Shown: in pieces, positions 1 through 64,000 of the stretch
Numbering within the stretch: position 1 is the stretch's first letter
Layout of the letters: each line of letters starts with the position of its first letter
Source: an uncultured Pseudomonadales bacterium
GTDB lineage: Bacteria > Patescibacteriota > Microgenomatia > UBA1400 > CAYXSR01
Reading direction: 5' to 3'
Assembly (NCBI GenBank): GCA_964430265.1
Contig: CAYSEI010000001.1
Span: 154,786-218,785, forward strand
DNA: 64,000 bases
Position numbers and translations under genes: made by a program
The notes under the pieces: model-generated
Seen by the model: the letters and a program-made list of their open reading frames with translations, nothing else
Database searches by the model: none
What the model was told of the DNA's origin: nothing

Positions 1-758
1 TTCCTGACATTGATGATACTTTGGCAGGACTGCAAAAAGGCAATCTAATAATTTTAGCTGCCAGGCCGGGTATGGGTAAAACAGCTCTGGCTTTAAACAT
101 CGCCCAAAATGTAGCGGTTAAAAACAATCTTCCGATTGGCTTTTTTTCTTTAGAAATGAGTAAAGAAGAATTAATTGACAGATTATTGGTTGCACAAGGT
201 GATATTGATGCATGGCGCTTAAAAACAGGCAGGTTGAGTGAAGATGATTTTACCAAACTTTCGGACGCAATGGGAGAACTTGCAGAAGCGCCTTTATATA
301 TAGATGACACTCCCGCAATGTCAATTTTGGAAATGCGTACTAAAGCTAGAAGATTAAAAGTTGAACATGGTTTGAAATTAATAATTGTAGACTATTTGCA
401 GCTGGCAAAAGCCGGAAGAAAATGGGATTCGAGGGTGCAGGAAGTTTCAGAAATATCGCAAGGTTTAAAAAACCTTGCAAGAGAGCTCAAGGTTCCTGTT
501 CTTTCTTTATCACAATTATCCAGGGCAATAGAAAAAAGAGGAAGTTCAAAACCCAAGTTGGCAGATTTAAGGGAATCCGGAGCATTAGAGCAGGATGCAG
601 ACGTGGTAATGTTTTTATATAGAAAAGACAAGGAAAATTTGGAAAATGTAAACCTATCGATTGCTAAACACCGTAATGGACCTTTAGGAATTATTAACCT
701 TTACTTCCGTGGAGATAGGATAAAGTTTTTTCCTGGCAGCGGCAGAAAAGAAGATTAA
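1..758 (+). CDS. dnaB: Replicative DNA helicase DnaB, C-terminal RecA-like domain; 5' end lies outside the window
   Basis: The frame is open from the window edge. Walker A ARPGMGKTALALN and DnaB C-domain motifs are present (SLEMS, DYLQL, SQLSR, ESGALEQDADVVMFLYR). Confidence 0.85.
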   Translation, partial: PDIDDTLAGLQKGNLIILAARPGMGKTALALNIAQNVAVKNNLPIGFFSLEMSKEELIDRLLVAQGDIDAWRLKTGRLSEDDFTKLSDAMGELAEAPLYIDDTPAMSILEMRTKARRLKVEHGLKLIIVDYLQLAKAGRKWDSRVQEVSEISQGLKNLARELKVPVLSLSQLSRAIEKRGSSKPKLADLRESGALEQDADVVMFLYRKDKENLENVNLSIAKHRNGPLGIINLYFRGDRIKFFPGSGRKED

Positions 759-810
759 AAATAATTAATTTTAAACATAATTAATATATTCAAGAGCAAA
801 GGAGGTGAAA

Positions 811-1206
811 ATGAAAAAACTTGACATTTTAGAATGTCAGCAGTGCGGACATCAGATAGAAATACTACGTGCAGGTACTGGGGAAATTGTTTGTTGTGGT
901 GAACCAATGGAAAAATTACAGGAAAAAACGGACGAAGAAGGATTGGAAGAAAAACATGTACCAGTAGTTGAAATAGAAGGGGATGATGTTTTTGTTGAAA
1001 TCGGTTCTGTTGAGCATCCAATGATTGATAAACACTATATTGAATGGATTCAGGTAATATTAGGCGATAAAAGTTATCGTCAATTCTTAAATCCCGGTGA
1101 GGCTCCTGAAGCCCATTTTGATATAGAGGAAGAGGACCTATCTTTGGAGCAAATTATTGTCCGTGAACATTGTAATATTCACGGCTTATGGAAAAAAGGA
1201 GAGTGA
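811..1206 (+). CDS. dfx: Desulfoferrodoxin-type superoxide reductase
   Basis: N-terminal desulforedoxin Cys4 site (CQQCGH...VCCGEPM). C-terminal neelaredoxin domain with HYIEWI and the CNIHGLW motif. GGAGGTG RBS at 801-807, 3 nt before the ATG at 811. Confidence 0.8.
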   Translation: MKKLDILECQQCGHQIEILRAGTGEIVCCGEPMEKLQEKTDEEGLEEKHVPVVEIEGDDVFVEIGSVEHPMIDKHYIEWIQVILGDKSYRQFLNPGEAPEAHFDIEEEDLSLEQIIVREHCNIHGLWKKGE

Positions 1207-1670
1207 AGTATTTAGTTGTATATACTTCTATACATCACAAAAATACAGAAAAAATAGCTAAAGAAATAGCTGAAGAGTTAGTTGCAGATTTAAAAAGAGC
1301 TAGGGATATAAAACCTAGCTCTTTTAAGCGTTATGAGTTAATTGGTTTTGGTTCCGGTATATACTTTGGAAAACACCACAAAAATATTCTTGAATTAATT
1401 AAAAAAGCAGATGCTTTAGCCAATAAACACGTATTTATTTTTTCAACCCGTGGAATGCCGTTGGTAGGAAAATTTTATCATAAAGAATTAAGAAAGATAT
1501 TGAAAAATAAAAAAGCTGAAATAGTTGGAGAATTTTCCTGCAGGGGACATGATACATACTATGATTTTTTAAAGAAAATAGGCGGGATAGCCAAAGGACA
1601 TCCGGATAAAAAAGATTTAGAAAGAGCAAGCAGTTTTGCAAAAAAGACAAAAGGAAAATTGGAAGATTAA
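1188..1670 (+). CDS. Flavodoxin-like protein
   Basis: N-terminal KYLVVYTSIHHKNTEKIAKEIAEEL resembles a flavodoxin FMN-binding loop. Overlaps the dfx 3' end, so probably co-transcribed. Start is ambiguous between ATG 1188 and in-frame GTG 1203. Confidence 0.55.
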   Translation: MEKRRVKYLVVYTSIHHKNTEKIAKEIAEELVADLKRARDIKPSSFKRYELIGFGSGIYFGKHHKNILELIKKADALANKHVFIFSTRGMPLVGKFYHKELRKILKNKKAEIVGEFSCRGHDTYYDFLKKIGGIAKGHPDKKDLERASSFAKKTKGKLED

Positions 1671-1676
1671 TTAATG

Positions 1677-1761
1677 TGCCGTGGGTGGGAGTCGAACCCA
1701 CACGGAGGAACACTCCACCGGTTTTTGAGACCGGCCTGTCTGCCAGTTCCAGCACCACGGC
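1677..1761 (-). tRNA. tRNA-Leu(CAA), class II with long variable arm
   Basis: Manually folded: acceptor GCCGTGG/CCACGGC, anticodon stem CCGGT/ACCGG with loop CTCAAAA (anticodon CAA), 16-nt variable arm, T-arm GTGGG-TTCGACT-CCCAC. 85 nt, CCA not encoded. Confidence 0.85.
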
Positions 1762-1798
1762 AAATCAAGATATATTATAACTGATTTTTTCTTGCAGT

Positions 1799-2452
1799 TC
1801 AGTCCTTATTTTTAGAAAGCAGTTTGATTAATAGCCATCCTGTGGCAAATCCTCCCACATGTGCAAAGTAGGCAATACCTCCGGTAGCTTGGTTCATGTA
1901 GGCTAGGCTGCCAAAACCCGAAATAAGTTCAAATATAAACCAGTAAAAAAGCATGAAATAAGCCGGTACGGTAGCGGTTCTTAAAACAAATCCAAAAGGT
2001 ATAAGAATCTCAATTTCTCTTCTCGGGTATAATACAAGATAACCTCCCATAACTCCGGCAATTGCACCGGATGCTCCCAAACTGGGAATGGTTGATCCAG
2101 TATTGATCAATATTTGTAATCCTGAAGCTCCTAGTCCGGTTATAAGATAAAATAGCAGGTATTTAAAATGTCCTAAACGATCCTCAAGGTTATCGCCAAA
2201 TATATGTAAAAAAAGCATGTTACCGAAAAGGTGCGCAAGCCCGCCGTGTAAAAAGAGTGAAGTCAATAGTGTATAAAGATTTTGCCCTTGGATAATTAAA
2301 TTCGGGACAACAGCATAATTGTTTATAAAACTTCTTAATTCGCCATTAGGAAGGGTAAAAGTAAAAAAGAAAACAATAATATTTACAGCAATTAAACTGT
2401 AGGTTACAAAAGGCAGTCTTCCTGAAGGGTTGTGATCTCTTATTGGTATCAT
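1799..2452 (-). CDS. Rhomboid family intramembrane serine protease
   Basis: Multi-pass membrane protein with the GASGAIAG catalytic Ser motif and the downstream AHVGGFATG His motif. Confidence 0.8.
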   Translation of the reverse strand: MIPIRDHNPSGRLPFVTYSLIAVNIIVFFFTFTLPNGELRSFINNYAVVPNLIIQGQNLYTLLTSLFLHGGLAHLFGNMLFLHIFGDNLEDRLGHFKYLLFYLITGLGASGLQILINTGSTIPSLGASGAIAGVMGGYLVLYPRREIEILIPFGFVLRTATVPAYFMLFYWFIFELISGFGSLAYMNQATGGIAYFAHVGGFATGWLLIKLLSKNKD

Positions 2453-2558
2453 AATGCAATTATACCACGCATTAAAGATGCAGTTATAAATAAAAATTAA
2501 GGGAGAATAATTGTATATTAAAGTTAATTTTTAATGAAGTTTTTAATTTTAAACTTTG

Positions 2559-2567
2559 TGCTATAAT
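2559..2567 (+). promoter_or_regulatory. Extended -10 promoter element TGcTATAAT, 7 nt upstream of the efp ATG (probable leaderless transcript)
   Basis: TGCTATAAT at 2559-2567, ATG at 2575. No Shine-Dalgarno sequence in between. Confidence 0.5.
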
Positions 2568-2574
2568 ATCAATT

Positions 2575-3138
2575 ATGTTTACAGCAGATGAGTTACGGAA
2601 CGGAACCACTTTTGTATATAGGAATGATCCTTACAGGGTTGTAAAATACCGCCATAGTCATATTTCGCGTAGGGGTGCTAATTATAAGGTAAAAGCAAAA
2701 AATCTAAAGACGGGTTCAGTACAAACGTTTACATTTGGTTCCAAGGATAAATTTGAAGACGCATTTTTACAAAAAAAGAAAATGCAGTATTTATACAGTC
2801 AGGATGACTCGTTGGTATTAATGGATTTGAATGATTATCAGCAAAAACAACTGGACAAAAAGAAATTTGAAAAAGCTGCAAAGTTTTTAAAAGAAGGAGA
2901 AGAAGTATATGTTTGGATTTGGGATGATGAAATTTTGGAAATAGATTTGCCAACAGCGGTTGCTTTAAAAGTAGAAAAAGCACCTCCAGGTGTTAAAGGC
3001 GACTCAGCAACCGGGGCAACAAAAAAAGTGACTCTGGAAAATGGATTGGAAGTAAGAGTCCCGCTATTTATTAACAAAGGAGAAAAGATCTTGGTTGATA
3101 CGCGTAGTGAGGAATATTTGGAAAGATTTAAAGATTAA
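2575..3138 (+). CDS. efp: Elongation factor P
   Basis: EF-P signature regions: GDSATGATKKVTLENGLEVRVPLFINKGEKILVDTRSEEY and the N-terminal KNLKTGS loop. Confidence 0.9.
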   Translation: MFTADELRNGTTFVYRNDPYRVVKYRHSHISRRGANYKVKAKNLKTGSVQTFTFGSKDKFEDAFLQKKKMQYLYSQDDSLVLMDLNDYQQKQLDKKKFEKAAKFLKEGEEVYVWIWDDEILEIDLPTAVALKVEKAPPGVKGDSATGATKKVTLENGLEVRVPLFINKGEKILVDTRSEEYLERFKD

Positions 3139-3601
3139 TAAAAGAAAGAACTGTAGCTCCTAAAGTAATTATTTGTGTTAACAATCCCCAAAAAATGTTG
3201 CCGTCCGCTTGATAATTGTGTTCAAACTGAACATATTTATCCATTAATTTATTACTGTAGTTTAAAAAATAGTAAGGGGCTTCAACCAAGTCGGGAAGGA
3301 TAGCAAAAAAAGCTCCTGTCCAAATTAAAATTACTTGCATTAATGATGCGTTTGTGAAGTAGGCGACTGCTGCAAGTGAAAGGTTGGCAACAACGACATC
3401 AGTAATAATGATTTTCAATGAATTTTTGCTAATTGATTTGCTTTTACTGTATTCAGTATAAATATGTGGATTCCAGTGGGGGATGAAAAAGTCAAAAATG
3501 AAATGGCTGAGAAAAGCCATTAATATACCAAGAAAGGGATTGTTCATTTTTAACATTAATAGCGCGCCAATTAAGGCATGGGGAGTTGTTAGCATACGCA
3601 T
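3128..3601 (-). CDS. Hypothetical multi-pass membrane protein
   Basis: ORF with four to five hydrophobic segments. No recognisable motif. Confidence 0.4.
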   Translation of the reverse strand: MRMLTTPHALIGALLMLKMNNPFLGILMAFLSHFIFDFFIPHWNPHIYTEYSKSKSISKNSLKIIITDVVVANLSLAAVAYFTNASLMQVILIWTGAFFAILPDLVEAPYYFLNYSNKLMDKYVQFEHNYQADGNIFWGLLTQIITLGATVLSFINL

Positions 3602-3654
3602 GGAGTATAGCAGAAATTGATTTCATTAGTCAACTACTATGCTATAATATTTTC

Positions 3655-4581
3655 ATGTTACCAACATTAATTCAAATTGGTCCGATTGTAATATCTTCTT
3701 TGGGAGTGCTTATAGGGATTGGGTTTTTATTTGGCAGCTTTGTATTTTGGAAAAGGGGTAAAAAAGAATACTTTAAAGAAGAAGAATTAATGGACAGTGC
3801 TATTTTAACTGCAATTGCAGGTATTTTTGGTGCCAGGCTTGGATATGTTTTTTTAAATCTTTCTCAATTTAAAGGACATTTTTGGCGGATATTTGATGTT
3901 GTAGGTTATCCTGGCTTTTGGCAGTTGTCCGGAATAGTCTCTGCTTTTTTAATGCTTTGGTATTTTGGCAAGAAAAAGGGTTGGGACTTTTTTAAGGTAG
4001 CAGACATTTTTTGTTTTGGATTAACTCTTTTTTTAATATTTTTAAGGTTTGGTCTTTTTTTAGACGGTAGTTATTATGGTGTCAAGACAGATTTACCTTG
4101 GGGTCTTAGGTTTCCCGGTTTAATAGAAAAAAGACACCCGATACAAATATATGAAATAATTTTATTTTTTATTTTTTATCAATGGCTTTTTTGGGCGGAA
4201 AAAAATTACCGTACATTTGAATGGTACCAGGGCAAAAAAGGTCAAGCTAAAGAAGGTTTTCTTTTATCTTCTTTTTTCATCTTTTTTGGTTTAAGCCGAT
4301 TTGCTGTTGAATTTATACGCGTTGATACAATATATTGGAATTCACTGAGTATTTCACAATGGACAGCATTATTGTTTTTAGTTAGTGGTTTGATAATCTT
4401 GTTTACAAGAAGCGGGCAGGAGCTGAATATTGACATGGATTTAAGCGGAAAGAAGGATAAGGATAGTAAAAAAGAAGATACGGAAGAATTAAATAAGAAA
4501 AAAGAAAGGGAGAAACCTGTTAGAAAAAGGAAGAAAGTCAAAAAGAAACGTTTTAAAACAGGGGTGGATGCAAAGAAATAA
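3655..4581 (+). CDS. lgt: Prolipoprotein diacylglyceryl transferase with Lys-rich C-terminal tail
   Basis: Lgt signature RHPIQIYE plus the GYPGFWQ and FLDGSYYG blocks. Start reassigned to ATG 3655 (MLPTLIQIGP), which is preceded by TGcTATAAT at 3640-3648. The last ~60 aa are KKE-rich. Confidence 0.8.
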   Translation: MLPTLIQIGPIVISSLGVLIGIGFLFGSFVFWKRGKKEYFKEEELMDSAILTAIAGIFGARLGYVFLNLSQFKGHFWRIFDVVGYPGFWQLSGIVSAFLMLWYFGKKKGWDFFKVADIFCFGLTLFLIFLRFGLFLDGSYYGVKTDLPWGLRFPGLIEKRHPIQIYEIILFFIFYQWLFWAEKNYRTFEWYQGKKGQAKEGFLLSSFFIFFGLSRFAVEFIRVDTIYWNSLSISQWTALLFLVSGLIILFTRSGQELNIDMDLSGKKDKDSKKEDTEELNKKKEREKPVRKRKKVKKKRFKTGVDAKK

Positions 4582-4605
4582 TAAATTAATTGTAAGGAGG
4601 CAGAA

Positions 4606-4974
4606 GTGGCTAAAGTGAAGTTTCCGTTATCAGTACTAGAACCAGTAAGAAACTATCTGCAAAAAGAGGAAAAAAAACTAAGAAAAAGGAAAAAGGAGCT
4701 TTCTAAGGAAGATCCTTTTGAAGATCCGGATAGATTAAACGACAATGCAGCGGATTCTGATGCAGCTGAAAAAATTGGGCACGACAGGGTTTCTGCACTA
4801 AAAAAAGAAATTGACAAAACTTTAATTGAAGTAAGAAAAACTTTGACTAAGATTAAGCTGGGTAAATACGGACTTTGTGAAAGTTGTGGTGAGTTAATTG
4901 ATACTGATAGACTGTCAATAAAGCCAACTGCAGATTTATGCATGAAATGCTTAAAAAAGAAAAGCAAAAATTAA
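4606..4974 (+). CDS. DksA/TraR family C4 zinc-finger protein
   Basis: C-terminal CESCGELIDTDRLSIKPTADLCMKC (CxxC-x17-CxxC) follows a coiled-coil region. GTG start at 4606 with AAGGAGG RBS at 4594-4600. Confidence 0.7.
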   Translation: MAKVKFPLSVLEPVRNYLQKEEKKLRKRKKELSKEDPFEDPDRLNDNAADSDAAEKIGHDRVSALKKEIDKTLIEVRKTLTKIKLGKYGLCESCGELIDTDRLSIKPTADLCMKCLKKKSKN

Positions 4975-5372
4975 TTACTGTTGGAATTATTGTTGCAGTT
5001 GATCAGTTAATTAAACAGCTTCTGCTAAAATTTGGTTATAATATTGTCCTCAATAAAAAGGGTTTTTTGGGTTTATTTGATTCAAACAAAATTGCTATTA
5101 TTGTATTTGTTTTTTTGTTGATCTTTTTATACTTTTTTATTATTGCAAAAAAGAAAGAACCTTCTTTAGGTTTTTTAATGGTAATGGGGGGAGGGATTAG
5201 TAATGGTTTTGACTTTATTTTGCATAAGGGAATTATTGACTACATAAAACTTTCATTTTTACCACTAATTGGTAACTATCTTCCCATATTTAATTTGGCT
5301 GATTTAGCCATATCAACAGGTGTAATTATTATTGTTATTAATATGATAATAACAGAGGAAGAACAGGATTAG
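4938..5372 (+). CDS. lspA: Lipoprotein signal peptidase II
   Basis: SPase II conserved blocks GGGISNGFDFILHKGIIDY and FNLADLAISTGVI. An alternative start is ATG 4947. Overlaps the dksA-like 3' end. Confidence 0.75.
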   Translation: MHEMLKKEKQKLITVGIIVAVDQLIKQLLLKFGYNIVLNKKGFLGLFDSNKIAIIVFVFLLIFLYFFIIAKKKEPSLGFLMVMGGGISNGFDFILHKGIIDYIKLSFLPLIGNYLPIFNLADLAISTGVIIIVINMIITEEEQD

Positions 5373-5437
5373 ATTACTTGACAAAGTAATTGGTTTTGCT
5401 ATAATTCCAACTTGTCCCAATCTAATATTGGGATTTT

Positions 5438-5980
5438 ATGTTAATAACAACTATTTTCTCCCTATACTTGGAAGCCAGAGTTGCTTTGGCGCCCAGAATT
5501 AACAAAATCCAACAAGATAGTAAATACGTGGATTTGGCTTCTTATGGCAAAATACCGCTTAAAAGTGAAAAAAAAGTATTTAAAGATAAAAAAATGGATA
5601 ATAAAGATAAAAAGACTGATAAAATAGCTCAACAAACAAGTGCTATTAATAGGCAAGTTAAGGCTGAAGTTCCGGTAAGTATTTCTTCTATTCAAGAAAT
5701 CAGGGATTTTTTTGAAAAGTACGGCAATGAATATGGATTAGATCCTAAATTGCTTGAAAAAATTGCCTATTGTGAATCAGGATTTAACAATCGGGCGGTA
5801 AATGGTCCTTATGCAGGCCTTTTTCAATTCTGTTCCAGTACTTGGGTTTCAAACAGAAGAGCATTGGGGCTTAATACTAATCCAAATTTGAGGTTTAATG
5901 CAGAAGAATCTGTAAGAACAGCTGCTTTTAAAATATCCCGTGACGGAACTGGGGCCTGGCCGGTTTGCGGAAACATTTAA
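5438..5980 (+). CDS. Transglycosylase-like (IsaA/SceD/Rpf-like) domain protein with N-terminal membrane anchor
   Basis: C-terminal CESGFNNRAVNGPYAGLFQF..STW matches the transglycosylase-like domain signature. N-terminal hydrophobic segment. Confidence 0.55.
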   Translation: MLITTIFSLYLEARVALAPRINKIQQDSKYVDLASYGKIPLKSEKKVFKDKKMDNKDKKTDKIAQQTSAINRQVKAEVPVSISSIQEIRDFFEKYGNEYGLDPKLLEKIAYCESGFNNRAVNGPYAGLFQFCSSTWVSNRRALGLNTNPNLRFNAEESVRTAAFKISRDGTGAWPVCGNI

Positions 5981-6045
5981 TTTTTCTCTGGTTAATTTGT
6001 TCATGTTTTGTAATTACTATAGATTCTTTAATGTATAATTAAGCT

Positions 6046-6816
6046 ATGCTTGAACCACAAATAATTTATGAAGACAATTCAATCCTTGTAGTTAATAAAC
6101 CTTTTGGTTTGATAGTGAATAATTCTGAAAGTGCACGTGCATTAACATTACAAGCTTGGTTAAAGAAAAATCGTGAATATCACAAAAAAATAAGTGGGAA
6201 TAAACAAATAGAAAAGGAATTTAAAAAGAGGACTGGGATAGTACATAGATTGGACAGGGAGACAAGCGGTGTAATGGTGGTAGCAAAATCAATCAAGGCT
6301 TTTAAAGAACTTAAACAACAGTTTAAAGCCCGAGAAACGAGGAAGTTATATTATTGTTTAGTACATGGTTATGTAGAACCTCAAAAAGGTCATATACGCT
6401 GGCCAATTGCAAGGAATCCCAGAAATCGGTTGCGTTTTGCAGTTCGTGCCAAGGGTAGAATGTCTGAAACATTTTACAAAGTGGAGGAGAGGTATAAAAA
6501 AGAAAACAAAGAAACTGATCATGGTAAGAAAATAAATAAAGATTACACTTTTTTAAAAGTATTTCCTAAGACTGGCAGGACACACCAAATTAGAGTACAC
6601 TTGGATTTTATTGGTCACACAATTGTTTCTGACAGTTTGTATCTAAGCGGTGATAAATATCAGGAGGATTTGAATTGGTGTCCGCGCTTGTTTCTTCATG
6701 CAGCAGAATTGACATTCTTACACCCGAAAAAAGGGAAAAAAATGACTTTTGAAGCTTTAATGCCAAAACAGCTAAACCAGGTATTAAAACAGAACTTAAG
6801 CTTGACAATAAAATAA
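6046..6816 (+). CDS. RluA-family pseudouridine synthase
   Basis: Catalytic motif HRLDRETSGVMVVAK and the HQIRVHL block. Preceded by TGTATAAT at 6032-6039, 6 nt before the ATG. Confidence 0.85.
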   Translation: MLEPQIIYEDNSILVVNKPFGLIVNNSESARALTLQAWLKKNREYHKKISGNKQIEKEFKKRTGIVHRLDRETSGVMVVAKSIKAFKELKQQFKARETRKLYYCLVHGYVEPQKGHIRWPIARNPRNRLRFAVRAKGRMSETFYKVEERYKKENKETDHGKKINKDYTFLKVFPKTGRTHQIRVHLDFIGHTIVSDSLYLSGDKYQEDLNWCPRLFLHAAELTFLHPKKGKKMTFEALMPKQLNQVLKQNLSLTIK

Positions 6817-6840
6817 GAACTTAGTTAAGATATACTTAAT

Positions 6841-7023
6841 ATGGATAAAAACAATCAGTCTGTTTTACAAGAGGAAGTACAAGAAAACGATGTTCAAGAA
6901 AACATTGAGGAAACAAAGGCAACAAATGAGGATCTTGAAAAAGCAGCGAAAACAGTGCAAGAGCAAGTAATGAAAGAGTTAAATAAAATAGCGGATACAG
7001 AAAACACCTCCCAAGACGAATAA
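6841..7023 (+). CDS. Small acidic hypothetical protein
   Basis: 60-aa Glu/Asp-rich ORF with no motif. Coding status is uncertain. Confidence 0.3.
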   Translation: MDKNNQSVLQEEVQENDVQENIEETKATNEDLEKAAKTVQEQVMKELNKIADTENTSQDE

Positions 7024-7077
7024 TACTAACGTCTTTTCAACTTATCTATTTTGTAATAGCTGTTTAGTTAGTTATTT

Positions 7078-8001
7078 GTGATATATTATTTTTATATGCA
7101 AAAGAGATCAATAAGCGGAATTATTCTTAAATGGCTTAAATTATTAATTTTTATAAGCTTTATTGTTGGAGTGATTTTTTTGCTTATACAGGGAGTAAAA
7201 GCTTTTAAAAACTCTGTGTGGGAAAAAGAAAATACTCTCAGCTATGTGAAAATAGGAGAGGAAATAGAGTTGTATTCTTTTCATCCGCAAGAAGATAAAT
7301 TTTTTATTGTAGATTTTCCTGAAGAAATTTTAATCAATACTGCTAAAGGTTTTGGGGAATATAAATTAAAAAACATCTATGCTTTAGGGGAACAAGAAGG
7401 GATAGGTGGAGGTAAGCTTTTATCTTATAGTCTACAAAATTATTTGGAAGGACCAATTGACGGCTGGATCTTAAAAAAGAAAGGAATAAAAGGGTTTGAA
7501 GTTTCTAATTTTACCTGGTGGGATAGATTAAGAATATTTTGGAAAGAAAAAAATGTTAAGTTTAATCAAAAGGAAAGGATAGACCTTGAATCGGAAGGTT
7601 ATCTTCAAAAAGAAGAATTAGCTGACGGAACTGAAGTTTGGAAGTTTAAGGAAAACCAAAAAGAGAATCTTGCAATTAGAATTTTTGGAGATTCAAAGGT
7701 TATCCCCCTTAAACCACAAATAAAAGTCTTAAATGCTACCGGAAAGTCTAAACTTGGACAACATGTTGCAGAAATGTTGAGGAATATTGGTTTCCAGGTG
7801 GTGACAGTAAAAAACAATCCGGAAATTATGTCAAAAACATCTCTTGTTGCGTTTGAAGAAGAAAATAATAGATATAATTATCCGCGCAACAAAATTAGAA
7901 AGATTTTTTCTCTTAATAGAGTAGAGGAAAGAAGAGGTTTGGAGGTTGAGTTTATACTAAATATTGGTTTGGATTATTGGAGTGAATATTGGGGGAAATG
8001 A
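7078..8001 (+). CDS. LCP-like cell-envelope protein with LytR_C-type C-terminal domain
   Basis: N-terminal TM segment. The central GFGEYKL...LEGPIDGWIL block resembles LCP family. The C-terminal KVLNATGKSKLGQHVAEMLRNIGFQVVTV resembles LytR_C. The true start may be ATG 7096. Confidence 0.4.
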   Translation: MIYYFYMQKRSISGIILKWLKLLIFISFIVGVIFLLIQGVKAFKNSVWEKENTLSYVKIGEEIELYSFHPQEDKFFIVDFPEEILINTAKGFGEYKLKNIYALGEQEGIGGGKLLSYSLQNYLEGPIDGWILKKKGIKGFEVSNFTWWDRLRIFWKEKNVKFNQKERIDLESEGYLQKEELADGTEVWKFKENQKENLAIRIFGDSKVIPLKPQIKVLNATGKSKLGQHVAEMLRNIGFQVVTVKNNPEIMSKTSLVAFEEENNRYNYPRNKIRKIFSLNRVEERRGLEVEFILNIGLDYWSEYWGK

Positions 8002-8013
8002 TATAATATAACT

Positions 8014-8742
8014 ATGTCAGGACATTCAAAGTGGAGTAAAATCAAACACCAGAAAAGTGCAGAAGACAAGAAAAGAAGCAAGGTTTTTTCCAAGCTTTCT
8101 GAAGCAATATCAACTGCTGTAAAAGAGGGCGGTGGAGATGATCCGGAATTTAATGCCCGTTTGAAAATGGAAATTGAAAAAGCAAAAGAGGCAAATATGC
8201 CAAAAGAAAATATTCAAAGCGCAATTGACAGGGGTGCAGGAAGAGGAGAATACGGGAAAACAGAAAATATTGTTTATGAAGGTTTTGCACCTCACAAAGT
8301 TGCTCTGGTTATAAAATGCAATACTGATAATAGAAACAGAACTGCTTCAGAAATTAAATACTTGTTTGATAAAAATAACGGTTCTTTAGGTGCACCCGGA
8401 TCAAGCAGTTATCTTTTTGAGGAAAAAGGTATTTTGGAAATTTTAAAAAACAAGAATGGGGAAGAGCAGGCGTTGGAGTTAATGGAGATGAATATAGAAG
8501 ACTTTGAATTAAAAAAAGAAAAAATAAAAGTATATGTATTACCAAAAAATTTAAGCGATATTAAAAATAAAATTAAAGAGTCGGGTTTTGAAATAAAAAA
8601 AGCGGGGATAGTATTAGAACCAAAATCCACAATCACTCTTTCAGAAGATAAATATAAAAAGGTTAACAACTTCATAAATGACTTAAAAGAACACGATGAT
8701 GTTCAAATGGTCTTTAGTAATATTAAACTCATAAATGGATAA
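8014..8742 (+). CDS. yebC: YebC/PmpR family transcriptional regulator
   Basis: Diagnostic N-terminus MSGHSKWSKIKHQK and the EGGGDDPEFNARL block. Preceded by TGaTATAAT at 7999-8007, 6 nt before the ATG. Confidence 0.9.
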   Translation: MSGHSKWSKIKHQKSAEDKKRSKVFSKLSEAISTAVKEGGGDDPEFNARLKMEIEKAKEANMPKENIQSAIDRGAGRGEYGKTENIVYEGFAPHKVALVIKCNTDNRNRTASEIKYLFDKNNGSLGAPGSSSYLFEEKGILEILKNKNGEEQALELMEMNIEDFELKKEKIKVYVLPKNLSDIKNKIKESGFEIKKAGIVLEPKSTITLSEDKYKKVNNFINDLKEHDDVQMVFSNIKLING

Positions 8743-9505
8743 ACGTAAACGCTTTATTATTCAATCAGCTGTTTTATCAGCAGGTTTGTTAGCAATCCAA
8801 TCATTGTCATTGGAATGGCGGTATATTGCGGTTGCAGCCTTGTCGGTTCTGGCTTATTTTGCTTCTGCTTGGAGTTTAAGGGAGGCTTTAGTCAAGATTA
8901 GTTGGTTAACAGTTCTTCCGCTTACATTGCTTTACACGGCGGCTGTCAGTCTTTTCTATTTTCTTTTGCCTTCAAGCATTATTACCAGGATTGTGATTAT
9001 TTCTTTATTTGGAGTGGGTATGTATGCTTTACTTTTAACCAAAAATATTTTTCTGGTGGCGGCAGATAAAACTATTCAGCTTTTAAGAGCTGCCCAGGCG
9101 GTGGGATTTATAATTACTCTTATAACAGTTTTTTTTCTTTTTAACACAATTTTTTCGTTTAAACTAATTCCTTTAGAAAATAGTTTAATAAGCCTTGCTT
9201 TTGTGCCCTTTCTTGTTCTGTCTTCCTTGTGGAGTGTTTCTTTAAAAAAGTATATAGGGAAGAGGATAATAAATTATACTTTGGTTTTGGCTTGGTTAAT
9301 AGCCCAGCTAACCTTTTTTATTAGCTGTTGGCCTCTGTCAATAACTACCTCAGCCTTATTTTTAGTAAGCTATCTTTATGTAATTCTTGGAATTGTCCAA
9401 AACGCGATAATGGGAAAATTATTTAAAGATGTTTTAAAAGAATATCTTCGAGTTGCAATAATAATATTTATTTTAACTTTGTTTCTTGCAAATTGGACAC
9501 AATAA
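8735..9505 (+). CDS. Hypothetical polytopic membrane protein
   Basis: About 8 hydrophobic segments. No motif recognised. Confidence 0.4.
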   Translation: MDKRKRFIIQSAVLSAGLLAIQSLSLEWRYIAVAALSVLAYFASAWSLREALVKISWLTVLPLTLLYTAAVSLFYFLLPSSIITRIVIISLFGVGMYALLLTKNIFLVAADKTIQLLRAAQAVGFIITLITVFFLFNTIFSFKLIPLENSLISLAFVPFLVLSSLWSVSLKKYIGKRIINYTLVLAWLIAQLTFFISCWPLSITTSALFLVSYLYVILGIVQNAIMGKLFKDVLKEYLRVAIIIFILTLFLANWTQ

Positions 9506-10896
9506 TGCAGAATAGAGAAGAGAGTAGTGATATATCCTATAATTCCTTGTTTAAACATCCTATAATAACTTTGTTTTCACGAATTATGCTATAATTTTTC
9601 ACGCTGGCAGCAATGCATATTAAATGCTAAGTATTTTTTTCGGGTGATATGGTTTGATATAGTGTTGTGGAAAAGTAGAGGTTAAAGGAAGAAGATGAAT
9701 AGTTAGAGAACAAATAACTAAAAATAAATAATTCAAAATAAAATAACAAAATAATTTTTCGTATTTTTAAAAATTGATTTTAGGGCTTATCTTCTCCCGC
9801 TTATATTTTGCCGTTTTTTTGCATCTTAGAGAAGGTAGATTACTGGTGTGAGTATTATGTCGCACAAGATACATTTTGCGACATTAAGCTAATGTGGGAG
9901 AAGAATCACTCTTGTTTTTTTAAATTCTAAAAAAACCGTAACATTTGCAAAAAAATCATAAAAAATAACTATTATCTGAATCTTATTTTTGTTCTACTAC
10001 TCTATTTTTTTCTTAACTTTCATTGTTTCTTCTTAGCGTCTTTGTTTACAAGTAAAAAGTTTGTTTTTAACTAAATATTTGTAGTTTTATCAAAAGTTTG
10101 GTCTTTGTTAACGACTAGTTATATATTAACTATCTTTAAAATAGCTTAGAATGGCGCTTATTGATTTATCCTCATGTGACAAGTAAAATTAACGGTTTTC
10201 ATTATTTATTTACAATAAAACCTAATGCATATGGTTTTTATTGACAACAACCTACTATCACAATACAAAAATTATTTTATACACGTTAATTTATTAAAAT
10301 TTGAATGTGAATGTTTAAAAAAAAGTGTTTGTATTTCCCAATTTTAAAATAACTCTAAATATTTTAATTGCAACATTTTGTAAATAATTGCAATTAAAAG
10401 TAAAAGTAAAATTTTTGCTCACTTTATAAATTATTGTTAAATTAAAGTTTATTAAATAAATTAAAATGAATATTTAGGATAAACTTTACACGTCGCACAA
10501 AATTTTAATTTATTGTAAACTTATATTTTATCAGATTTTATAAATTACTATTGATTATCAAAAATTCAACAATTCTTGACATTATTGTTTTTATTTGTTT
10601 TAATATCGTAGTGTCGCACAAAACACTACTCTACTCTGATAAGTAAAAGTAGTTAAAAATAGCTACACTTTAAATAATAAAAGCAAATATTTGCAAAAAA
10701 AAAGATAGTTAAACAATTTGCTTAAAAAATTTATTAATTGATTTAATAGAAATTCTTGAAATTGTAAAAAAAGTATCTATTAGAGGTATTATTCTAATTA
10801 GATATGTAACAGATAAATAACAATGTATAAAACAGGGTATAAATTTGACTGTCAAATCAATATATTATTAAATTACCCCTGTTTTAGCACTTAAAA

Positions 10897-11886
10897 ATGA
10901 TGTTTGCTAAAGATTCCACCTCTGATGACGATAAAATTACTCGAGAAGACCCAAATGCATGGGAATACTGGATTGATCAGTTTCTGGAGTATCTGGAACT
11001 TGAAAAAAATAGTTCTCCACTGACTATCAGGAATTACCGCTTGTATTTAAAGACTTTTGAAGAGTGGATTAGTGAAAAATATGACAATTTAGATTTGTGC
11101 GACTTGGATGTGGATGTAATTAAGGATTACCGATTGCATTTAAAAAGAAAAAAAACTCGCGATGGACAAACTTTGAAAAAGAAAACCCAGGCATATTATC
11201 TTACAGCTCTGCGCTCATTTCTTAAATTCCTTTCCAAGCGAGATATTGATTCAATGGCGGCTGTAAAGATAGAGTTGCCTAAAGAAGAGGAAACTCCAAT
11301 TAAGTTTTTGAATCCGGACCAGGTTCACCGATTAGTTGAAGCTCCGGAAACAACAGAAGAAGCAGATTTGCGTGATAAAGCTATTTTAGAGACCTTATTT
11401 TCTACAGGTTTACGTGTCTCTGAATTAGTCAGCTTGGACCGCGATCAGCTTGATTTTAAGCGCAAGGAACTTGGTGTAATAGGTAAAGGTAGGCGTCCCC
11501 GGGTAGTGTTTTTATCAGACCGCTGTGTTGTTTGGCTGAAAAGATATTTGCAAAAAAGGGATGATGATTGGAAGCCTTTATTTATCCGTTATTCCGGAGC
11601 TGTGGACCATTCTAGTTACGGAGAAAATATGCGGCTTTCATCTCGTTCTGTACAAAGAATTGTTAAAAAATACGGGAAAAAGGCTGGGCTTCCAATTGAG
11701 GTAACTCCTCATGTTTTGCGTCATTCGTTTGCAACTGATTTATTAGCTCATGGGGCGGATTTAAGATCTGTTCAGGAAATGCTGGGACATAAAAACGTTT
11801 CCACAACACAAATTTATACTCACGTAACAAATAAAAGGCTTAAGGAAGTACATAAGAAATTTCACTCCGGAAGTTCAGAAGATTAA
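10897..11886 (+). CDS. Tyrosine recombinase (XerC/XerD / phage integrase family)
   Basis: C-terminal catalytic region VLRHSFATDLLAHGADLRSVQEMLGHKNVSTTQIYTHV (R..HxxR..Y). N-terminal SAM-like core-binding domain (LELEKNSSPLTIRNYRLYLK). Confidence 0.85.
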   Translation: MMFAKDSTSDDDKITREDPNAWEYWIDQFLEYLELEKNSSPLTIRNYRLYLKTFEEWISEKYDNLDLCDLDVDVIKDYRLHLKRKKTRDGQTLKKKTQAYYLTALRSFLKFLSKRDIDSMAAVKIELPKEEETPIKFLNPDQVHRLVEAPETTEEADLRDKAILETLFSTGLRVSELVSLDRDQLDFKRKELGVIGKGRRPRVVFLSDRCVVWLKRYLQKRDDDWKPLFIRYSGAVDHSSYGENMRLSSRSVQRIVKKYGKKAGLPIEVTPHVLRHSFATDLLAHGADLRSVQEMLGHKNVSTTQIYTHVTNKRLKEVHKKFHSGSSED

Positions 11887-12203
11887 AGTCCCTTACAAAA
11901 AGTTCCGTCAGCTTCCATTGTTCTGCATGCTTCCGGATATTTTTCCGGATTATCGTGTACAGAGCATCTTCCAGCATCATTAAGTGCTTCGCAATCTCTT
12001 CTTAAAGTAAAAGAAAAAAGACCTTTTTTTTTATCTACCTTAATATTATTAGGTGAACTTGGATTTAATTTAGCAATTCTTAGGATAGTTGATTCAATAC
12101 CGTCTTTACCGGCTACAAAGGTTTGTCCTTTATGGCAGCAGGCTTGAGTATCACATTGACGGCAATTTTCCGATATTCTGCTCATAATAAATTTATCATT
12201 CAA
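11883..12203 (-). CDS. YkgJ-family cysteine-cluster protein (putative Zn/Fe-chelating domain)
   Basis: CRQCDTQACCHKG (CxxCx4CC) plus downstream Cys residues. Overlaps the recombinase stop by 4 nt. Confidence 0.5.
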   Translation of the reverse strand: MNDKFIMSRISENCRQCDTQACCHKGQTFVAGKDGIESTILRIAKLNPSSPNNIKVDKKKGLFSFTLRRDCEALNDAGRCSVHDNPEKYPEACRTMEADGTFCKGL

Positions 12204-13659
12204 AAGCTTTTTTTAATTCTACCCTGGCTTTGTCAGGATCTAGTTGATCTAATAATTCATTTGTTAACTTTTTGTCTTTTCCATATCTACTATATCCTTT
12301 TATAATTCTTTTCAAAAGCTCTAAATATGATTCACTTTCTTGATCTCTTCCTGATACAATAATATCAAATACAAAAGCTAATCTTGAATTCATTTCTTTC
12401 TTTTTGCCATTTGTTCTTCTCATAAAATCAACATTTAAGTCTTTTCTGGTTCCGGAGTGTTTTTCAATTGTCTCTAATAATTTTACTAAACGTGGATTTA
12501 TTTCCCCTTCTAAATTTAAAATACCTACTTTTTTTAAATACCCTTTAGCTTCTGCTGCAGATATATCAATTGTTTTTCCTGCTGTTCTTATTTGCCAGCC
12601 CTGTTTGTGTTTATAAGATAATTCATTTGGTCTATCTCCCAAATCTCTTGTACTCATTACACCACTTGGTAAAGCTAAAGAAAAAAGTCTATTTTCTAAA
12701 TCCGCTTGTTTCTCCATTAGCACAAGGAGTTTTTTTTCAAATTCATTTTCAGGAGATTCCTTTTCTTTGATTTGTGTATATTGGTAAAATAAGTAGGCTT
12801 TCTTTATAGTTTCTACATCAATATCTTTTAAATTTACATGTCTTTTATGATATCTCTTGGCATCTGACCAAGCTTTTGTAGCAATTGGTTTCAAATATTG
12901 TTTACTTATTCTTTGGGGATTCAAACTAAAATTTACAGACTCAATATTTCTGTCTTCGTCTTGAGGGAAAACTCTAACCCAGATTGGTTCATCTTGATTT
13001 TTTTCTTTTAAAACCTTTATTATAGTAGGAAAAAATTTATAAATAAAATCGTCAAAAGAAGAGATCTCTCGGATTAAATGTCCGGTAGTCGTCAGTTCAT
13101 TTCCATATTTTTCTTTATATTCTGGAAGTCCTGCATGAGTTTGATCCCTTAATCGTCCCAGTCCAATCCAAATATTATCATAATTATTAAGTAATTCTTT
13201 GACTCTTTGCCAAATTAGAGGAATATCATCTATTAAAAACCATCTAGTTTCTGGATCATTGATATTAGCTTCTGCTTGCCAATGGGCAGAGTCAATTTTT
13301 AAAGGTATAATTGTATTAATTCCGTACTCTTCTGTATGATATCCGTATCCTAATTCCTTTGATCTTTGTGTTAGCTGCTCCAAATTTTCTTCATAAGTTT
13401 GTGGTTCAGGTTCATCAAGTTCGTTTAGATAGTTTCTAATATGAAAAATAGTAAGCATATCGGCAAAGGAATAACCTTCCAAATATTTACTATATTCGTC
13501 ATTTTTGTGGATAAATTCAATAAATTCAGGAAAGTTTTCCTCAAGATGAGAGGTATTTACAAAATCATCTGGCCAGTGAATAGATTGTTTCAATCTTGTT
13601 GGAATAGTTCTTCCATGTTCTGTTTTAGGGTGGGTTAAGGGACAAAATTCTGACAACAT
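12196..13659 (-). CDS. Hypothetical 487-513 aa protein with no recognisable motif
   Basis: Long uninterrupted ORF with protein-like composition. No Walker A or other signature found. Start placed at ATG 13659 (MLSEFCPL), but the ORF is open up to 13737. Confidence 0.5.
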   Translation of the reverse strand: MLSEFCPLTHPKTEHGRTIPTRLKQSIHWPDDFVNTSHLEENFPEFIEFIHKNDEYSKYLEGYSFADMLTIFHIRNYLNELDEPEPQTYEENLEQLTQRSKELGYGYHTEEYGINTIIPLKIDSAHWQAEANINDPETRWFLIDDIPLIWQRVKELLNNYDNIWIGLGRLRDQTHAGLPEYKEKYGNELTTTGHLIREISSFDDFIYKFFPTIIKVLKEKNQDEPIWVRVFPQDEDRNIESVNFSLNPQRISKQYLKPIATKAWSDAKRYHKRHVNLKDIDVETIKKAYLFYQYTQIKEKESPENEFEKKLLVLMEKQADLENRLFSLALPSGVMSTRDLGDRPNELSYKHKQGWQIRTAGKTIDISAAEAKGYLKKVGILNLEGEINPRLVKLLETIEKHSGTRKDLNVDFMRRTNGKKKEMNSRLAFVFDIIVSGRDQESESYLELLKRIIKGYSRYGKDKKLTNELLDQLDPDKARVELKKAFE

Positions 13660-13781
13660 AAATTTTTCTATATATATTAAAAGCGAAAGAATTATATCAG
13701 ATTTATTCTGTTTTGTAAAAAATATATGAAATAACAATCTTATTTGATAAAATACAAAAAGAAATAAATTAACTTAAAAAT

Positions 13782-14276
13782 ATGAACGGAAAAAAAACAT
13801 GTCCATTTTGTAAGCTTGATCCCCTAAAATTTCAAGTTCTTTGGACAAGTAAGTATTTTGTTGCTTTTTTTGATGCATTTCCTGTGAATCCGGGACACTA
13901 TTGTTTAATTCCTAAACGTCACTGTTTGACATTAAATGAACTTGAGAAAAAGGAATGGGTTAGGTTACAAAAAGCGTTAAAGGATTCAAGAGAAGTATTA
14001 AAAAGCTTGTCTTTAGAAGAAATTTACACTAAAATGCTTAAAAATCCTATTTCTGATTATTCTAGAAATTTTTGCTTTGAAGCTTTAAAAGACAGCAGGA
14101 AATATAAAAAGATTGATGCTTTTAATATCGGAATTAATGATGGACGATCTGCCGGAAGAACAATTGATCATTTACATATTCAAGTAATTCCTAGATATAA
14201 AGGAGATGTTTCAAATCCTACAGGGGGAATTAGGAATGTAATTCCATCTAAAGCAAATTATAGACAAGATATTTAG
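13782..14276 (+). CDS. HIT (histidine triad) family protein
   Basis: N-terminal CPFCKL, the AFFDAFPVNPGHYCLIPKRH block, and the HIT motif HLHIQVIPR. Confidence 0.8.
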   Translation: MNGKKTCPFCKLDPLKFQVLWTSKYFVAFFDAFPVNPGHYCLIPKRHCLTLNELEKKEWVRLQKALKDSREVLKSLSLEEIYTKMLKNPISDYSRNFCFEALKDSRKYKKIDAFNIGINDGRSAGRTIDHLHIQVIPRYKGDVSNPTGGIRNVIPSKANYRQDI

Positions 14277-14279
14277 TTT

Positions 14280-15071
14280 TTATTGTCCAAATAGTTCAAA
14301 TGTTTTAACTAGGTTTTGTGTAGTTGTAGCTGGATCTAATTTTTCTTTCCAATCCCAACTAGATTTGTTATCTTCTAGTTCTGTAATCATTCGCCTAAAA
14401 AATTGAGAGGGAACACTTTTTTTATCATCTTCTACCACGACAAACCCTGAAGATCCTTCCTTTATCAATAAATAAGGACGGTTGTTTATATTTTCAGCAG
14501 CTTCTTCTAAATATCTATGGTTAGAAAATAATATGGGTTTAATTTCAAAATCCTCCATTGTTTGATGCAAGTCTCTTCCAATTTCTGCTATATGACTAGT
14601 CGAAACAGGTGCAATATGCCAATGTGCATGATATATTGATTTACCCAAAGCTATTTGTTTGTCTGGATTTTCTTGTGTACATCCCATACCGTGTTCAAAT
14701 TCAATAAATGTATCAATACCTTCTTTCTGACGTATTGTTCTCTTTATTTTATCTACTAAATAATAGAATTGTTGATGAGTATCATTAGGCAAAGAAATTG
14801 TAGATAATAAATGTTTTTTCGGAGTAATAACAGTATGATGTAAGGTTATTGGAGCAAAGTCTACGAATGCACGTAAATCTATAGTTTCCCCAAGAATTTG
14901 ACTATATTTTCTTAGGTTTGGATATTTTTGGTAAAATCTAACATCTCCTTCCGGATGAAATCCATGACAAAATGGGCAAAACCCGGTTGATTCTTTTTTT
15001 TCTGGTCTTAAATATATATTTTGTAATCTTTCTACTATCTTGATTTCCTTAAAATAAATTATTATAAAACA
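14280..15071 (-). CDS. Second HIT-family protein, convergent with the first; open frame with no canonical start codon
   Basis: Same-frame translation upstream of the ORF-track TTG start gives CPFCHGFHPEGDV...AFVDFAPITLHHTVITPKKH...HAHWHIAP, a complete HIT fold. The frame is open to the TAA at 15072-15074 with no ATG/GTG/TTG before codon 14792. Confidence 0.55.
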   Translation of the reverse strand, partial: CFIIIYFKEIKIVERLQNIYLRPEKKESTGFCPFCHGFHPEGDVRFYQKYPNLRKYSQILGETIDLRAFVDFAPITLHHTVITPKKHLLSTISLPNDTHQQFYYLVDKIKRTIRQKEGIDTFIEFEHGMGCTQENPDKQIALGKSIYHAHWHIAPVSTSHIAEIGRDLHQTMEDFEIKPILFSNHRYLEEAAENINNRPYLLIKEGSSGFVVVEDDKKSVPSQFFRRMITELEDNKSSWDWKEKLDPATTTQNLVKTFELFGQ

Positions 15072-15219
15072 TTAAGTTGTTTGCTATATAATTTTTTTCT
15101 AATTTATTAGCTTAAATATAACATATTTAAATAAAATTGCATAGTTAATATGTATGTTTAAATTATTTCTGCTTCTTCTATTTCATTAAATTTAAAAGTT
15201 TGTGTTATAGTATTAATAT

Positions 15220-15750
15220 ATGATTTTAAACCAGGAACAAATAATAATTATTGCAACAAAAGCAGGTAGGATTGGATTAATAATCCTTCTCGCCATTACA
15301 AGTGGAAAGATAATCGATTTTTTAGTTAAAAAATTGAGAAAGCAAATAAAACTTACAGGTATAGAAGAATCGGAAGATCAGAGAAGAAAAAGATTAAATA
15401 CAATTAATTCTTTATTAACTACCAGCAGCAGCATTATAATCAGTTTAATTGCTTTATTAATTATTCTGGCGGAATTAGGTGTTAATATTTTACCTCTTTT
15501 AACGGGAATAGGAATATTAGGTTTAGGTTTTGGTATGGGTGCAAAAACCATGATTTCTGATTTAATTGCGGGTTTTTTTATACTTCTTGAAAATCAGTTT
15601 AATGTTGGAGATCAGGTAAAACTTGGTGGTCAGTGGGAAGGAAAAGTGCAAGAAATTACATTAAGAACAGTCCATTTAAAAGACAAAAAAGGCAGAAAAT
15701 ATATTATTCCCAATTCACAAATAAATACGGTAATTATTTTAGAAGAATAA
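15220..15750 (+). CDS. Small MscS-family mechanosensitive channel
   Basis: Pore helix GMGAKTMISDLIAGFFILLENQFNVGDQVKL followed by the beta-domain ITLRTVHLKD..G.KYIIPNSQI. Confidence 0.6.
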   Translation: MILNQEQIIIIATKAGRIGLIILLAITSGKIIDFLVKKLRKQIKLTGIEESEDQRRKRLNTINSLLTTSSSIIISLIALLIILAELGVNILPLLTGIGILGLGFGMGAKTMISDLIAGFFILLENQFNVGDQVKLGGQWEGKVQEITLRTVHLKDKKGRKYIIPNSQINTVIILEE

Positions 15751-15798
15751 TAAAAATTAAAGATTTCAAGATTTGAAGTAATATTTTAAAGCCAGTTC

Positions 15799-18417
15799 TT
15801 ATTTTTTCTCTTCCTCTTCAAGTTTTCTTTTGTCCAAGCATGTGACTGCTGCAACTTTGTCATTTTTATCTTTAAAGCGCATCAGTATTACGCCTTGAGT
15901 TACCCGGCTTAATCTTGGAATATTCTTAAGCGGTAGTTTGATCACTTGGCCAGATGTTGAAGTTACAACAATATTTTTAATGTTTTGATTTACCCAAAGT
16001 GCATTAACAACTTTTCCTGTTTTAGGGGTAATTTGTCCTACTTTAACTCCGACTCCGGCACGGTTTTGTACAGGGTATTTTTTTAACGGCGTTCTTTTAC
16101 CGATTCCGTTTTTCGTTACCATAAGAAGATCATTAAAGAATTTTAAACGTCCATCTTCAGGAGGTTCAATGTCAGCAGGAATTCTTTCAGCGGAAACTAC
16201 ATAATCGTCTTTTTTCAAGTTTATTCCTTTTACTCCGGTTGTTGCTCTTCCCATTGGCCTAACGTCTTTTTCTTCAAACTTGATTGACTTGCCGTTTCTG
16301 GTGACTAGCATAACATAATCTTTTCCTGTGGTGGCCATTGCCTCTACTAGACGGTCGTCTTTTTTTAGATTGACTGCAATCAGGCCGTTGGAACGGATAT
16401 TTTCATAATCACCAATCTTAGTTTTTTTGACAATGCCTTTTTTGGTTGCTACTAAAATGTATTTTTTCTTTTTGTCTCCATTAAGTTTTAATACGGCTTG
16501 TACTTTTTCATTTTGTTCAATATTTATTAAATTAATAATTGCTTGTCCCTTACTCTGTCTTGTGCATTCTGGAAGGTTAAATGCTTTAAGGTCAAAAACT
16601 TTCCCTTTATCAGTAAAGAAGAGTAATCGGTCATGTGTAGTTGCAGACATTATATCGGCAATCACATCTTCTTCTTTAGTTTTCATGCCTTTTACACCCT
16701 TCCCTCCTCTTCTCTGTTTTTTGTAAGTACTGGTAGGGAGTCTTTTAATGTAACCGGACTTGGTAATAGTTATTAAACATTTTTTCTTGGCGACTAAATC
16801 TTCTTCACTAAATTGATCTAGTGGTTGCTTATAAAGTTTTGTTCTTCTTTCATCACCGTATTTTTCTTTAAGATCTTTAAGTTCTCCAACTATTACATTC
16901 AAGACTTCTTTTGGATCATTCAGAAGTGTAACTAGTTTATCAATTTTCTTTTTGATTTCCTTATATTCATCTTCTATTTTTTGTCTTTCTAAAGCTGCCA
17001 ATCTTCTCAACTGCATATTTAAGATTGCTTCCGCCTGAATATCTGTAAGTTCAAACTTTTCCATCAAGTTTTTACGCGCAATATCTGCATCTTTTGATTT
17101 TTTGATAGTTTCAATTACCGCATCTAAGTTGTCCAATGCAATTTTAAGACCTTCTAAAATATGGGCTCTTCTGCGTGCTTTTTTTAGATTAAACTGTGCT
17201 CTTTTAACGACAACTATTTGTCGGTGTTTAATAAATTCCGAAAGAATAATTTTTAAATTAACCAATTGAGGTGTACCGTTTACAAGTGTAACCAAGTTGG
17301 CGGGAAAACTTTTTTGTAATCTAGTTCTTTTGTATAAATTATTCAGAACTGCTTTTGGCCTTGCATTTCTTTTTAGTTCAATTGCAATCTGCATGCCTCT
17401 GCGGTCGGATTCGTCACGGATGTCAGTTATCCCGTTTATTTTTTCGTCTTTAACCAAGTCTGCAATTTTTTTAATTAAACGTGCTTTATTAACCTGATAA
17501 GGAAGTTCTTTAACTAATATTTTATGATGTCTTTTTTCCTCAACAATTTCTGTTACTGCCCGGTTAATAATTTTACCCTTACCAGTTGTATATGCTTCTT
17601 TAATTTTTTCCCAATCATACATTTCTCCACCGGTTGGGAAATCTGGTCCTTGAAGGTGTTCAAACAATTGTTCATATGTAACTTCGGAATGGAAATCTCC
17701 GGTCAGTTTTTCTGCTTCAACTTCTTCAGGTTTTGCAATTTTTTCCTTGTTCTCTTTTTCAGATTTACCATGTTTGATCATTTCTTTAACAGCATCAATG
17801 ACCTCGCTCAAGTTGTGTGGGGGGATTTTGGTTGCCATGCCAACAGCAATACCGTCAGCACCTAGTAAAAGGAGATTAGGAATTTTTGCCGGTAAGTATT
17901 TTGGTTCTTCCATTGAACCGTCAAAGTTATCAATAAATTCAACAGTTTCTTTATTAATATCTTTTAGCATTTCCTGAGAAATTTCTGCCATTCTTGCCTC
18001 TGTATAACGCATAGCTGCAGCAGAATCTCCGTCAACCGAACCAAAGTTACCGTGTCCGTCAACCAAAGGATACCTAAGAGAAAAGTCTTGTGCCATTCTT
18101 ACTAAGGCGTCATAAATTGCTGCGTCTCCATGCGGATGGTATTTCCCCATAGTTTCACCAACAATCTTTGCTGATTTGGAATATTTGCTGTTATGTGTAA
18201 CTCCCATACTATTCATGGCATATAGAATTCTTCTCTGAACCGGCTTCATACCGTCACGCACGTCAGGCAAGGCTCTAGAAACAATAACACTCATAGCATA
18301 ATCAAGGTATGCTTGTTTCATTTCATCGGTAATTTTGGTAGGAACAATCTTACCAATGCCTTTTTTCTTAATAACTCTATCTTTTAAACTGGTTTGTTCT
18401 TCTTTTTTATCGTTCAT
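15799..18417 (-). CDS. gyrA: DNA gyrase subunit A
   Basis: N-terminal YAMSVIVSRALPDVRDGMKPVQRRILYAM with active-site Tyr region, the 872-aa length, and C-terminal beta-pinwheel repeats. Confidence 0.95.
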   Translation of the reverse strand: MNDKKEEQTSLKDRVIKKKGIGKIVPTKITDEMKQAYLDYAMSVIVSRALPDVRDGMKPVQRRILYAMNSMGVTHNSKYSKSAKIVGETMGKYHPHGDAAIYDALVRMAQDFSLRYPLVDGHGNFGSVDGDSAAAMRYTEARMAEISQEMLKDINKETVEFIDNFDGSMEEPKYLPAKIPNLLLLGADGIAVGMATKIPPHNLSEVIDAVKEMIKHGKSEKENKEKIAKPEEVEAEKLTGDFHSEVTYEQLFEHLQGPDFPTGGEMYDWEKIKEAYTTGKGKIINRAVTEIVEEKRHHKILVKELPYQVNKARLIKKIADLVKDEKINGITDIRDESDRRGMQIAIELKRNARPKAVLNNLYKRTRLQKSFPANLVTLVNGTPQLVNLKIILSEFIKHRQIVVVKRAQFNLKKARRRAHILEGLKIALDNLDAVIETIKKSKDADIARKNLMEKFELTDIQAEAILNMQLRRLAALERQKIEDEYKEIKKKIDKLVTLLNDPKEVLNVIVGELKDLKEKYGDERRTKLYKQPLDQFSEEDLVAKKKCLITITKSGYIKRLPTSTYKKQRRGGKGVKGMKTKEEDVIADIMSATTHDRLLFFTDKGKVFDLKAFNLPECTRQSKGQAIINLINIEQNEKVQAVLKLNGDKKKKYILVATKKGIVKKTKIGDYENIRSNGLIAVNLKKDDRLVEAMATTGKDYVMLVTRNGKSIKFEEKDVRPMGRATTGVKGINLKKDDYVVSAERIPADIEPPEDGRLKFFNDLLMVTKNGIGKRTPLKKYPVQNRAGVGVKVGQITPKTGKVVNALWVNQNIKNIVVTSTSGQVIKLPLKNIPRLSRVTQGVILMRFKDKNDKVAAVTCLDKRKLEEEEKK

Positions 18418-18425
18418 TTATGGGA

Positions 18426-19367
18426 TTAACTTAATACTTTTTCAATTACAGGAGCGACTTCTTTTTTGCGGGACATTTTGGGTCCGATGTCAAAGATTCC
18501 TGCTGCTAATTTTTCTGCTTTTGGAAAAGCACTTTCAATCACTTGCTGGTCATTTTCCAAAGCGATTATCTTGCTGTTGACCTTTAAAATATCAGTGACT
18601 AATACATATGCTTTATCTAAATTCATTTCTTTTTTTACGGAATAAATTGTTTTTATTAATTCTTCACTTTTTTTCAAGACTTTATCTTGTTCAACTGTCT
18701 CAATTTGGTTTATAAAGACTTTCTGTCCGGCAAAGTCATAAACTTTATAATCCTTTTTAACCAATTCTTCATTACTTAAACCCTTTATACTGGATTTGGC
18801 TTTAAAAATATTAAATGTGAGATCTTTAAGATCATCTATTTGGACAATTTTATTAAGCTTTTCAACGGCTTTTTTGTCTTTTTCGGTTGTAGTAGCAGAT
18901 TTAAGGCCGACTGTATCAGAAAGAATTGCACAGATCATTAACCCGGCTAAATTTTTGTCCGGGTCTACATTGTGCAATTGCATTAAATACCAAACTATTG
19001 TAGTGGTAGATCCCCAAGGTTTAGTGGTTACAGAAATTGTTTTGTTCAAGTTTAAAGATAATTTGTGATGATCAAAAATATCGGTTATTTGATTATCCTC
19101 TACTCCGTTCAATCTTTGTGATTCTTCATTGTGATCAACTAAAACAAAGTTGTCATTATTCTCAACTTCATCCGAATTTAATACCTTGGGTATTTTGGTA
19201 TTAAATTTATCAAATACAAATTCAGTTTCCCTATTTGCAGGATCAGCAAGCACTGCCCTACTCTCTTCTTTAGAAAAACAGGGTTTATTGTCAAATAGAT
19301 ATTTCAGGCTTAATGCTGAAACAACTGAATCAACGTCTGGTTTTTTATGTCCAATAATATATTTCAT
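18426..19367 (-). CDS. ppaC: DHH/DHHA2 phosphoesterase, probable Mn-dependent (family II) inorganic pyrophosphatase
   Basis: N-terminal IGHKKPDVDSVVSA, the DHH motif FVLVDHNE, and the DHHA2 block ILSDTVGLKSATTTEKD. The 313-aa length is typical. Confidence 0.6.
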   Translation of the reverse strand: MKYIIGHKKPDVDSVVSALSLKYLFDNKPCFSKEESRAVLADPANRETEFVFDKFNTKIPKVLNSDEVENNDNFVLVDHNEESQRLNGVEDNQITDIFDHHKLSLNLNKTISVTTKPWGSTTTIVWYLMQLHNVDPDKNLAGLMICAILSDTVGLKSATTTEKDKKAVEKLNKIVQIDDLKDLTFNIFKAKSSIKGLSNEELVKKDYKVYDFAGQKVFINQIETVEQDKVLKKSEELIKTIYSVKKEMNLDKAYVLVTDILKVNSKIIALENDQQVIESAFPKAEKLAAGIFDIGPKMSRKKEVAPVIEKVLS

Positions 19368-19368
19368 T

Positions 19369-21360
<1,992 letters not shown>

Positions 21361-21441
21361 CTAGTAATATCCATTGTATCAAGTCTACATAAAAATGCAA
21401 CTTAGGATTAATGCTTCCCCAGATAAATTACATACTTTCTT

Positions 21442-22134
21442 CTATAATTCTAAAACCATATTTTCCATAGCTAGTTTAACATTTACATTCTTTTCTAAAA
21501 GATATTTTGTTCTGCGTAAAAGCTTGATTATTCTGAGAACTTCTTTTTTATTTGCTTTTTTGTCTTTGATTGCAACTTGGCGTAAAGCAAAAATTGATTC
21601 TTTACAAAACTGCACTGCTTTTTCCCTAGACTTTATATGCGGTTCAATTTTATTTATGCGTTCCCCTGCTCCACTTTTGATTAAGCTTCTTAACTTTTCA
21701 AGCTTTTCTTTTTTTCTTTTGGCATCCATATTGGTTTCTTTGTTTTGTGACAGGTTTACAATCTGACAACGGGACGTAATTGTGGGTAAAAAGTTATTTT
21801 TATGGGAGGCGGATATAAAAATGTATTTGTTGTCAGGTATTTCTTCAAGTGTTTTTAAGAATGCATTCTGTGCTTCTCTGGTCATTTTTTCGCCTTGTAA
21901 AATAACTACTATTTGTACTGAATGTTGATAAGGTTTTTTAGAAAGAAAGCTTTGAATCTTTCTGACATTATCTATTCCAATTGAATTTGGGAGATTTAAC
22001 AAAAAAAGATCAGGATTATTTTGGTTTTCCTCTATAGTAATTTCGGGGAAATCAATACTATATATATTAAGAATATTATTAATCTTTTTTAGGTTTTGTT
22101 CTTGGTCGGTGCTAATGATAAGATAAGAATGCAT
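21442..22134 (-). CDS. holB: DNA polymerase III delta-prime-like subunit, short form
   Basis: TREAQNAFLKTLEEIPDNKYIFI and the TITSRCQIVNL sensor motifs. Only 230 aa, with no Walker A. Confidence 0.7.
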   Translation of the reverse strand: MHSYLIISTDQEQNLKKINNILNIYSIDFPEITIEENQNNPDLFLLNLPNSIGIDNVRKIQSFLSKKPYQHSVQIVVILQGEKMTREAQNAFLKTLEEIPDNKYIFISASHKNNFLPTITSRCQIVNLSQNKETNMDAKRKKEKLEKLRSLIKSGAGERINKIEPHIKSREKAVQFCKESIFALRQVAIKDKKANKKEVLRIIKLLRRTKYLLEKNVNVKLAMENMVLEL

Positions 22135-22139
22135 TTACC

Positions 22140-22169
22140 TTGACATTATACTAGGATACATGTAAAAAT
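22140..22169 (+). promoter_or_regulatory. Sigma70-like promoter for the pil operon (TTGACA-17-TGTAAAAAT)
   Basis: TTGACA at 22140-22145, a 17-nt spacer, then an extended -10 at 22161-22169. ATG of pilB at 22177. Confidence 0.45.
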
Positions 22170-22176
22170 TAAACCA

Positions 22177-23907
22177 ATGTCTGCCCAATTAAAACAATCC
22201 CAGAAAAGCCTCGCAGGAATTCTTTTTGAGAAAGAATTTATTACCGATAGAATAAAAGAAAAAATTGAGCTGGAAAGTGTTAATACAGGCAAAAACCAAG
22301 AAGAGATAATTAGTGAAAATAACTATGTTTCGAAGCGTGAATTGGCCCAAGCAAAAGCTGAACTTTATGATATTCCCTTTGTTAATCTTAGTGAAACAAG
22401 TCTTTCTCCGGAAGCATTAAACTACATTCCGGAAGTTGTAGCTAGACGCTATGATTGTTTTCCTTACCAAATAGATAAGGATAGTAATACTATCCATGTT
22501 GCAATGGAAGATCCGTTTGATATGGTTGCGGTAGAGTTTATTGAGCAGAAAACCGGCATGAATATCCAAACCGGGATTGCTGTTGAGGAGGACGTTAAAG
22601 AAGCGATCAACCGCTATTATTCCCAAAGCCTGTCTTCTGAAGTTACCGAAGCGTTAAAAGAAACAGGACGTGCTGGTGGTGGAACAAGGAAAAAAGTAAT
22701 AGAAGCCAGGGATATGGGAAAAATTATTAAGGAAGCTCCAATTGCAAAGATTGTCAGTACTTTGCTTGATTTTGCAATTAAAGCAAAAGCTTCTGATATC
22801 CATATTGAACCGCAGGAAGAAAGAACACGTATTCGTTATCGTATTGACGGTATTATGCATGAAAAACTGGTTTTACCTAAAGGGGTTCATGATGCTGTTG
22901 TTTCCCGTATTAAAATTTTAGGAGGAATGAAGATTGATGAAAAGAGAATTCCCCAGGACGGCAGGTTCAGTTTTAGATCAGACGGTGAAGAAGTTGACTT
23001 GCGTGTGTCCTCGCTGCCGACTGTACATGGAGAAAAAATTGTAATGCGTTTATTAAAACAAAGTGGAAGAGTTTTAAGTTTGTCGGAATTGGGTCTTAGA
23101 GGAAAAGGCTTAAAAGACTTAAGGGATGCACTTTCCGTGTCTCACGGAATTATTTTAGTAACCGGTCCTACTGGTTCTGGTAAAACAACAACTTTGTATT
23201 CTTCTTTAACAAAACTAAATACTCCTAAAGTTAATATTATTACTCTAGAAGATCCGGTTGAGTATGAGATTGATGGTGCAAATCAGGTGCAAGTTAATCC
23301 GCAGGCAGGTTTAACTTTTGCTTCCGGGCTGAGGTCATTCTTGCGTCAAGACCCGGATATTATCATGGTAGGAGAAATCAGAGATGAAGAAACAGCAGAA
23401 CTAGCGATTCATGCTGCTTTGACAGGTCACGTGGTCTTCTCTACTCTGCACACAAATAGTGCTGCAGGAGCGCTTCCCAGAATGATGGATATGGGTTCCG
23501 AAGCATATTTACTGGCTTCTAGTATGGTATCGGTAGTTGGACAGCGTGTTGTCAGGCGTATTTGTGAAAATTGTAAGGAAGAATATGAACCAAAGGAAGA
23601 AGTTAAACAGGATATAAGAAATGTTTTGGGGGAATACTTTCCTAAAGACAAAGAAAAGATTACTTTGACAAGAGGAAAAAAATGTACAGCCTGCAATGAA
23701 ACCGGATACAAAGGTAGAATTGGTATTTTTGAAGTTTTGCCTATTGATCCAAACATAAGAAAGTTGATTTTGGAACAGGCAGCTACGTCTGCAATCGAAA
23801 AACAAGCCCGGGAAAACGGCATGCTAACAATGCTTCAAGACGGATATTTAAGGTGTCTTGAAGGAACAACAACGATTGAAGAAGTACTCAGAGTTTCTAA
23901 AGGTTAA
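22177..23907 (+). CDS. pilB: Type IV pilus assembly ATPase PilB (GspE family)
   Basis: N-terminal GSPII_E_N domain, Walker A GPTGSGKTTTLYS, Asp/His boxes, and the tetracysteine CENCKEEYEP...CTACNETGYKGRIGIFEVL. Confidence 0.9.
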   Translation: MSAQLKQSQKSLAGILFEKEFITDRIKEKIELESVNTGKNQEEIISENNYVSKRELAQAKAELYDIPFVNLSETSLSPEALNYIPEVVARRYDCFPYQIDKDSNTIHVAMEDPFDMVAVEFIEQKTGMNIQTGIAVEEDVKEAINRYYSQSLSSEVTEALKETGRAGGGTRKKVIEARDMGKIIKEAPIAKIVSTLLDFAIKAKASDIHIEPQEERTRIRYRIDGIMHEKLVLPKGVHDAVVSRIKILGGMKIDEKRIPQDGRFSFRSDGEEVDLRVSSLPTVHGEKIVMRLLKQSGRVLSLSELGLRGKGLKDLRDALSVSHGIILVTGPTGSGKTTTLYSSLTKLNTPKVNIITLEDPVEYEIDGANQVQVNPQAGLTFASGLRSFLRQDPDIIMVGEIRDEETAELAIHAALTGHVVFSTLHTNSAAGALPRMMDMGSEAYLLASSMVSVVGQRVVRRICENCKEEYEPKEEVKQDIRNVLGEYFPKDKEKITLTRGKKCTACNETGYKGRIGIFEVLPIDPNIRKLILEQAATSAIEKQARENGMLTMLQDGYLRCLEGTTTIEEVLRVSKG

Positions 23908-23923
23908 GAAAGGAATAATTGCT

Positions 23924-24979
23924 ATGGAAATAAACGAACTATTAAAAAGAACAGTTGAAACTGGATCCTCAGACCTGCATATACTTGTCGGTTATCCTCC
24001 TTATTTACGGATAAACGGAGAATTAAAGCCTTTAGGAGAAAAAAACATAACGGAAGAAGAAAGCAAAGACTTAATTTTGGGTTTATTGAATAATCAACAA
24101 AAAGACTTGTATCTGGCAAATAAGGAACTTGATTTTTCTCTTGACTTTGAAAAAAAGGCTCGTTTCAGAATTAATGCATATTTTGAAAAAGGAGAGATGG
24201 CAGCAGCCTTAAGATTATTGCCGCATAGGATAAGGACGATAAAGGAACTTAATCTTCCTGATATTTGCCTGGAATTAAGTTCTTTAAAAAGCGGCTTTAT
24301 ACTTGTAACCGGACCAACAGGGCACGGTAAATCAACAACATTAGCAGCAATAGTGGAAGAAATCAATCAAAAAAGATCAGAACACATTGTTACTATTGAA
24401 GATCCGATTGAATATGTTTACCAAGGTAAGAAAAGCATAATTTCCCAAAGGGAAATGAATCAGGATACCCATTCATGGGAAGTTGCTTTAAGATCTGTTC
24501 TTAGAGAAGATCCTGATGTTGTTTTAGTTGGTGAAATGAGGGATTACGAAACAATTGCGGCGGCACTTACTGTTGCAGAAACAGGCCACCTTGTTCTGGC
24601 AACTTTACATACAAATAGTGCTTCACAAACATTAGACAGAATTGTTGATGTTTTTCCGGAAGAAAAGCAAGAACAGGTAAGACTGCAATTGTCCAGTACA
24701 ATACAAGGGATTATCTCCCAAAGATTGATTCCGGCAACAAATGGAGGGCGTGTACCAGCAACAGAAATAATTTTGGGAACATCAGCTGTTAAAACGAATA
24801 TAAGGGAAGGGAAAACGCACCTTATTGATAATATTATTCAAACATCGGAAGCAATTGGCATGATGTCTTTGGAAAGAAGTTTGTCCAATTGGGTAAATCA
24901 AGGAATAATAACATATGAAACTGCCAGAAAATGGGCATTACACAGGGACCATTTAGACAGATTTTTAGAAAAAAAGTAA
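23924..24979 (+). CDS. pilT: Twitching-motility retraction ATPase PilT
   Basis: MEINELLKRTVETGSSDLHILVGYPP, Walker A GPTGHGKSTTLAAIV, and the AIRNLIREGKTHQ-like block (NIREGKTHLIDNIIQTS). Start reassigned to ATG 23924. Confidence 0.9.
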   Translation: MEINELLKRTVETGSSDLHILVGYPPYLRINGELKPLGEKNITEEESKDLILGLLNNQQKDLYLANKELDFSLDFEKKARFRINAYFEKGEMAAALRLLPHRIRTIKELNLPDICLELSSLKSGFILVTGPTGHGKSTTLAAIVEEINQKRSEHIVTIEDPIEYVYQGKKSIISQREMNQDTHSWEVALRSVLREDPDVVLVGEMRDYETIAAALTVAETGHLVLATLHTNSASQTLDRIVDVFPEEKQEQVRLQLSSTIQGIISQRLIPATNGGRVPATEIILGTSAVKTNIREGKTHLIDNIIQTSEAIGMMSLERSLSNWVNQGIITYETARKWALHRDHLDRFLEKK

Positions 24980-24983
24980 AAAT

Positions 24984-26186
24984 ATGCGACAATTTAATTA
25001 CCGAGCCAGGAATCAACAAGGAGAAGAAGTTAAAGGGGTTATTGAAACTACAAATGAAAAACACGCAGCTAAAATTTTACGTGACAGAAACTATATTGTT
25101 GTTTCTTTAAAAGAAAAAAAAGGGTTTACGTTATTTGGAAATATAAATTTTCTAAACAAAGTTACTAGTAAAGATGTAACTGTATTTACACGGCAATTAG
25201 GTGTGATGATCAGGACGGGTCTGACATTAACAGATGCCTTAAACATTCTTAAAAGAGATGCTAAGCCTCAACTTTCTGCAGTTTTGGAGAAGGTTACTGA
25301 AGAGATTGAAGCGGGCAGTTCTTTTCATGAAGCATTAAAAAATCATCAGGATATTTTTTCCAAGACCTATCTTGCGTTAGTACGTAGTGGAGAAAAATCC
25401 GGAAAATTGGATGAGGTTCTGATACGCTTGGCAGACAACTTGGAAAAAAAAGAGGAATTCAAAGGAAAGGTCAAAGGTGCTTTGATTTATCCTTCTATTG
25501 TTATTATTGGTATGATAGCTGTTGCTTTTATTATGATGGTTTTTGTAGTTCCCAAGCTGACAAGTATGTATGAAGACTTCGGGGTTAGTCTACCCTTGCC
25601 TACTCGTATATTGATTGGTTTATCAACTTTTATGAGCAAGTTTTGGTATCTTTTTATTCTTATGGTCGGAGGATTAATTTTCTTTTTCAACCGATGGAAG
25701 AAAACGGAAGAAGGGAGGGCTTTTATTGATAAATGGCTTTTGGAAATACCAATTATTGGAAACGTTATTAAAAAATCAATATTAACTCAGCTTTCCCAAA
25801 CAATGTCAATGCTTGTTGAAGCAGGTGTACCTATTATTGATGTTTTAGAAATTGTTGCAGAAACTTCCAACAATTATTTATTTGAAAAATCAATAAAAGA
25901 AGTTGCCGAGAGACTGGAAAAAGGTGTACCTTTAGCATCCACTTTCAGTAGCTATTTGATCTATCCTCCCCTATTTGTACAAATGGTTTCAGTTGGTGAA
26001 GAAACTGGAAAACTAGGTGAAGTTTTAGAAAAAGTTTCCTATCATTTTGAGATGGAAACAGAGACAGCTGTAAAAGGATTGACAAGCGCGATGGAACCTC
26101 TTATGATGGTAGTATTAGGTATCGGGGTGGGATTTTTGGTAATATCAATAATAACACCGATTTATCAATTGACAAGCTCATTTTAA
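24984..26186 (+). CDS. pilC: Type IV pilus platform protein PilC (GspF family)
   Basis: Two T2SF repeats. N-terminal MRQFNYRARNQQGEEVKGVIE is typical of PilC. Three TM segments. Confidence 0.9.
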   Translation: MRQFNYRARNQQGEEVKGVIETTNEKHAAKILRDRNYIVVSLKEKKGFTLFGNINFLNKVTSKDVTVFTRQLGVMIRTGLTLTDALNILKRDAKPQLSAVLEKVTEEIEAGSSFHEALKNHQDIFSKTYLALVRSGEKSGKLDEVLIRLADNLEKKEEFKGKVKGALIYPSIVIIGMIAVAFIMMVFVVPKLTSMYEDFGVSLPLPTRILIGLSTFMSKFWYLFILMVGGLIFFFNRWKKTEEGRAFIDKWLLEIPIIGNVIKKSILTQLSQTMSMLVEAGVPIIDVLEIVAETSNNYLFEKSIKEVAERLEKGVPLASTFSSYLIYPPLFVQMVSVGEETGKLGEVLEKVSYHFEMETETAVKGLTSAMEPLMMVVLGIGVGFLVISIITPIYQLTSSF

Positions 26187-26204
26187 TACAAAAAGGAGGT
26201 GAAA

Positions 26205-26696
26205 ATGAACAAAAAAGGTTTTACTTTAATCGAACTTTTAATTGTTATCGCGCTATTGGGAGTTTTAGCTGTAGGACTTTTGGCAACAATTGACCCTTTT
26301 GAACAGTTGAAAAAAGGAAGAGATACATCAACAAGAAACATGGTAGAAGAGTTTTATAACGCAGCACTGAGATATTATGCTATTAATAATGAATTTCCTT
26401 GGGAGGGAACAGCACAGAGTGGGGAAGATTTATCAGATGGAGATATGTATACTTACGTTTCAATGATTTATGATATGGGAGAGTTAAAAGAAGCGTTTTT
26501 AGATGCATCTGGTTTGGACCGTGTGTATGTAACTTCGACAGATTGTGGTGGAGTGGCTTGTGACGATTTAACTGTTTGTTTCTCTCCACAATCAAAAGCA
26601 TTTAGAGGAGATAATAATACTCAGTTCACTGTTTCAGGAGCCGAGGAGAGTCCCTGTGGACCAACTGTAGCTACTTGCTACTGGTGCATTAGATAA
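26205..26696 (+). CDS. Type IV (pre)pilin, candidate major pilin
   Basis: Class III signal MNKKGFTLIELLIVIALLGVLAV (G-1, F+1, E+5). Strong RBS GGAGGTG 5 nt upstream. C-terminal Cys pair CYWC. First pilin gene after pilC. Confidence 0.85.
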   Translation: MNKKGFTLIELLIVIALLGVLAVGLLATIDPFEQLKKGRDTSTRNMVEEFYNAALRYYAINNEFPWEGTAQSGEDLSDGDMYTYVSMIYDMGELKEAFLDASGLDRVYVTSTDCGGVACDDLTVCFSPQSKAFRGDNNTQFTVSGAEESPCGPTVATCYWCIR

Positions 26697-26721
26697 GAAT
26701 TTTTGAGTCTTAAAGTTTAAT

Positions 26722-28728
26722 TTGATGATTAAAGAGTTTAGAAAAAAGCTTTATGAAGAGAAAGGGTCCATAGGACTCTTTTTCTTTCTGTTTACTGTTT
26801 TACTCTATTTTCAGATTAAATCTGTTTATGGAGGTGATTCTGGAGACTATTTATCTGCAGCTGCTGTTTGGGGTGTTCCCCATCAGCCGGGATATCCATT
26901 ATTTACTTTTTTAGCTGCTTTAATTTATCGTTTGGTTCCTCTTTCAACACCAGCATGGAGGGTTGCTTTGCTTTCTACAATTCCGGCTGCACTAACAGGA
27001 ATGTTTTTATACAAGTTATTAGCGATTTACTTTAGGAAAATAGTTGCCTTAATCAGCAGTTTATCTTTTGTTTTTTTGTATCCGGTTTGGCTTTATTCGG
27101 AAATAGTAGAAGTTTTCAGTCTGAACAACTTTTTTACTTTGTCTTTGATTTATTTTACTTTTAAGTTTCAAATAACAAAAAAAGAAAGATTTTTTAACCT
27201 TTTTTTAGTTTTTTTAGGTTTTGCAGTTGCGCATCATCATATTATAGTTTTTATATTTCCAGGACTTTTTTGGATATGGAAGAAACATTTTAAAAAATTA
27301 TTTAGTTTAAAAAAATTGTTGTTTTTGATTCCGGGGCTTTTGTTTTATGCATATTTACCGATTGCAGCAAGCTTTAATCCCCCAATCAACTGGGGTGGGC
27401 CGTCAAGTTTAAAAAGATTTCTAGAAACAATTTTCAGGGTAGGTTTTGGTACATTTCAGGCAAACCAATTTATTATTAAAACATTATGGAACCGTATTGT
27501 TCTAGTTCTGGTTTTCTTTCAATATGTATTTTTTGACTTTGGTATCAGTGGTTTATTTTTTGTTTTGCTTGGCATCATTGGTTATTTTTCTATTAAAACG
27601 AAAGAACTAAAAACTTTCTGGCGTTTTTCAATGCTAACACTTGGTTTTTATGTCTTTTTTATTTTTTATTCCAGTTTTCCTTTGTATTCAAATTTTAATG
27701 TAGCGACTTTTGAAAGGTTTTTAATTTCTCCCTATCTTTTTTTAATCATATTAATGGCTTTTGGTTTGCATGTTGTTTTAAAGAAAGTTATAAAGCTAAC
27801 AAGTGGATTAAATAAAAAAAGTGTGATTTTAGTACTTTTTCAAGTAATTCTTTTTTCTTTTCTTCCTTTGTCAATTTTTCTCAGCAACTATCGCAAAATA
27901 TCTATCTTGAAAAATGATTTTACCGCTGAAAAGTTTTCCAAAGATATTTTGGATTCTGCTCCAGAAGGTTCAGTTGTTTTACTCATGTCTGATACTACTT
28001 GGTTTAATACTTCTTATGTTTATTATGCTTTGGAATATAGGAGGCATGAAATAAAATACATTAATCCTTTTATTCTTAACGCCCCTTATTACCAAAAGTA
28101 TTTTAGCAAAGATTTTCCTGATTTAAAATTTGCCAAGAAAGAAGACGTGCAAGAAAATATGCAGTATTTGATACGTGAGAATCCTAATGTTTTTATTATT
28201 CCCGACAATGAAGTAGAAGGATTTAAATTAATTCCCAACGGATTGCTCTTTAAATACTATCCAGAAGATAATCTTCCTTCTGTTGATGAAGTTATTGCTA
28301 TAAACGATAATCTTTGGCAGCAATATAATGATCCATTGGAAGGCAGTTTAGGAAAGTACAAGAATTTATTTTTATCTGATGTTTTAAGACATTACTGGGG
28401 CAATAGTATGGAGATGGCAGAATATTTAGTTGAAAACAAAAAATATATAGAAGCAGAAAAATATTTGAATAAAGCAGTTTACTATGGGGTGAAAGACTCT
28501 CAAATCAATTTACTTTTTGGAAGAGTTTATTTAAATACTGACCGTTGTAAAAAAGCAGAAGAGGCTTTTCTTAAAGCAAAAGAGGAACTTTCGGACAATC
28601 CCTTTCCTGATGCTTATCTTAGACAGGTTTATATCAATTGTTATCAGGATGAGAAAAAGGCAGAAGAGTTTTTAGATTCTTGTTTTGATAAAGAGAAGGA
28701 ACAACAAATACCATTGGAAGATAAATAA
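26722..28728 (+). CDS. DUF2723/PMT-like (GT-C fold) polytopic membrane glycosyltransferase-like protein with C-terminal TPR region
   Basis: N-terminal YGGDSGDYLSAAAVWGVPHQPGYPLF signature as in DUF2723/TMEM260-type proteins. At least 10 TM segments. The C-terminal ~150 aa are soluble with TPR-like helices. Confidence 0.55.
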   Translation: MMIKEFRKKLYEEKGSIGLFFFLFTVLLYFQIKSVYGGDSGDYLSAAAVWGVPHQPGYPLFTFLAALIYRLVPLSTPAWRVALLSTIPAALTGMFLYKLLAIYFRKIVALISSLSFVFLYPVWLYSEIVEVFSLNNFFTLSLIYFTFKFQITKKERFFNLFLVFLGFAVAHHHIIVFIFPGLFWIWKKHFKKLFSLKKLLFLIPGLLFYAYLPIAASFNPPINWGGPSSLKRFLETIFRVGFGTFQANQFIIKTLWNRIVLVLVFFQYVFFDFGISGLFFVLLGIIGYFSIKTKELKTFWRFSMLTLGFYVFFIFYSSFPLYSNFNVATFERFLISPYLFLIILMAFGLHVVLKKVIKLTSGLNKKSVILVLFQVILFSFLPLSIFLSNYRKISILKNDFTAEKFSKDILDSAPEGSVVLLMSDTTWFNTSYVYYALEYRRHEIKYINPFILNAPYYQKYFSKDFPDLKFAKKEDVQENMQYLIRENPNVFIIPDNEVEGFKLIPNGLLFKYYPEDNLPSVDEVIAINDNLWQQYNDPLEGSLGKYKNLFLSDVLRHYWGNSMEMAEYLVENKKYIEAEKYLNKAVYYGVKDSQINLLFGRVYLNTDRCKKAEEAFLKAKEELSDNPFPDAYLRQVYINCYQDEKKAEEFLDSCFDKEKEQQIPLEDK

Positions 28729-30856
28729 TTAACAAGAAATGGCCAGAAAGGCTAATCAATAGTCCTTTTCTGAAAACAGCTGGTTTAAATCTCAGCATAA
28801 TTTTATGATTACCAGGCGGTATTACAACTCCCATGCTATTGATATTGGTATTTAATATTTCAACTTCTTCATTATCGATAAACCCTTTCCATCCGGGATA
28901 ATTAAACTGTTTGATTACTGCTAATGTTTTATTTTGTGTTTTTGTTTCAAAAGAAATCAGACCGTCTTGAACAATTAGATTATTAATTTTGTTGGACTGA
29001 TCTTCATTTTGTGAATCAAAATTGATTTCCCTTTCTGTCAAAGCAGAATTTTCAAAAGAAAAATCTTTCTGATTGACGTATTTTACATAATCGGTAAAAG
29101 TCGAGATGTTTATGGAATCATTGACCAAATTAACCATTGGCAGGCTTTTATTAATTCGATAAACATTTGTTCCGCTTTCACTTTGATAGACCATTTCAAT
29201 CTCTAGGTTAGACGCCACTTTTAATGGAGTAATAAAATACTCTACACTGTTTTGTTGGAGAGCTTTTGTTGCATTTGGGGTTAATATTAGACTTTCTTCT
29301 TTAACATTAATATTATTTATAATGAAACTGCGTGAGAGAAGATTTCTAATCAATGGTAGTGCGTTTTCAACATTTGCTTGATTAATGTTGTAGTACAAAT
29401 TTGCGTAATTGATAGGGTCTTCCCGTTTACGGTAATAGAATTCCGGGTTCTGCCATCCCTTGGAAGAAAAGTGATCAAACCAGTCATTTTCAAATCCCAA
29501 AGAAAAAACTTTTGGATTATCTTTTTTTTCTTGCAGAAAACGTACTAATTCGGGTTTTTCAAACCATTTTTTATGGGGTTCAATTAAATGATAACTATTG
29601 AAGAAACGATACAAGTCCAAAAAACTCAAAACGATCAATAAATAAATAGTTATCTTAACAACTTTTTTTTGTCTGTAGTTTTTATCTATGAAATCTATTC
29701 CGAACATGGCAAAAAGCGCTAAAAAGACACCAGAAACTAGCAAAAAACGTGAAGGAACCCTAAATAAATTAAAAGGCCAGAATTCATAAAAGAAATATAG
29801 TGGAGAATGTTTTCCAAGTACTAAGAGAAATGAAAGGAAAATCCCCAAAGTTAGTCCTTTTTTAACTTTGCTTCTTTGTTTTTGCAGAAGGAAAAAGCCC
29901 ATTATAAACAATGGAGTTATTCCCAGGTAAGCGTTATTCTCCCAAAATATACGGACATGTGGCGTTTTAGTTACGTAAGTTCCTGTTTTTGGGCTTCCCA
30001 ATATATAAGGGTTAAGAAAAAGTAGGAAATCTTTTGGATGATAGCTGTATTGCGTAACTTCGGAAAATTTTAATCCCTTTTTTCTCAAGCTCAGATTTAA
30101 GTATTTCCGCGAAGGTAAAAGTTGTACTGAAGCTAATACTAATGCAAAAAGTAAAGAAGCAATCAGAAAAACAAAATTTATTACTAATTGTTTCTTTTTT
30201 TGCTTTGAAAGATAACAGTTGAATAAAAAGAAAATAAAGATGCAAAAAACTGAAATTAAGACTATTTGTTGACTACCGGTAAATATTTGTTGGCTGACTA
30301 CAAAGCTTAGAATCGGCCAAAAACGCGGATTTTTGAGGCTTTTTTTTACCAAGAATAATTCTAGCGTTAATAGGCTTGCTGCATGAAAAATATCCAAATG
30401 TGTTAAATGACTGATAAAGAACCCATTAAAGCTGAAAACAATGCTAAATAAAATAGCAGCCGAGTCCTTGACTTTAAATTCTTTTGCCAACAGGTATGAA
30501 AAAAGAAGGTTGATAAAAGTATTTACAAGATAGAAAATATTTATTGCAATTCCAAAAGGAAATATTATAAAGGTAAGAAAATTAATTAAGTTAAAAGTGC
30601 CGATTTGTCCTTGTGCAAGCATAGGTAATCCGTTATTTAAATTCTTTGACCACAAGGGTAGTTCAAAATTTTTTATTTTCTGCGAATAAAAATGTTTTAA
30701 GGGCAAATAACCGTGATAAATATCAGAAGACTTAAAATCGGGTGTTACAATTGTTCTTAATTCTGGGAAAAATAGTTTGTTAAAAAATAATAGATCAACT
30801 ATTAGAAGAAACAAAACAATCAATAGTGTTTTTCGTATTTTTTTGTTCAAGAACAT
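28634..30856 (-). CDS. YfhO-like large polytopic membrane protein (glycosylation-associated)
   Basis: 740 aa with many TM segments and a C-terminal beta-rich extracytoplasmic region. The N-terminal region resembles the YfhO family. Confidence 0.45.
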   Translation of the reverse strand: MFLNKKIRKTLLIVLFLLIVDLLFFNKLFFPELRTIVTPDFKSSDIYHGYLPLKHFYSQKIKNFELPLWSKNLNNGLPMLAQGQIGTFNLINFLTFIIFPFGIAINIFYLVNTFINLLFSYLLAKEFKVKDSAAILFSIVFSFNGFFISHLTHLDIFHAASLLTLELFLVKKSLKNPRFWPILSFVVSQQIFTGSQQIVLISVFCIFIFFLFNCYLSKQKKKQLVINFVFLIASLLFALVLASVQLLPSRKYLNLSLRKKGLKFSEVTQYSYHPKDFLLFLNPYILGSPKTGTYVTKTPHVRIFWENNAYLGITPLFIMGFFLLQKQRSKVKKGLTLGIFLSFLLVLGKHSPLYFFYEFWPFNLFRVPSRFLLVSGVFLALFAMFGIDFIDKNYRQKKVVKITIYLLIVLSFLDLYRFFNSYHLIEPHKKWFEKPELVRFLQEKKDNPKVFSLGFENDWFDHFSSKGWQNPEFYYRKREDPINYANLYYNINQANVENALPLIRNLLSRSFIINNINVKEESLILTPNATKALQQNSVEYFITPLKVASNLEIEMVYQSESGTNVYRINKSLPMVNLVNDSINISTFTDYVKYVNQKDFSFENSALTEREINFDSQNEDQSNKINNLIVQDGLISFETKTQNKTLAVIKQFNYPGWKGFIDNEEVEILNTNINSMGVVIPPGNHKIMLRFKPAVFRKGLLISLSGHFLLIIYLPMVFVVPSLYQNKNLKTLLPFSHPDNN

Positions 30857-31558
30857 TTAAGTACCTACTTTCCAGTATGTTCGTACTAGTAGCTGCTTTG
30901 GTAGAAACTGCTCAGCTTTGTAAAGTAATTTTATAAAAAACAAAGGCAGAAAACGATATAATAGCGGCGAAAAAAAGAAATGCTTTTCAGTGGTGTCAAT
31001 TTTTAATGATAGTTCTTTTAATAATATTTTTATTTCTTTGTCGGAATAGACGTGTATTTTTTGTGCACAGTCTCTTTTTATTAAATCTAAAAGTTTCTTG
31101 GGGCTTCGATTATGGGTTTCAAATAAAATATATCCATTTTCCTTTAGTGCTCTTTTTGATTCCTCCAGCATTTTTTTAACTTTTTTTAATGGATAATGAT
31201 GAAATATTCTTAGATGAATAACATAGTCAAATTCATTTTTGTCAAAGGGAAGATTATCAAGGTTAGCTTTAACTAGTTTTTTATATTTCTTAGTTTTATC
31301 AGCTTGTTTGAGCATTTTTGTTGAAGTATCAACTCCTAATATTTCAACTCCGGCTTTGCCTATTTTTCCGAGGCGCCCAGTTCCACAGGGTGCATCTAGT
31401 AATTTTATATTTTTCTTTTTGTTTATATTTTTTATAAAAAAAGAAAGTTCAATATTGTTAACAAAATTACCGGATTGTCCGCCAAAACGTAAATTATCAT
31501 ATTTTTTAACAACTGTTTCTTGATCATAGTAATTTATTTTCAATGATTTTTTAGGCAT
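30857..31558 (-). CDS. Class I SAM-dependent methyltransferase
   Basis: Motif I LLDAPCGTGRLG and the post-I acidic region ILGVD. Confidence 0.7.
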   Translation of the reverse strand: MPKKSLKINYYDQETVVKKYDNLRFGGQSGNFVNNIELSFFIKNINKKKNIKLLDAPCGTGRLGKIGKAGVEILGVDTSTKMLKQADKTKKYKKLVKANLDNLPFDKNEFDYVIHLRIFHHYPLKKVKKMLEESKRALKENGYILFETHNRSPKKLLDLIKRDCAQKIHVYSDKEIKILLKELSLKIDTTEKHFFFSPLLYRFLPLFFIKLLYKAEQFLPKQLLVRTYWKVGT

Positions 31559-32679
31559 TTTTTTAAAAATTTATAATGACTGTTCAATATTTTTTTTGAG
31601 GAGATACGATTTGACAGTTTGTTTAGGTTAATGCTTAATTGTCTTCTTAATTTTTTATTTTTATTAACTTCAATTATTTTATCACCAAGAGCTTTATAAT
31701 CGTTTGGTTGAACCATTAGCGAATCCACATTGTCAGTTAATAGTTCTTTTAAATGGGGCAGTTTAGTTGTAATAATAGGAATTTTTAAGTGAATGCTTTC
31801 AATAAGTATATTGGGAAAGATTTGTGTGCCAAAAGGGTGTAAGTAAGGTAATACTATTGCTTTGCTGTTTGAAAGAAATTTCGGTATATCAACAATATCA
31901 TTGAAAATAATATAATCGGAAAGTTTATATTTTTGTATTTGTTTTAATAATTCCCTTTTTTGATAGAAGTTTTTAACTGAAGCAAATTGGAATTTAATAT
32001 TTTCTTTCTTGTGTTTTTTTACTATGTAATTAATGCTTTTTATTAAAACATGTGTTCCCTTAACGTAGTTAAAGTGCCCTATATAAGAAATAACATTTTC
32101 CTTTTTTTTCTGTGGTTGGTTTGTCATTGGTTGAGAAACATTGGGTAAAAGGACAATCTTTTTTTCGGGACAAGAAAGTCCGATTAACTCTTTTTTTTGA
32201 AATTCAGAACTGACAGAATAATAGTCGGCTGAAAAATTTGACAGATTTGCGATATATCGTCCATTTACAGTATTTGATAAAATAAAATATAAGGTTGATA
32301 AGTTAAATCCGCGATTTTCTATCTTTAAATCGTGAAGACTGCTTTCAAATCTTACAATTATATTTTTATGATTTATTAAATCTGCAATATAAGCAAAAGA
32401 CGGATTAGGAAGAATGAGTAGTAACAACTTGTATTTTTTTGCATGTTTTTTTACAAAATTTATGTATTTAAAAACATTGGAGATCAAATATCTGTCTTTC
32501 CATTTGGAGTTTAAATAAGAAAGAATATTATATTCTCTGTCGGCATTTGTTTTAGGGCAAACAATGTCAAAGTCTAAATTTTTTGTATGTAAAAACCTAC
32601 AAAGGTAATCTGTACTCATTGGAGAACCGTCGTAATCCCCAATTTGGTTTCTGAGTAATGCTATTAGTACATCTTTCAT
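31540..32679 (-). CDS. Glycosyltransferase family 1 (GT4-type)
   Basis: C-terminal GT-B domain with the E-x7-E-like region (SKAIVLPYLHPFGTQIFPNILIESIHLKIPIITT). Confidence 0.7.
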   Translation of the reverse strand: MKDVLIALLRNQIGDYDGSPMSTDYLCRFLHTKNLDFDIVCPKTNADREYNILSYLNSKWKDRYLISNVFKYINFVKKHAKKYKLLLLILPNPSFAYIADLINHKNIIVRFESSLHDLKIENRGFNLSTLYFILSNTVNGRYIANLSNFSADYYSVSSEFQKKELIGLSCPEKKIVLLPNVSQPMTNQPQKKKENVISYIGHFNYVKGTHVLIKSINYIVKKHKKENIKFQFASVKNFYQKRELLKQIQKYKLSDYIIFNDIVDIPKFLSNSKAIVLPYLHPFGTQIFPNILIESIHLKIPIITTKLPHLKELLTDNVDSLMVQPNDYKALGDKIIEVNKNKKLRRQLSINLNKLSNRISSKKILNSHYKFLKKCLKNH

Positions 32680-32772
32680 TTTTTTACAATTGGTGAATTT
32701 ATAAACAGTACTATATTTTATCCAATCTATTCTTTTATTGTAAGGGGGTTTATGATAAATTGATTTTAAATT

Positions 32773-33630
32773 ATGTTTGCATATATTATCATTTTTATCT
32801 TTGGATTATGTGTCGGCAGCTTTTTAAACGTGATTATTTATCGCGAAACTGAAGGTGAAGCGGAACAGATGGAGGAAAAAGAAAAAAAAGGTTGGAAAAG
32901 ATTTCTACCTGCCTGGTCCTATGGTAGGTCGTACTGTGATCATTGTAAAAAGGAGATATCCTGGTATGACAATATTCCCCTACTCTCCTATATTTTATTA
33001 CGAGGCAAGTGTAGGCATTGCAACAAAAAAATCAGTTGGCAATACCCTTTGGTGGAGTTTCTGACAGGTATCCAATTTGTCTGGATATATTTTTTGGTTA
33101 AAAACAATCTTGCATTTTTTTCCCAGTTTGAAGGGTTTTACAGTTTTGTTAGTCTGATTTTATGGCTATTACTCGGAGGATTTTTTATTGCAATTTTTGT
33201 TGCGGATGCACGCTACCAGATAATACCCGACGGTGCAGTTTTTGGCGGTATTTTTATTACGTTGTTAAAAATTCTGGTTGATTACAGATATACTGGAATG
33301 ATTGATTTGACTGTTTTTCCCTCTGCCCTACTCTCAAGTTTGTTTTTCCTGTTTTTAATTATAATTACAAAGGGAAAAGGAATGGGTTTTGGAGACGTAA
33401 AACTGGTCTTTATTTTGGGACTTATTTTAGGCTATCCGCGGATTATTGTTGCTTTATTTTTTGCATTCTTGACAGGTGCTTTTATAGGTGTCATACTGAT
33501 GTTACTTGGCGATAGAAAGTTTAAAAGCAAGATAGCTTTTGGTCCCTTTTTAATATTGGGATTTTTAATCGCATTTATATGGGGAAGCAAATTATGGACA
33601 ATTTTTCTACAAGGAGAAGGAGGATGGTAA
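32773..33630 (+). CDS. pilD: Prepilin peptidase / N-methyltransferase PilD (A24 family)
   Basis: N-terminal GLCVGSFLNVIIYR, the Zn tetracysteine CDHCKKEISWYDNIPLLSYILLRGKCRHCNKKISWQYP, and the catalytic Asp boxes GMGFGDVKL. Confidence 0.9.
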   Translation: MFAYIIIFIFGLCVGSFLNVIIYRETEGEAEQMEEKEKKGWKRFLPAWSYGRSYCDHCKKEISWYDNIPLLSYILLRGKCRHCNKKISWQYPLVEFLTGIQFVWIYFLVKNNLAFFSQFEGFYSFVSLILWLLLGGFFIAIFVADARYQIIPDGAVFGGIFITLLKILVDYRYTGMIDLTVFPSALLSSLFFLFLIIITKGKGMGFGDVKLVFILGLILGYPRIIVALFFAFLTGAFIGVILMLLGDRKFKSKIAFGPFLILGFLIAFIWGSKLWTIFLQGEGGW

Positions 33631-34145
33631 GCAAAAAAAAAGGCTTTACGCTTATAGAAATAATTGTGGCCATGATGATTTTAGCAATTTTAAGTGTTGG
33701 ATTGCTGGGAAACTTTTTTAATACACCTCCTAAGGCCAGAGATGCCAAAAGAAAATCAGCTTTAAGGCAAGTTCTTAATTCTCTGGAAATCTATTACAGT
33801 GATAATGGACAATATCCTTATCAAGTAAGCAACCAAATTTCTTGTGATGGAACAAATGCAATTGGATGGGGAGCAACATTTGTGTGTGATAATGAAACAT
33901 ACATGAGCAAACTTCCAGATGATCCTTCCTCAAATCAAACATACTATTATGAAGTAATTGGTACAAACAGACAAGGTTTTAGAATTTATGCAAGGTTGGA
34001 AAATACAGATGACAAATGCTTTGATTCTGCTGATGAATGTTGTGCAGACGGATTTGATGGGACTTCTTGCGGGACCGGAGTGGAATGCAACTATGTTATT
34101 ACTAGTCCAAATGAAACACCAGTGGGGTTACTATGTACACCATAA
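33624..34145 (+). CDS. Prepilin-type N-terminal cleavage/methylation domain protein (pilin 2)
   Basis: MVSKKKGFTLIEIIVAMMILAIL. GGAGG RBS at 33618-33622. Cys-rich C-terminus. Confidence 0.8.
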   Translation: MVSKKKGFTLIEIIVAMMILAILSVGLLGNFFNTPPKARDAKRKSALRQVLNSLEIYYSDNGQYPYQVSNQISCDGTNAIGWGATFVCDNETYMSKLPDDPSSNQTYYYEVIGTNRQGFRIYARLENTDDKCFDSADECCADGFDGTSCGTGVECNYVITSPNETPVGLLCTP

Positions 34146-34657
34146 ATATAAACAAAAAGGGTTTTACTTTAATTGAAATTTTAGTTGCAATTGCAATAAT
34201 CGGAATTTTGGCAACAATGCTTCTTGCTAATTTTCAGGGAATTCGTGCCCGTGCCAGGGATGCACAAAGAAAAAGGGATTTAAATGAATTAAGAACTGCA
34301 CTCAGACTTTTTTACAATGATAACCAGTCATATCCCTTAAATGTTCCTAATCGTGACAGTGGAGGTAGTGAAGAAGATGAACAAAAAATTACGTGTCTAA
34401 CATCAGGCACTGCTGGTACAGGAGATGCTTTGGATTGGGGAGATGCTTTTGAATGCGGTGGAACCACATATATGCAGGAGCTTCCTGAAGACCCATTAGA
34501 GGGACATATAAGATATTATTATGAAGTGGGTAACAATGGTGACAGTTTTTCACTTTGGGCATGTTTAGAAAACCAGGCGGATCCGGATGCTGTTGGATGC
34601 CATGGTTATATGTTTGCATGTAGTAGTGGTGATTGTTTTAAAGTTTCTGCAAATTAA
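34133..34657 (+). CDS. Prepilin-type protein (pilin 3)
   Basis: NKKGFTLIEILVAIAIIGILATML. Confidence 0.8.
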   Translation: MYTININKKGFTLIEILVAIAIIGILATMLLANFQGIRARARDAQRKRDLNELRTALRLFYNDNQSYPLNVPNRDSGGSEEDEQKITCLTSGTAGTGDALDWGDAFECGGTTYMQELPEDPLEGHIRYYYEVGNNGDSFSLWACLENQADPDAVGCHGYMFACSSGDCFKVSAN

Positions 34658-34666
34658 GGAGGAAAA

Positions 34667-35071
34667 ATGAAAAAAATTAAAAAGGGATTTACCCTGCTTG
34701 AACTACTGGTGGTAATTTCAATTATTGGAATATTAATAGCAGTTGGTACAGTAGCCTACTCTACTGCGCAAAAAAAAGGAAGGGATGCAAAAAGAAAAGG
34801 TGATCTTAGATCAATCCAAAATGCTATGGAAGAATGTTATGCTCTTGACACTTCATACCCTACTTCTGTACCTGCTGTGGGGAATTCATTAACGTGTGGA
34901 GGAGAAACTATAATTGAATCTTTCCCAGAAGATCCAAAAGGAGGAAGCTGTTCTTATCATTATACTCTTTCAGCAGACAGTTATACTATTTGGGCAGACT
35001 TAGAAGGTTCATCAGCGGGATGCGATGGAAATTATGACTCTGATGATTTCAGAATCACAAACTTACAATAA
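34667..35071 (+). CDS. Prepilin-type protein (pilin 4)
   Basis: MKKIKKGFTLLELLVVISIIGILIAV. AGGAGG RBS. Confidence 0.8.
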   Translation: MKKIKKGFTLLELLVVISIIGILIAVGTVAYSTAQKKGRDAKRKGDLRSIQNAMEECYALDTSYPTSVPAVGNSLTCGGETIIESFPEDPKGGSCSYHYTLSADSYTIWADLEGSSAGCDGNYDSDDFRITNLQ

Positions 35072-35080
35072 GGAGAAAAA

Positions 35081-35494
35081 ATGGAAAAAAAAGGATTTAC
35101 TTTTATAGAAATTTTGGTGGTTACTGTTTTAATAGGAGTTTTAGCAGCTATTGGTATAGTGTCTTTTTCAGGAATAAATAAAAAAGCACGCGACGGTAAA
35201 AGAAAATCAGATGTAGAACAAATCCGCTCTGCTCTGGAAATGTATAGGTCTGATAATGGATACTACCCTACTACGGGATCACTTGTTAGTGGAATAAGTC
35301 CAGGAACTGATCCATACATAAATGATATGCCTGAAACTCCGGAAACTGGTGATTGTACGACTGGATCAAACAGTTATGAAAATTGTTATGAAGCTTCTCC
35401 TACAGGATGCGATAATACTTCAACTTATTGTTATGGTTATGAAATCGGAATTCCTCTGGAAGTCGGGTCAAGCTATGTTAAACAAAATCCTTAA
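35081..35494 (+). CDS. Prepilin-type protein (pilin 5)
   Basis: MEKKGFTFIEILVVTVLIGVLAAI. AAGGAG RBS. Confidence 0.8.
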   Translation: MEKKGFTFIEILVVTVLIGVLAAIGIVSFSGINKKARDGKRKSDVEQIRSALEMYRSDNGYYPTTGSLVSGISPGTDPYINDMPETPETGDCTTGSNSYENCYEASPTGCDNTSTYCYGYEIGIPLEVGSSYVKQNP

Positions 35495-35984
35495 GCATAA
35501 AAAAACGGGATTTACTTTAATTGAAGTTTTAATTGTAGTTTTAATTATTGGTGTTTTAACTTCAATAGGTGTTGCCTCTTACAATTCTTTTAATGAAAGA
35601 AAAAAAGTTGAAGTTGCAGCGGATAACTTTACAAAAGTGTTGCGTTCTATGCAAAGTAAAGCTGTAAACGGGCAAAAAGATTGTTCTGTTTGTGGTGGAG
35701 CAGACAGTGATTGTACAACAGATGATGGTGACGAGCGCTTGTCGGGTTGGTTTGTTAGTCATGTAAATGCACAACAGTATACTACTCACGGTGAATGCGG
35801 GGCAAGTAGTTTTGCTTCCAGGACGTATAATTTGGAAAATGATGTTAGTGTAACCGATTTTGGACAAATCCAATTTTTGCCTTTGGGAGATACAGCTCTT
35901 GGAAGCGGGCAAACAGCAGTTTTTATAAACTCCCGAGGCTATTCAGTTGAGGTGCAAATTGATGAAAACGGAAATGTTGAATAA
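35475..35984 (+). CDS. Prepilin-type protein (pilin 6)
   Basis: MLNKILKHKKTGFTLIEVLIVVLIIGVLTS. Start reassigned to ATG 35475. The ORF-track N-terminal extension is read-through of the overlap with pilin 5. Confidence 0.75.
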   Translation: MLNKILKHKKTGFTLIEVLIVVLIIGVLTSIGVASYNSFNERKKVEVAADNFTKVLRSMQSKAVNGQKDCSVCGGADSDCTTDDGDERLSGWFVSHVNAQQYTTHGECGASSFASRTYNLENDVSVTDFGQIQFLPLGDTALGSGQTAVFINSRGYSVEVQIDENGNVE

Positions 35985-36435
35985 ATCATATAAAAAAGGT
36001 CAAACAATGTTGGAAATAGTTTTTGTTATTGGGGCTACGGTTGTAACTTTAGTTGCATTAACAAGTGCAGTTGTACTCAGTTTAAGAAATATAGACCATG
36101 CCAAACGCTCGTCTCAAGCTAATAAAATTGTACAAAAGAAACTTGAAGCTGCTAGGATCTATAGAGATCAACAAGGATTTGACTGGGCCACTTCTGGAAT
36201 AAGCTGCAGGGATAATATAACAAGCTCTTCTACAGGATCAGAAATGTGTGCTGGCTCGTGTGATAATTGCAGTGTTTGGGAGCCAATAGCTTCAACTGGA
36301 TTTAATCAGCAGATTGAAATAGAATCTGTAGTTGATGAAAAGAAAATAATAACGGTCCGTGTAGCATGGGGAGAAAATAATAAACACATTGTTGATTCCC
36401 AAACAATAATCAGCAAATGGGAGAAACATGAATAA
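35974..36435 (+). CDS. Pseudopilin/minor pilin (pilin 7)
   Basis: MLNKSYKKGQTMLEIVFVIGATVVTLVAL has the G-x-x-x-x-E prepilin cleavage pattern. Same MLNK start style as pilin 6. Confidence 0.65.
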   Translation: MLNKSYKKGQTMLEIVFVIGATVVTLVALTSAVVLSLRNIDHAKRSSQANKIVQKKLEAARIYRDQQGFDWATSGISCRDNITSSSTGSEMCAGSCDNCSVWEPIASTGFNQQIEIESVVDEKKIITVRVAWGENNKHIVDSQTIISKWEKHE

Positions 36436-36892
36436 AAAGGCTTTTTCATTGATAGAGTTGCTTATTTCCGTAGCAGTTTTGGGAGTTATAATCACATTAA
36501 TTGTGGGAGTGTTTTTTGCCAATGTTAGAGGTCAAAGAAGAGTGAATTCCCAATCTTACATTAAAGACAGCGGTGATTACGCACTATTGATTTTAAAAAA
36601 GAAAATACGTAATGCTAAGGAATTGGAGACGTGTAATTCAAGCGAAGTAAGGATTTTAAATACTGAAGGTGAAGAAACAGTTTTTACATGTAGTGGGAAT
36701 ATTCTATATTATGACGGTGACACACTGATCCCCAGTGATTTGCAGTTAGACAGTGATGACTGTTTTACTTGTTATACTTCGGAGAGTCCGCCTGTTGTAG
36801 AAGTTTCTTTTACTCTTGAAAATAATAAAACTGGAATACTTGAAGGAGCGGAACAAGAGTTTGGAGCAACAATGTCATTAAGAACATATTAA
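36428..36892 (+). CDS. Pseudopilin/minor pilin (pilin 8)
   Basis: MNKKAFSLIELLISVAVLGVIITL (Ala at -1). Confidence 0.7.
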   Translation: MNKKAFSLIELLISVAVLGVIITLIVGVFFANVRGQRRVNSQSYIKDSGDYALLILKKKIRNAKELETCNSSEVRILNTEGEETVFTCSGNILYYDGDTLIPSDLQLDSDDCFTCYTSESPPVVEVSFTLENNKTGILEGAEQEFGATMSLRTY

Positions 36893-36937
36893 AAAAAGAA
36901 TTGACTTTTATACAAACTTTTATTTATTATAGTAATA

Positions 36938-37690
36938 ATGAACTTGAAGGAAAATAAATCAGGGCAAATAGCAATGATTGCTTTATTGGTAATGGTAGTA
37001 GTACTTACCGTAGGCTTGGCAGTTATCTCCCAAACAGTTACTGATATCTCAATTTCCGAGGATGAAAAAGAAGCAATACGTGCTTTTTCCGCAGCAGAAG
37101 CAGGAATAGAAGAAATTCTAAAAGAAACTAATATTCAATCTAATGCATATACAATTGATGATACTGACGTAAATGTTGAAGTAGCAGAAATTTCCGATGA
37201 TTTTACCCAAACTTTGGATAAAGGGGAAACAATGACAGTCTTCTGGAATGCTGTAGCAGGTCCGGAAGATTTGACTGTTAACTGGGTGGATGGAACTAAA
37301 GATAATGAACAAGATGATTTGGCAACTTTAGCAATATCAATTTTCCATAGTAATGGAGATGTAACAAGAACTGGATGGTCTCCTAATAATGCGCGTGCGG
37401 GACAAGAAGGATTTACAGAAGTTTCTGCGGGCGGTGCCGACGAATTTCTAAGAGGAAACACAATTGGTCTTACTACAAATGACGAATTTATAAGAATCAA
37501 AGCATTAGTTGATGAAACAACAGTTCGTGTAAGCAATGCTAACCTTCCTAAACAAGCATTTAATTTAACTTCAACTGCAGTTACTCCACAAGAAAAAGCA
37601 AGCCGAGTAGTTGTTAAAAAAACGCTTCCGGTTATGTTACCTCTATTTGATTATGTATTGTTTTCAAAAGGTAATATTACCAAGAGTTAA
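36938..37690 (+). CDS. PilX-like minor pilin (pilin 9)
   Basis: N-terminal SGQIAMIALLVMVVVLTVGLAVIS resembles the PilX_N domain. 250 aa. Confidence 0.55.
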   Translation: MNLKENKSGQIAMIALLVMVVVLTVGLAVISQTVTDISISEDEKEAIRAFSAAEAGIEEILKETNIQSNAYTIDDTDVNVEVAEISDDFTQTLDKGETMTVFWNAVAGPEDLTVNWVDGTKDNEQDDLATLAISIFHSNGDVTRTGWSPNNARAGQEGFTEVSAGGADEFLRGNTIGLTTNDEFIRIKALVDETTVRVSNANLPKQAFNLTSTAVTPQEKASRVVVKKTLPVMLPLFDYVLFSKGNITKS

Positions 37691-37698
37691 GGAGACAG

Positions 37699-38715
37699 AT
37701 GCCTGCCCACGTAGGATTAGATATCGGTGCGAAATCCATTAAATTAGTAGAAGTCCAAAAAAAATCCAACGAATTAGTTTTGGAAACTTGGGGTAAAATT
37801 GCTAACCCCGGAAATATTTATTCCACTGAAGAAGAAGAAATTGAGAAAATTGTTGAGGCAATAAAAAAAATCGTTAATGAAACTGAAGTAAATAGTAATA
37901 AAGTTGCTGTTTCCTTGTCTGAAACTTCAGCATTTTCACAAGTAATTGAGATTCCTCCCCTCTCCCCTCGTGAACTATCAACTGCAATTAAGTTTGAAGC
38001 TGAACAATACATACCAATTCCTATGGACAAGGTTCATTTGGATTATTCAATAATACATACTCCTCCCAAAGGATCAGAAAATAAAAAAATGAAAGTTTTG
38101 CTTGTTGCTGCTAAAAAAACTGCAGTAAATACAACAATCAAATTAGTAGAAAAAGCAGGCTTAGCTCCAATTATGATGGAAACAGAGATGTTAGCACTTT
38201 CAAGAATAATAGATAATTATTATCCGGATAAAAGTATATTAATGATTGATTTGGGTTACAAATCAACGGATATTTCAATAATCAGTCACGGAAAAATACA
38301 CTTTTTACGTACTGTTAAAACCGGTGGAGAAGCTTTTACACGGGCTATTGCGCAAAATTTACGGATGAGCTTTTCTCAAGCACAGCAATATAAGGAGACT
38401 TATGGTTTGGATAAAACTCAACTGGAAGGTAAAATCTTTCAAGCACTTATGCCTGTATTTGATGTAGTTACAAAAGGAATAAAAAGAAGCTTAATATATT
38501 TTCAAAAACAAAGTGGTGTTGAAAAAGTTACTCTTGGAGTTTTATCAGGAGGAGGTGCTAGGATGAGGGGGCTTCCAAATTACTTGACCGGGGAGCTTGA
38601 CCTTGAAATGACAGTTCTTGATCCTTTTGCGAATTTTACTGAGAATTCAGTTTTGGAACAACTAAGTACTCGTGAAGGATTTTCTGTTGCTGTTGGATTA
38701 GCACTAAAGCAATAA
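37699..38715 (+). CDS. pilM: Type IV pilus assembly protein PilM (actin-like ATPase fold)
   Basis: N-terminal VGLDIGAKSIKLVEV and the actin/FtsA-like phosphate loops. Confidence 0.85.
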   Translation: MPAHVGLDIGAKSIKLVEVQKKSNELVLETWGKIANPGNIYSTEEEEIEKIVEAIKKIVNETEVNSNKVAVSLSETSAFSQVIEIPPLSPRELSTAIKFEAEQYIPIPMDKVHLDYSIIHTPPKGSENKKMKVLLVAAKKTAVNTTIKLVEKAGLAPIMMETEMLALSRIIDNYYPDKSILMIDLGYKSTDISIISHGKIHFLRTVKTGGEAFTRAIAQNLRMSFSQAQQYKETYGLDKTQLEGKIFQALMPVFDVVTKGIKRSLIYFQKQSGVEKVTLGVLSGGGARMRGLPNYLTGELDLEMTVLDPFANFTENSVLEQLSTREGFSVAVGLALKQ

Positions 38716-38716
38716 A

Positions 38717-39283
38717 ATGAAAAATAATGAAATAGATTTTCTAAAAGGTAAATCTGAAGAGATTCGAAATAAAAAACGTCGTAGCAGACTTATTAAAACT
38801 TTTTCTTTTGCTATGATTATTTTGTATTTAATTGTAACCGGTGCCACATTTGGAATGTATTATCTAAAAAAGAATAATATTAATGCAGTAGATGCACAAA
38901 TCAGTTCAATTACAGATGAAATAAGTGATATGCAAACTAAGGAAACTAAGCAGATTTTACTGGCTAATAAGCTAGAAACAATTGCACCTTTATTAGACTC
39001 AAAAAAAGAACACAAATTATTAATAGGTACAGTATTTGAAATTGTACCTGAAAACGTATCTGTCAGTAATTTTCGCATAACCGAAGGAAATGTTTTGGAA
39101 TTTAGTATTAGTTCGCAAGATTTTGAAGCGATTAAACAATTTTTCTTTAATCTTAAATTAGAGAAATATCCTTTAACAATAGAAGAAGCAAAAATTGAAA
39201 ATTTCACTTTTAACAAAGAAAACAATTACTCAATGGGTATAAAGCTGAAAGTTAATCAATTGGAAAGAAATAATGAAGACTGA
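38717..39283 (+). CDS. pilN: PilN-like bitopic assembly protein
   Basis: Single N-terminal TM segment, then coiled-coil. Immediately follows pilM with a 1-nt gap. Confidence 0.6.
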   Translation: MKNNEIDFLKGKSEEIRNKKRRSRLIKTFSFAMIILYLIVTGATFGMYYLKKNNINAVDAQISSITDEISDMQTKETKQILLANKLETIAPLLDSKKEHKLLIGTVFEIVPENVSVSNFRITEGNVLEFSISSQDFEAIKQFFFNLKLEKYPLTIEEAKIENFTFNKENNYSMGIKLKVNQLERNNED

Positions 39284-39995
39284 AATGTCACCTGAGGACA
39301 GAGAAAAACTAATACCTTTAGTTACAGCTGTTTTTATATTCCTGGGGGGGGTTTTCATACTAAAACCATTTATTGCCAAAACAATTGATCTAAATGATAA
39401 GCTAAAAGACGAAAAAGTCAAACTTTCTAAATTAAAGAAGAAACTTGAAGTACTTGAAAATCTTAATGAAGAACAATTAGATGAAAATGTTAAAAAGGTA
39501 GAAACAATTTTACCATCGCAAAAACCGGTTATTACAGTATTAAACTCATTGTTTAATCTGGCCAATCAACAAGACGTAATTTTAGGAGAAATTTCTTTTA
39601 GTCCTGGAGAAATAAAGCAGGAAGAAACAAAAGAGGAAAAGAAAAAAGTAAATAAAGAAGGTGAACAATTAGCAGTAAATTTTAATATTACTGGAAACTT
39701 AGAAGATATTACAGATTTTCTGGACAAACTAGAACTGCAAACACCTTTATCCAGGCTTGAAGGATTTGGTTTAAATGTTGAAAACAAACAAGAAACAACA
39801 ACGGCACTAAACTTAAAAGTATTCTACCTTCCCCTACCTGAGACATTGGGCAAGATTAGTGATCCTTTGCCAGTTCTGAATAAAAAAGAACAAGATGTGC
39901 TTGCTGAACTGGAAAATTTTGAAGATTTTACTGCCGACGAAACAGTAGTCATAGAAACAAGCGGTGGAAAGTCAAATCCGTTTAAGCTTAACTAA
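39273..39995 (+). CDS. pilO: PilO-like bitopic assembly protein
   Basis: Single TM segment and a coiled-coil KLKDEKVKLSKLKKKLEVLENL. Overlaps the pilN stop. Confidence 0.55.
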   Translation: MKTEMSPEDREKLIPLVTAVFIFLGGVFILKPFIAKTIDLNDKLKDEKVKLSKLKKKLEVLENLNEEQLDENVKKVETILPSQKPVITVLNSLFNLANQQDVILGEISFSPGEIKQEETKEEKKKVNKEGEQLAVNFNITGNLEDITDFLDKLELQTPLSRLEGFGLNVENKQETTTALNLKVFYLPLPETLGKISDPLPVLNKKEQDVLAELENFEDFTADETVVIETSGGKSNPFKLN

Positions 39996-40002
39996 ATAAG
40001 AT

Positions 40003-40236
40003 TTATTCTTCTAAATAAAGAAAGACTTTTTTATCTGATTGAACACCTTTTACTCTGACAATCTCTCGAATAGCTTTGATTACTTTGCCATTTTTACCTA
40101 TGACTCTACCCATATCTTCTGAATTAACAGACAATAAATATTCGATTTTGTCACTGGATTCGCTTTTTTTTGTTATTTCTACGTCTTTGGGATACTCTAC
40201 AATAGAGTTTACAATATATTTAATTAGTTCTTCCAT
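40003..40236 (-). CDS. KH-domain RNA-binding protein (YlqC/UPF0109 family)
   Basis: KH GxxG loop VIGKNGKVIKAIREIV. Sits in the conserved rpsP-KH neighbourhood. Confidence 0.8.
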   Translation of the reverse strand: MEELIKYIVNSIVEYPKDVEITKKSESSDKIEYLLSVNSEDMGRVIGKNGKVIKAIREIVRVKGVQSDKKVFLYLEE

Positions 40237-40466
40237 TAGCTTTTTTCGGCCAAAGATTTAACAGTTGGAGTGGGTTTTGCACCTTTTTTAATCCATTCTT
40301 TGTATTTCTTTTTATCAAGTTTAAATTCTGCCGGTTCTTGGCGTGGATTATAGTATCCGAGTCGGTCCAAATATTTGCCGTCCCTTTTGGATTGTGCTTC
40401 TTGCACTACGATCCTAAAAGAGGGCTGATTTCTTTTACCGGTTTTTGATAGTCTTATTTTTAGCAT
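40236..40466 (-). CDS. rpsP: 30S ribosomal protein S16
   Basis: MLKIRLSKTGKRNQPSFRIVV...RDGKYLDRLGYYNP. Confidence 0.95.
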   Translation of the reverse strand: MLKIRLSKTGKRNQPSFRIVVQEAQSKRDGKYLDRLGYYNPRQEPAEFKLDKKKYKEWIKKGAKPTPTVKSLAEKS

Positions 40467-40496
40467 ATATAGATTTTATCAGTTTTCAATTAATTT

Positions 40497-41165
40497 TCAA
40501 GAGTAAGCCTTTAAAGCGTTTTTTGCTGCATTCTGTTCTGCTTGTTGTTTTGACTTTCCTTTTCCCTTAGCTAATTGTTTGTTGTTGGAGAAAACCGCAA
40601 CTTGAAAGTTTTTTCTATGATCAGGTCCGGAAGTGGAGATAACTTGATATTCAGGGGAAGGTTTACCTTCAGCTTGAATTGTTTCCTGAAGCTTGCTTTT
40701 ATAATTTTTGGGTAGTTTGTCGGAAAAAAGTTTTTCTGCAGGTTCCAGCAAGTATTTCATGGTAAATTCTTTGGCGGATTTATAACCGCTGTCTTGATAG
40801 ATTGCTCCGATTACAGCTTCGAATGTATCTGCAAGTATTGACGGATTGGTTTTACCTCCGGAACGCTCTTCACCTTTAGATAATTTTAAATAATCACCCA
40901 GATTTAATTTTTGTGCTGCTAAATTTAGTGTTTTTGTTTGTACTAATCGGGCTCTTAAAGAAGTTAGTTTGCCTTCTTCCGAATGAATATATTTAGTGTA
41001 CAAAAATTCTGAGACAACCAGCTCCAATACAGCATCTCCTAAATATTCTAATCTTTCGTTTGATTTAAGATTTTCTTCCTGATGTTCATTTAAATACGAG
41101 CGGTGTGTTAAGGCTCTGGATAAGAGGTCTTTATTATTGAATTTGTAAGGTAGATTAATCTTCAT
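40497..41165 (-). CDS. rnc: Ribonuclease III
   Basis: Catalytic signature ERLEYLGDAVLELVVSEFLY and a C-terminal dsRBD. Confidence 0.95.
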   Translation of the reverse strand: MKINLPYKFNNKDLLSRALTHRSYLNEHQEENLKSNERLEYLGDAVLELVVSEFLYTKYIHSEEGKLTSLRARLVQTKTLNLAAQKLNLGDYLKLSKGEERSGGKTNPSILADTFEAVIGAIYQDSGYKSAKEFTMKYLLEPAEKLFSDKLPKNYKSKLQETIQAEGKPSPEYQVISTSGPDHRKNFQVAVFSNNKQLAKGKGKSKQQAEQNAAKNALKAYS

Positions 41166-41511
41166 CTTTTTTCTCCCAAAAGCTTCCTAAGACTCCGTTC
41201 ACAAATTTGGGGGAATTTTCACTTCCGTATTCTTTTGCCAGTTCTACAGCTTCATCAATAACTACTTTTGGTGGTGCTTGTTTGCTGATTAATTCGTAAA
41301 CTGCCAGTCTGAGGATTGCTAAATCAACTTTGTTTAATTTTTCAATCGGCCATTCAGGAGCATACTTACGGATAATTTTATCGAGTTCTTGTTTTTTTTC
41401 CAAAATCGGTTGGATTACAGAACTATCTTCAGATTCATGAAAAGTGTATTCATAAAGCTTTTTTATTATTTTTGCCCTTTTTTTATGCCGGGGATCATGA
41501 GCGGTTTTCAT
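41155..41511 (-). CDS. nusB: Transcription antitermination factor NusB
   Basis: RRKARELALQ-like core (RHKKRAKIIKKLYE) and AILRLAVYEL. ATG at 41511 overlaps the rpmF stop (TGATG). Confidence 0.85.
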   Translation of the reverse strand: MKTAHDPRHKKRAKIIKKLYEYTFHESEDSSVIQPILEKKQELDKIIRKYAPEWPIEKLNKVDLAILRLAVYELISKQAPPKVVIDEAVELAKEYGSENSPKFVNGVLGSFWEKKDED

Positions 41512-41669
41512 CAATATTTTTTACAATTTTTACAAACCGTATGAGGTTTTTTGTAAGATTCACAATGACGGCATTTGATAAGGTTAGGGACAAAAAGGTT
41601 TTTACTTTCATCTTGTCTTCTTTTCCCTTTTCTTCTGGTTGATATTCTTACTTTTGGTACTGCACCCAT
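41511..41669 (-). CDS. rpmF: 50S ribosomal protein L32 (missed by the 60-aa ORF cutoff)
   Basis: Manual translation: MGAVPKVRISTRRKGKRRQDESKNLFVPNLIKCRHCESYKKPHTVCKNCKKY (52 aa). bL32 hallmarks are AVPK, the basic RRKxKRR stretch and the Cys4 knuckle. Confidence 0.8.
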   Translation of the reverse strand: MGAVPKVRISTRRKGKRRQDESKNLFVPNLIKCRHCESYKKPHTVCKNCKKY

Positions 41670-41693
41670 TTTTATTTTCCAATTTATTAACTA

Positions 41694-43763
41694 CTAGTTT
41701 GCTTCAATGAACCTTATTTTATAATTTTCTATCTTTTCTTTCAAGAGGGGATATTCTTTTAATTCCGGAATAATTGATTTTGCTGCTTTTCTTGTTGTCT
41801 CAATTAATTTTTGGTCAGAAAAACTGGCTATTTTAAGTTCAGGCCATCCTGATTGTTTTGTACCGTATATTTCCCCGGGTCCCCTTAGTTCAAGGTCAAT
41901 CTCTGCCAGCTTAAACCCGGAATTGTAATTTTCCATAGCTTTGAGTCTTTTTTCTGATTTTTCTGTATTGGTTTCGGCAAACAACAAGCAGTAAGACTGT
42001 TTATGTGATCTGCCGACTCTTCCTCTTAACTGGTGTAATTGAGCTAAACCAAATCTTTGCGCGTCCTCAATTATCATAATAGTAGCATTGGGAATATCAA
42101 TCCCCACTTCCACTACTTGTGTAGCAACTAAAATATCAAGATCGCCCTTTTTAAACTTATTCAACCTTTTGTCCTTTTCATCCGCTTTTATTTTTCCGTG
42201 GATTAGACCAATATTTAAGTTCGGATAAATACTTTGTGAAAGTTTCTGGTACTCAGCTTTTGCAGCCTTAATGTCCTCCATTCCTTCCTTGTCCGATTCT
42301 TCAATTAAAGGACAGATAACAAAAACCTGCGAATTTTCCTTTTTAATTTGTTTTTTAACCCATTCATAAGCTGCTCCTCTTTTTCTTTGCGGAACCAGCC
42401 ACGTTTTAACTTCCTTTCTTCCTTTGGGCATTTCGTCCAATACTGACAAATCAAGATCGCCGTACATAGTCAAAGCAATTGTTCTGGGAATCGGGGTTGC
42501 AGTCATTGTTAATGTATGCGGTGCTCTGCCCTTTTGTATTAATTTACCTCTTTGCTGTACTCCAAAGCGGTGTTGTTCGTCTATTACGGCTAGACCTAAG
42601 CGGTCAAAATCTATTTTTTCATAGATTAATGAGTGTGTGCCTACTAAAATGTCACTCTTTGCTAAGATCTCTTCTAATGATGCCTCAGAGTTTAAATTTG
42701 TTTGTGTTCTATTACTGGTAATCAAACCAATCTTAACGTCAAAACCGGATAAAAGTGTTTTTAAAGTTTTAAAATGCTGTTCTGCTAAAATTTCGGTTGG
42801 TGCCATAATCGCGGTTTGAAAATTATTTAAATATGCAGTGTAAGCTGCAATTGATGCGACCACGGTTTTACCTGATCCTACGTCGCCTTCAAGAAGTCTG
42901 TTCATCGGCTGGTTCTTATTTAGGTCACTTAAAATATCTTTAGTTACCCTTTTTTGTGCATTTGTAAGTGTAAAAGGTAAAGAATCAACAAATTCAAGCA
43001 CTTTTTCTTGGTCTACAGAAAAAGCATGGCTGACTTTGCTTTTTTTCCATTGCTTTTTGCGCAGTAAAGCATTAGTCTGCATTAAAAATAGTTCGTCAAA
43101 TCCAAGTCTTTTTTGGGCAATTTCTACTTCTTCCCTACTCTGCGGGAAATGAATCATTTTTAAAGCGTCCTGCAATGAAATCAAGTTATATTTATCAATG
43201 ATTTTATCCGGCATCCAATCATTAATATATGGAAGGAGTTTTTTTACCAACGGATGGATTCTAGACCGCAGCCATTTGGAAGAAACTCCATAAGTTTCCG
43301 GATAAATCGGCACTAAACGTCCGGTATGCAAGGTTTTTTTCCGGGATTGGTTTTTTAATATTTCATAAGTGGGAGAGGTCATCACTATTTGGTTTCTGAA
43401 GGTATCGACTTTTCCGGATACCGATACTTTGATACCGGGTTTAAGTGTTTTTTCCAGATAGGGCTGGTTAAACCAGGTTATTTTTATTTGTCCGCTATCA
43501 TCCTGCAAAAGCGCGCGTTGGATTTTTTTACCTCTTGAAGTACGTACGTTTTTACAATACATGATTTCTCCCTGAAGTGTAACTTTATCTCCGGGACGGA
43601 CTGCTTCGATTGGAGTAATTTGGCTCCTGTCTTCCCAGCGGTGGGGAAAATGGTAAAGAAGGTCCCGAGCTTTTTGAATGTTTAAACGCGTTAAACGTTT
43701 AGCATATGTATCCCCAATCATAAAAAGATCGGTTGTAGGTGTATTTAAGGTTAAGCTACTCAT
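41694..43763 (-). CDS. recG: ATP-dependent DNA helicase RecG
   Basis: Wedge/OB domain, then SF2 helicase motifs: GDVGSGKT, DEQHRFG, and the C-terminal HQLRGRVGR. Confidence 0.9.
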   Translation of the reverse strand: MSSLTLNTPTTDLFMIGDTYAKRLTRLNIQKARDLLYHFPHRWEDRSQITPIEAVRPGDKVTLQGEIMYCKNVRTSRGKKIQRALLQDDSGQIKITWFNQPYLEKTLKPGIKVSVSGKVDTFRNQIVMTSPTYEILKNQSRKKTLHTGRLVPIYPETYGVSSKWLRSRIHPLVKKLLPYINDWMPDKIIDKYNLISLQDALKMIHFPQSREEVEIAQKRLGFDELFLMQTNALLRKKQWKKSKVSHAFSVDQEKVLEFVDSLPFTLTNAQKRVTKDILSDLNKNQPMNRLLEGDVGSGKTVVASIAAYTAYLNNFQTAIMAPTEILAEQHFKTLKTLLSGFDVKIGLITSNRTQTNLNSEASLEEILAKSDILVGTHSLIYEKIDFDRLGLAVIDEQHRFGVQQRGKLIQKGRAPHTLTMTATPIPRTIALTMYGDLDLSVLDEMPKGRKEVKTWLVPQRKRGAAYEWVKKQIKKENSQVFVICPLIEESDKEGMEDIKAAKAEYQKLSQSIYPNLNIGLIHGKIKADEKDKRLNKFKKGDLDILVATQVVEVGIDIPNATIMIIEDAQRFGLAQLHQLRGRVGRSHKQSYCLLFAETNTEKSEKRLKAMENYNSGFKLAEIDLELRGPGEIYGTKQSGWPELKIASFSDQKLIETTRKAAKSIIPELKEYPLLKEKIENYKIRFIEAN

Positions 43764-43882
43764 TTACTCAATTTTACTGAAAAAAGGAAAGAATGGGTAA
43801 AAGAGAGCTGGCAAGCATTGAAAATGCTACCAGGGATATTAAAACGATCTTTATCAGTTTGATCTTTTTTTTCCTTTTCATT

Positions 43883-45073
43883 TTACTCCGTTAATTTTAT
43901 CCAACGATTTTTACCTACATTTATTATATCACCTTTTTTAACTTCAGTTTTACCTCTTTTTTTCACCTTTTCTTGGTTTATTTCCACGGCATTGTTTCTT
44001 ATCCACCTTTTAGCTTGGGATTTACTGTCAGTAAAACCGACTTCTACTAAAAGGTCTCTTAATTTCAGCGGATTTGCTGATAAATCCGCAATTGGAAAAG
44101 TTTCCATTTGACTCGGTAGATTATTGCCTTGAAAAACTTTTTCAAATTCTTTTTTGGCTTTTTTTGCTTTATCCTCGGAATGCAGCATTTTTACTATTTC
44201 AAATGCCAAATCCTTTTTTGCTTGCATTGGGTCTTTGTTAACCAATGATCGATATTTCTCTACCCTGTCTAAAGAAATAGTGGTAATTAATTTAAAGCAT
44301 GGTACAACCAATTCGTCAGGAAGACTCATGATTTGCCCGTAAAGCTCGTCTGCTGGGTTAGTAATATTTATTGCATTTCCTCCTGTTTTGCTAATCTTGG
44401 TTCCGTCGGATCCGACAAGAAGCTTTGTGGTTATAACAAACTTTTCCTTGTCCAGGATTTGTTTTTCCAGTTTTCTGCCGATCATCATATTAAACATCTG
44501 GTCCGTACCGCCGATTTCTGCATCCACTTCCATTGCTACGGAATCATATCCTTGTACCAGCGGATATAGAAACTCGTTTAAATATATTTCTCGGTTATTT
44601 TTTAATCTTTCCTGGAACATGTCTCTTTCAATCAACTGTTGTACGGTTAGCTGTTTTGCAAGTCCCAAAACATCGGCAAAATCAAGCTTTTCATTCCATT
44701 CAGAATTAAACTTTAGCTGTATTGGATTGTCGCCTGTAAAGTCCAGGATTAACCCGGCTTGTTCTTCATAAGTTTTGGCGTTTTCCAAAACTTGTTTCTT
44801 TGTCAAAGTTTTTCTGGCTGTTGTTTTACCGCTGGGGTCACCGATCATGCCGGTAAAATCACCGATTAAAAATATTACTTCATGTCCCATTTCCTGGAAT
44901 TGTTTTAATGTCAGTAATCCTACCAAATGACCAATATGTAAATTGGGTTTTGAAGGGTCAAAACCCTGGTAAATACGGATTTTTTTCTTTTTGCGCAGTT
45001 TTTCTTCCAGCTCTTTTTCTGAAGGATATATTTTTGCAATTCTTCTGGTTAACAGTTCTTTTATTTTATCCAT
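43883..45073 (-). CDS. tyrS: Tyrosine--tRNA ligase
   Basis: Class I HIGH motif PNLHIGHLVG, KMSKS variant KISKTGG, and a C-terminal S4-like domain. Confidence 0.9.
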   Translation of the reverse strand: MDKIKELLTRRIAKIYPSEKELEEKLRKKKKIRIYQGFDPSKPNLHIGHLVGLLTLKQFQEMGHEVIFLIGDFTGMIGDPSGKTTARKTLTKKQVLENAKTYEEQAGLILDFTGDNPIQLKFNSEWNEKLDFADVLGLAKQLTVQQLIERDMFQERLKNNREIYLNEFLYPLVQGYDSVAMEVDAEIGGTDQMFNMMIGRKLEKQILDKEKFVITTKLLVGSDGTKISKTGGNAINITNPADELYGQIMSLPDELVVPCFKLITTISLDRVEKYRSLVNKDPMQAKKDLAFEIVKMLHSEDKAKKAKKEFEKVFQGNNLPSQMETFPIADLSANPLKLRDLLVEVGFTDSKSQAKRWIRNNAVEINQEKVKKRGKTEVKKGDIINVGKNRWIKLTE

Positions 45074-45093
45074 TTGTGTTTCCTTTCTTAATT

Positions 45094-46182
45094 TTAGAAT
45101 AAACTAGCTGTTTTGTCTAATAATATGAAATTTTTTAAGATTTTGGCAAATGTAAACAAGCTGGGTAAATGGATTTTCTCTTTTTCACTGTGTGCTCCCG
45201 TGCCTTTAGGCGAAGTTATTATTACGGGAATTTTTAATTGTGAGAAAAATCTAGCGTCTGAAGCACCACATTCATTTACAAGTTTAATTTTTCTTTTTAA
45301 CTCTTTTTCCGCTTCATTTTTCCAGATATTAATAAATTCACTTTTTCTGGAAACCTGAAACAATAAACCTTTATCAATAAATTCCAGTTGACAGTCATTT
45401 TGAGCACATATTTTCTTAATTTTTTTGATCAAAAGACTATTTTCTGCTTTTTCTATAAGTCTAACGTCAAAAAAAGCTTTACTTTCCTCCGGAATCTGAT
45501 TAAAAGCTTTGCCGGCTTCAAGTTTTGTTAAGCACAAAGTATTGCTGTTTTTGTTGTTGTTTCTTTTTTGAAGAATTCTATTTATCACGGGGATTATTTC
45601 TTCCAGGGGGTTTTTTCCCCTCCACGGCTGTGATGCGTGAGCGGAAACGCCTTTTTTTGTGATGCAGAAATGCAAAGGCGCTTTTTGCAGTTTTACGATG
45701 TCAAAATTAATCTGTGAGTCGGGAATGACAACTACTTTACAATCTTTGAACTTCACAGCCAATTTTGCAGCACCGTTAAATCCTCCGATTTCCTCATCCG
45801 AATTAATCATCAGGGCAAGGGGCAGATCTGGCTTTTGTTTTAGAACCTTAATAAATGTAATTATTAAAGCGGCTAAAGGGCCTTTCATGTCAATTGCTCC
45901 GCGTCCCAGAATCCAGGCTTTTTTTATTTTAGGCTTAAACATTTTTTTACTTCCCGGAACAACGTCAATATGGCCGCACAAAACAAGTTTGGGTTTTTTC
46001 TTTGTCTTGGCAATTAAAGACAAAAATCCATTTATTTCACAAATCTTAATATTAATGTTTTTAAGATCTTTTCTTAATACTTCTTTTATCTTTATTAATG
46101 CTTTTTCAGTTTCTTTTTTGTTGCCTGTAACTGTATTCTGTTCAATCAGTTCCAAACAAAGTTTTTTTATCTTCTTGTTCAT
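45094..46182 (-). CDS. M20-family metallopeptidase / aminoacylase (ArgE/DapE-like)
   Basis: Metal-binding motifs LCGHIDVVPG and GRGAIDMKG, then NSDEEIGG. Confidence 0.65.
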   Translation of the reverse strand: MNKKIKKLCLELIEQNTVTGNKKETEKALIKIKEVLRKDLKNINIKICEINGFLSLIAKTKKKPKLVLCGHIDVVPGSKKMFKPKIKKAWILGRGAIDMKGPLAALIITFIKVLKQKPDLPLALMINSDEEIGGFNGAAKLAVKFKDCKVVVIPDSQINFDIVKLQKAPLHFCITKKGVSAHASQPWRGKNPLEEIIPVINRILQKRNNNKNSNTLCLTKLEAGKAFNQIPEESKAFFDVRLIEKAENSLLIKKIKKICAQNDCQLEFIDKGLLFQVSRKSEFINIWKNEAEKELKRKIKLVNECGASDARFFSQLKIPVIITSPKGTGAHSEKEKIHLPSLFTFAKILKNFILLDKTASLF

Positions 46183-47207
46183 ATTTCCTTTCTAAACAAA
46201 TTTTCTATTTTCATAATTGCTTGTTCCATTTGCGGAGAAAAGCAATCGGTTGCCAGTTCCACAGGAGCCAACAGAGTATCTTTTTTAAGCTTTCCCATTA
46301 AAAGGGTTAATGGTTTTCTCCAATCAAAACCGCAGGCAATAAAACCGCTTTCCATAAGTCTTTGGATTGAAGAAAAATTACTTTTTGTCAATTGAAGCGG
46401 TGCCAGTAAAAATTTATGTTTGGCTTCAGATAGTGCTTGAGAAAGTCTTTTTCCTTTTTTATCCGGAAGTAACACTGAAAATGGTCCTTGATTGCTTACG
46501 GAGAAAGTTGTTTGTCCTGCTTTTTCATTTGGTTCCTCAAATGAAATTTCTGTAAAAGGAAATAGAGATTGGGTAATTTTTATCAATGCTTCATAGTCGT
46601 TCAGTTGAACGGGTAGGGTAATTTTTTGAGGACAGGCAAATTTTTTCAGGATCGAGAAACAGAAAAATTCGTGTCTGTCCGGTCCTTTTGGCCCGGGATG
46701 ATGAAATGCAGGTAAAATAGCATGCGGTGTCATGCCAATATTTTTTATAGCAGTTGCTTGAGACCCTTGACCTCCTTCAATATCTTCAAAATCTGCTGAC
46801 AAGCGTATTTCAGCTGTTAAAGGTTTTGTCCTGCCCATGTGACTTTTTGCAGCTTCCATCATTAATATGCTTGCCTTTTTACCGTTTTCCGGATGATTTG
46901 CGGCTCTGCCGATTTCAACATTATCTTTATGTTGAACAAGAGCTGTACAAGCAGTAAATTCACCCAAATTATTTTGTAAAAACCAGGGTATAACTTTTTG
47001 ACTACGGATAGAGTCTTCTGTTTCCTCTATTGAAGGAAGAAGGTTGTGCCTACCGTAAACTGCAGAAAGTATCTGTGTTATTGCTTCTGCTGCTTGATCA
47101 TGCGGAATATCCCCGGGCATGATAATTTTATTATCTAAAGGGATTTCTTCCCTTTTTCTGCTAAGAGTATCCAGAAACTCTGGTTTACAATGGTTTAAAG
47201 TTTCCAT
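46179..47207 (-). CDS. Hypothetical 342-aa protein, first gene behind the putative T-box leader
   Basis: Unbroken ORF that overlaps the M20 gene start by 4 nt. No motif recognised. Confidence 0.5.
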   Translation of the reverse strand: METLNHCKPEFLDTLSRKREEIPLDNKIIMPGDIPHDQAAEAITQILSAVYGRHNLLPSIEETEDSIRSQKVIPWFLQNNLGEFTACTALVQHKDNVEIGRAANHPENGKKASILMMEAAKSHMGRTKPLTAEIRLSADFEDIEGGQGSQATAIKNIGMTPHAILPAFHHPGPKGPDRHEFFCFSILKKFACPQKITLPVQLNDYEALIKITQSLFPFTEISFEEPNEKAGQTTFSVSNQGPFSVLLPDKKGKRLSQALSEAKHKFLLAPLQLTKSNFSSIQRLMESGFIACGFDWRKPLTLLMGKLKKDTLLAPVELATDCFSPQMEQAIMKIENLFRKEI

Positions 47208-47500
47208 ATTGCCCCCTTAATTTACTAATAAAGGGGCGAAGAATGCGCGGTACCACCCTACTTCACTTTGTTAAAAGCCACAAAAAAACTCTGGTGTCAC
47301 CAGAGTTAAACAGCTTAACAAAGTCTTTTTTTGACATGCTCTGTTTCTAGTGTGACACATGTTAGCAATATCACGGTTGCAACCGTCAAGGCTTACTTTT
47401 TGATTCGGCCTTGCTGCTCCGGAGGGTATTTCCTAGAATTTATACGGCGGATCTTTCAGCAACCGTCCGCTCTCTGGTGTCACTAAATTCTATTTAGTTC
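47208..47500 (-). promoter_or_regulatory. Putative T-box riboswitch leader (translational type) for the hyp-M20-tyrS operon
   Basis: Minus-strand RNA contains UAGGGUGGUACCGCG (rc of 47255-47268). It can fold as an antiterminator: A1 AGGG/CCCU, bulge UGGUACC, A2 GCG/CGC. The alternative hairpin CGCCCCUUUAUUAGUAAAUUAAGGGGGC sequesters the SD AAGGGGG, 9 nt before the ATG at 47207. Upstream stem-loops include a perfect CUCUGGU-GAC-ACCAGAG hairpin. Confidence 0.5.
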
Positions 47501-47655
47501 TCCTCTTTCTATGCATTTGTCAATTGTAATTTAGTAGTTTAAACAAAAAGGATTTGCTTGTCAAATCCAGTTATTTAAAACAGAAGTAAAACCAGATAAT
47601 TATGAATGTTTAAAGGGTTGTATAAAAACATGGATTTTGCTAAACTAAACAGGAT

Positions 47656-50322
47656 ATGAGTTGGAAACGTACATGGAAACGACGCATCAGTAAGATAAAA
47701 TCAGGGATCTCCTTTAAAAAAGGCAAATGGAACAGGGCAAAAGTTATTAAAACCCTTGCTATTTTAGCCTTTTTGGGAGCTTTTACCCTGTTTTTTGCAA
47801 CTTTCATCCTTTTTGCCTGGTATGCAAAGGATCTTCCCAAGCCAAACAAAATTGTCAGGCATGAGGGTTTTGCAACCAAAATTTTTGACCGTGACGGCGA
47901 ACTGCTTTATGATGTTTTTGCAGATCAAAGACGTGTTCCTGTGGAAATTGATGAGGTTCCTGAAGATTTAAGGCATGCAACAATTGCAATTGAGGACAAA
48001 AATTTTTATGAACACAGCGGATTTGACCTTTTGGGTTGGGTACGTGCTCTTTACAGAATTGTAGTCTACCGCCGCTTGGAAGGTGGATCCACCTTAACCC
48101 AACAGCTTGTGAAAAATGTTTTGCTTTCTCCAAAAAGAACAATTGGCAGAAAAGTAAAAGAATTTGTTTTGGCGGTTCAAATTGAGAATAAATATACAAA
48201 AGACGAGATTTTGCAGATGTATCTTAATGAAGCTCCATATGGAGGAACTGCTTGGGGTGTTGAGGCAGCTGCGGAAATGTATTTTGGCAAACATGTTGCT
48301 GATCTGGATTTAGTTGAATCAGCTATACTCGCAGGATTGCCGCAAAGACCATCGTTTTATTCGCCTTACAGTGATCATCCGGATGCATGGAAAGGAAGAA
48401 CTCAACATGTTTTAAGAAGAATGCGTGAGGACGGATACGTTTCAAAGGAAAAGGAAGAGGAAGCTTTGGAAAAGCTTGATGAAGTTGATTTTGCCACTCC
48501 AAGCCAGGAAATGAAAGCCCCGCATTTTGTAATGTATGTTAAAAGACAATTGGAAGAAAAATACGGCAGAAGGTTGATTGAACAGGGAGGATTAAAAATA
48601 ACTACTTCCCTGGATTGGAAGCTTCAGGAAGAGGCTCAGGAAATTGTAAAAACAGAGATTGAAAAAGTTGAAGAACCACTCCATATTACCAATGGAGCAG
48701 CAATGGTAATGGATCCTACGACCGGTGAAATATTAAGTATGGTGGGTTCAAAAGATTTTTTTGCGGAAGATTATGACGGACAAGTTAATGTTACTCTTTC
48801 CAAGCGTCAGCCGGGATCCTCAATTAAGCCGATTACCTATGTAACCGCATTTAAAAAAGGATACAATCCCGCAACTATGATTGTGGATGCGGAAACACGC
48901 TTTTCCGGCGGTACGGGTGGAAAAGATTATGTTCCCAAAAACTATGATGGCAAATTCCATGGTCCTGTACAAGTCAGGCAAGCACTAGGTAGTTCTTTAA
49001 ATATTCCGGCAGTTAAGATGCTGGCAATGACAGGTTTGGAAAATGTTTTGCAAACTGCTTATGAAATGGGATTTGATTATTTAAAACCGACAGATGCAAC
49101 TATGAGAAGATTGGGACTTTCATTTACTTTGGGAGGCGGAGAGGTTAGGCTAATAGATATGGCTTCAGCCTACTCTACTTTTGCAAATAGTGGTAAAAAA
49201 GTAAGCCCGGTGTCGATTTTAAAAGTTGAAGACAGGCAAGGGAATGTATTGGAGGAATTTAAACCAATTAAAGGCGAGCAGGTTTTGTCACCCGGCGAAG
49301 CATATTTAATTACCGATATTTTATCCGACAACAATGCGCGATTATTGACTTTTGGACAAAACAGTCTTTTAAATATGCCCGGAAGAACAGTGGCGGTTAA
49401 GACCGGAACAACCGATGATATGCGTGATAACTGGGCAATCGGCTGGACGCCTAAGTTTATAACCGCAGTATGGGTTGGAAATAATGACAATTCTACCATG
49501 AAAAGAGTTGCTTCAGGAATCTCCGGGGCATCTCCAATTTGGAGACAGATTATGCTTGCCATTTTCCGGGAAAATCCGGTTAGGGAGTTTGAGGTCCCTG
49601 ATAATGTAATTAATCAGGAAGTTGATGTTATTTCCGGATATCCTGCACACGACGATTTTCCGTCAAGAAATGAATATTTTGTTAAAGGCACTATACCCCA
49701 AGGAGAAGATCCAATTCACAAGAAGATGAAGATTTGTAAAAGTGATAATAATAAATTAGCACCAAAAACATTAATTGAAAAAGGTGAATATGATGAAAAG
49801 GAATTTATAGTTTTAAAAGAAAACGATTCGGTAAGCGGAGACGGAAAAAACCGTTGGCAGGAAGGAATAAATAGCTGGATAGAAAATCAAGGAGATCAGC
49901 GTTATCACTACCCAACTGAATATTGTGATGCAGATCAAGAATTAATTGTAAAAATTAAAGACCCGGACGACAAGGAAAAAATTGACAGCAACGAAGTTAA
50001 AGTGGAAGCGGAAGTAATCAGTAACAAATCCGTTGATAGACTTGAAATTTATGTAAACGACGACAAAAAAGAAACCTTAAGAAGCAGGCCTTACAAAACT
50101 AATTTTGTATTATCCGAAGGAACATATGAAATAAAAGTGAAAGTTTATGACTCGGACGGAAATAAAGACGAGTCCAGTGTCAGAATTGGTGTTAAAAAAG
50201 AATGGGACTGGTCTCCGGATCCCTCACCTTCACCTGAGCCGACACCTGAACCGTCTCCGAATCCCTCGCCTTCTCCTGAACCAGCTGAACCGAGCCCTTC
50301 ACCTGAAGCAGCGGAAGATTAA
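47656..50322 (+). CDS. Class A penicillin-binding protein (PBP1A-type transglycosylase/transpeptidase) with C-terminal extension
   Basis: GT51 motifs EDKNFYEHSGFD and the RKVKEFVLA region. Transpeptidase motifs SGSSIKP (SxxK) and KTGTT. Also a ~200-aa C-terminal Ig-like region and a PSPEP-rich tail. Confidence 0.9.
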   Translation: MSWKRTWKRRISKIKSGISFKKGKWNRAKVIKTLAILAFLGAFTLFFATFILFAWYAKDLPKPNKIVRHEGFATKIFDRDGELLYDVFADQRRVPVEIDEVPEDLRHATIAIEDKNFYEHSGFDLLGWVRALYRIVVYRRLEGGSTLTQQLVKNVLLSPKRTIGRKVKEFVLAVQIENKYTKDEILQMYLNEAPYGGTAWGVEAAAEMYFGKHVADLDLVESAILAGLPQRPSFYSPYSDHPDAWKGRTQHVLRRMREDGYVSKEKEEEALEKLDEVDFATPSQEMKAPHFVMYVKRQLEEKYGRRLIEQGGLKITTSLDWKLQEEAQEIVKTEIEKVEEPLHITNGAAMVMDPTTGEILSMVGSKDFFAEDYDGQVNVTLSKRQPGSSIKPITYVTAFKKGYNPATMIVDAETRFSGGTGGKDYVPKNYDGKFHGPVQVRQALGSSLNIPAVKMLAMTGLENVLQTAYEMGFDYLKPTDATMRRLGLSFTLGGGEVRLIDMASAYSTFANSGKKVSPVSILKVEDRQGNVLEEFKPIKGEQVLSPGEAYLITDILSDNNARLLTFGQNSLLNMPGRTVAVKTGTTDDMRDNWAIGWTPKFITAVWVGNNDNSTMKRVASGISGASPIWRQIMLAIFRENPVREFEVPDNVINQEVDVISGYPAHDDFPSRNEYFVKGTIPQGEDPIHKKMKICKSDNNKLAPKTLIEKGEYDEKEFIVLKENDSVSGDGKNRWQEGINSWIENQGDQRYHYPTEYCDADQELIVKIKDPDDKEKIDSNEVKVEAEVISNKSVDRLEIYVNDDKKETLRSRPYKTNFVLSEGTYEIKVKVYDSDGNKDESSVRIGVKKEWDWSPDPSPSPEPTPEPSPNPSPSPEPAEPSPSPEAAED

Positions 50323-52358
50323 ACTTGTCCTTTTAACTCAGCGCCTGTTTTTTCAACATTTTTAACTATTTTTCTTCTTACATCTGTAATCATATTATCA
50401 CTGAGGTTTTGAGAAGGATGCTGGAATGTAATTTGATATGTTTGACTGTTATTATAAGTGGTCTTTAATTTCACATCTTTAACAAGGTTGCTGGTTTTAT
50501 TTATATTATCAATAATATCTTTTGCATAAGTTTCGGGTGGAACAATAAAAGTTAAATCCTCAATTACCGGTGGATATTTAGGCAGGGGTGAAAATGTTTT
50601 TAGGTTGTTGGCAAGCTTTGCTATTTTAACAAAATCCAAATAAGCACATGTTACAGAATTAAGGTCATAATTTTTACTAATATTCTTTTTTAGCATACCT
50701 ATGTGTCCAAGAACTTCTTTGTTGCTCAGGATTAGAGCTGTTTTGTTAGTGCTCCAGATGTTGTCATCTACATCTAACGGTTCAAAGCTGAATTTAATGT
50801 TTAGATTGTCCAATAAGGCTTCACAAATACCTTTTGTCTGTAGATAGTCTTTTTCACTAAATTGATTTCTAATAATTATTAACATTTGTCTTTCCCGCGG
50901 CAATTTATTTTTTCGTGGTAAATAAACATTGGAGATCTCAAAAAGTTTAATTTCTCTTTTTTGTTGTTTGTTGTTTTGCAACACTGAAAGTAAAGAAGGA
51001 ATTAAGTTAGTTCGCATATATACCCATTCTTCGGAAAGAGGGTTTAGTAATTCTAAATGTGATTTTGGTTCAAGATTGGTTTTTAAAATATCTTTTTCTG
51101 ACTGTAAAGAATTGGTATATGTTTCTATTAATCCCCAACTGCAAAGTTTATGCTTGACTTTATCTTCCCAATAAAAACTTGAGTCCGGTTTTTTAGGGAC
51201 TTTTTTTAATTCAGGAAGTTCACTGGGTAGGTCAAAATACCCATATATTCTTGCAATTTCTTCAACAATATCCACAGGGATGTCAATATCGTTTTTTCTC
51301 CAGGAAGGGACAGTAACTGTTATCTCACTTTTATTTTTTGAAGTAATGTTTAAACCTAAAGAATTGAGTATCTTTTCTACTTTAGATATTTGAATTGAGA
51401 CGCCCAGATACTCTTTTATTAATTGAAGTTTAAGCTTAATTTCTTTTTCTTTGTATGGTTCCGGATATAAATCAATAATATTGCTGGCGACTTTAGCATT
51501 TGCAACTTTTTTTAATAATTCAATTCCTTTTAACAAAGTAGGCATTACCAATTCCGGGTCTACCTGTTTTTCAAATAAAGTAGCTGCTTGGGTGCGGTGT
51601 GCAAGTTCCATGGAAGTTTTTCTAATATGTTTTGGTTCATAATTTTGTACAAATAAAAGTATTTTTTTTGTGTTTTTATCTACTCTGCTGTTTTCTCCAC
51701 CCATGATTCCGCAAAGGTCAATTAATTTGCCTGCACCGTCCTCAATAACAATGTCTCCGCCCATCAGCTTATGTGTTTTCCCGTCCAGGGTTTTAATTTT
51801 CTCGCCTTTTTTTGATTCTCTGAGAATCATTTTATTTTTTGCAATTTTTTCATAGTCAAAAACATGCACTGGTTGTCCCATTTCATGCATTAAGTAGTTT
51901 GATATATCAATAACGTTGTTTAAAGATCTATAACCTACTTTTTCCAACTTATCTTTTATCTGCTTTGGGGATTCTTTGACAAAAACATTTTCCAATACTA
52001 CTGCAGTAAATCTGGAACAAAGTTTTTGATCTTTAATCTTCACATTCAACTCCGGTATTTCTTTTTTTACTTTTAACTTATTGGTTGTGAGTTGTAATTC
52101 TTTATAGGGGTCTTGAGTTAGGAGTGAATCTTTATTAAATCTGTTTAAAATTGTATTTGCTTCTCTGGCAACACCCATAATTGACATTGCATCCGCCCGG
52201 TTGGTAGTAATTTCAATATCATAAACAAAGTCGTCTCCGACTTTTTCAATCATTTCTACCGAAGGACCGCAAAGTGAAACAAGTTCACCGATTTTATGTG
52301 GTTTAACATTTGTTTTTAAATATTCTTTTAGCCAAGAATGTGGTATAAGTATATTCAT
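50319..52358 (-). CDS. pheT: Phenylalanine--tRNA ligase beta subunit
   Basis: Typical N-terminus MNILIPHSWLKEYL, B3/4 and B5 domains, and position immediately downstream of pheS. Confidence 0.85.
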   Translation of the reverse strand: MNILIPHSWLKEYLKTNVKPHKIGELVSLCGPSVEMIEKVGDDFVYDIEITTNRADAMSIMGVAREANTILNRFNKDSLLTQDPYKELQLTTNKLKVKKEIPELNVKIKDQKLCSRFTAVVLENVFVKESPKQIKDKLEKVGYRSLNNVIDISNYLMHEMGQPVHVFDYEKIAKNKMILRESKKGEKIKTLDGKTHKLMGGDIVIEDGAGKLIDLCGIMGGENSRVDKNTKKILLFVQNYEPKHIRKTSMELAHRTQAATLFEKQVDPELVMPTLLKGIELLKKVANAKVASNIIDLYPEPYKEKEIKLKLQLIKEYLGVSIQISKVEKILNSLGLNITSKNKSEITVTVPSWRKNDIDIPVDIVEEIARIYGYFDLPSELPELKKVPKKPDSSFYWEDKVKHKLCSWGLIETYTNSLQSEKDILKTNLEPKSHLELLNPLSEEWVYMRTNLIPSLLSVLQNNKQQKREIKLFEISNVYLPRKNKLPRERQMLIIIRNQFSEKDYLQTKGICEALLDNLNIKFSFEPLDVDDNIWSTNKTALILSNKEVLGHIGMLKKNISKNYDLNSVTCAYLDFVKIAKLANNLKTFSPLPKYPPVIEDLTFIVPPETYAKDIIDNINKTSNLVKDVKLKTTYNNSQTYQITFQHPSQNLSDNMITDVRRKIVKNVEKTGAELKGQV

Positions 52359-53395
52359 TAAAACTGCCTCAAAAACTTAATATCATTGCTGTATAGCAAG
52401 CGTAAATCATCAACTTCCAAGCCTTCTTTCATTAGATATGTTCTTTCCACTCCCCAGCCAAAAGCAAAACCGCTGTACTTATTGGGATCAAGACCGCCTG
52501 CTTTTAAAACATTGGGATGAACCATTCCAGCGCCTCCCAATTCATGCCAGCCGCTCTTGCAAGTTTTACATCCTTTACCCAAGCAAAGCGGACAGTTAAT
52601 GTCAACTTCAAAAGATGGTTCGGTAAATTCAAAATTAAACGGACGCAAGCGTGTTTTTCTACCTTTTCCGTAAAAGTTTTGGGCAAAATAATCGGTTACT
52701 CCCTTAAGGTGGGCAATACTTATATTTTTATCAATCACTAATCCTTCAAACTGATGAAACATTGTTGTATGTGTAACATCTTGTTGTCTGCGGTAACATT
52801 TAGCAATATTAATCATTCGGATTGGCGGTTTTTTGAGTCGTTGCATTTCCCTAGGTTGACCTGAGGAAGTATGGGGTGTTAAAACCATTTTACCAAGCTT
52901 TGGGTGTTGCGGAGCATCAATAAAGTATGTTTCCCATTCGTCTCTTGCAGGATGGTCCTTGGGCATGTTTAATGCTTCAAATGCATACCAATCCCATTCA
53001 ACTTCCGGGTATCTGGCGCGGATAAATCCAATTTGTTTAAAAATCTCGCTAATTTCATTGATTGCTTGAGTAACTAAATGCAGATGTCCCTGCGAAGGTT
53101 TGATACCGGGTTTGGTAACGTCAAACCATTTATCCGTAGTTTTCTTTTCCAAGCGCTTTTTTTTGGAGATTATTGCTTTATTTAAGGTTTTTTTAATATT
53201 ATTTAGTGTTTTTCCAGCCTCTCCTCTATCTTCCGGTTCTAGTTCTGGTATTTTCTGGGTGAGCTGGTTTATTTTACCTTTTCTTCCGAGAATAGATGTT
53301 TCCAGTTCATTAAGTTCTTCAAGGTTACCAACATCTTCAATTAAAGCAAGCGTTTCATTTTTAAAATTGTTAAGTTGTTTTTTTTCAAGTATCAT
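52358..53395 (-). CDS. pheS: Phenylalanine--tRNA ligase alpha subunit
   Basis: Class II motifs: PKDHPARDEWETYFID, FRPSYFPFTEPS-like FNFEFTEPSFEVD, and GWGVERTYLM. Confidence 0.9.
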   Translation of the reverse strand: MILEKKQLNNFKNETLALIEDVGNLEELNELETSILGRKGKINQLTQKIPELEPEDRGEAGKTLNNIKKTLNKAIISKKKRLEKKTTDKWFDVTKPGIKPSQGHLHLVTQAINEISEIFKQIGFIRARYPEVEWDWYAFEALNMPKDHPARDEWETYFIDAPQHPKLGKMVLTPHTSSGQPREMQRLKKPPIRMINIAKCYRRQQDVTHTTMFHQFEGLVIDKNISIAHLKGVTDYFAQNFYGKGRKTRLRPFNFEFTEPSFEVDINCPLCLGKGCKTCKSGWHELGGAGMVHPNVLKAGGLDPNKYSGFAFGWGVERTYLMKEGLEVDDLRLLYSNDIKFLRQF

Positions 53396-53407
53396 GTTTA
53401 TTTCAAA

Positions 53408-53437
53408 AAAAATCCCGATTTTAAATCGGGATTGAAC
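53408..53437 (-). terminator. Intrinsic terminator downstream of rplT (and upstream of pheS)
   Basis: Minus-strand perfect palindrome AAUCCCGAUUU/AAAUCGGGAUU followed by U8. Confidence 0.6.
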
Positions 53438-53514
53438 ATTCTATTGACAATCCCTTTAACTTAGTCGCTAAAAAATTTAAATTTACTGGCGTCTGTTAAA
53501 AGGATTATTTTCAT

Positions 53515-53859
53515 TTAGGCAGTCTTTTTTACAATTTCTTTAAAAGTATCCGGGTCTTTAACTGCAATGTCTGCAAGCATTTTACGGTTTAATTCAATCT
53601 TGTTTTCTTTTAGAGCGTGGATAAAACGGCTGTATTTTTTATTTAATGGTGTTAAAGCAGCATTAATCCTCTGTATCCAAAGCCTGCGCATATCTCTTTT
53701 GCGCAACTTTCTACCCACATATGCGTGTGCATCTGCTTTAAGTGCTGTTTCGTGTGCAACCTTATATAAACGGCTGCGTGTCATACGAAAACCTTTGGCT
53801 CTTACCAAAGTTTTTTTGTGTCTTCTCCTTCTGGTGGTCCCTGTTTTTACTCTTGTCAT
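53515..53859 (-). CDS. rplT: 50S ribosomal protein L20
   Basis: MTRVKTGTTRRRRHKKTLVRAKGFRMTRSRLYKVAHE. Confidence 0.95.
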   Translation of the reverse strand: MTRVKTGTTRRRRHKKTLVRAKGFRMTRSRLYKVAHETALKADAHAYVGRKLRKRDMRRLWIQRINAALTPLNKKYSRFIHALKENKIELNRKMLADIAVKDPDTFKEIVKKTA

Positions 53860-54059
53860 TTTTCTCCCAAAACTTTCTTAATTTTTTTTGCCATTCTCCC
53901 CTCAACCTTCTTCATTCGGCTTTGCCTGCGTTTTCTTTTGCTGGTCTTATTTGCCTTAAGATGGCGTGAGTGTGTACTCCTTCTGAGTACCTTTCCGTTT
54001 TTGGTTATCTTAAAACGTTTTTTAACTGATTTTGGTATTTTTATATCTTTTTTACCCAT
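53856..54059 (-). CDS. rpmI: 50S ribosomal protein L35
   Basis: MGKKDIKIPKSVKKRFKITKNGKVLRRSTHSRHLKANKTSKRKR. Overlaps the rplT start by 4 nt. Confidence 0.9.
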   Translation of the reverse strand: MGKKDIKIPKSVKKRFKITKNGKVLRRSTHSRHLKANKTSKRKRRQSRMKKVEGRMAKKIKKVLGEK

Positions 54060-54060
54060 T

Positions 54061-54567
54061 TTATTTTGGTTTTAATACTGTTGTTAATGTTTTTCCGTGC
54101 CACTTTGGTTTGGATTCTACTTCACCAAATTCTTCTAGTTCTTCTTTTGCCCTATCAATTACTTTATAGCCGAATTCCTTTTTAGTTATTTCTCGTCCCT
54201 TGAATCTAACGCTTACTTTGACTTTATTATTCTCCTTTAAAAATTCCTTTGCTTGTTTAATCCTTGTATTAAAGTCATTGTCAGCAATAAAAGGACTAAA
54301 CCGAATCTCTTTAGTTTCCTGGGTTTTACTCTTTTTTTTGCCGGCTTTTTCTTTTTTGTTCTGTCGGTATTTAAATTTATTAAAATCAATAATTTTACAT
54401 ACCGGTGGTTTGGCATTTGGTGCTACTTCCACCAGATCCAACCCTTGTTTCCTGGCTTTAAAAAGAGCCTTGTCCAAGGTAAGGACTCCTAGTTGTTCTC
54501 CTTTAGCGTCTACTAATCGTACTTTCTTGGCTCTAATATTCTGATTTAAACGGTAATATCGTTTCAC
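54061..54567 (-). CDS. infC: Translation initiation factor IF-3 (GTG start)
   Basis: VRLVDAKGEQLGVLTLDKALFKARKQGLDLVEVAPNAKPPVCKIIDFNKFKY. A non-AUG start (GTG at 54567) is typical for infC. Confidence 0.9.
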   Translation of the reverse strand: MKRYYRLNQNIRAKKVRLVDAKGEQLGVLTLDKALFKARKQGLDLVEVAPNAKPPVCKIIDFNKFKYRQNKKEKAGKKKSKTQETKEIRFSPFIADNDFNTRIKQAKEFLKENNKVKVSVRFKGREITKKEFGYKVIDRAKEELEEFGEVESKPKWHGKTLTTVLKPK

Positions 54568-54588
54568 TACCTGTAAATAATACCAAAT

Positions 54589-56337
54589 TTATTGTTTTTT
54601 CTCAATCTCTTTTTTTATTTTGCTTTTAAACTCTTTCCAGCTCATGGATCCCAGGCGGCCTTGTTTACGGTGTCTGACCGCAACTTTATCAGCTTCCTCT
54701 TCCCTACTGCCGATAATCAGCATATAAGGGATTTTTTGTTCTTCCGCTTCTTTAATCTTTTTTTGCATACTCTCGGATCTGGAATCAACTTCTACCCTAA
54801 TTCCTTCTTTTTTTAGTAAGGCTGCTTTTTCCTGTGCATATTCAAGATTATCTTCGGTAATTGGGATAATTACTGTTTGAGTTGGTGACAGCCAAACCGG
54901 GAAATTACCGCCGGTGTGTTCAATATATATTCCCAAAAATCTTTCCAAAGATCCTAATAAAGCGCGGTGGATTACGAATGGTTCTTGTGCTTGTCCGTTG
55001 CTGTCAATATATTCCATGTTAAACCTTTTTGGCAGATTAAAGTCAATTTGGATAGTGGCAAGCTGCCATCTTCTATCCATGGAATCAACTGCATCAATAT
55101 CTATTTTGGGTGCATAAAATGCTGCACCGCCAACATCGGTTTCATAATCAGAAACATTAATTTTCTTTAAAGCTTTTCTCAAAGTTTCTTCCGCTTGCCC
55201 CCATCCTTTGTTGCTGCCAAAATATTTGTCGATATTTTCCGGGTCTCTGGTTGAGAGCTTGAATATCAAATCCTCCAATCCCAGAGTTTTATAAATATAT
55301 TGGGTCAGTTTTAAAGCGTCAATTACTTCTTTTTCCAGTTGTTTGGGAGTGCAGATTATATGGGCATCGTCTTGTGTAAAAGCACGCGGACGTGTTAAGC
55401 CGTGTAGTTCCCCCGATTTTTCGTACCTGTAAACTGTTCCCATTTCCGTGTATCTGACCGGAAGGTCTCGATAACTTATTATTTCATGTTTGTACATTTT
55501 TACATGGAAGGGACAGTTCATTGGTTTAAGCCGGTATTTTTCTTTATCTACTTCCAAGGATCCATACATGCTTTCCGAATAAAATTCCAAGTGTCCGGAA
55601 TGTTCCCATAGCTTTTCCCTGCCTATATGTGGGGTTGAAACCAGCTGGTAACCTTCATCTATATAAGTATTTAAAGCAAATTGCATTAATTGGTGTCTGA
55701 TAAACGCACCTTTTGGCAGATACAATGGCAGGCCCTGCCCTACTTCATTGTCAAACATAAAAAGCTTAAGTTTTTTACCAATTCTGCGATGGTCTCTTTT
55801 TTTTGCTTGTTCAAGTTTTTCCAAATATTTGTCCAATTCGGCTTGGGAAGCAAAAGCGGTTCCGTAGATCCGGGTAAGCATTTTGTTTTTTTCATCTCCG
55901 TGCCAGTATGCACCGGCAATAGATAAAAGCTTAAATGCTTTTATTTTTCCGGTTGATTTGATGTGCGGGCCTTTGCAAAGGTCTACAAACTGATCACCAA
56001 CCCAGTAAACCGTAGCTTTTTCTCCTTCTTTTTCTATTTCCTCAAGCCATTCCTGTTTGTAAGGATTGTTTTTAAAAATGTCTCTGGCTTTGTCTATTTC
56101 TATTTCTTCTTTTCTAATTTCCAAGTCAGCATTAATAATTTTCTGCATTTCCTTTTCTATTTTGGGAAAGTCATTTTCCGATACTTCTTCACCATTTGGG
56201 TCAAAGTCAAAATAAAAGCCTTCATCTGTTGCCGGACCCATTGCCATTTTAATATCTGGATATAATCGCAGCATAGCCATGGTTAATATGTGTTCACAAG
56301 AATGTCTGATTTTTTCTAATTCATTATTTTTTTCCAT
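54589..56337 (-). CDS. thrS: Threonine--tRNA ligase, short form lacking the N-terminal TGS domain
   Basis: Begins at the editing-domain HSCEHIL (HxxxH). Class II catalytic motifs and a C-terminal anticodon-binding domain. 582 aa. Confidence 0.9.
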   Translation of the reverse strand: MEKNNELEKIRHSCEHILTMAMLRLYPDIKMAMGPATDEGFYFDFDPNGEEVSENDFPKIEKEMQKIINADLEIRKEEIEIDKARDIFKNNPYKQEWLEEIEKEGEKATVYWVGDQFVDLCKGPHIKSTGKIKAFKLLSIAGAYWHGDEKNKMLTRIYGTAFASQAELDKYLEKLEQAKKRDHRRIGKKLKLFMFDNEVGQGLPLYLPKGAFIRHQLMQFALNTYIDEGYQLVSTPHIGREKLWEHSGHLEFYSESMYGSLEVDKEKYRLKPMNCPFHVKMYKHEIISYRDLPVRYTEMGTVYRYEKSGELHGLTRPRAFTQDDAHIICTPKQLEKEVIDALKLTQYIYKTLGLEDLIFKLSTRDPENIDKYFGSNKGWGQAEETLRKALKKINVSDYETDVGGAAFYAPKIDIDAVDSMDRRWQLATIQIDFNLPKRFNMEYIDSNGQAQEPFVIHRALLGSLERFLGIYIEHTGGNFPVWLSPTQTVIIPITEDNLEYAQEKAALLKKEGIRVEVDSRSESMQKKIKEAEEQKIPYMLIIGSREEEADKVAVRHRKQGRLGSMSWKEFKSKIKKEIEKKQ

Positions 56338-56452
56338 TGAATCCTCCTTGATAAGATTTTAACACAAGAAATTGGTTGAACGAAGTATATGACCCCCTTA
56401 AGGGGTTGTAAATAAAAAAAGACTGGTAAAAGAAAAATGTTTTTTCATTCTG

Positions 56453-56526
56453 TGGGTTCGGTTGGACTTGAACCAACGACCTTTACGATGTCAACGTAAT
56501 GCTCTGGCCAACTGAGCTACGAACCC
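56453..56526 (-). tRNA. tRNA-Val(GAC)
   Basis: Manually folded 74-nt cloverleaf: acceptor GGGTTCG/CGAACCC, D-arm GCTC-AGTTGGCCA-GAGC, anticodon stem TTACG/CGTAA with loop TTGACAT, T-arm GTTGG-TTCAAGT-CCAAC. Confidence 0.85.
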
Positions 56527-56573
56527 GCATATGAAATGATACTCGATTTAGAGGTAAAATTCAAGAGATAAGT

Positions 56574-57242
56574 TTAGCCTTTTTGTGTGACCATGTATCT
56601 TTCGTGGCTGAGCATATATTTGGTGCCGGATTTTTTGACATTACCCCAATAATGGGATTTTTTGCTATTTCGGTTCTGCCAAGTCTGCATCCAGGTTTTT
56701 GAATCTGCAATTTGTTTTCTGGCAAGTATAACAATTTGTTTAATGTGGTCAAGAAAATTTAGATGATATACTCCGGGATCAACTATTTCCTGTTTGGTAG
56801 CTTTTTTAACCTCTTTATCCAATTCATTCGTCTCTTGTGCAAGCTTTTTTAATTCTTCCTGCAGCAACTTAATTTGCTGTTCAATTTCCTTATCCCGTTT
56901 GCTTTTTACTGCTTTTTCCTGCTCTCTTTTACTTTCAAATCTCTTTCTTTCCCTATATTTGATTTGTTCGTCTCGTGATTTTAAATACTCTTCAAAATCA
57001 AAAGCTGGTTCGGAGTTGTCCCTTTGTTTGTTTTCAAATACAGTTTGTTTTCCGGAATGGCCGCTGATTTGTTCCAGTGCATTTTTAGCGGTTCCGGAAG
57101 TGACTTCTTTGGTTTGTTTTTTAACCGAATTTCCCAAATCTTTTAAAGCTTCAATAAAATTGGCCGGTTTGTCACTCCCGCCCTTCTTTTTTTTCTGCTT
57201 TGAGAAATGATTAAAATGGTTAAATGGATCTTTGTTATTCAT
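56574..57242 (-). CDS. Hypothetical Lys/Glu-rich coiled-coil protein
   Basis: Long ORF with a charged coiled-coil centre and a conserved-looking C-terminus (HYWGNVKKSG). No motif recognised. Confidence 0.4.
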   Translation of the reverse strand: MNNKDPFNHFNHFSKQKKKKGGSDKPANFIEALKDLGNSVKKQTKEVTSGTAKNALEQISGHSGKQTVFENKQRDNSEPAFDFEEYLKSRDEQIKYRERKRFESKREQEKAVKSKRDKEIEQQIKLLQEELKKLAQETNELDKEVKKATKQEIVDPGVYHLNFLDHIKQIVILARKQIADSKTWMQTWQNRNSKKSHYWGNVKKSGTKYMLSHERYMVTQKG

Positions 57243-57309
57243 CTTTCAAAAAAAGCCCCTATTGTCAGGGGCAGATTTTGTAAAAAACTTTTTAATTTTG
57301 TGTATTCTA

Positions 57310-58203
57310 TCAGAGAGAAAGTAAGAAATCAATTGCCTTTCTCTTTGCCAGGATTGACGATAAATAGGCTCTTTCCATTGGCGTATTTAATCGTTCCTGT
57401 GTTTTTTCGTCCCCTGCATTTTCTATTGTTTTGTCAATCTCTTCTTTTTTTACCTTAATATCTTCCTGTTTAATGATTTCTTGCAAGATAAACTCCAGCT
57501 TTAAAGTTCTTTCAGTCTGCTTTCTGTGCCTTTTGCGCAGGTCCTCACCGGACATATTTTTTGAAGACAGATAATCTTCTAGATTCATGTCCATTTTGTC
57601 CAATTGATCCATGAAATTGGCTAAAGCCCGATCTGTTTCATTTTTAACAAGAAATTCCGGCAGTTCAACTTTTGCTTCCTTTAAAACAGCATCCATTGCT
57701 TTATTAAGCTTTTGGTTATAGCTTTCTTCTTTTTTCTCCTTTGGTTCACCTTTGTCCGGTGTCCAAAGTTCACTTTTTTTCTTGGCTTTTTTAATTGCTT
57801 TTTTGTAGTTTCCAAGGTCGACTTCGGGAAACTCACAAGAAGTGATTTTAATTATCCAGTCATTATCTTTTGCAATTTTAATGGGAGTGACCCTAGGAGA
57901 TGCAACCGGTTTTAGTTTTTTGTCCTGAACCGCCTGTGTATATACTTGCGGAACGTAATTTTGAATTACTTGGCTGAAAATTCTTTGTTTACCGATTTTT
58001 TCCTCTGCCATGTCAGCCGGAACTTTTCCTTTGCGAAAGCCCTCAGCTTCAATGTTTTTTGCCATTTCCTTAAGAGTTTTGCTATACAAGTCTTTGATTT
58101 TTTCCCAAGGGGTTGTAATTGTTAATTCAAAAGTGCTGTTTTCTTTTTTTCCCAACTCGACTTTTGATCCGAAATTATTATTTTGCTTTTTCTTTTTTGC
58201 CAT
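57310..58203 (-). CDS. tig: Trigger factor, truncated form (ribosome-binding and chaperone domains, no PPIase domain)
   Basis: TF signature GFRKGKVP in the N-terminal domain. Only 297 aa, against about 430 for the canonical form. Confidence 0.65.
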   Translation of the reverse strand: MAKKKKQNNNFGSKVELGKKENSTFELTITTPWEKIKDLYSKTLKEMAKNIEAEGFRKGKVPADMAEEKIGKQRIFSQVIQNYVPQVYTQAVQDKKLKPVASPRVTPIKIAKDNDWIIKITSCEFPEVDLGNYKKAIKKAKKKSELWTPDKGEPKEKKEESYNQKLNKAMDAVLKEAKVELPEFLVKNETDRALANFMDQLDKMDMNLEDYLSSKNMSGEDLRKRHRKQTERTLKLEFILQEIIKQEDIKVKKEEIDKTIENAGDEKTQERLNTPMERAYLSSILAKRKAIDFLLSL

Positions 58204-58325
58204 TGAAAAACTCCTTTAATTTAATTTTATTCGTTTTAATTTTATCATATAGCCTGTTTTTTGCAATCTGATATTTGGTATTTCTTCGGAAATTATTAGG
58301 TGTGCGGTAATGTGTTTTTCTTTTA

Positions 58326-59531
58326 TTACTCATATCTAAGTGCATCAATCGGATCCAGCTGCGAAGCTTTGTGTGCAGGAGCAACTCCGAAAACTATTCC
58401 TACCAAAGAAGAGATACTGAAAGCTAAAACAACCGACCATAAAGTAATGTGTGCGGGAAAGAGTTTGTTCAAAAAAAATGTTCCGGCCCAGGCAATAATA
58501 ATGGCAATAATCCCACCGCCGATTGACAAAATAATGGATTCGATTAAAAACTGCAGCCTGATATCCGCAGGCTTTGCACCAACGGCTTTTCTTAAGCCTA
58601 TCTCTTTTGTCCTCTCGGTAACGCTGACAAACATAATATTCATTATTCCGATTCCGCCTACAACCAAGCTTATAGCGGCAATTCCGCCCAAACCCGCTGA
58701 CAAAACTCCTAAAATATTGTTTACCGAAGATAAAATTTGTTCGGTTTCCACAACCGAAAATTCGTCATCATCCAGACGTTCTGATAATACATTTTCAACT
58801 TCCTCTTTTATGTCCGGAACATAGTCTTTGTCTTTTGCTCCAATAACAATACTGCTGTATTTGTTTAAATCCAAAAGGTTTTCGGCTGCAGTGATAGGTA
58901 CATATGCAACGTTGTCAATCTGGCTTCCCAGACCGCTTCTTCCTTTTTTTTCTGCAACACCAATAACTTGATACTTAAATGGTCCAAGGGTAACTTTTTT
59001 ACCAATGGGATCAATTGGAGAAAAAAGCTCTTCTTCAACATTGTATCCAATAACCACAACTCTTTTACTATTGTCAATTTCCGATTTATTTAAAAACCTT
59101 CCTTTTCCCAAACTTGTATCAACAATTGTATTGTAGTTACTGGTTGTGCCGATTACCTGTACCATCTTTGTTTCCCCGCGGTATTCAATGGTTTCCGCGC
59201 TCTCAATTATGGGAACAACTCCCTTGATGTTTTTTACTTGGCGCTCAATCGAATTGATGTCTTCAGGCGTGAATTTAAAATTGGGTACTAAAGCTTGCCC
59301 TCCTCCGATTGCACCGCCTTCTTCGCTTAGTTCTCCCGGAAGAACCAAGACTTGGTTTGCGCCCAAGGATTCAAACTGCTGGGCAACGTATTTTTTCAAT
59401 CCGGAACCGATTGACAAAAGCATAATTACACTGGAAATACCAATAATAATTCCCAATGAAGTTAGTGCCGAACGCAATTTATTGGTTTTAAGAGCCTTAA
59501 TACTGATACTAATTGTTTTTTGTATATCCAT
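58326..59531 (-). CDS. ABC transporter permease, MacB/FtsX-like
   Basis: N-terminal TM segment, a large periplasmic MacB-like domain, and the C-terminal FtsX 3-TM bundle. N-terminus LKTNKLRSALTSLGIIIGI. Confidence 0.8.
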   Translation of the reverse strand: MDIQKTISISIKALKTNKLRSALTSLGIIIGISSVIMLLSIGSGLKKYVAQQFESLGANQVLVLPGELSEEGGAIGGGQALVPNFKFTPEDINSIERQVKNIKGVVPIIESAETIEYRGETKMVQVIGTTSNYNTIVDTSLGKGRFLNKSEIDNSKRVVVIGYNVEEELFSPIDPIGKKVTLGPFKYQVIGVAEKKGRSGLGSQIDNVAYVPITAAENLLDLNKYSSIVIGAKDKDYVPDIKEEVENVLSERLDDDEFSVVETEQILSSVNNILGVLSAGLGGIAAISLVVGGIGIMNIMFVSVTERTKEIGLRKAVGAKPADIRLQFLIESIILSIGGGIIAIIIAWAGTFFLNKLFPAHITLWSVVLAFSISSLVGIVFGVAPAHKASQLDPIDALRYE

Positions 59532-60217
59532 TAATGCTTAATTATTTTTCCGTCCTTAATATTAATAATGCGGTTTGCGTACTTGGCAATGTTTTTATCG
59601 TGAGTCACTATTACAATTGTCCGGTCTTTTTTATTTAAGTCCTCAAGTATTTTCATAATTTCCTTTCCGGTTTTGCTGTCTACATTGCCTGTTGGTTCGT
59701 CTGCCAAAATTATTTTCGGATCATTTACCAAGGCTCTGGCGATTGCTACTCTCTGCTGTTGTCCTCCGGAGAGTTGATTTGGTAAATGGTTTATACGGTG
59801 GCCTAATCCTACGGATTCAAGAACTTTCTTGGCTTTTTTGTCACGTTCGCTTTTTTTAATTTTGTCGTTATATATTAAAGGCAGTTTGACATTTTCCAAA
59901 GCACTGGTTTTTTCCAACAAATTGAATTGCTGAAACACAAAACCAATTTTCCGATTCCTTATTTCTGCCAGATCAGTCTGGCTTAACTGGGAAACTTCTT
60001 CCCCTTCCAAATACACAGAACCTTTTGTTGGTTTATCCAAAAGTCCGACTAAGTTCATTAATGTGGATTTACCGGATCCGGAAGGTCCCATAATGGAGAC
60101 AAACTCACCTTGATCTATTTTTGTGGATGCGTTGGTTAAAGCATGGACCTTGTGACCGCCCAAGTCATATATTTTGGAAGCATTTTCAAGTTTGATTAAA
60201 ATCTCTTGCTTATTCAT
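59531..60217 (-). CDS. ABC transporter ATP-binding protein (MacB/LolD-type)
   Basis: Walker [16 protein letters not shown], signature [15 protein letters not shown], Walker [12 protein letters not shown]. Confidence 0.9.
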
Positions 60218-61265
60218 TTTCCGGAATTATTACCTTATCGCCCGGACTTAAACCCTCAATTACTTCTATGTTATCTTCGGATTCAATACCGGTATTAATT
60301 TCTATTTCCTTTTTTACTTCACCTTCCAGAACCTCAACATATATTTTACTGTCTCTTTGTTTGATTGTTTCCACCGGTACAGTTAATGTGTCTTGTTTTT
60401 CTTCCAGGATTAGGTCAATATCTGCATTCATACCCAGTTTGTATTTTTCCTGGCTATTGTTAACCGGTAAATCAAAACTAATTAAGTATGCAGTCCCTCC
60501 TCCCCTAATAGTTGTGGGCGCAAAATCAATTTCTTTTACATTGGAAGTAAATTCTTCTTCCGGATAGGCATCTAAAGTGATAATGGCCTTTTGTCCTTTT
60601 TTAACTTTGCCAATATCCATTTCTTCCACTTTTGCCTGGATTTCCATTTTGTTGGGATTGGCAACCGTGATTTCCGCATTTGCCGGGGTTATATTTATAC
60701 CTGCATAAGGAGAATCAATACTGGTCACAATTCCACTTATAGGGGTGATTAAGTTACTGTATTCCAAGGCAATATTATTAACTTCCACGTCCAAAACTGA
60801 ACGGTCTAAATTAAACTGGCTTTTTTCCAAAACCCTTTTGGCAGCATCACTTAATAAATATTTATCCAGTTCATTGTTGTTTATGCTGTAATCATCGCGG
60901 GTCTGTTCCATGTCCCAGCGGGTGTTCATATAGTCAATCAGCTCTTTTTTAAGGCTTTTTTGTAGTTCCCTTTGATCCAAGGAAGCCAGCACCTGCCATT
61001 TTTCTACATAATCACCTTTGTCAACTCCAACCCAGGCCAATCTACCCGAGGTTTGAAAACGCAAATTCACTTGTTCTTCGGAAAGGATTTCTCCGGAGAC
61101 GGAAAGAGTTTTCTGAATCGGTTCTTTTTTGACCAAGGTGGTTTTAACTTTCTTTTTCTGGGAAAATACAGGAATTTTTTCCCTGAATACAAAAAAAGAA
61201 GCAGCTAAAACAGCAACAACAGCTAATATTAGAAGTTTTTTATTAAGCTTTTTAAGCATATACAA
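60210..61265 (-). CDS. Periplasmic adaptor / membrane fusion protein (HlyD/MacA family)
   Basis: N-terminal TM anchor, coiled-coil hairpin, and beta-barrel domains. Confidence 0.7.
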   Translation of the reverse strand: MYMLKKLNKKLLILAVVAVLAASFFVFREKIPVFSQKKKVKTTLVKKEPIQKTLSVSGEILSEEQVNLRFQTSGRLAWVGVDKGDYVEKWQVLASLDQRELQKSLKKELIDYMNTRWDMEQTRDDYSINNNELDKYLLSDAAKRVLEKSQFNLDRSVLDVEVNNIALEYSNLITPISGIVTSIDSPYAGINITPANAEITVANPNKMEIQAKVEEMDIGKVKKGQKAIITLDAYPEEEFTSNVKEIDFAPTTIRGGGTAYLISFDLPVNNSQEKYKLGMNADIDLILEEKQDTLTVPVETIKQRDSKIYVEVLEGEVKKEIEINTGIESEDNIEVIEGLSPGDKVIIPENE

Positions 61266-61338
61266 AACTTATTATTACACAACATAAAAGTAGATACAAC
61301 AAAGTAATAGTTTACGTGATAGATAAAGATAAAAAATG

Positions 61339-61422
61339 TGCCAGGGGCGAGAGTCGAACTCGCACGTTCGTGAGAACACACGGTCCTAAGCCGTGCCTGT
61401 CTACCAGTTTCAGCACCCTGGC
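61339..61422 (-). tRNA. tRNA-Leu(TAG), class II
   Basis: Manually folded: acceptor GCCAGGG/CCCTGGC, anticodon stem CACGG/CCGTG with loop CTTAGGA, long variable arm, T-arm GCGAG-TTCGACT-CTCGC. Confidence 0.85.
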
Positions 61423-61444
61423 TTACATATTATTTTACCAGAAA

Positions 61445-62242
61445 TTAGCTGGGGTTATAAGCTCTTTGAATTGCGGCTTTATGTGCTTGCCATTCAGATT
61501 TATCATTCAAAGGTGTTAGTTTATCAATCTGATATTTACTTTTTAAAGCCTGATAAATTAAAAAGTCAGCCAAGTGGGGATTTTTCGGCAGGATAGGTCC
61601 GTGCAAATATGTGCCAACAACATTTTTAAAAACTGCACCTTCAAAATTATCACTGCTGTTGTTTCCGTATCCTTTTTCTGCGATACCCAAAGGCTTTAAT
61701 TTGTCATATTTTTTATCTTCGTTGTTTTGGCTGCTGGTATTTAAATATGTATTACCTGAATGATTTTCAAACCCTACTAGTTTGTAATCCTCTGCTTTGG
61801 GATAAACATGCTTTACTCTTTTTTTTATATCTTCTGACAAAGAAACAACAATGTTTCCGATTTTTCTTTTATTGCCTGCAACAGTGTAATAGTCAATTAA
61901 GCCTATGCCGGGTATTTTTGCTTCAGTATTAGTTTGAAAGTATTTACCCAATAATTGATAAGTTCCACAAATTGCTAGAAAAGGCTTGTCTTTCGCTATT
62001 TCTTGCTTTATTAATTCGGATTGTTTTTTGAAATCCTTTGACACAATATCCTGCTGCTGGTTCTGTCCACCCCCACCAAAATACAGGTCGCATTTAATTG
62101 TCTTTTTTTGTCCGGGGTTAATCTCAACTACTTCAACTTCAATATTACGCCATTCACAACGTTTTACTAAAGTAATAATGTTTCCTCTATCTCCGTAAAT
62201 ATTTAAAAGATTTGGGTAAAAATGTCCAATAAATAATTTCAT
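61445..62242 (-). CDS. gatD: Lipid II isoglutaminyl synthase glutaminase subunit GatD (CobQ-like GATase)
   Basis: N-terminus MKLFIGHFYPNLLNIYGDRGNI, Cys nucleophile region AICGTYQLLG, and position immediately downstream of murT. Confidence 0.8.
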   Translation of the reverse strand: MKLFIGHFYPNLLNIYGDRGNIITLVKRCEWRNIEVEVVEINPGQKKTIKCDLYFGGGGQNQQQDIVSKDFKKQSELIKQEIAKDKPFLAICGTYQLLGKYFQTNTEAKIPGIGLIDYYTVAGNKRKIGNIVVSLSEDIKKRVKHVYPKAEDYKLVGFENHSGNTYLNTSSQNNEDKKYDKLKPLGIAEKGYGNNSSDNFEGAVFKNVVGTYLHGPILPKNPHLADFLIYQALKSKYQIDKLTPLNDKSEWQAHKAAIQRAYNPS

Positions 62243-62243
62243 G

Positions 62244-63638
62244 CTATTCAGTCCACCTTTTGTGAGTTAAATTCCATTTATTTAATATCTTTCTTGTTTC
62301 AAGCATTGCTGTATATGTAGGAAAAATAATTAAATGTTTAGTCGAACTTTTTTTATAACTTTTTAAGTTCTTCTCTAGGTCTTTACTTATTTGAAGTATA
62401 TTCTTTTTGTATTCAAAGTCAGAGTATTTAATTCTTAGTTGTAAATCATCTACTCTTCTTCCGGATAAGTAGATTTTATTTACATTTTTAAACTGGTTTA
62501 AATAATTAAAGTTGGCATCCCAAATCCAGGAAACATCTTTGCCATCAGCAATTAAATCATTTAATACAAACATTAATGCTATTTGTTTTTCTTTAAAAAA
62601 CAAAAGTGAGGTTTTCAAGGATTGGTTTAAGGCTATCGGATTTTTTGTCAAGATAATTGTTATTTTCTTATTTCCCCATTTTACTGTTTCAAAGCGTCCA
62701 AATGGCAGAGTGAAAGTATCTAATCCTTTTATAATAAATTCTTTTTCAATATTCAGTGAAGATGCTGTGGAAACAGCTGCTAAAGCATTGTAGATATTGT
62801 AAATTCCCGGTGCTTTTATACTGACTTCAAATTCACTTTTATTAGCAACTATTTGCAAAGTGGATTTATTTATTGATTCTATTTTGGCTTTTTTGCAATA
62901 GACTGTTGGTTTTGGCTGGTTTTTTTTGCATTTTGGACAGGAATAGATTCCAAGGTGTGAGAAAAATGTTTTCGTATATTTTAGGTTTGTCATGCAATCC
63001 AAACAAAATATAGAGTCTGCAGCATGTTCAATATTTTGTTTACCTAGTGATTTATCACGAATTCCATAGTAGACTATTTTTTTATCCAGTTTATTACCTA
63101 ATGAGGCAACTCTGGGGTCGTCAGAATTAAGAACAACAGTGAGATCTTTATTGTATTTACTAAATGCTTTTTGCCATTTTTTAGCTAAAGTATCAATTTC
63201 CCCGTAGCGGTCCAGCTGGTCACGGAAAAGGTTTGTTAAAACTATTAACTTTGGAGTGAGCTCCTTAAGTGCAAGAGGTACTACCGCTTCATCAACTTCC
63301 CAAACTCCAATTACTTTTTTGTTGCTATTAAGTAACATTATATGTTTTATAATTGTTGAAGCAATTCCCCTCAAAAGATTAGATCCGGAGCGGTTATGGA
63401 TTACATTATATCCGGACTCTTTAATTATTGAAGAAATCATTCTGGAAGTGGTGGTTTTCCCGTTTGTTCCACTGATTAAAACTGAATATTCCAGTTTGCT
63501 GCTTAGAATCCTAATTATGCCGGGTTCAATTTTTAAAGCAATTAGTCCGGGAGCCGCTCCCCCTTCTTTATTAAACAGCCTGAGGATATAGAAGCTAAGT
63601 TTGGAAAGAAATATTGCAAAAAAAAGTTTAGTTTTCAC
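62244..63638 (-). CDS. murT: Lipid II isoglutaminyl synthase MurT (Mur-ligase family)
   Basis: Mur ligase P-loop ISGTNGKTTTSRMI, the Cys4 ribbon CLDCMTNL...CPKCK, and a DUF1727-like C-terminal domain. Confidence 0.8.
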   Translation of the reverse strand: MKTKLFFAIFLSKLSFYILRLFNKEGGAAPGLIALKIEPGIIRILSSKLEYSVLISGTNGKTTTSRMISSIIKESGYNVIHNRSGSNLLRGIASTIIKHIMLLNSNKKVIGVWEVDEAVVPLALKELTPKLIVLTNLFRDQLDRYGEIDTLAKKWQKAFSKYNKDLTVVLNSDDPRVASLGNKLDKKIVYYGIRDKSLGKQNIEHAADSIFCLDCMTNLKYTKTFFSHLGIYSCPKCKKNQPKPTVYCKKAKIESINKSTLQIVANKSEFEVSIKAPGIYNIYNALAAVSTASSLNIEKEFIIKGLDTFTLPFGRFETVKWGNKKITIILTKNPIALNQSLKTSLLFFKEKQIALMFVLNDLIADGKDVSWIWDANFNYLNQFKNVNKIYLSGRRVDDLQLRIKYSDFEYKKNILQISKDLEKNLKSYKKSSTKHLIIFPTYTAMLETRKILNKWNLTHKRWTE

Positions 63639-64000
63639 TATATACGTATTCTAACTTAAGATAATTTAGGGATCAATTATAAAAATGTATTTTATTGGCA
63701 AAAGATATATATCTTAATACTTATATGTATTGGATGTGTTGTTCTATAAAAATAATTACAAGATACTATTTTTAAATATATTTAGCCAAAAAAAATCCAC
63801 CAGTAAACCCGGTGAGGCCTACCAATGGATCTACTTAGGATATTAACACCATAAAAAAAGCTTGTCAAGTACTAAAATTATAGGATTAAAAAAGGAAGAT
63901 ATTTTCGAGTTATTTTAGATCGTTAAGAAATTGTTTTACACATTTTGCCCAGGGTCCTCCCTTTTCCAAAGAAGGAGGTGTGTATATTTCCATCATTTCT

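Follow-up and report, generated by a model that had tools for sequence, protein, structure and literature searches.

Start-proximal −10 boxes point to leaderless transcription of operon-first genes in a low-GC Patescibacteria locus

In a 64-kb stretch of DNA (34% GC; hereafter the window) from a small-genome candidate-phyla-radiation (CPR)/Patescibacteria bacterium, about one third of the transcription units have a −10 box 6–8 bases 5′ of the start codon and probably give rise to mRNAs that begin at the AUG. We consider it likely that five starts flagged in an earlier note, together with the pattern seen across the window, represent sigma-70-type promoters set for leaderless transcription of operon-first genes. 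The broader proposal of that note, a genome in which leaderless operon-first genes are combined with genes led by a Shine-Dalgarno (SD) sequence, is supported as a prediction by the start codons, the −10 spacing, TGn and −35 features, the mutual exclusion of SD and −10, and tightly spaced divergent gene pairs. The genetic code is standard, with TGA used as a stop, for example at the end of the LytR_C gene (7999-8001).

The motif and start coordinates that the earlier note had given for the five genes all proved right, and each gene carries a perfect TATAAT at a spacer of six or seven nucleotides (N6 or N7) from its ATG. On the plus strand, these are efp (TGCTATAAT 2559-2567, N7, ATG 2575; feature 2559..2577), lgt (TGCTATAAT 3640-3648, N6, ATG 3655; feature 3640..3657), the rluA-like gene (TGTATAAT, i.e. 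TG plus TATAAT, 6032-6039, N6, ATG 6046; feature 6032..6048), and yebC (TGATATAAT 7999-8007, N6, ATG 8014; feature 7999..8016); the rhomboid gene lies on the minus strand (TGGTATAAT 2459-2467, N6, ATG 2452-2450; feature 2450..2467). As had been claimed, an SD-like core is absent 3–17 nt from the start in all five, and the same holds for every other candidate start in the window. The description of the boxes as extended −10 elements stood for four of the five, which have TGn; in the rluA-like gene the TG directly adjoins TATAAT, leaving no n, so that its −10 is not of the canonical extended type. The −35 elements of the five are poor (3/6 or worse), and a two-hexamer promoter scan did not separate the AT-rich window from shuffled sequence (32 sites vs 31.8 expected). 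Because of this, the promoter status of the five depends on the extended −10 by itself.

The start codons were confirmed by Pfam N-terminal profiles, whose positions 1–2 fall at residues 3–13, and by conserved ortholog N-termini, e.g. MSGHSKW (yebC, with an invariant MSGH... start) and MLTTPH (a small antisense membrane ORF). Position 1 of the EFP_N profile corresponds to residue 3 of efp, and the rhomboid gene matches Pfam Rhomboid. Among the checked genes with a start-proximal −10, only lgt has an in-frame start further upstream, its frame being open 5′ as far as a TTG at 3586. Position 1 of the Pfam LGT profile aligns with the third residue from ATG 3655, and the orthologs have MLPT... as their N-terminus, so lgt starts at ATG 3655.

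Counted without regard to gene starts, bare TATAAT-N5-8-ATG (7 observed vs 4.85 expected) and TGNTATAAT (8 observed vs 4.3 expected) are not enriched in the window and stay within shuffle range, which, at 34% GC, would fit a chance arrangement in AT-rich intergenic DNA or mis-assigned start codons. Five of the seven TATAAT-N5-8-ATG matches are the first start codon of a real gene, and 7/8 copies of TGNTATAAT lie in non-coding DNA, which makes up 8% of the window. Five perfect hexamers sit at spacer 6 or 7 of verified starts, where at most about 0.2 would be expected (for 65 starts, the window-wide rate predicts 0.06 and the intergenic rate 0.21; Poisson p ~3e-6). A gene-call-free histogram of spacers between −10-like hexamers and the first ATG of long ORFs across the 64-kb window peaked at spacers 6–8 (11 observed vs 2.2 expected, p=1.7e-5), whereas the control histograms were flat, with no peak at these spacers for internal in-frame ATGs (3 vs 4.6 expected) or short-ORF ATGs (26 vs 27.4 expected). 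Nine first-in-unit genes have a hexamer with at least 5/6 matches at spacer 6–8. The pattern was replicated in five syntenic Patescibacteria relatives, in which pooled counts at spacers 6–10 reached 27 vs 5.3 expected (p=2e-11); the same spacers in a Firmicute control gave 1 vs 1.4 expected and no peak, and the peak was likewise absent from four other CPR-like loci. With the starts fixed by Pfam and ortholog N-termini, chance or mis-annotation is extremely unlikely to account for the pattern, and the enriched spacing, which the earlier note had proposed to look for genome-wide, is borne out for the window and its five relatives.

The phenomenon reaches past the flagged five, with 11–17 candidates in the window as a whole, some at spacers of 9–10 nt, which imply leaders of 1–3 nt. 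On the plus strand, the LytR_C gene has TGATATATT at 7079-7087 (N8) overlapping TATTAT at 7084-7089 (N6) before ATG 7096 (feature 7079..7098), and the mscS-like gene has TGTTATAGT at 15203-15211 (N8, ATG 15220; feature 15203..15222). A PilX-like gene combines TTGACT (36901-36906) and, after 18 nt, TATTAT (36925-36930) with N7 and ATG 36938 (feature 36901..36940), while orf60, a near-leaderless candidate, has TTGACA (6802-6807), 18 nt, TAAGAT (6826-6831), N9, and ATG 6841 (feature 6802..6843). On the minus strand, rpsP (S16) shows TGATAAAAT at 40473-40481 (N6, ATG 40466; feature 40464..40481) with a TTGAAA −35 at 16 nt, and recG shows TAAAAT at 43771-43776 (N7, ATG 43763; feature 43761..43776). 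Weaker candidates are a PBP1-type gene on the plus strand (TGCTAAACT 47638-47646, N9, ATG 47656; feature 47638..47658) and, on the minus strand, infC (TGGTATTAT 54577-54585, N9, GTG 54567; feature 54565..54585) and the weak case of murT (TAGAAT 63648-63653, N9, GTG 63638; feature 63636..63653). All 12 cases at spacer 6–8 start with ATG, and the GTG starts of infC and murT are both at spacer 9.

Two divergent gene pairs add to this set. The conserved small antisense membrane ORF (MLTTPH..., minus strand) is preceded by TTGACT (3628-3633), 18 nt, TGCTATACT (3604-3612), N8, and ATG 3595 (feature 3593..3633), and its ATG lies 59 bp from that of lgt. In the 22132..22179 region, holB on the minus strand (TATAAT 22145-22150, N10, ATG 22134) and pilB on the plus strand (TTGACA 22140-22145, 17–18 nt, TAAAAAT 22163-22169, N7-8, ATG 22177) have start codons only 42 bp apart. 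With only 42–59 bp between divergent ATGs, 5′ UTRs do not fit in.

Several features tie the start-proximal hexamers to promoters. TGn precedes 9/16 of them vs 7% of all such hexamers (p=3e-7), and is present at rhomboid, efp, lgt, yebC, the small antisense ORF, LytR_C, mscS, rpsP, infC, and the weaker PBP candidate. A TTGAC(A/T) −35 at 17–18 nt is found for the small antisense ORF, pilB, the PilX-like gene, and orf60. Start-proximal −10 boxes occur in 9–11 of 32 first-in-unit genes, or at most ~13/32 when weaker candidates are counted. Among the 33 internal genes, five have a hexamer at spacer 6–10, three of them with TGn and independent promoter grounds and two with weak AATAAT; 12 have an SD and 16 neither signal. 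Within the window, first-in-unit genes differ from internal ones at only weak significance (Fisher p=0.09).

SD and start-proximal −10 are mutually exclusive in the window, where no gene has both an SD and a −10 at spacer 6–10. An SD core was found in 17/65 genes (12 internal, five first-in-unit) and neither signal in 32/65; the 16S rRNA 3′ end lies outside the window. The earlier statement that internal genes carry strong ribosome-binding sites applies to the genes it named, namely dfx (ATG 811, plus strand, GGAGG 5 nt upstream; feature 795..813), the pilins (26205 and 34667), and pilM (37699), all with GGAGG/AGGAG 4–5 nt upstream, but extends to only about one third of internal genes. Other SD-led starts are those of dksA (4606), thrS (56337), and the gene at 58203. 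A leadered contrast is the SLT transglycosylase gene (plus strand; 5378..5440), in which TTGACA (5378-5383), 16 nt, and TGCTATAAT (5397-5405) are followed by a hairpin (5414-5434), TTT, and ATG 5438, with no SD.

About half of the window genes thus show neither SD nor −10, many of them with A-rich upstream sequence, which makes it clear that leadered mRNAs in this genome do initiate translation without an SD. Together with the lack of a good −35 at the flagged promoters, this speaks for leadered mRNAs from promoters further upstream, with the TATAAT-like words serving as AU-rich, unstructured ribosome-loading sites (non-SD, group B, e.g. Bacteroidetes). We regard this as unlikely, because neither TGn nor a correctly spaced TTGACA, both features of promoters, is known to act in translation, the hexamers form a sharp peak at N6-8 instead of a broad AU-rich stretch, tightly coupled internal genes lack the motif save for the two weak AATAAT matches, the divergent pairs would need promoters within the neighbouring gene, and the motif is kept in relatives of 45–50% GC.

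Comparison with the relatives showed that the start-proximal −10 is kept to a different extent from gene to gene. For yebC, N6-7 is kept in 4/7 genomes, two of them with 45–50% GC; in L058, L060, and L064 the invariant MSGH... start has a −10 at N6-7, and the gene is first in its unit and adjoins a divergent gene, while L052 has a 26-nt leader instead. For efp, N7-10 is kept in 5/8 genomes (N9 in L048 and L057, N10 in L060, N7 with TTGACA-N18 in L064). GGAGG precedes efp in L052, and in L058 a tRNA-Leu gene ends 2 nt before the efp ATG, which makes SD-independent initiation unavoidable there. In L048 and L052 the arrangement is not kept for lgt, the −10 of which is 30–31 nt upstream. L048 has TATACT-N8-ATG at its rhomboid ortholog and TATAAT-N7-ATG at its rluA-like ortholog, the small membrane ORF has TATACT-N9/N10-ATG in L048, L057, and L058, and the LytR_C gene of L057 has TGCTATGAT-N9-ATG. 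In L048, orf60 has the same promoter and then a 27-nt leader that contains GGAG, and the SLT transglycosylase gene has the same layout as in the window with a different hairpin sequence. Spacers of 9–10 nt are frequent in the relatives and imply mRNAs with a short leader, not strictly leaderless ones.

The yebC orthologs also bear on whether the −10 boxes, although real, drive only minor or regulatory ATG-proximal starts, with translation occurring mostly from read-through transcripts. This concerns mainly yebC, rpsP, and infC, whose gaps to the co-oriented upstream gene are short (12, 30, and 21 nt, respectively). In the window, the LytR_C gene ends 12 nt upstream of yebC, its TGA stop sharing bases with the yebC −10. 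Co-transcription of the two is an alternative that counts against a leaderless reading of yebC, and we looked for a terminator-like hairpin between the two genes and found none. However, yebC, rpsP, and infC would lack an SD on a read-through transcript as well, so that initiation is SD-independent either way, and yebC keeps its −10 at N6-7 in the three relatives in which it is first in its unit. Moreover, rhomboid, efp, the small antisense ORF, and lgt are divergent and unreachable by read-through. We therefore judge predominant read-through very unlikely, and favour initiation at the start-proximal −10 boxes.

RNA polymerase normally starts ~7 nt past the last T of the −10, and the modal spacer N6 places the A of the ATG exactly 7 nt past the −10. 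The analysis establishes the motifs with their spacing, the start codons, the positional enrichment, the promoter features, the exclusion of SD, and conservation within a sub-lineage of Patescibacteria; where transcription begins at these genes, and how the ribosome initiates, is inferred. Most of the promoters would belong to the extended −10 type (TGnTATAAT, the −35 being weak or missing), at which RNA polymerase would start at the A of the start codon or 1–3 nt before it. As the resulting mRNAs would have neither 5′ UTR nor SD, translation would follow the leaderless route, with a ribosome carrying initiator tRNA recognising the 5′-terminal AUG. The remaining genes differ: some are SD-led, with GGAGG/AGGAG 4–8 nt upstream; others overlap the gene before them and may have translationally coupled starts; and still others have AU-rich leaders without SD.

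It is possible, and here we are more tentative, that this Microgenomates-type CPR sub-lineage constitutes a low-GC, standard-code clade with leaderless initiation as a main mode for operon-first genes. If true, CPR would join the leaderless-rich phyla (Actinobacteria, Deinococcus-Thermus, Mollicutes), the leaderless mode might relate to the reduced CPR ribosome, and gene finders trained on SD sites would set starts wrongly in CPR metagenome-assembled genomes (MAGs). In the literature, we found no earlier account of a leaderless −10/ATG arrangement in this lineage.

Extended −10 promoters function without a −35, and four of the five flagged sites as well as several others resemble them in having TG one base 5′ of a consensus −10 and a weak or absent −35; this class covers promoters only, however, whereas the fixed distance of 6–8 nt to the ATG is what distinguishes the present case. 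With Bacteroidetes-type group B genomes, the window shares many genes without SD and with A/T-rich upstream sequence. Group B genomes have one motif before all genes, internal ones included, and it cannot be a promoter (GeneMarkS-2, PMC6028130), whereas the window motif comes with TGn and −35 elements and is all but missing before tightly coupled internal genes; we rejected membership of this group, as the motif is not shared by internal and first genes (5/33 internal).

The signature matches published bacterial leaderless transcription, i.e. group C of GeneMarkS-2, exemplified by Mycobacterium tuberculosis, Deinococcus deserti, and Streptomyces (PMC6028130), and the "TA-led" genes of Zheng et al. 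2011 (PMC3160421). Common to both are a Pribnow-type box 6–8 nt from the start of operon-first genes without SD, SD-type sites before some of the other genes, ~25–50% of units affected, and orthologs that change mode with phylogenetic distance. The window differs in its full TGnTATAAT compared with the degenerate TANNNT of group C, and in belonging to a 34% GC, standard-code Patescibacteria/CPR genome, where leaderless transcription is predicted from sequence; group C genomes with code 11 are almost all high-GC (MetaGeneMark-2 preprint). Low-GC Mollicutes, in which 30–60% of transcripts are predicted to be leaderless (same preprint), are similar as small, AT-rich, reduced genomes (Mycoplasma; group C, genetic code 4), but are an unrelated lineage in which TGA encodes Trp rather than stop. 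The arrangement is thus of a kind already known, novel as a lineage-level example, and unusual solely in combining low GC with the standard genetic code.

All five pairs of promoter-like motif and start codon that the earlier note had put forward for leaderless translation of operon-first genes were found in the window at the positions given there. On the minus strand, TGGTATAAT (2459-2467) lies 6 nt (N6, counted from the -10 hexamer to the start codon) before the rhomboid ATG at 2452, and on the plus strand TGCTATAAT precedes efp (2559-2567; N7, ATG 2575) and lgt (3640-3648; N6, ATG 3655), TGTATAAT the rluA-like gene (6032-6039; N6, ATG 6046), and TGATATAAT yebC (7999-8007; N6, ATG 8014). No Shine-Dalgarno (SD) core was present 3-17 nt from any of these starts, as had been claimed. 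The description of the boxes as extended -10 elements (TGn) holds for rhomboid, efp, lgt, and yebC, but not for rluA, where the TG abuts the hexamer and therefore does not form a canonical extended -10; -35 elements are poor at all five promoters. Pfam confirmed the five gene identities, the first positions of its profiles falling on residues 3-13 of the predicted products (position 1 lies at residue 3 for EFP_N and LGT and at residue 5 for YebC_N). Four of the five ATGs are the earliest possible start downstream of a stop, while the lgt frame is open upstream as far as TTG 3586; the Pfam alignment together with the orthologs (MLPT...) supports 3655 as the probable true lgt start.

Neither TATAAT-N5-8-ATG (7 vs 4.85 expected) nor TGNTATAAT (8 vs 4.3 expected) is over-represented in the 34% GC window, and start-anchored statistics were adopted after these raw motif counts showed no enrichment. 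True gene starts account for 5/7 hits of TATAAT-N5-8-ATG; the non-random feature of this arrangement is its location, not its count. Among 60 perfect TATAAT hexamers on both strands, five lie at spacer 6 or 7 before the 65 starts of a curated gene table (identities from Pfam), compared with 0.06 expected, or 0.21 at the higher intergenic rate (p about 3e-6). A gene-call-free test, which considered hexamers with at least 5/6 matches including A2 and T6 at spacers 0-40 before the first ATG of each ORF of at least 80 codons, gave 5, 3, and 3 hits in the window at spacers 6, 7, and 8 vs about 0.7 per spacer elsewhere (pooled, 11 vs 2.2 expected, p=1.7e-5). In the control sets from the window, no spacer peak was observed for in-frame internal ATGs (3 vs 4.6 expected) or for ATGs opening short ORFs (26 vs 27.4 expected). 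Chance, with which the raw counts alone would agree, or mis-assigned start codons are thus very improbable explanations in view of this placement and of the Pfam-anchored starts. Hexamers resembling a -10 also cluster 28-32 nt before first ATGs (9 hits in 5 spacers, not significant alone), for example at an SLT transglycosylase gene (5438) and a gene starting at 13659, with the same distance at lgt in comparison locus L048 and orf156 in L052; this may reflect a favoured length of about 22-25 nt for leaders that lack an SD.

The start-proximal hexamers also look like promoters. TGn precedes 9 of the 16; among all hexamers of this kind, the window-wide share is 7.1% (p=3e-7), and among the intergenic ones it is 14% (p=1e-4). 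TTGAC(A/T) is found 17-18 nt upstream in several candidates. The non-coding 8% of the window holds seven of the eight TGNTATAAT copies, including the promoter of the leadered SLT gene. In the 65-gene table, an SD and a -10 at spacer 6-10 never precede the same gene. With the most frequent spacer, 6 nt, the A of the ATG lies 7 nt past the -10, the distance at which sigma-70 promoters prefer to start transcription and favour purines. A generic two-hexamer promoter/terminator scan did not discriminate in this AT-rich window (32 sites vs 31.8 expected). Overall, several promoter-specific features indicate that the start-proximal hexamers would act as promoters.

In the 65-gene table, a good -10 is located at spacer 6-8 before 12 starts and at spacer 9-10 before four. 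Candidates beyond the five genes comprise a conserved small membrane ORF, the antisense ORF, which is divergent from lgt (minus strand, ATG 3595; TTGACT-N18-TGCTATACT-N8-ATG), LytR_C (start 7096), mscS (15220), a PilX-like gene (36938; TTGACT-N18-TATTAT-N7), rpsP (40466; TGATAAAAT-N6), recG (43763), holB (22134; N10), and pilB (22177; TTGACA-N17/18-TAAAAAT-N7/8), followed by the weaker orf60 (6841), a PBP gene (47656), infC (54567), and murT (63638). The total of 16 hexamers includes two weak AATAAT at 59531 and 60217, rated as chance; pilB, orf60, and the PBP gene stand outside it with 4/6 hexamers and were retained for their -35 or TGn. The divergent pairs holB/pilB and antisense ORF/lgt have only 42 and 59 bp, respectively, between their ATGs; promoters there could not be followed by 5' UTRs, a geometry that likewise speaks for the hexamers being promoters.

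With first in unit defined by an upstream gap of at least 40 nt or by divergence, the 32 first genes divide into nine with a -10 at 6-8, two with a -10 at 9-10, five with an SD, and 16 with neither; the corresponding numbers for the 33 internal genes are three, two, 12, and 16. This contrast reached only p=0.09 for both signals, in part because three strong TGn promoters occupy short gaps. For short-gap genes, read-through transcripts could be the dominant ones, as might be imagined for yebC, whose -10 box extends over the stop codon of LytR_C, the gene before it; we regard this as quite improbable. The earlier proposal of two initiation modes, leaderless and SD-led, was right but incomplete, as a large third class carries neither signal and consists of overlapping genes, possibly translationally coupled, and of AU-rich leaders without SD. 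Such leaders could suggest that the start-proximal genes, too, are transcribed as leadered mRNAs with AU-rich non-SD sequences serving as loading sites, but given the spacer peak and the divergent pairs this appears unlikely, and leaderless initiation remains the preferred reading.

Several leaders in the window have features of their own. The SLT gene (5378-5440, plus strand) carries TTGACA-N16-TGCTATAAT, with 12/12 consensus matches, and a 5' hairpin plus T-run ending 3 nt before the ATG, without an SD. The layout is identical in L048 (about 15630-15692) with a different stem sequence (GTCACAC...GTGTGAT), which suggests a conserved leader structure, possibly an attenuator or 5' stabiliser. 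A G+C-rich hairpin and T-run ending 5-16 nt before the ATG are also seen at the starts at 21324, 53395, and 57242 (hairpins at about 21338-21355, 53412-53432, and 57255-57272, all minus strand), which have neither an SD nor a nearby -10. A T-box leader (47229-47520, minus strand; Rfam RF00230, 106.9 bits) lies upstream of a 342-aa gene (46179-47207) with an AAGGGGG-type SD at its start, and clearly shows that long, regulated leaders also occur in this genome. The infC gene for IF3 apparently starts at a GTG (start region 54565-54585, minus strand) that lies 9 nt past TGGTATTAT and 21 nt past thrS, with IF3_N position 1 at residue 7 in Pfam; this unusual start codon on a near-leaderless mRNA could be related to IF3 autoregulation.

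A very AT-rich, ORF-free gap of 1.4 kb (9505-10897) precedes a Xer-type tyrosine recombinase gene (10897-11886). Its core (9857-9884) is an 11-6-11 inverted repeat, ATGTCGCACAA-GATACA-TTTTGCGACAT, which resembles a dif/Xer recombination site beside its recombinase gene, the layout of single-recombinase Xer systems. The four exact GTCGCACAA copies in the window all cluster at 9859-11103, and the dif-like site is kept in the equivalent gap of L057 (14812-14849), L060 (about 16080-16129), and L052 (19646-19690). Three co-oriented consensus -10 boxes on the plus strand face into the gap, namely TCCTATAAT at 9535-9543 and 9558-9566 and TGCTATAAT at 9587-9595. No Rfam match at E<=1 was obtained for 9450-10950, no ORF of at least 60 aa was found on the plus strand of the gap, and nothing in the gap beyond the dif-like site is conserved in the relatives.

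The EF-P sequence, with its nearest named match in Ca. Beckwithbacteria (48% identity), assigns the organism to the Patescibacteria/CPR bacteria. Comparison loci were obtained by exact-protein look-ups; L048 (69% EF-P identity), L057, L058, L060, and L064 share the gene order DnaB-efp-orf(-)-lgt-dksA-lspA-rluA-LytR_C-yebC-DUF5656 with the window, L052 shares part of it, L059, L062, and L063 are less similar, and L061 is from a sporulating Firmicute. In the five syntenic relatives pooled, 27 pairs fell at spacers 6-10 vs 5.3 expected (p=2e-11), with no enrichment in four other CPR-like loci (8 vs 7.6) or in the Firmicute (1 vs 1.4). TGn precedes 8/27 peak hexamers in the syntenic group vs 3/38 elsewhere. 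Burkholderiales and other non-relatives from a single-protein contig scan (30-40% identity) showed a peak (18 vs 7.5 expected) but were not used as a control, because these loci are mutually syntenic and high-GC, and the peak is therefore not independent. A metagenome scan yielded four contigs, short and distant.

Gene by gene, yebC has its -10 at N6-7 before an invariant MSGH... start in the window, L058, L060, and L064, and a 26-nt leader in L052. The efp -10 lies at N7-10 in the window, L048, L057, L060, and L064, with GGAGG in L052; TATACT-N8 to N10 of the antisense ORF is kept in four genomes, and N6/N7 of rluA in the window and L048. The lgt arrangement is not kept, and in L048 and L052 the box sits 30-31 nt ahead of the start. 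The arrangement thus characterises a sub-lineage, with individual genes switching mode, the same behaviour as described for leaderless genes in general (Zheng et al. 2011, PMC3160421). In L058, the efp ATG is located 2 nt past a tRNA-Leu(CAA) gene (9913-9998, within region 9896-10003), so that an SD is physically impossible; the tRNA has its own TGGTAAAAT promoter box 8 nt upstream. This junction implies a tRNA-efp co-transcript, from which 3' maturation of the tRNA would release an efp mRNA with almost no leader, akin to mitochondrial tRNA punctuation. L059 has the same tRNA before efp, separated by 28 AU-rich nt. The 858-aa DnaB helicase gene of L064 (1314-3890) has intein and LAGLIDADG Pfam matches.

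Leaderless translation of operon-first genes is thus supported by the spacing peak, the promoter features, the exclusion of SD, and the relatives. The extended -10 promoters would start transcription at the AUG or 1-3 nt before it, and the resulting mRNAs would undergo leaderless translation; we consider both steps likely for most of the genes listed above. The spacing and the promoter features are the grounds for inferring the first, and the second rests on general knowledge of leaderless mRNAs, a well-characterised alternative route in which ribosome-bound initiator tRNA recognises a 5'-terminal AUG and an SD is unnecessary. Such initiation prefers AUG and, fitting this preference, all spacer 6-8 cases start with ATG.

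Hardly any CPR/Patescibacteria have been cultivated, and their ribosomes are reduced; for one cultivated CPR member, Nanosynbacter lyticus, a set of transcript starts reportedly exists. The mechanism is not new, and the value of the finding lies at the level of the lineage: in the searchable literature, we found no link of leaderless genes with CPR, Patescibacteria, or Saccharibacteria, nor are CPR discussed there as leaderless users. SD-trained gene finders would be prone to misplace starts where a promoter box replaces the RBS (the longest open lgt frame starts 69 nt too far upstream), and in heterologous expression such CPR genes bring no RBS of their own. Inside one clade, orthologs switch among leaderless, SD-led, and tRNA-abutted starts, and TGnTATAAT with an optional TTGACA at 17-18 nt can serve as a working promoter consensus for the lineage.

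The pattern in the window is what GeneMarkS-2 models as group C, its class for leaderless-rich genomes; in that class, a Pribnow box is located 6-8 nt from the starts of operon-first genes, an RBS model serves the remaining genes, and 25-50% of transcripts are leaderless (PMC6028130). Many Actinobacteria and Deinococcus-Thermus belong to this class (PMC6028130). According to the MetaGeneMark-2 preprint, standard-code group C genomes are nearly all high-GC and the low-GC ones are code-4 Mollicutes, and a standard-code CPR genome with 34% GC is therefore an atypical host of this pattern.

Follow-up and report, generated by a model that had tools for sequence, protein, structure and literature searches.

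In the 64-kb stretch of DNA analyzed here (the window), a gap at 9506 to 10896 separates a DUF5656-like gene (8735 to 9505, plus strand), its left border, from a gene for an Xer-family tyrosine recombinase of 329 aa (xer; 10897 to 11886, plus strand). The longest open reading frame (ORF) contained in the gap has 48 aa (10709 to 10855, minus strand), and none reaches 60 aa; a 60-aa ORF on the minus strand (9376 to 9558) runs over the end of the DUF5656-like gene. GC content is 0.26 for positions 9001 to 11000, compared to 0.28 to 0.40 in the rest of the window. These values bear out the preliminary description of an ORF-free, AT-rich gap that adjoins a tyrosine recombinase gene.

The recombinase gene

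Pfam domains identify the product of xer as a tyrosine recombinase (Phage_integrase, 3.2e-47; Phage_int_SAM_1, 2.2e-16), and the closest proteins of solved structure are E. coli XerD (1a0p, 1.9e-46) and Pyrococcus XerA (4a8e). Across 30 homologues, R173, H272, R275, H298, and Y307 never vary and K197 almost never does; by our own assignment, these columns correspond to the catalytic R-K-H-R-H/W-Y residues of the family. Among NCBIfam models, the protein misses the cutoffs for both XerC (265, cutoff 335) and XerD (261, cutoff 330), exceeds that for archaeal XerA (NF040815; 234, cutoff 220), and scores 128.8 against XerS (cutoff 267), with the last match confined to the C-terminal half. Because the XerC and XerD bit scores exceed the XerA score and the host is bacterial, we favor an intermediate placement over an archaeal origin. 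The 64-kb window contains no second Xer gene.

A repeated motif and a 28-bp core site

The 9-mer GTCGCACAA occurs on the plus strand at 9859, 10492, and 10613 (copies 1 to 3) and a fourth time on the minus strand at 11095 to 11103, within the recombinase gene. All four matches in the 64 kb fall within 1.25 kb, against 0.20 expected, and none of 100 shuffles yielded four or more. The enrichment noticed in the preliminary description is therefore real, but its positions were off by one and the fourth copy had been missed. When 11-mers with at most one mismatch to ATGTCGCACAA are counted, five copies are found, all in 9857 to 11105, while matches with two mismatches in the rest of the window are at chance level. 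The inverted repeats named earlier also exist, namely ATGTCGCACAA/TTTTGCGACAT at 9857 to 9884 and GTAGTG/CACTAC at about 10608 to 10629, as do two further palindromes, TCTTCTCCC (9790 to 9798) with GGGAGAAGA (9896 to 9904) and ATTGCAA with TTGCAAT near 10366.

Copy 1 is held within a 28-bp core at 9857 to 9884 (plus strand), ATGTCGCACAA-GATACA-TTTTGCGACAT, which consists of two 11-bp arms and a 6-bp spacer; the inverted partner pairs with copy 1. By our own count, the core has 14 of its 28 positions in common with E. coli dif. The accepted dif sites of Pyrococcus have 14 of 28 positions in common with the bacterial consensus (PMC2958812). Sites of the dif type are defined by two partially symmetric arms of about 11 bp and a central region of 6 to 8 bp (PMC5357621, PMC2958812), and this is the layout found at 9857 to 9884. 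Judged by its sequence, the core is most likely a dif-like Xer recombination site, and we propose it as a candidate for one.

Within the window the core is unique at up to three mismatches, and those related 9-kb loci that have a full core carry one copy, none having two full sites. Among 80 GTDB Patescibacteria loci, 47 have a canonical core 0.4 to 3.8 kb upstream of their xer orthologue, as does, in addition, L001, the closest relative (81% identical), and the consensus across relatives is RYGTCGYACAA-N6-TTTTRCGACRY. Complete Patescibacteria chromosomes with the locus include OY970292.1 (at about 375 kb) and BOKR01000001.1 (at about 150 kb). The arm containing CACAA comes first relative to xer in 47 of 49 related sites, and the 6-bp arm spacing is constant in all 49. 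In the other 33 loci no canonical core is present in the 4-kb flank, some of these flanks being incomplete; the flanks lacking a core hold surface-protein genes and no phage genes, and four of the 33 loci have variant palindromes less than 150 bp upstream of xer. More generally, diverged xer lineages have palindromes of different sequence, likewise built as 11-6-11, immediately before xer, such as GTCGTATAA/GTCGTTTAA in L081, the TTCGCACAA type in L026 and L005, and ATTTCCTAAAA-TGTAAC-TTTTAGGAAAT in L035.

Variation among the 49 sites is informative about what the palindrome is. Positions 7 and 22 form a C.A mismatch in 18 sites (37%), and the state of one arm does not predict that of the other (Fisher P = 0.45); positions 9 and 20 form a C.T mismatch in 47; and the outer dinucleotides match in 18 cases versus 13.6 expected, which is about chance. 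The arms thus vary independently and tolerate C.A mismatches, which argues for a pair of protein half-sites and not a hairpin.

Array and flanks around the core

Between the DUF5656-like gene and the core lies an ordered array of motifs (9521 to 9674, plus strand), comprising AGAGTAGTG (the R motif, 9521 to 9529), CCTATAAT at 9536 and 9559, TGCTATAAT at 9587 to 9595, TTTTCACG at 9574 and 9596 (22 bp apart), GATATGG at 9646 with GATATAG at 9656 (10 bp apart), and a single DnaA-box-like 9-mer, TGTGGAAAA, at 9666 to 9674. CCTATAAT and TGCTATAAT are promoter-like. The same motifs recur in the same order 130 to 900 bp upstream of the core in about 45 related loci, many of which have a perfect DnaA box, TGTGGATAA (minus strand), in place of TGTGGAAAA. 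The full set occurs together at only one place in the window, where R and plus-strand CCTATAAT are confined to the array and TTTTCACG, GATATAG, and the DnaA-box-like 9-mer turn up at isolated positions outside it as well.

A very AT-rich spacer (9675 to 9789), which varies in length and sequence among relatives, leads from the array to the core. The core itself is bracketed by an inverted repeat whose left half is TCTTCTCCC (9790 to 9798, plus strand) and whose right half is GGGAGAAGA (9896 to 9904, plus strand), an R-type purine block followed by a T-run at 9915 to 9921; the predicted fold of this stem in the window has a z score of −3.5. The repeat and T-run look like a transcription terminator, and the flanks may have a role at the RNA level. 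An outer stem around the palindrome, then a T-run, is found in the window, L001, L069, and L023. Across 47 loci, however, a stem search around the core gave a mean z of 0.46 with significance in only about 5, too few for us to propose a hairpin or terminator as a general feature. Shorter features of the flanks recur more widely: a CTCCC-like block lies about 55 to 65 nt upstream of the core in relatives, and a GGGGAGGAGTGG-like block, often followed by a T-run, lies 12 to 30 nt downstream in most of them.

The left side of the locus (DUF5656 gene, array, and core) is constant across loci. The slot between core and xer is occupied by unrelated genes that change from lineage to lineage, including genes for a SpoU methylase, a glycosyltransferase with a zeta-like kinase, a trehalase, an AP-endonuclease-like protein, a subtilase, cohesin proteins, and hypothetical proteins; the genes downstream of xer vary as well. 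In the window the slot retains the 3′ remnant of a SpoU-type methylase gene (10110 to 10171, minus strand), detected by a blastn match to L001 (4911 to 4972), where the gene is intact at the matching place (4947 to 5471, minus strand). Only this 62-nt remnant is detectable, with no protein-level trace of SpoU elsewhere in the gap. Apart from the core and half-sites, the gap most likely consists of the motif array, AT-rich spacer, the decayed SpoU methylase gene, and a long xer leader.

Solitary half-sites and the xer promoter

Copy 2 (ACGTCGCACAA, 10490 to 10500, plus strand) is a solitary half-site, with no right-arm similarity at the expected right-arm position. It is contained in CGTCGCACAAAA, an island identical at 12 of 12 positions between the window and L001 amid otherwise diverged DNA. 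Copy 3 (GTGTCGCACAA, 10611 to 10621, plus strand; ACGTCGTACAA in L001) is associated with a promoter-like TTGACA (10576 to 10581), a 17-nt spacer, and TTTAAT (10599 to 10604), all on the plus strand and conserved in L001. Our promoter scan omits this pair because it accepts only −10 hexamers whose second base is A. Copy 3 begins 6 nt past the −10 hexamer, at about +1 to +10 relative to the predicted start, and is a proposed operator. The claim that a −10-like hexamer precedes every copy consequently survives for copy 3, whose TTTAAT, with TTGACA 17 nt upstream, is kept in the closest relative, and fails for copies 1 and 2, where the corresponding bases are not conserved. Downstream of copy 3 is an inverted R block (10624 to 10638, minus strand; CACTACTCTACTCTG as read on the plus strand), the reverse complement of the AGAGTAGTG-type motif. 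Its CTCTACTCTG portion is kept in L001, and several relatives also have R-type blocks in inverted orientation (CCACTCCCC) close to the xer promoter.

Of 82 loci, 47 have a solitary plus-strand half-site in the 330 nt that precede xer, while minus-strand half-sites occupy the same zone in 7, with about 2.5 expected by chance. In many relatives the half-site adjoins TTGACA (e.g., GTCGCACAATGTTATTGACA), and in others it overlaps the −10 element (e.g., TTGACA-17-CACAAT). This preference for same-strand half-sites upstream of xer suggests autoregulation, in which the recombinase would repress its own gene through the half-site on the xer promoter. We also considered whether the core might recombine with the solitary half-sites and rejected this idea; they lack a second arm and their central regions differ, and so they cannot recombine. 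The fourth copy (AAGTCGCACAA, 11095 to 11105, minus strand) lies inside xer at codons for L-C-D and is also present in L001 to L003, with similar intragenic copies in only a few other loci. It is inseparable from coding constraint or chance.

Position on the chromosome

Bacterial dif sites normally lie at the replication terminus. We ran the GC-skew check proposed earlier gene by gene, at third codon positions (GC3), as raw GC skew merely tracks gene strand. Plus-strand GC3 skew is +0.27 left of the core (plus-strand genes) and, right of it, +0.16 for plus-strand genes and +0.09 for minus-strand genes after sign correction, with no switch from 10 kb left to 54 kb right of the core in the window. 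Among 39 related loci, skew is positive on both sides in 35, follows the origin-type pattern (negative then positive) in 3, and follows the terminus-type pattern (positive then negative) in none. Since third-codon skew has the same sign on both sides, the core lies at neither an origin nor a terminus, and it departs in this respect from the usual location of dif sites. The genes dnaB, gyrB, gyrA, and holB are all within 12 kb of the region, and neither dnaA nor dnaN is present in the 64-kb window.

Viral contigs that carry the site

At least 120 viral contigs in IMG/VR bear the core site. It is intergenic in 107 of the 120 listed, and at positions left free in the search pattern the viral sites show the biases of the host. 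An Xer-profile HMM detected a recombinase in 1 (weakly 3) of these 120 listed viral loci, which together span 1.06 Mb. Viral gene content was identified on three contigs: the first is a tailed phage (terminase, 1.9e-76), the second, of 8.4 kb, encodes a rolling-circle Rep, and the third, of 4.6 kb, encodes a Zot-like protein. Exact-match searches gave no viral contig with the central region GATACA, as in this genome, or TAATAC, the commonest in hosts. When the host loci with their 4-kb flanks were searched by tblastn with every viral ORF, no integrated prophage was found in the host slots, and within the same small sample of 4-kb flanks no element was bracketed by two dif-like sites. One viral locus (L170) considered as a bearer of the host array was discarded, as it lacks the array and has no similarity to host loci. 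We infer that site-bearing phages and circular elements borrow the host enzyme for integration or multimer resolution.

Comparison with known Xer systems

Linkage of site and gene is a hallmark of the single-recombinase XerS and XerH systems (PMC5357621), and the core and xer are linked in the same manner. In XerS/difSL of streptococci and lactococci and in XerH/difH of Helicobacter and Campylobacter, the recombinase gene is linked to its own imperfect palindrome, as here, and the near-identical arms of the core would likewise fit one protein species. Unlike these systems, however, our protein falls outside both subfamilies (329 aa versus about 356 to 362 aa), the central region is 6 bp compared to 11 bp in difSL, the distance from site to gene ranges from 0.4 kb to more than 4 kb with variable genes between, and the site coincides with no skew switch and is accompanied by a promoter half-site and an upstream motif array. 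The archaeal XerA/dif system shares the 28-bp (11-6-11) format, the near-symmetric arms, and the flanking inverted repeats. In Thermococcales, dif is flanked by inverted repeats but is located in the terminus region and not beside xerA, and XerA acts without FtsK in vitro (PMC2958812). The present host, in contrast, is bacterial, and its site adjoins the xer region away from the terminus, a location that FtsK-free action of the kind seen for XerA in vitro would fit; FtsK independence here is our extrapolation. XerCD/dif of E. coli and B. subtilis has the same core geometry and recombinase family and similar bases in the inner arms and central region (CGCA-AA, TGTAT-like, and TT-TG), but its XerC and XerD arms are distinct and ours are nearly identical; our site is gene linked and off the terminus, and our protein scores below both equivalog cutoffs.

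The viral contigs resemble integrative mobile elements exploiting Xer (IMEX) such as CTXphi, VGJphi, TLCphi, and the gonococcal GGI, in that a host-type, intergenic dif-like site is present and a recombinase gene close to it almost never is. They differ in that tailed phages bear the site too and that we did not find, in the flanks searched, an integrated form with two sites. It is equally possible that the viral site is a cer-like multimer-resolution site. In the plasmid systems cer and psi, accessory sequences free Xer recombination from FtsK, and our loci, too, almost all have a conserved block of motifs resembling protein-binding sites, always to the same side of the core. Yet cer and psi need a fixed geometry, while here the distance from array to core ranges from 130 to 900 bp, and the box recognized in the array is a DnaA box, the known accessory boxes being those for ArgR, ArcA, and PepA. 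Taken together, this locus is best described as a putative variant of the linked single-recombinase Xer/dif module. The literature we searched contained no description of an Xer/dif system in the candidate phyla radiation (CPR; Patescibacteria).

Interpretation and alternatives

Our main reading, to which we assign a probability of roughly 0.7, is that the GTCGCACAA copies are half-sites of the adjacent Xer recombinase, forming a core within a linked, possibly autoregulated module. The preliminary description had offered recombinase target sites, small structured RNAs, and a replication origin as explanations; the evidence supports only the first, which can now be refined, copy 1 being an arm of the core and the other copies solitary half-sites. 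The Xer recombinase encoded immediately downstream would bind the GTCGCACAA copies, and strands would be cut and exchanged in the 6-bp central region of the core. Because the arms are nearly identical, one recombinase species could fill both, as in XerS, XerH, and XerA; both arms are similar to the arm on the XerC side of E. coli dif. The fixed C/A difference at arm position 9 would make the site directional. For the host, the most likely role is chromosome dimer resolution by a gene-linked single-recombinase Xer module, and since the core lies inside a replication arm and not at the terminus, this would probably not be steered by FtsK as at E. coli dif. Bound at the half-site on the xer promoter, the recombinase would repress its own gene, and phages and small circles would use the host recombinase at their own copy of the site.

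An unrelated dimeric transcription factor might instead recognize the palindrome as a full operator and the solitary copies as weak operators, thereby regulating xer and transcription that starts in the promoter-like array, with phages plugging into host regulation. A palindrome accompanied by solitary promoter half-sites is typical of repressors, the half-sites overlap the −35 or −10 of xer promoters, the core is away from the replication terminus, and R and TTTTCACG, which recur both in the array and close to xer promoters, point to a common set of regulatory signals. We nevertheless regard this as quite unlikely: the 11-6-11 geometry and the dif-like bases (CGCA-AA/TGTAT/TT-TG) have the look of a tyrosine recombinase core, the site is linked to xer and covaries with the xer lineage, it occurs once per locus and not before many genes, and no regulator gene is conserved in the neighborhood.

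The variability of the slot beside a constant left side, the many mobile elements that bear the site, and, in the window's own slot, the additional half-sites and the remains of a cargo gene would also fit a platform for gene acquisition or switching, in which circular DNA is captured at the core (as in integrons or dif modules) or a segment is inverted. This appears very unlikely, as cargo genes have no second full flanking site, no slot contains a viral gene, and the central regions of the half-sites differ from that of the core in the same locus, so that they are not products of recent recombination. The case is weakened further by the variation downstream of xer, since the whole area may simply be plastic.

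That the region is or contains a chromosomal origin, with a DnaA box, iteron-like phased repeats, AT-rich unwinding, and a resolution site alongside, as in many plasmids, is highly improbable. The DnaA box (perfect in many relatives), the repeats with spacings of about 22 bp and 10 bp next to the AT-rich stretch (9675 to 9789), and the nearby replication genes are in its favor, but each locus has only one DnaA box, in constant orientation, the AT-rich stretch is not kept in higher-GC relatives, GC3 skew shows no minimum, and dnaA and dnaN are not in the window.

We give very little credence to the region being one or more small structured RNAs, with GTCGCACAA as a 5′ RNA motif and the palindrome as a conserved hairpin, perhaps within a long terminator: despite the promoter-like CCTATAAT and TGCTATAAT upstream and the outer stem with T-run in a few loci, Rfam 15 gave no match at gathering score in the window region (only chance-level hits at E values of 3 to 8 in a search up to 10) and no relevant one in 16 relatives, an RNAalifold consensus fold of four close relatives showed no covarying structure (covariation term, −0.25 kcal/mol), the mismatches between the arms follow no compensatory pattern, and the stretch from array to core varies in length and sequence.

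A bolder extension of the recombinase reading, speculative and on balance rather unlikely, is that this is the only Xer site, kept in a replication arm by xer, controlled by the array including its DnaA box, and fixed in orientation relative to the fork, so that it would provide FtsK-free, cell-cycle-sensed resolution and would also be the principal place at which phages and genes dock. Such a docking role for phages and single-gene acquisitions would explain the hypervariable slot.

If the Xer half-site reading is correct, RYGTCGYACAA-N6-TTTTRCGACRY would be a 28-bp landmark for a very large and mostly uncultured bacterial group and would allow phages and small circular elements to be linked by sequence to their Patescibacteria hosts. 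The locus would also represent a bacterial dif-like site that is gene linked, possibly self-regulated, and situated away from the terminus, and would thereby bear on the dependence of Xer recombination on FtsK and terminus position.

A dif-like site upstream of a Xer recombinase gene

The gap at positions 9506 to 10896 separates a gene for a DUF5656-like membrane protein (8735 to 9505, + strand) from a gene for a 329-aa Xer-family tyrosine recombinase (xer; 10897 to 11886, + strand). It contains no ORF of 60 aa or more, and the segment 9001 to 11000 has the lowest GC content in the window (0.26). The GCGCACAA-type motif, counted as GTCGCACAA, occurs at 9859, 10492, and 10613 on the + strand (copies 1 to 3) and at 11095 to 11103 on the − strand, inside xer (copy 4): four copies in the window versus 0.20 expected, with none of 100 shuffles reaching four. 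Allowing one mismatch, the 11-mer ATGTCGCACAA has five copies, all within 9857 to 11105. This count and clustering confirm the ORF-free, repeat-bearing gap reported in the preliminary description, whose three repeats are all present, with coordinates shifted by one base and with one more copy to be added. Copy 4 is indistinguishable from an effect of coding constraint or chance.

Copy 1 forms the left arm of a 28-bp core at 9857 to 9884 (+ strand), ATGTCGCACAA-GATACA-TTTTGCGACAT, in which two inverted 11-bp arms enclose a 6-bp spacer and which occurs only once in the window even when three mismatches are allowed. This 11-6-11 geometry is that of published dif sites, in which 11-bp half-sites flank a 6-bp central region that is the place of strand cleavage (PMC5357621; PMC2958812). 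We assign a probability of about 0.7 to the reading in which Xer recognizes the motif and uses the 28-mer as its core site. By our own count, the core has 14 of 28 positions, mostly inner arm bases, in common with the E. coli dif sequence. The accepted dif sites of Pyrococcus likewise have 14 of 28 positions in common with the bacterial consensus (PMC2958812).

The recombinase carries Phage_integrase (Pfam, 3.2e-47) and N-terminal SAM-like domains, and among solved structures its best matches are E. coli XerD and Pyrococcus XerA. It falls below the NCBIfam cut-offs for XerC (265 versus 335) and XerD (261 versus 330) and above that for archaeal XerA (234 versus 220). The columns that we take to be the catalytic positions are conserved across 30 homologues. 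The triplet aligned with R-Q-T of XerD reads S-R-S, and the XerD signature is absent; provided that this triplet is correctly identified, S-R-S would fit the XerC-type signature “XRX” (PMC2958812), which we treat as a lead only. The top homologues belong to Patescibacteria (e.g., Beckwithbacteria and Levybacteria), and the window contains no second Xer gene, dnaA, dnaN, ftsK, or parB.

Conservation in relatives and on viral contigs

In the closest relative (L001), xer is 81% identical, gene order is the same, and the core GCGTCGCACAA-GATACA-TTTTACGACGT sits at the equivalent place, with two solitary copies of the motif before xer and one inside it. A protein-anchored scan with one genome per species yielded 80 loci in which 4 kb upstream of xer was examined; RYGTCGYACAA-N6-TTTTRCGACRY was present in 47 of them within the available 4 kb, in noncoding DNA every time. 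With the window and L001 added there are 49 sites, and in 47 of these the order relative to xer is CACAA arm first. Immediately upstream of xer, more divergent xer lineages carry other 11-6-11 palindromes (ATGTCGTATAA-TATAAG-TTAAACGACTA in L081, ACTTCGCACAA-CGGCAC-TTTTAGCGAAGT in L026, GGTTCGGACAA-CGGCAC-TTTTGCGAACC in L005, and ATTTCCTAAAA-TGTAAC-TTTTAGGAAAT in L035); site and recombinase therefore change in step. With copy 1 as an arm of a dif-like core conserved upstream of xer in relatives, the earlier suggestion of a recombinase target is supported.

Many records with a clearly Patescibacteria-like xer and site have titles at odds with them (“uncultured Gammaproteobacteria,” “Pseudomonadales,” “Chloroflexia,” and, for L075, “Bathyarchaeota”); they include L005, L009, L013-L015, and many others and are probably mislabelled MAGs or contaminant contigs. 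In a Curtissbacteria genome (L011, ∼3905 to 3970), about eight tandem CTGACAA heptamers abut the xer start codon on its upstream side and could be a slippage-prone tract, and in a GTDB record (L019, ∼1950 to 1990) a stretch of N (bases masked or unresolved) is present upstream of xer.

Scanning IMG/VR with GTCGYACAA-N6-TTTTRCGAC placed the site on at least 120 viral contigs, including a tailed phage encoding terminase, portal, and major head proteins (L084), an 8.4-kb contig with a rolling-circle Rep (L090), and a 4.6-kb contig with a Zot-like protein (L107). Among the matches listed, the free positions of the pattern follow host preferences (A/G at position 1, T/C at position 2, and T at position 12 in 99 of 120), 107 of 120 sites are intergenic, the motif array found upstream of host cores is absent from all 120 contigs, and a Xer-alignment profile search of 1.06 Mb of the 120 viral loci detected a tyrosine recombinase in one and weakly in three. 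Such a pattern is that of elements exploiting host Xer, for integration or for their own multimer resolution, and it is the strongest indirect support for the 28-mer as a working recombination site. No integrated copy of a viral element was found in the host loci. Viral central regions are unlike host ones at positions 16-17 among the matches listed, and neither GATACA nor TAATAC was the central region on any viral contig. Extra half-sites lie 60 to 800 bp from the full site on L094, L122, L087/L168, and L189 (one inverted, ∼74 nt away), recalling the paired attP sites of CTXphi.

Solitary half-sites, upstream array, and variable slot

Copies 2 and 3 lack a right arm, and their would-be central regions are unlike that of the core, which rules them out as recombination partners. 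Both belong to the islands conserved between the window and L001 amid diverged DNA, together with TTGACA, TTTAAT, and a CTCTACTCTG block. The −10 hexamer TTTAAT lies exactly 17 nt downstream of TTGACA, and copy 3 begins 6 nt past it, the position expected for the transcription start. A solitary half-site within 330 nt upstream of xer was found on the + strand in 47 of 82 loci and on the − strand in 7, versus ∼2.5 by chance; in many Woesebacteria-like loci it adjoins the −35 hexamer (GTCGCACAATGTTATTGACA), and in Levybacteria-like and Roizmanbacteria-like ones it stands at the −10 position (TTGACA-17-CACAAT or GTCGTTTAAT). On the simplest reading, recombinase bound to the promoter half-site would control its own gene; we give this putative autoregulatory operator even odds and know of no precedent among Xer systems. 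The ∼290-nt leader from the proposed xer promoter to the start codon (10640 to 10896) has islands in common with L001 (GTAGATAT, GTATAAA, and TTAGCA).

The array spans 9521 to 9674 and comprises, in order, AGAGTAGTG; two copies of CCTATAAT and one of TGCTATAAT; two copies of TTTTCACG, 22 bp apart; GATATGG and GATATAG, 10 bp apart; and TGTGGAAAA. Arrays in relatives share these motifs and, for the most part, their order, and lie 130 to 900 bp upstream of the core (also at L069, 3365 to 3450, L071, L050, L047-L049, and others); in GC-richer genomes they include GGGGAGGAGTGG and a perfect DnaA box, TGTGGATAA. The whole array occurs once in the window, where some individual motifs recur; its first motif is found inverted at 9994 to 10003 and at 10624 to 10638, the latter adjoining copy 3. 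No known element matches the array. It may supply accessory recombination sites of the cer and psi kind, although its variable spacing from the core argues against such a role; it may instead be a promoter region with transcription through the core or possibly serve DnaA-linked regulation.

Between core and xer, L001 has an intact SpoU methylase gene of which the window keeps only a 62-nt remnant of the 3′ end (10110 to 10171). The corresponding genes in other lineages are unrelated (glycosyltransferase and zeta-like kinase, trehalase, AP-endonuclease-like, alpha/beta hydrolase, and several hypotheticals), and loci without a site within 4 kb have subtilase or cohesin-domain proteins upstream. 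The left side (DUF5656 gene, array, and core) is constant across loci, and with these varied genes the slot is thus a hotspot of gene turnover. A 513-aa ORF (12196 to 13737, − strand) and a 106-aa ORF (11883 to 12203, − strand), neither with a Pfam or NCBIfam match, lie directly 3′ of xer; L001 lacks the 513-aa ORF, the HIT-family gene, and the 170-aa ORF found there in the window, and variability thus extends to the region downstream of xer.

Elsewhere in the window, a T-box leader (47229 to 47520, − strand; Rfam, 106.9 bits) precedes a 342-aa ORF (46179 to 47207) without a Pfam match, followed by M20 peptidase and tyrosyl-tRNA synthetase genes; a T-box heading a CPR operon with such a first gene is unusual. 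ARAGORN identified a tRNA-Leu (anticodon TAG; 61338 to 61422, − strand) that is absent from the Rfam gathering-score listing.

Structured RNA and replication origin as alternatives

The hairpins had also suggested small structured RNAs. An outer inverted repeat, 9790 to 9798 (TCTTCTCCC) with 9896 to 9904 (GGGAGAAGA), does bracket the core ahead of a T-run, with a predicted fold at z = −3.5. In relatives, a CTCCC-like block recurs on the upstream side of the core and a GGGGAGGAGTGG-like block on the downstream side, but a clean outer stem reaches significance in only about 5 of 47 loci. Inverted repeats likewise flank Thermococcales dif sites and have been proposed as partner-binding sites (PMC2958812). 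In a pairing test on 49 core sites, the only varying arm position, 7 with its mirror 22 (C/G 22, C/A 18, T/A 5, T/G 3), showed no association between arms (Fisher P = 0.45) and a mid-stem C·A mismatch in 37% of sites; position 9/20 is a fixed C·T mismatch (47 of 49), and outer dinucleotides match in 18 sites versus 13.6 expected, about chance. Conservation therefore concerns not base pairing but a pair of similar half-sites whose asymmetry (CACAA versus CAAAA) is fixed. Rfam covariance-model scans gave no match and RNAalifold no covarying structure, and the RNA reading is not supported: comparison with relatives upholds the motif and core but not the pairing of their arms.

A replication origin had been suggested as well. 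Raw GC skew follows gene strand, flipping five times within the window, and third-codon positions were therefore used. On their own coding strand, + genes have positive and − genes negative GC3 skew, so that the + strand is G-rich at third positions throughout the window: +0.27 (12 + genes) and +0.32 (2 − genes, converted to the + strand) left of the site, and +0.16 (21 + genes) and +0.09 (28 − genes) right of it. Among 39 related loci with genes on both sides, 35 have both flanks positive, 3 an origin pattern, and none a terminus pattern. The shared sign puts the locus within a replication arm and xer on the leading strand, which speaks against an origin; the array has a single DnaA box at each locus and neither a conserved AT-rich element nor a skew switch, and it likewise does not qualify as one. 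Nor does the core lie at the terminus, a defining location of bacterial chromosomal dif.

Relation to known Xer systems

The literature searched yielded no account of a Xer/dif system from the candidate phyla radiation. The dif-like core and its recombinase would work like the linked single-recombinase modules XerS/difSL and XerH/difH, whereas XerA/dif and the XerC half of XerCD/dif seem the nearer match for the site and the enzyme; the element differs in its replication-arm position, promoter half-site, upstream array, and variable slot. For the host, the function of this core and xer module may be dimer resolution, a role to which we assign roughly a one-in-two chance.

Follow-up and report, generated by a model that had tools for sequence, protein, structure and literature searches.

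A secretin-less type IV pilus locus from a Patescibacteria bacterium, with a candidate pilin-glycosylation cassette beside the major pilin gene

The 64-kb stretch of DNA analysed here (the window) carries an ordinary secretin-less type IV pilus (T4P) cluster of an ultrasmall CPR/Patescibacteria bacterium, running in series through pilB, pilT, pilC, a major pilin gene, pilD, eight further pilin-like genes and pilM-pilN-pilO (Table). Loci of this kind have already been published for Microgenomates and Saccharibacteria; the fresh aspect of this one is a cassette of sugar-adding genes adjoining the main pilin gene. The initial annotation read the interval as a pilus locus, and the pilus genes that it named are all there, at the coordinates it gave and on the + strand (22177-39995); it overlooked about 6 kb in their midst (26725-32679), where four genes form a glycosylation cassette. 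Taken as a whole, the locus is very probably the full gene set for a type IVa-like pilus machine in a Patescibacteria (Microgenomates-type) cell whose envelope has a single membrane. The closest relatives of its PilD all come from Patescibacteria/Microgenomates-type MAGs, some record titles among them being obviously mislabelled, and the order pilBTC, pilA, (cassette), pilD, pilins, pilMNO, flanked by holB and rnc, is kept across 80 Patescibacteria loci.

Table. Features of the pilus locus and its inserted cassette, in window positions (a slash in a leader marks the predicted cleavage site)
Feature	Position	Strand	Evidence
pilB, extension ATPase (GspE/PilB family)	22177..23907	+	Pfam T2SSE 446 bits, MshEN
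pilT, retraction ATPase	23924..24979	+	Pfam T2SSE; NCBIfam pilT_fam 446 bits (cutoff 319)
pilC, platform protein	24984..26186	+	Pfam T2SSF, two stretches, 209 bits
Promoter-like site in pilC 3' end	26079..26107	+	TTGACA-17-TATGAT, 11/12; ~95 nt upstream of pilA
pilA, major pilin candidate	26205..26696	+	leader MNKKG/FTLIE; mature 158 aa; 6 Cys; passes N_methyl
GT-C glycosyltransferase, TMEM260/DUF2723-like, TPR-like C-terminal domain	26725..28728	+	Pfam TMEM260-like 69.8 bits (cutoff 24.2)
Hairpin, 15 bp, with T-run	26755..26787	+	terminator scan; 59 nt past pilA stop
YfhO-like polytopic glycosyltransferase	28634..30856	-	Pfam YfhO 35.1 bits (cutoff 28.5)
SAM-dependent methyltransferase	30857..31558	-	Pfam Methyltransf_11, Methyltransf_25
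GT4-family glycosyltransferase	31540..32679	-	Pfam Glycos_transf_1 72.8 bits
pilD, prepilin peptidase	32773..33630	+	A24_N_bact 110 bits; Peptidase_A24 47 bits
Pilin G1, GspG-like	33624..34145	+	leader MVSKKKG/FTLIE; 8 Cys; N_methyl 34.8 bits; T2SSG 22.1 (cutoff 21)
Pilin G2, GspG-like	34133..34657	+	N_methyl 38.1 bits; GspG 45.5, sub-threshold; 6 Cys
Pilin G3, GspG-like	34667..35071	+	N_methyl 34 bits; 4 Cys
Pilin G4, GspG-like	35081..35494	+	N_methyl 24.5 bits; T2SSG 23.9 bits; 4 Cys
Minor pilin H, GspH/FimU/ComGD-like	35475..35984	+	N_methyl 30.8 bits; GspH 21.8 (cutoff 21)
Minor pilin I	35974..36435	+	leader MLNKSYKKG/QTMLE; orthologue family
Minor pilin J	36428..36892	+	leader MNKKA/FSLIE, Ala at -1; N_methyl 26.2 bits
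Minor pilin K, PilX_N-type	36938..37690	+	no Glu+5, no Cys
pilM	37699..38715	+	PilM_2 199 bits; NCBIfam pilM 224 bits (cutoff 133)
pilN candidate	38717..39283	+	family profile
pilO	39273..39995	+	family profile; start uncertain

The translated motor and processing proteins carry recognizable motifs: a Walker A sequence (GPTGSGKTT) and a tetracysteine (CENC...CTAC) in PilB, AVKTNIRE, resembling AIRNLIRE, in PilT, and GxGD, as GFGD, in PilD. On NCBIfam, PilB scores equally well as GspE (582 bits) and as PilB (576 bits), just under both equivalog cutoffs, an observation that counts against a type IVa assignment. PilN and PilO gave no match in single-sequence HMM scans; as families, the candidates proposed earlier hold up, the PilO profile matching M. 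xanthus PilO (E=1e-11) and P. aeruginosa PilO (E=0.004), and the PilN profile finding M. xanthus PilN as its top PDB match. Support for PilN is marginal (E=0.008), and the N-terminal I-N-L that is near-invariant in its family reads I-D-F in the window protein. The pilO start at 39273 gives a product absent from the protein collection.

The nine pilin-like genes comprise a conserved major pilin, a tandem run of four GspG-like paralogues (G1 and G2 41% identical, G3 and G4 39%, G2 being a paralogue of the other three) and an H/I/J/K-like minor set, in which the I and J labels follow gene order only. When the prepilin assignments were checked against HMM thresholds, pilA and six of the eight array genes (7/9 pilins) passed the N_methyl cutoff by themselves; the other two, at 35974-36435 and 36938-37690, failed alone and were rescued by their orthologue families. 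Minor pilin I alone had no HMM match, and in its family Gly-1 and Glu+5 are invariant and 14/23 orthologues match N_methyl. Minor pilin K reaches 19.6 bits on PilX_N, under the cutoff of 25.5, a model matched by 17/35 members of its family, where GQ is invariant and an AEAG motif recurs; it lacks Glu+5, as do GspK and PilX, and has an extra beta-sandwich. Minor pilin H has sub-threshold NCBIfam matches to GspH (39.6 bits) and ComGD (37.3 bits), and minor pilin J has weak ones to ComGE and ComGF, its orthologues mostly having Gly at -1. Every mature pilin except the last has an even number of cysteines, from 4 to 8. Nine pilins is not an unusual number: from pilC to pilM, relatives encode 2-11 Gly-1 prepilins (mode 6), and the same count gives 7 in the window. 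Nothing here specifically supports the proposal that so many minor pilins point to a complex tip, since the number is usual and half of the eight are the G1-G4 paralogues, which are not obvious tip parts.

The strong ribosome-binding site noted for pilA is real (AAGGAGGTG, 3 nt 5' of the ATG at 26205), with similar ones at G1, G3, G4 and pilM; the ATGA-type overlaps described alongside it are instead overlaps of 7-20 nt with no literal ATGA. The promoter-like site in the 3' end of pilC is the best match over the 20 kb scanned, and is suggestive only, because the total number of such sites is not above shuffled expectation. The hairpin beyond pilA (-28.8 kcal/mol, z = -2.1) falls, in the window, within the 5' coding part of the GT-C gene; many relatives have, right after pilA, a terminator-like hairpin that is GC-rich and carries a T-run. 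The window hairpin is possibly an attenuator, and pilA may have both a promoter and an attenuator hairpin of its own.

A mechanism can be proposed. PilD would cut the short basic leaders of the nine pilin-like proteins after Gly-1 (Ala-1 in one); PilB would polymerise PilA on the PilC platform, held by a PilM-PilN-PilO alignment complex, and PilT would depolymerise it, giving a fibre that extends and retracts. No secretin would be needed because there would be no outer membrane to cross. Priming and tip formation probably fall to the H, I, J and K pilins, and the tandem GspG-like G1-G4 may be alternative or co-polymerising subunits. The variable cassette between pilA and pilD (TMEM260-like GT-C, YfhO-like GT-C, methyltransferase, GT4) would glycosylate the pilin, on the external side of the membrane if TfpW of P. 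aeruginosa is a guide. A part in attaching to host cells or taking up DNA, as raised in the initial annotation, would be an extrapolation from Saccharibacteria.

Within the cassette, the GT-C protein has a weak Pfam match to PMT_2 and a conserved YGGDSGD...PHxPGYP motif, several residues of which are invariant. The YfhO-like gene converges on it, their 3' ends overlapping by 95 nt, and accompanies it in 8 of the 11 GT-C-positive PilD-centred loci; the two also occur together in several metagenome loci and in loci L162 and L163. The methyltransferase has a homologue in the cassette of locus L081, and methyltransferases are found in L162 as well; on NCBIfam the GT4 protein comes nearest, though weakly, to GT4 enzymes of the PglH and EPS types. 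Content is variable, differing even in the closest relative.

In 11 of 58 PilD-centred loci the GT-C gene is the one immediately 3' of pilA. The 47 others have no such insert, and the remaining cassette genes lie on the opposite strand to the pilus genes, as might be expected if the cassette were unrelated to pili: a general envelope module (teichoic-acid-like, S-layer or protein O-mannosylation) in a permissive pilA-pilD gap. This is a serious possibility, if one that stops short of probable; YfhO homologues in Firmicutes glycosylate teichoic acids, the family being known from LTA/WTA glycosylation (PMC5836110), and more distant DUF2723/TMEM260-like homologues show no linkage to pilus genes. 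The GT-C subfamily nearest the window protein, however, is almost always found by pilA or inside a pilus locus: a search that took no account of pilus genes was led by 15 homologues matching about 590-660 of the 668 query residues, and 13 of these top scorers adjoin pilus genes, with pilA still upstream, within the available sequence, in 10 of the 13. Conversely, when three pilA homologues were looked up, a full GT-C gene came next in two, and in the third a truncated homologue stood at the contig end after a 200-nt gap. Presence of the GT-C gene also follows pilin type and not overall divergence: median pilA identity to the window is 50.7% in GT-C-positive and 35.6% in GT-C-negative loci (p=2e-5, with no phylogenetic correction), whereas PilD identity is equal (41.9 vs 41.7%). 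Other inserts at the exact same site likewise encode GT-C (PMT_2) or GT2 enzymes, and TfpW is a precedent for a pilin-specific accessory glycosyltransferase 3' of pilA (bioRxiv 10.1101/2020.04.19.049825). Because most close homologues of the GT-C gene likewise follow pilA, and because the gene is associated with a single pilin type, we infer that the cassette is a candidate pilin-glycosylation module.

For the pilus itself, one alternative is a non-retractile T2SS- or Com-type pseudopilus for secretion or DNA uptake, with no surface type IVa pilus. Most of the pilins score on T2SS pseudopilin and Com models (GspG, GspH, ComGC, ComGD, ComGE, ComGF) at least as well as on T4P models, and PilC is best on GspF, as well as PilB being ambivalent; the T2SS and Com scores cited for this reading are nevertheless all below cutoff. 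The PilT-family ATPase exceeds its curated cutoff, PilM, PilN and PilO are all there, GspC, GspD, GspL and GspM are absent, and experiments on Saccharibacteria that share this gene set have demonstrated T4P filaments and twitching (PMC11623550), all of which makes a pseudopilus improbable. Even more remote is a diderm type IVa pilus with pilQ and pilP elsewhere in the genome, for which it can be said that the span examined is 64 kb of a 405-kb contig. The lack of pilQ and pilP reported earlier holds within the window: the Secretin model matched none of its scanned ORFs, none of the others looked secretin-like by eye, and neither pilP nor pilQ was found 3' of pilO, where a KH-domain gene, rpsP and rnc follow directly, here and in relatives. 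Those relatives are Patescibacteria, and a closed Microgenomates genome has the same locus without pilQ (PMC7143001). Together with the gene order and the presence of PilT, PilM, PilN and PilO, this supports the initial reading of a monoderm, CPR-style T4P.

The canonical diderm T4aP of M. xanthus and P. aeruginosa (PDB 3jc8) has PilB, PilT, PilC, PilD and PilM in common with the window, along with a major pilin and a set of four minor pilins, and PilN and PilO, detectable by profile, find their best PDB matches in the M. xanthus proteins; the window differs in lacking PilP, PilQ, TsaP and PilY1 and in pilins that score better on pseudopilin models. The monoderm T4P of Streptococcus sanguinis (PDB 8pfb, 7o5y) has no close sequence relationship to the locus, and its minor pilins have modular domains other than those of the window pilins. 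TfpW, the pilin-specific GT-C arabinosyltransferase of P. aeruginosa group IV strains (bioRxiv 10.1101/2020.04.19.049825), resembles the window GT-C: both are polytopic GT-C-type enzymes whose genes come straight after that of the major pilin, and both go with one type of pilin. The likeness need not mean homology: the window enzyme, a candidate pilin glycosyltransferase, belongs to another Pfam family (TMEM260/DUF2723-like with TPR) and has a YfhO-like partner.

Closer at hand, the closed genome of Microgenomates bacterium Ch65, of the same superphylum, has PilA, minor pilins, PilD, PilB, PilT, PilC and PilM together in a single pilQ-less locus, interpreted as serving motility, adhesion, DNA uptake or host contact (PMC7143001); the likeness is by description, in a paper that does not give PilN, PilO, an H/I/J/K-type set or a glycosylation cassette. 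Work on Saccharibacteria has dealt with functional T4P that have pilB/T/C/M/N/O/D, and the T4P-1 locus of Nanosynbacter lyticus TM7x, also a CPR bacterium, likewise holds pilC, pilB, pilT, pilM/N/O, pilD and several pilins (PMC11623550). There too a small, highly expressed major pilin is joined by larger minor pilins, some T2SS-pseudopilin-like and one with an additional domain as well as a non-canonical signal peptide. TM7x has five pilins in this locus, against nine in the window, and a second T4P system; its pilin O-glycosylation is a sequence prediction with no enzyme named (PMC11623550), whereas in the window a GT-C cassette lies beside pilA.

The initial annotation identified this locus correctly, as a type IV pilus system of an already known kind: pilB, pilT, pilC, the major pilin gene (pilA), pilD, eight further pilin-like genes and pilM-pilN-pilO are all present on one strand, and the identity of the core machinery is unambiguous. 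PilT, of the retraction ATPase type, scores well over the cutoff of the curated PilT/PilU model (TIGR01420 pilT_fam, 446 bits; cutoff 319). In Pfam searches PilC has two T2SSF stretches, PilD carries A24_N_bact and Peptidase_A24 (a bifunctional-type prepilin peptidase), and PilM matches PilM_2 (199 bits), also passing TIGR01175. PilB is an extension ATPase of the PilB/GspE family (Pfam T2SSE, 446 bits; MshEN, 68 bits); the GspE and PilB equivalog models score it equally and just under both of their cutoffs (576 bits for PilB, cutoff 676), so that it can be assigned at family level only.

Features of the pilus locus and of the T-box region (positions in the window)
Feature	Position	Strand	Remark
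Pilus locus, pilB to pilO	22177-39995	+	
Four-gene block between pilA and pilD	26725-32679		
GT-C enzyme, TMEM260/DUF2723-like, TPR-like tail	26725-28728	+	Directly 3' of pilA
YfhO-like enzyme	28634-30856	Convergent with GT-C	3' ends overlap by 95 nt
SAM methyltransferase	within 26725-32679		Cassette member
GT4 glycosyltransferase	within 26725-32679		Cassette member
Pilin-like genes G1-G4	33624-35494	+	GspG-like
Pilin-like gene I	35974-36435	+	
Pilin-like gene J	36428-36892	+	
Pilin-like gene K	36938-37690	+	
T-box leader	47229-47520	-	RF00230, 106.9 bits
ORFs downstream of the T-box leader	46179-47207, 45094-46182, 43883-45073	-	

The locus is flanked by housekeeping genes, with gyrA, gyrB and holB upstream and a KH-domain gene, rpsP, rnc, nusB and recG downstream. 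Most of 80 loci gathered via PilD, one genome per species, share the order holB(-), pilB-pilT-pilC-pilA-pilD-pilins-pilM-N-O ... rnc(-), indicating that both the locus and its chromosomal position are conserved in this part of the CPR. The nearest PilD relatives are from UBA1400 and the Levy-, Gottesman-, Shapiro- and Roizmanbacteria, and the host is a Patescibacteria bacterium that shares synteny at this locus with other CPR bacteria. Taxonomic labels in the public records are evidently wrong in places: of the metagenome-assembled genome (MAG) records with a CPR-type locus (the comparison loci L002, L004, L009 and others), many carry "uncultured Pseudomonadales" or "Gammaproteobacteria" as title and a few carry "Pacearchaeota" or "Bathyarchaeia".

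Neither PilN nor PilO matched any Pfam or NCBIfam model as a single sequence, and family profiles were built from the two ORFs 3' of pilM in 30-31 syntenic loci. Against the PDB, the PilO profile matches PilO of M. xanthus (3jc8_O, E=1e-11) and of P. aeruginosa (2rjz, E=0.004), and at the level of sequence profiles this assignment can be regarded as established. For the PilN profile the top match, M. xanthus PilN, reaches only E=0.008, making the assignment as PilN a probable one. An INLL-type N-terminal motif of PilN binds PilM in the Thermus PilM-PilN pair; an I-N-L motif is near-invariant across the PilN family here, with the window protein reading I-D-F instead.

The absence of pilQ and pilP noted earlier holds within the window: neither follows pilO, where the KH-domain gene, rpsP and rnc come next. 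Secretin models found no match among the ORFs scanned in the 64-kb window, which is part of an NCBI contig of 405,517 bp, and none of the remaining ORFs appeared secretin-like by eye. Two other points would support absence of a secretin genome-wide: the relatives are Patescibacteria, and a closed Microgenomates genome with a comparable locus has no pilQ (PMC7143001). A diderm type IVa pilus with its secretin encoded at a distance was rejected on the same grounds, the relatives being Patescibacteria and the closed Microgenomates genome having the same kind of locus without pilQ. A type II secretion or Com pseudopilus was likewise rejected: PilT exceeds its curated cutoff, PilM, PilN and PilO are present, and GspC, GspD, GspL and GspM are not.

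Nine prepilin-like genes had been proposed, and seven of them (pilA and six of the eight array genes) pass the N_methyl cutoff; the other two, I and K, fail on their own and are supported through families of orthologues drawn from syntenic loci. In the I family, Gly-1 and Glu+5 are invariant (G/QTLIE, the slash marking the cleavage position), with an N_methyl match in 14 of 23 members. The K family has an invariant GQ and an AEAG motif and lacks Glu+5, as do GspK and PilX; PilX_N matches 17 of its 35 members. With this family-level support all nine are credible prepilin-like proteins. J has Ala at -1 in place of the Gly found in most of its orthologues. The nine are not a collection of unrelated minor pilins: G1-G4 are 32-47% identical to one another and are thus tandem paralogues. 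Nor are the gene overlaps literally of ATGA type; they measure 7-20 nt. By a uniform motif count of Gly-1 prepilins between pilC and pilM, relatives have 2-11 (mode 6) and the window 7, plus J and K, so that nine pilins is an ordinary to slightly high number. Cysteine counts in the mature proteins, in gene order from pilA to K, are 6, 8, 6, 4, 4, 4, 4, 4 and 0, as would fit globular domains held by disulfide bonds.

Taken in order, the final four genes resemble an H/I/J/K-type priming and tip set. A core minor-pilin set GspH/I/J/K (FimU/PilV/PilW/PilX) would be four consecutive genes, the first GspH-like and the last without Glu+5 and with an extra domain; here H is GspH-like (marginally over the Pfam cutoff) and K lacks Glu+5, a candidate correspondence. 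The subclass labels of I and J are tentative and follow gene order only. PDB profile searches gave no informative match for the K and I families, and for H and J matched only the generic pilin N-terminal helix, so the H/I/J/K labels as a whole stay tentative.

The major pilin gene itself begins at an ATG at 26205, preceded by AAGGAGGTG, in agreement with the NCBI gene call, and its product is at least 49% identical across aligned homologues, several candidate phyla among them. Within the 20 kb scanned, the best sigma-70-like match falls inside pilC, at its 3' end, ~95 nt upstream of pilA, and a 15-bp hairpin with a T-run (26755-26787) lies 59 nt past the pilA stop; in many relatives pilA is directly followed by a hairpin that is GC-rich, terminator-like and accompanied by a T-run. 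This arrangement suggests separate, high pilA expression with attenuation, although promoter and terminator site counts across the locus were not above shuffled expectation. In the window the hairpin falls within the 5' part of the GT-C coding sequence; its counterpart in two comparison loci (L016, L037) lies between genes.

One third of the pilus interval, overlooked in the initial annotation, consists of non-pilus genes: the four-gene block between pilA and pilD. The GT-C protein matches PF11028 at 69.8 bits (cutoff 24.2) and has an acidic first-loop motif, YGGDSGD, in which D39, G41 and D42 are invariant; a crude hydropathy count for the cassette's two GT-C proteins (this one and the YfhO-like enzyme) was too ambiguous to place their C-terminal domains. 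The YfhO-like enzyme matches PF09586 at 35.1 bits (cutoff 28.5), mainly in its C-terminal part, and among its homologues in relatives that of L162 is a Pfam YfhO match and that of L163 a weak one. The conserved, long convergent coding overlap of these two genes is unusual. It measures 49-107 nt in L008, L016, L032, L037, L162 and L163; in L002 the two genes do not overlap.

Several lines of evidence tie this cassette to the pilus locus rather than to chance. A GT-C gene lies between pilA and pilD in 11 of the 58 PilD-centred loci having both pilC and pilD, eight of which also carry YfhO. Scanning metagenomes with the single GT-C protein found no homologues; a GT-C profile search, blind to pilus genes, did recover them, and 13 of the 15 best-scoring (~590-660 of 668 query residues matched) adjoin pilus genes, with pilA still upstream in 10 of these 13 within the sequence stretch available. 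More distant DUF2723 proteins in the same search are not pilus-linked. Approached from pilA, two of three homologue look-ups show GT-C immediately next to it and YfhO after that; the third, in UBA1400, has a truncated GT-C homologue (46% identical) after a 200-nt gap, ended by the contig edge. Finally, the GT-C gene goes with pilin type: median pilA identity to the window is 50.7% in GT-C-positive loci vs 35.6% in negative ones (Mann-Whitney p=2e-5, phylogeny not corrected for), and the corresponding PilD identities are alike (41.9 vs 41.7%).

The content of the cassette turns over quickly. Other inserts at the pilA-pilD site again encode GT-C (PMT_2) or GT2 enzymes. The closest relative, UBA1400 (GCA_002305125.1; L001 1025-4521 and L161 7691-8809), keeps GT-C after pilA, but the interval from there to pilD encodes two GT2-like ORFs and one ORF of the sulfatase family in place of the YfhO-like gene, methyltransferase and GT4.

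What might the cassette do? In P. aeruginosa, pilin-type-specific accessory genes lie 3' of pilA, including one for the GT-C enzyme TfpW (bioRxiv 10.1101/2020.04.19.049825). Adjacency of GT-C to pilA and a link to pilin type, both features of pilin-specific glycosylation systems (TfpW/TfpO-like), were both found here. From this likeness pilin glycosylation is proposed as the candidate role, with a probability near, or a little under, an even chance. The main rival is that the cassette serves general envelope glycosylation, since YfhO enzymes act on teichoic acids (PMC5836110); the association with pilA and its sequence type is the evidence on the side of the pilin. A broader proposal, a little less likely than not, is that this GT-C subfamily, in most cases together with a YfhO-like GT-C encoded convergently, serves Microgenomates-type CPR bacteria as a system for pilin-type-specific O-glycosylation, and that the pilA-pilD gap is a hot-spot of variable sugar cassettes. 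Such cassettes would vary or hide the surface of a major pilin that is unusually conserved, for example in defence against phages or for host recognition. CPR pili are thought to mediate host-cell contact.

Two regions elsewhere in the window also stand out. A T-box leader lies directly upstream of a 342-aa ORF without a Pfam match, after which come a peptidase-like ORF, by eye resembling the M20 family, and tyrS; a riboswitch-like leader thus heads an operon whose first gene has no Pfam match. The stretch 10000-16000 is low in GC (0.29-0.31 vs ~0.35 elsewhere) and encodes a tyrosine-recombinase-like ORF (10897-11886), two HIT-like ORFs and a 513-aa ORF (12196-13737, -) without a Pfam match; an integrated element is a possible explanation. 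Across the whole window, GC skew and AT skew track the coding strand closely, reminiscent of the disparity in strand composition described for one Microgenomates genome (PMC7143001).

What could matter here is the GT-C/YfhO cassette beside pilA, together with its association with a conserved type of pilin. CPR pilin glycosylation has so far been guessed only from sequence motifs (PMC11623550): in the literature searched, the sole study to connect Patescibacteria with glycosylated pilins gives sequence-based site predictions and does not name an enzyme. The pilin-linked GT-C subfamily provides a concrete gene for testing it. If the proposal is true, the subfamily would be the first candidate at enzyme level for glycosylating CPR pilins, would give the TMEM260 family a bacterial function, and would explain how so conserved a major pilin can still show variable surfaces. 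The pilus locus as such adds little, secretin-less single-locus type IV pili being already known from Microgenomates and Saccharibacteria: the same architecture has been published for the Microgenomates genome Ch65 (PMC7143001) and, with experiments, for the Saccharibacteria TM7x (PMC11623550). The cassette's likeness to TfpW of P. aeruginosa is one of position and pattern: a GT-C gene 3' of pilA, tied to pilin type.
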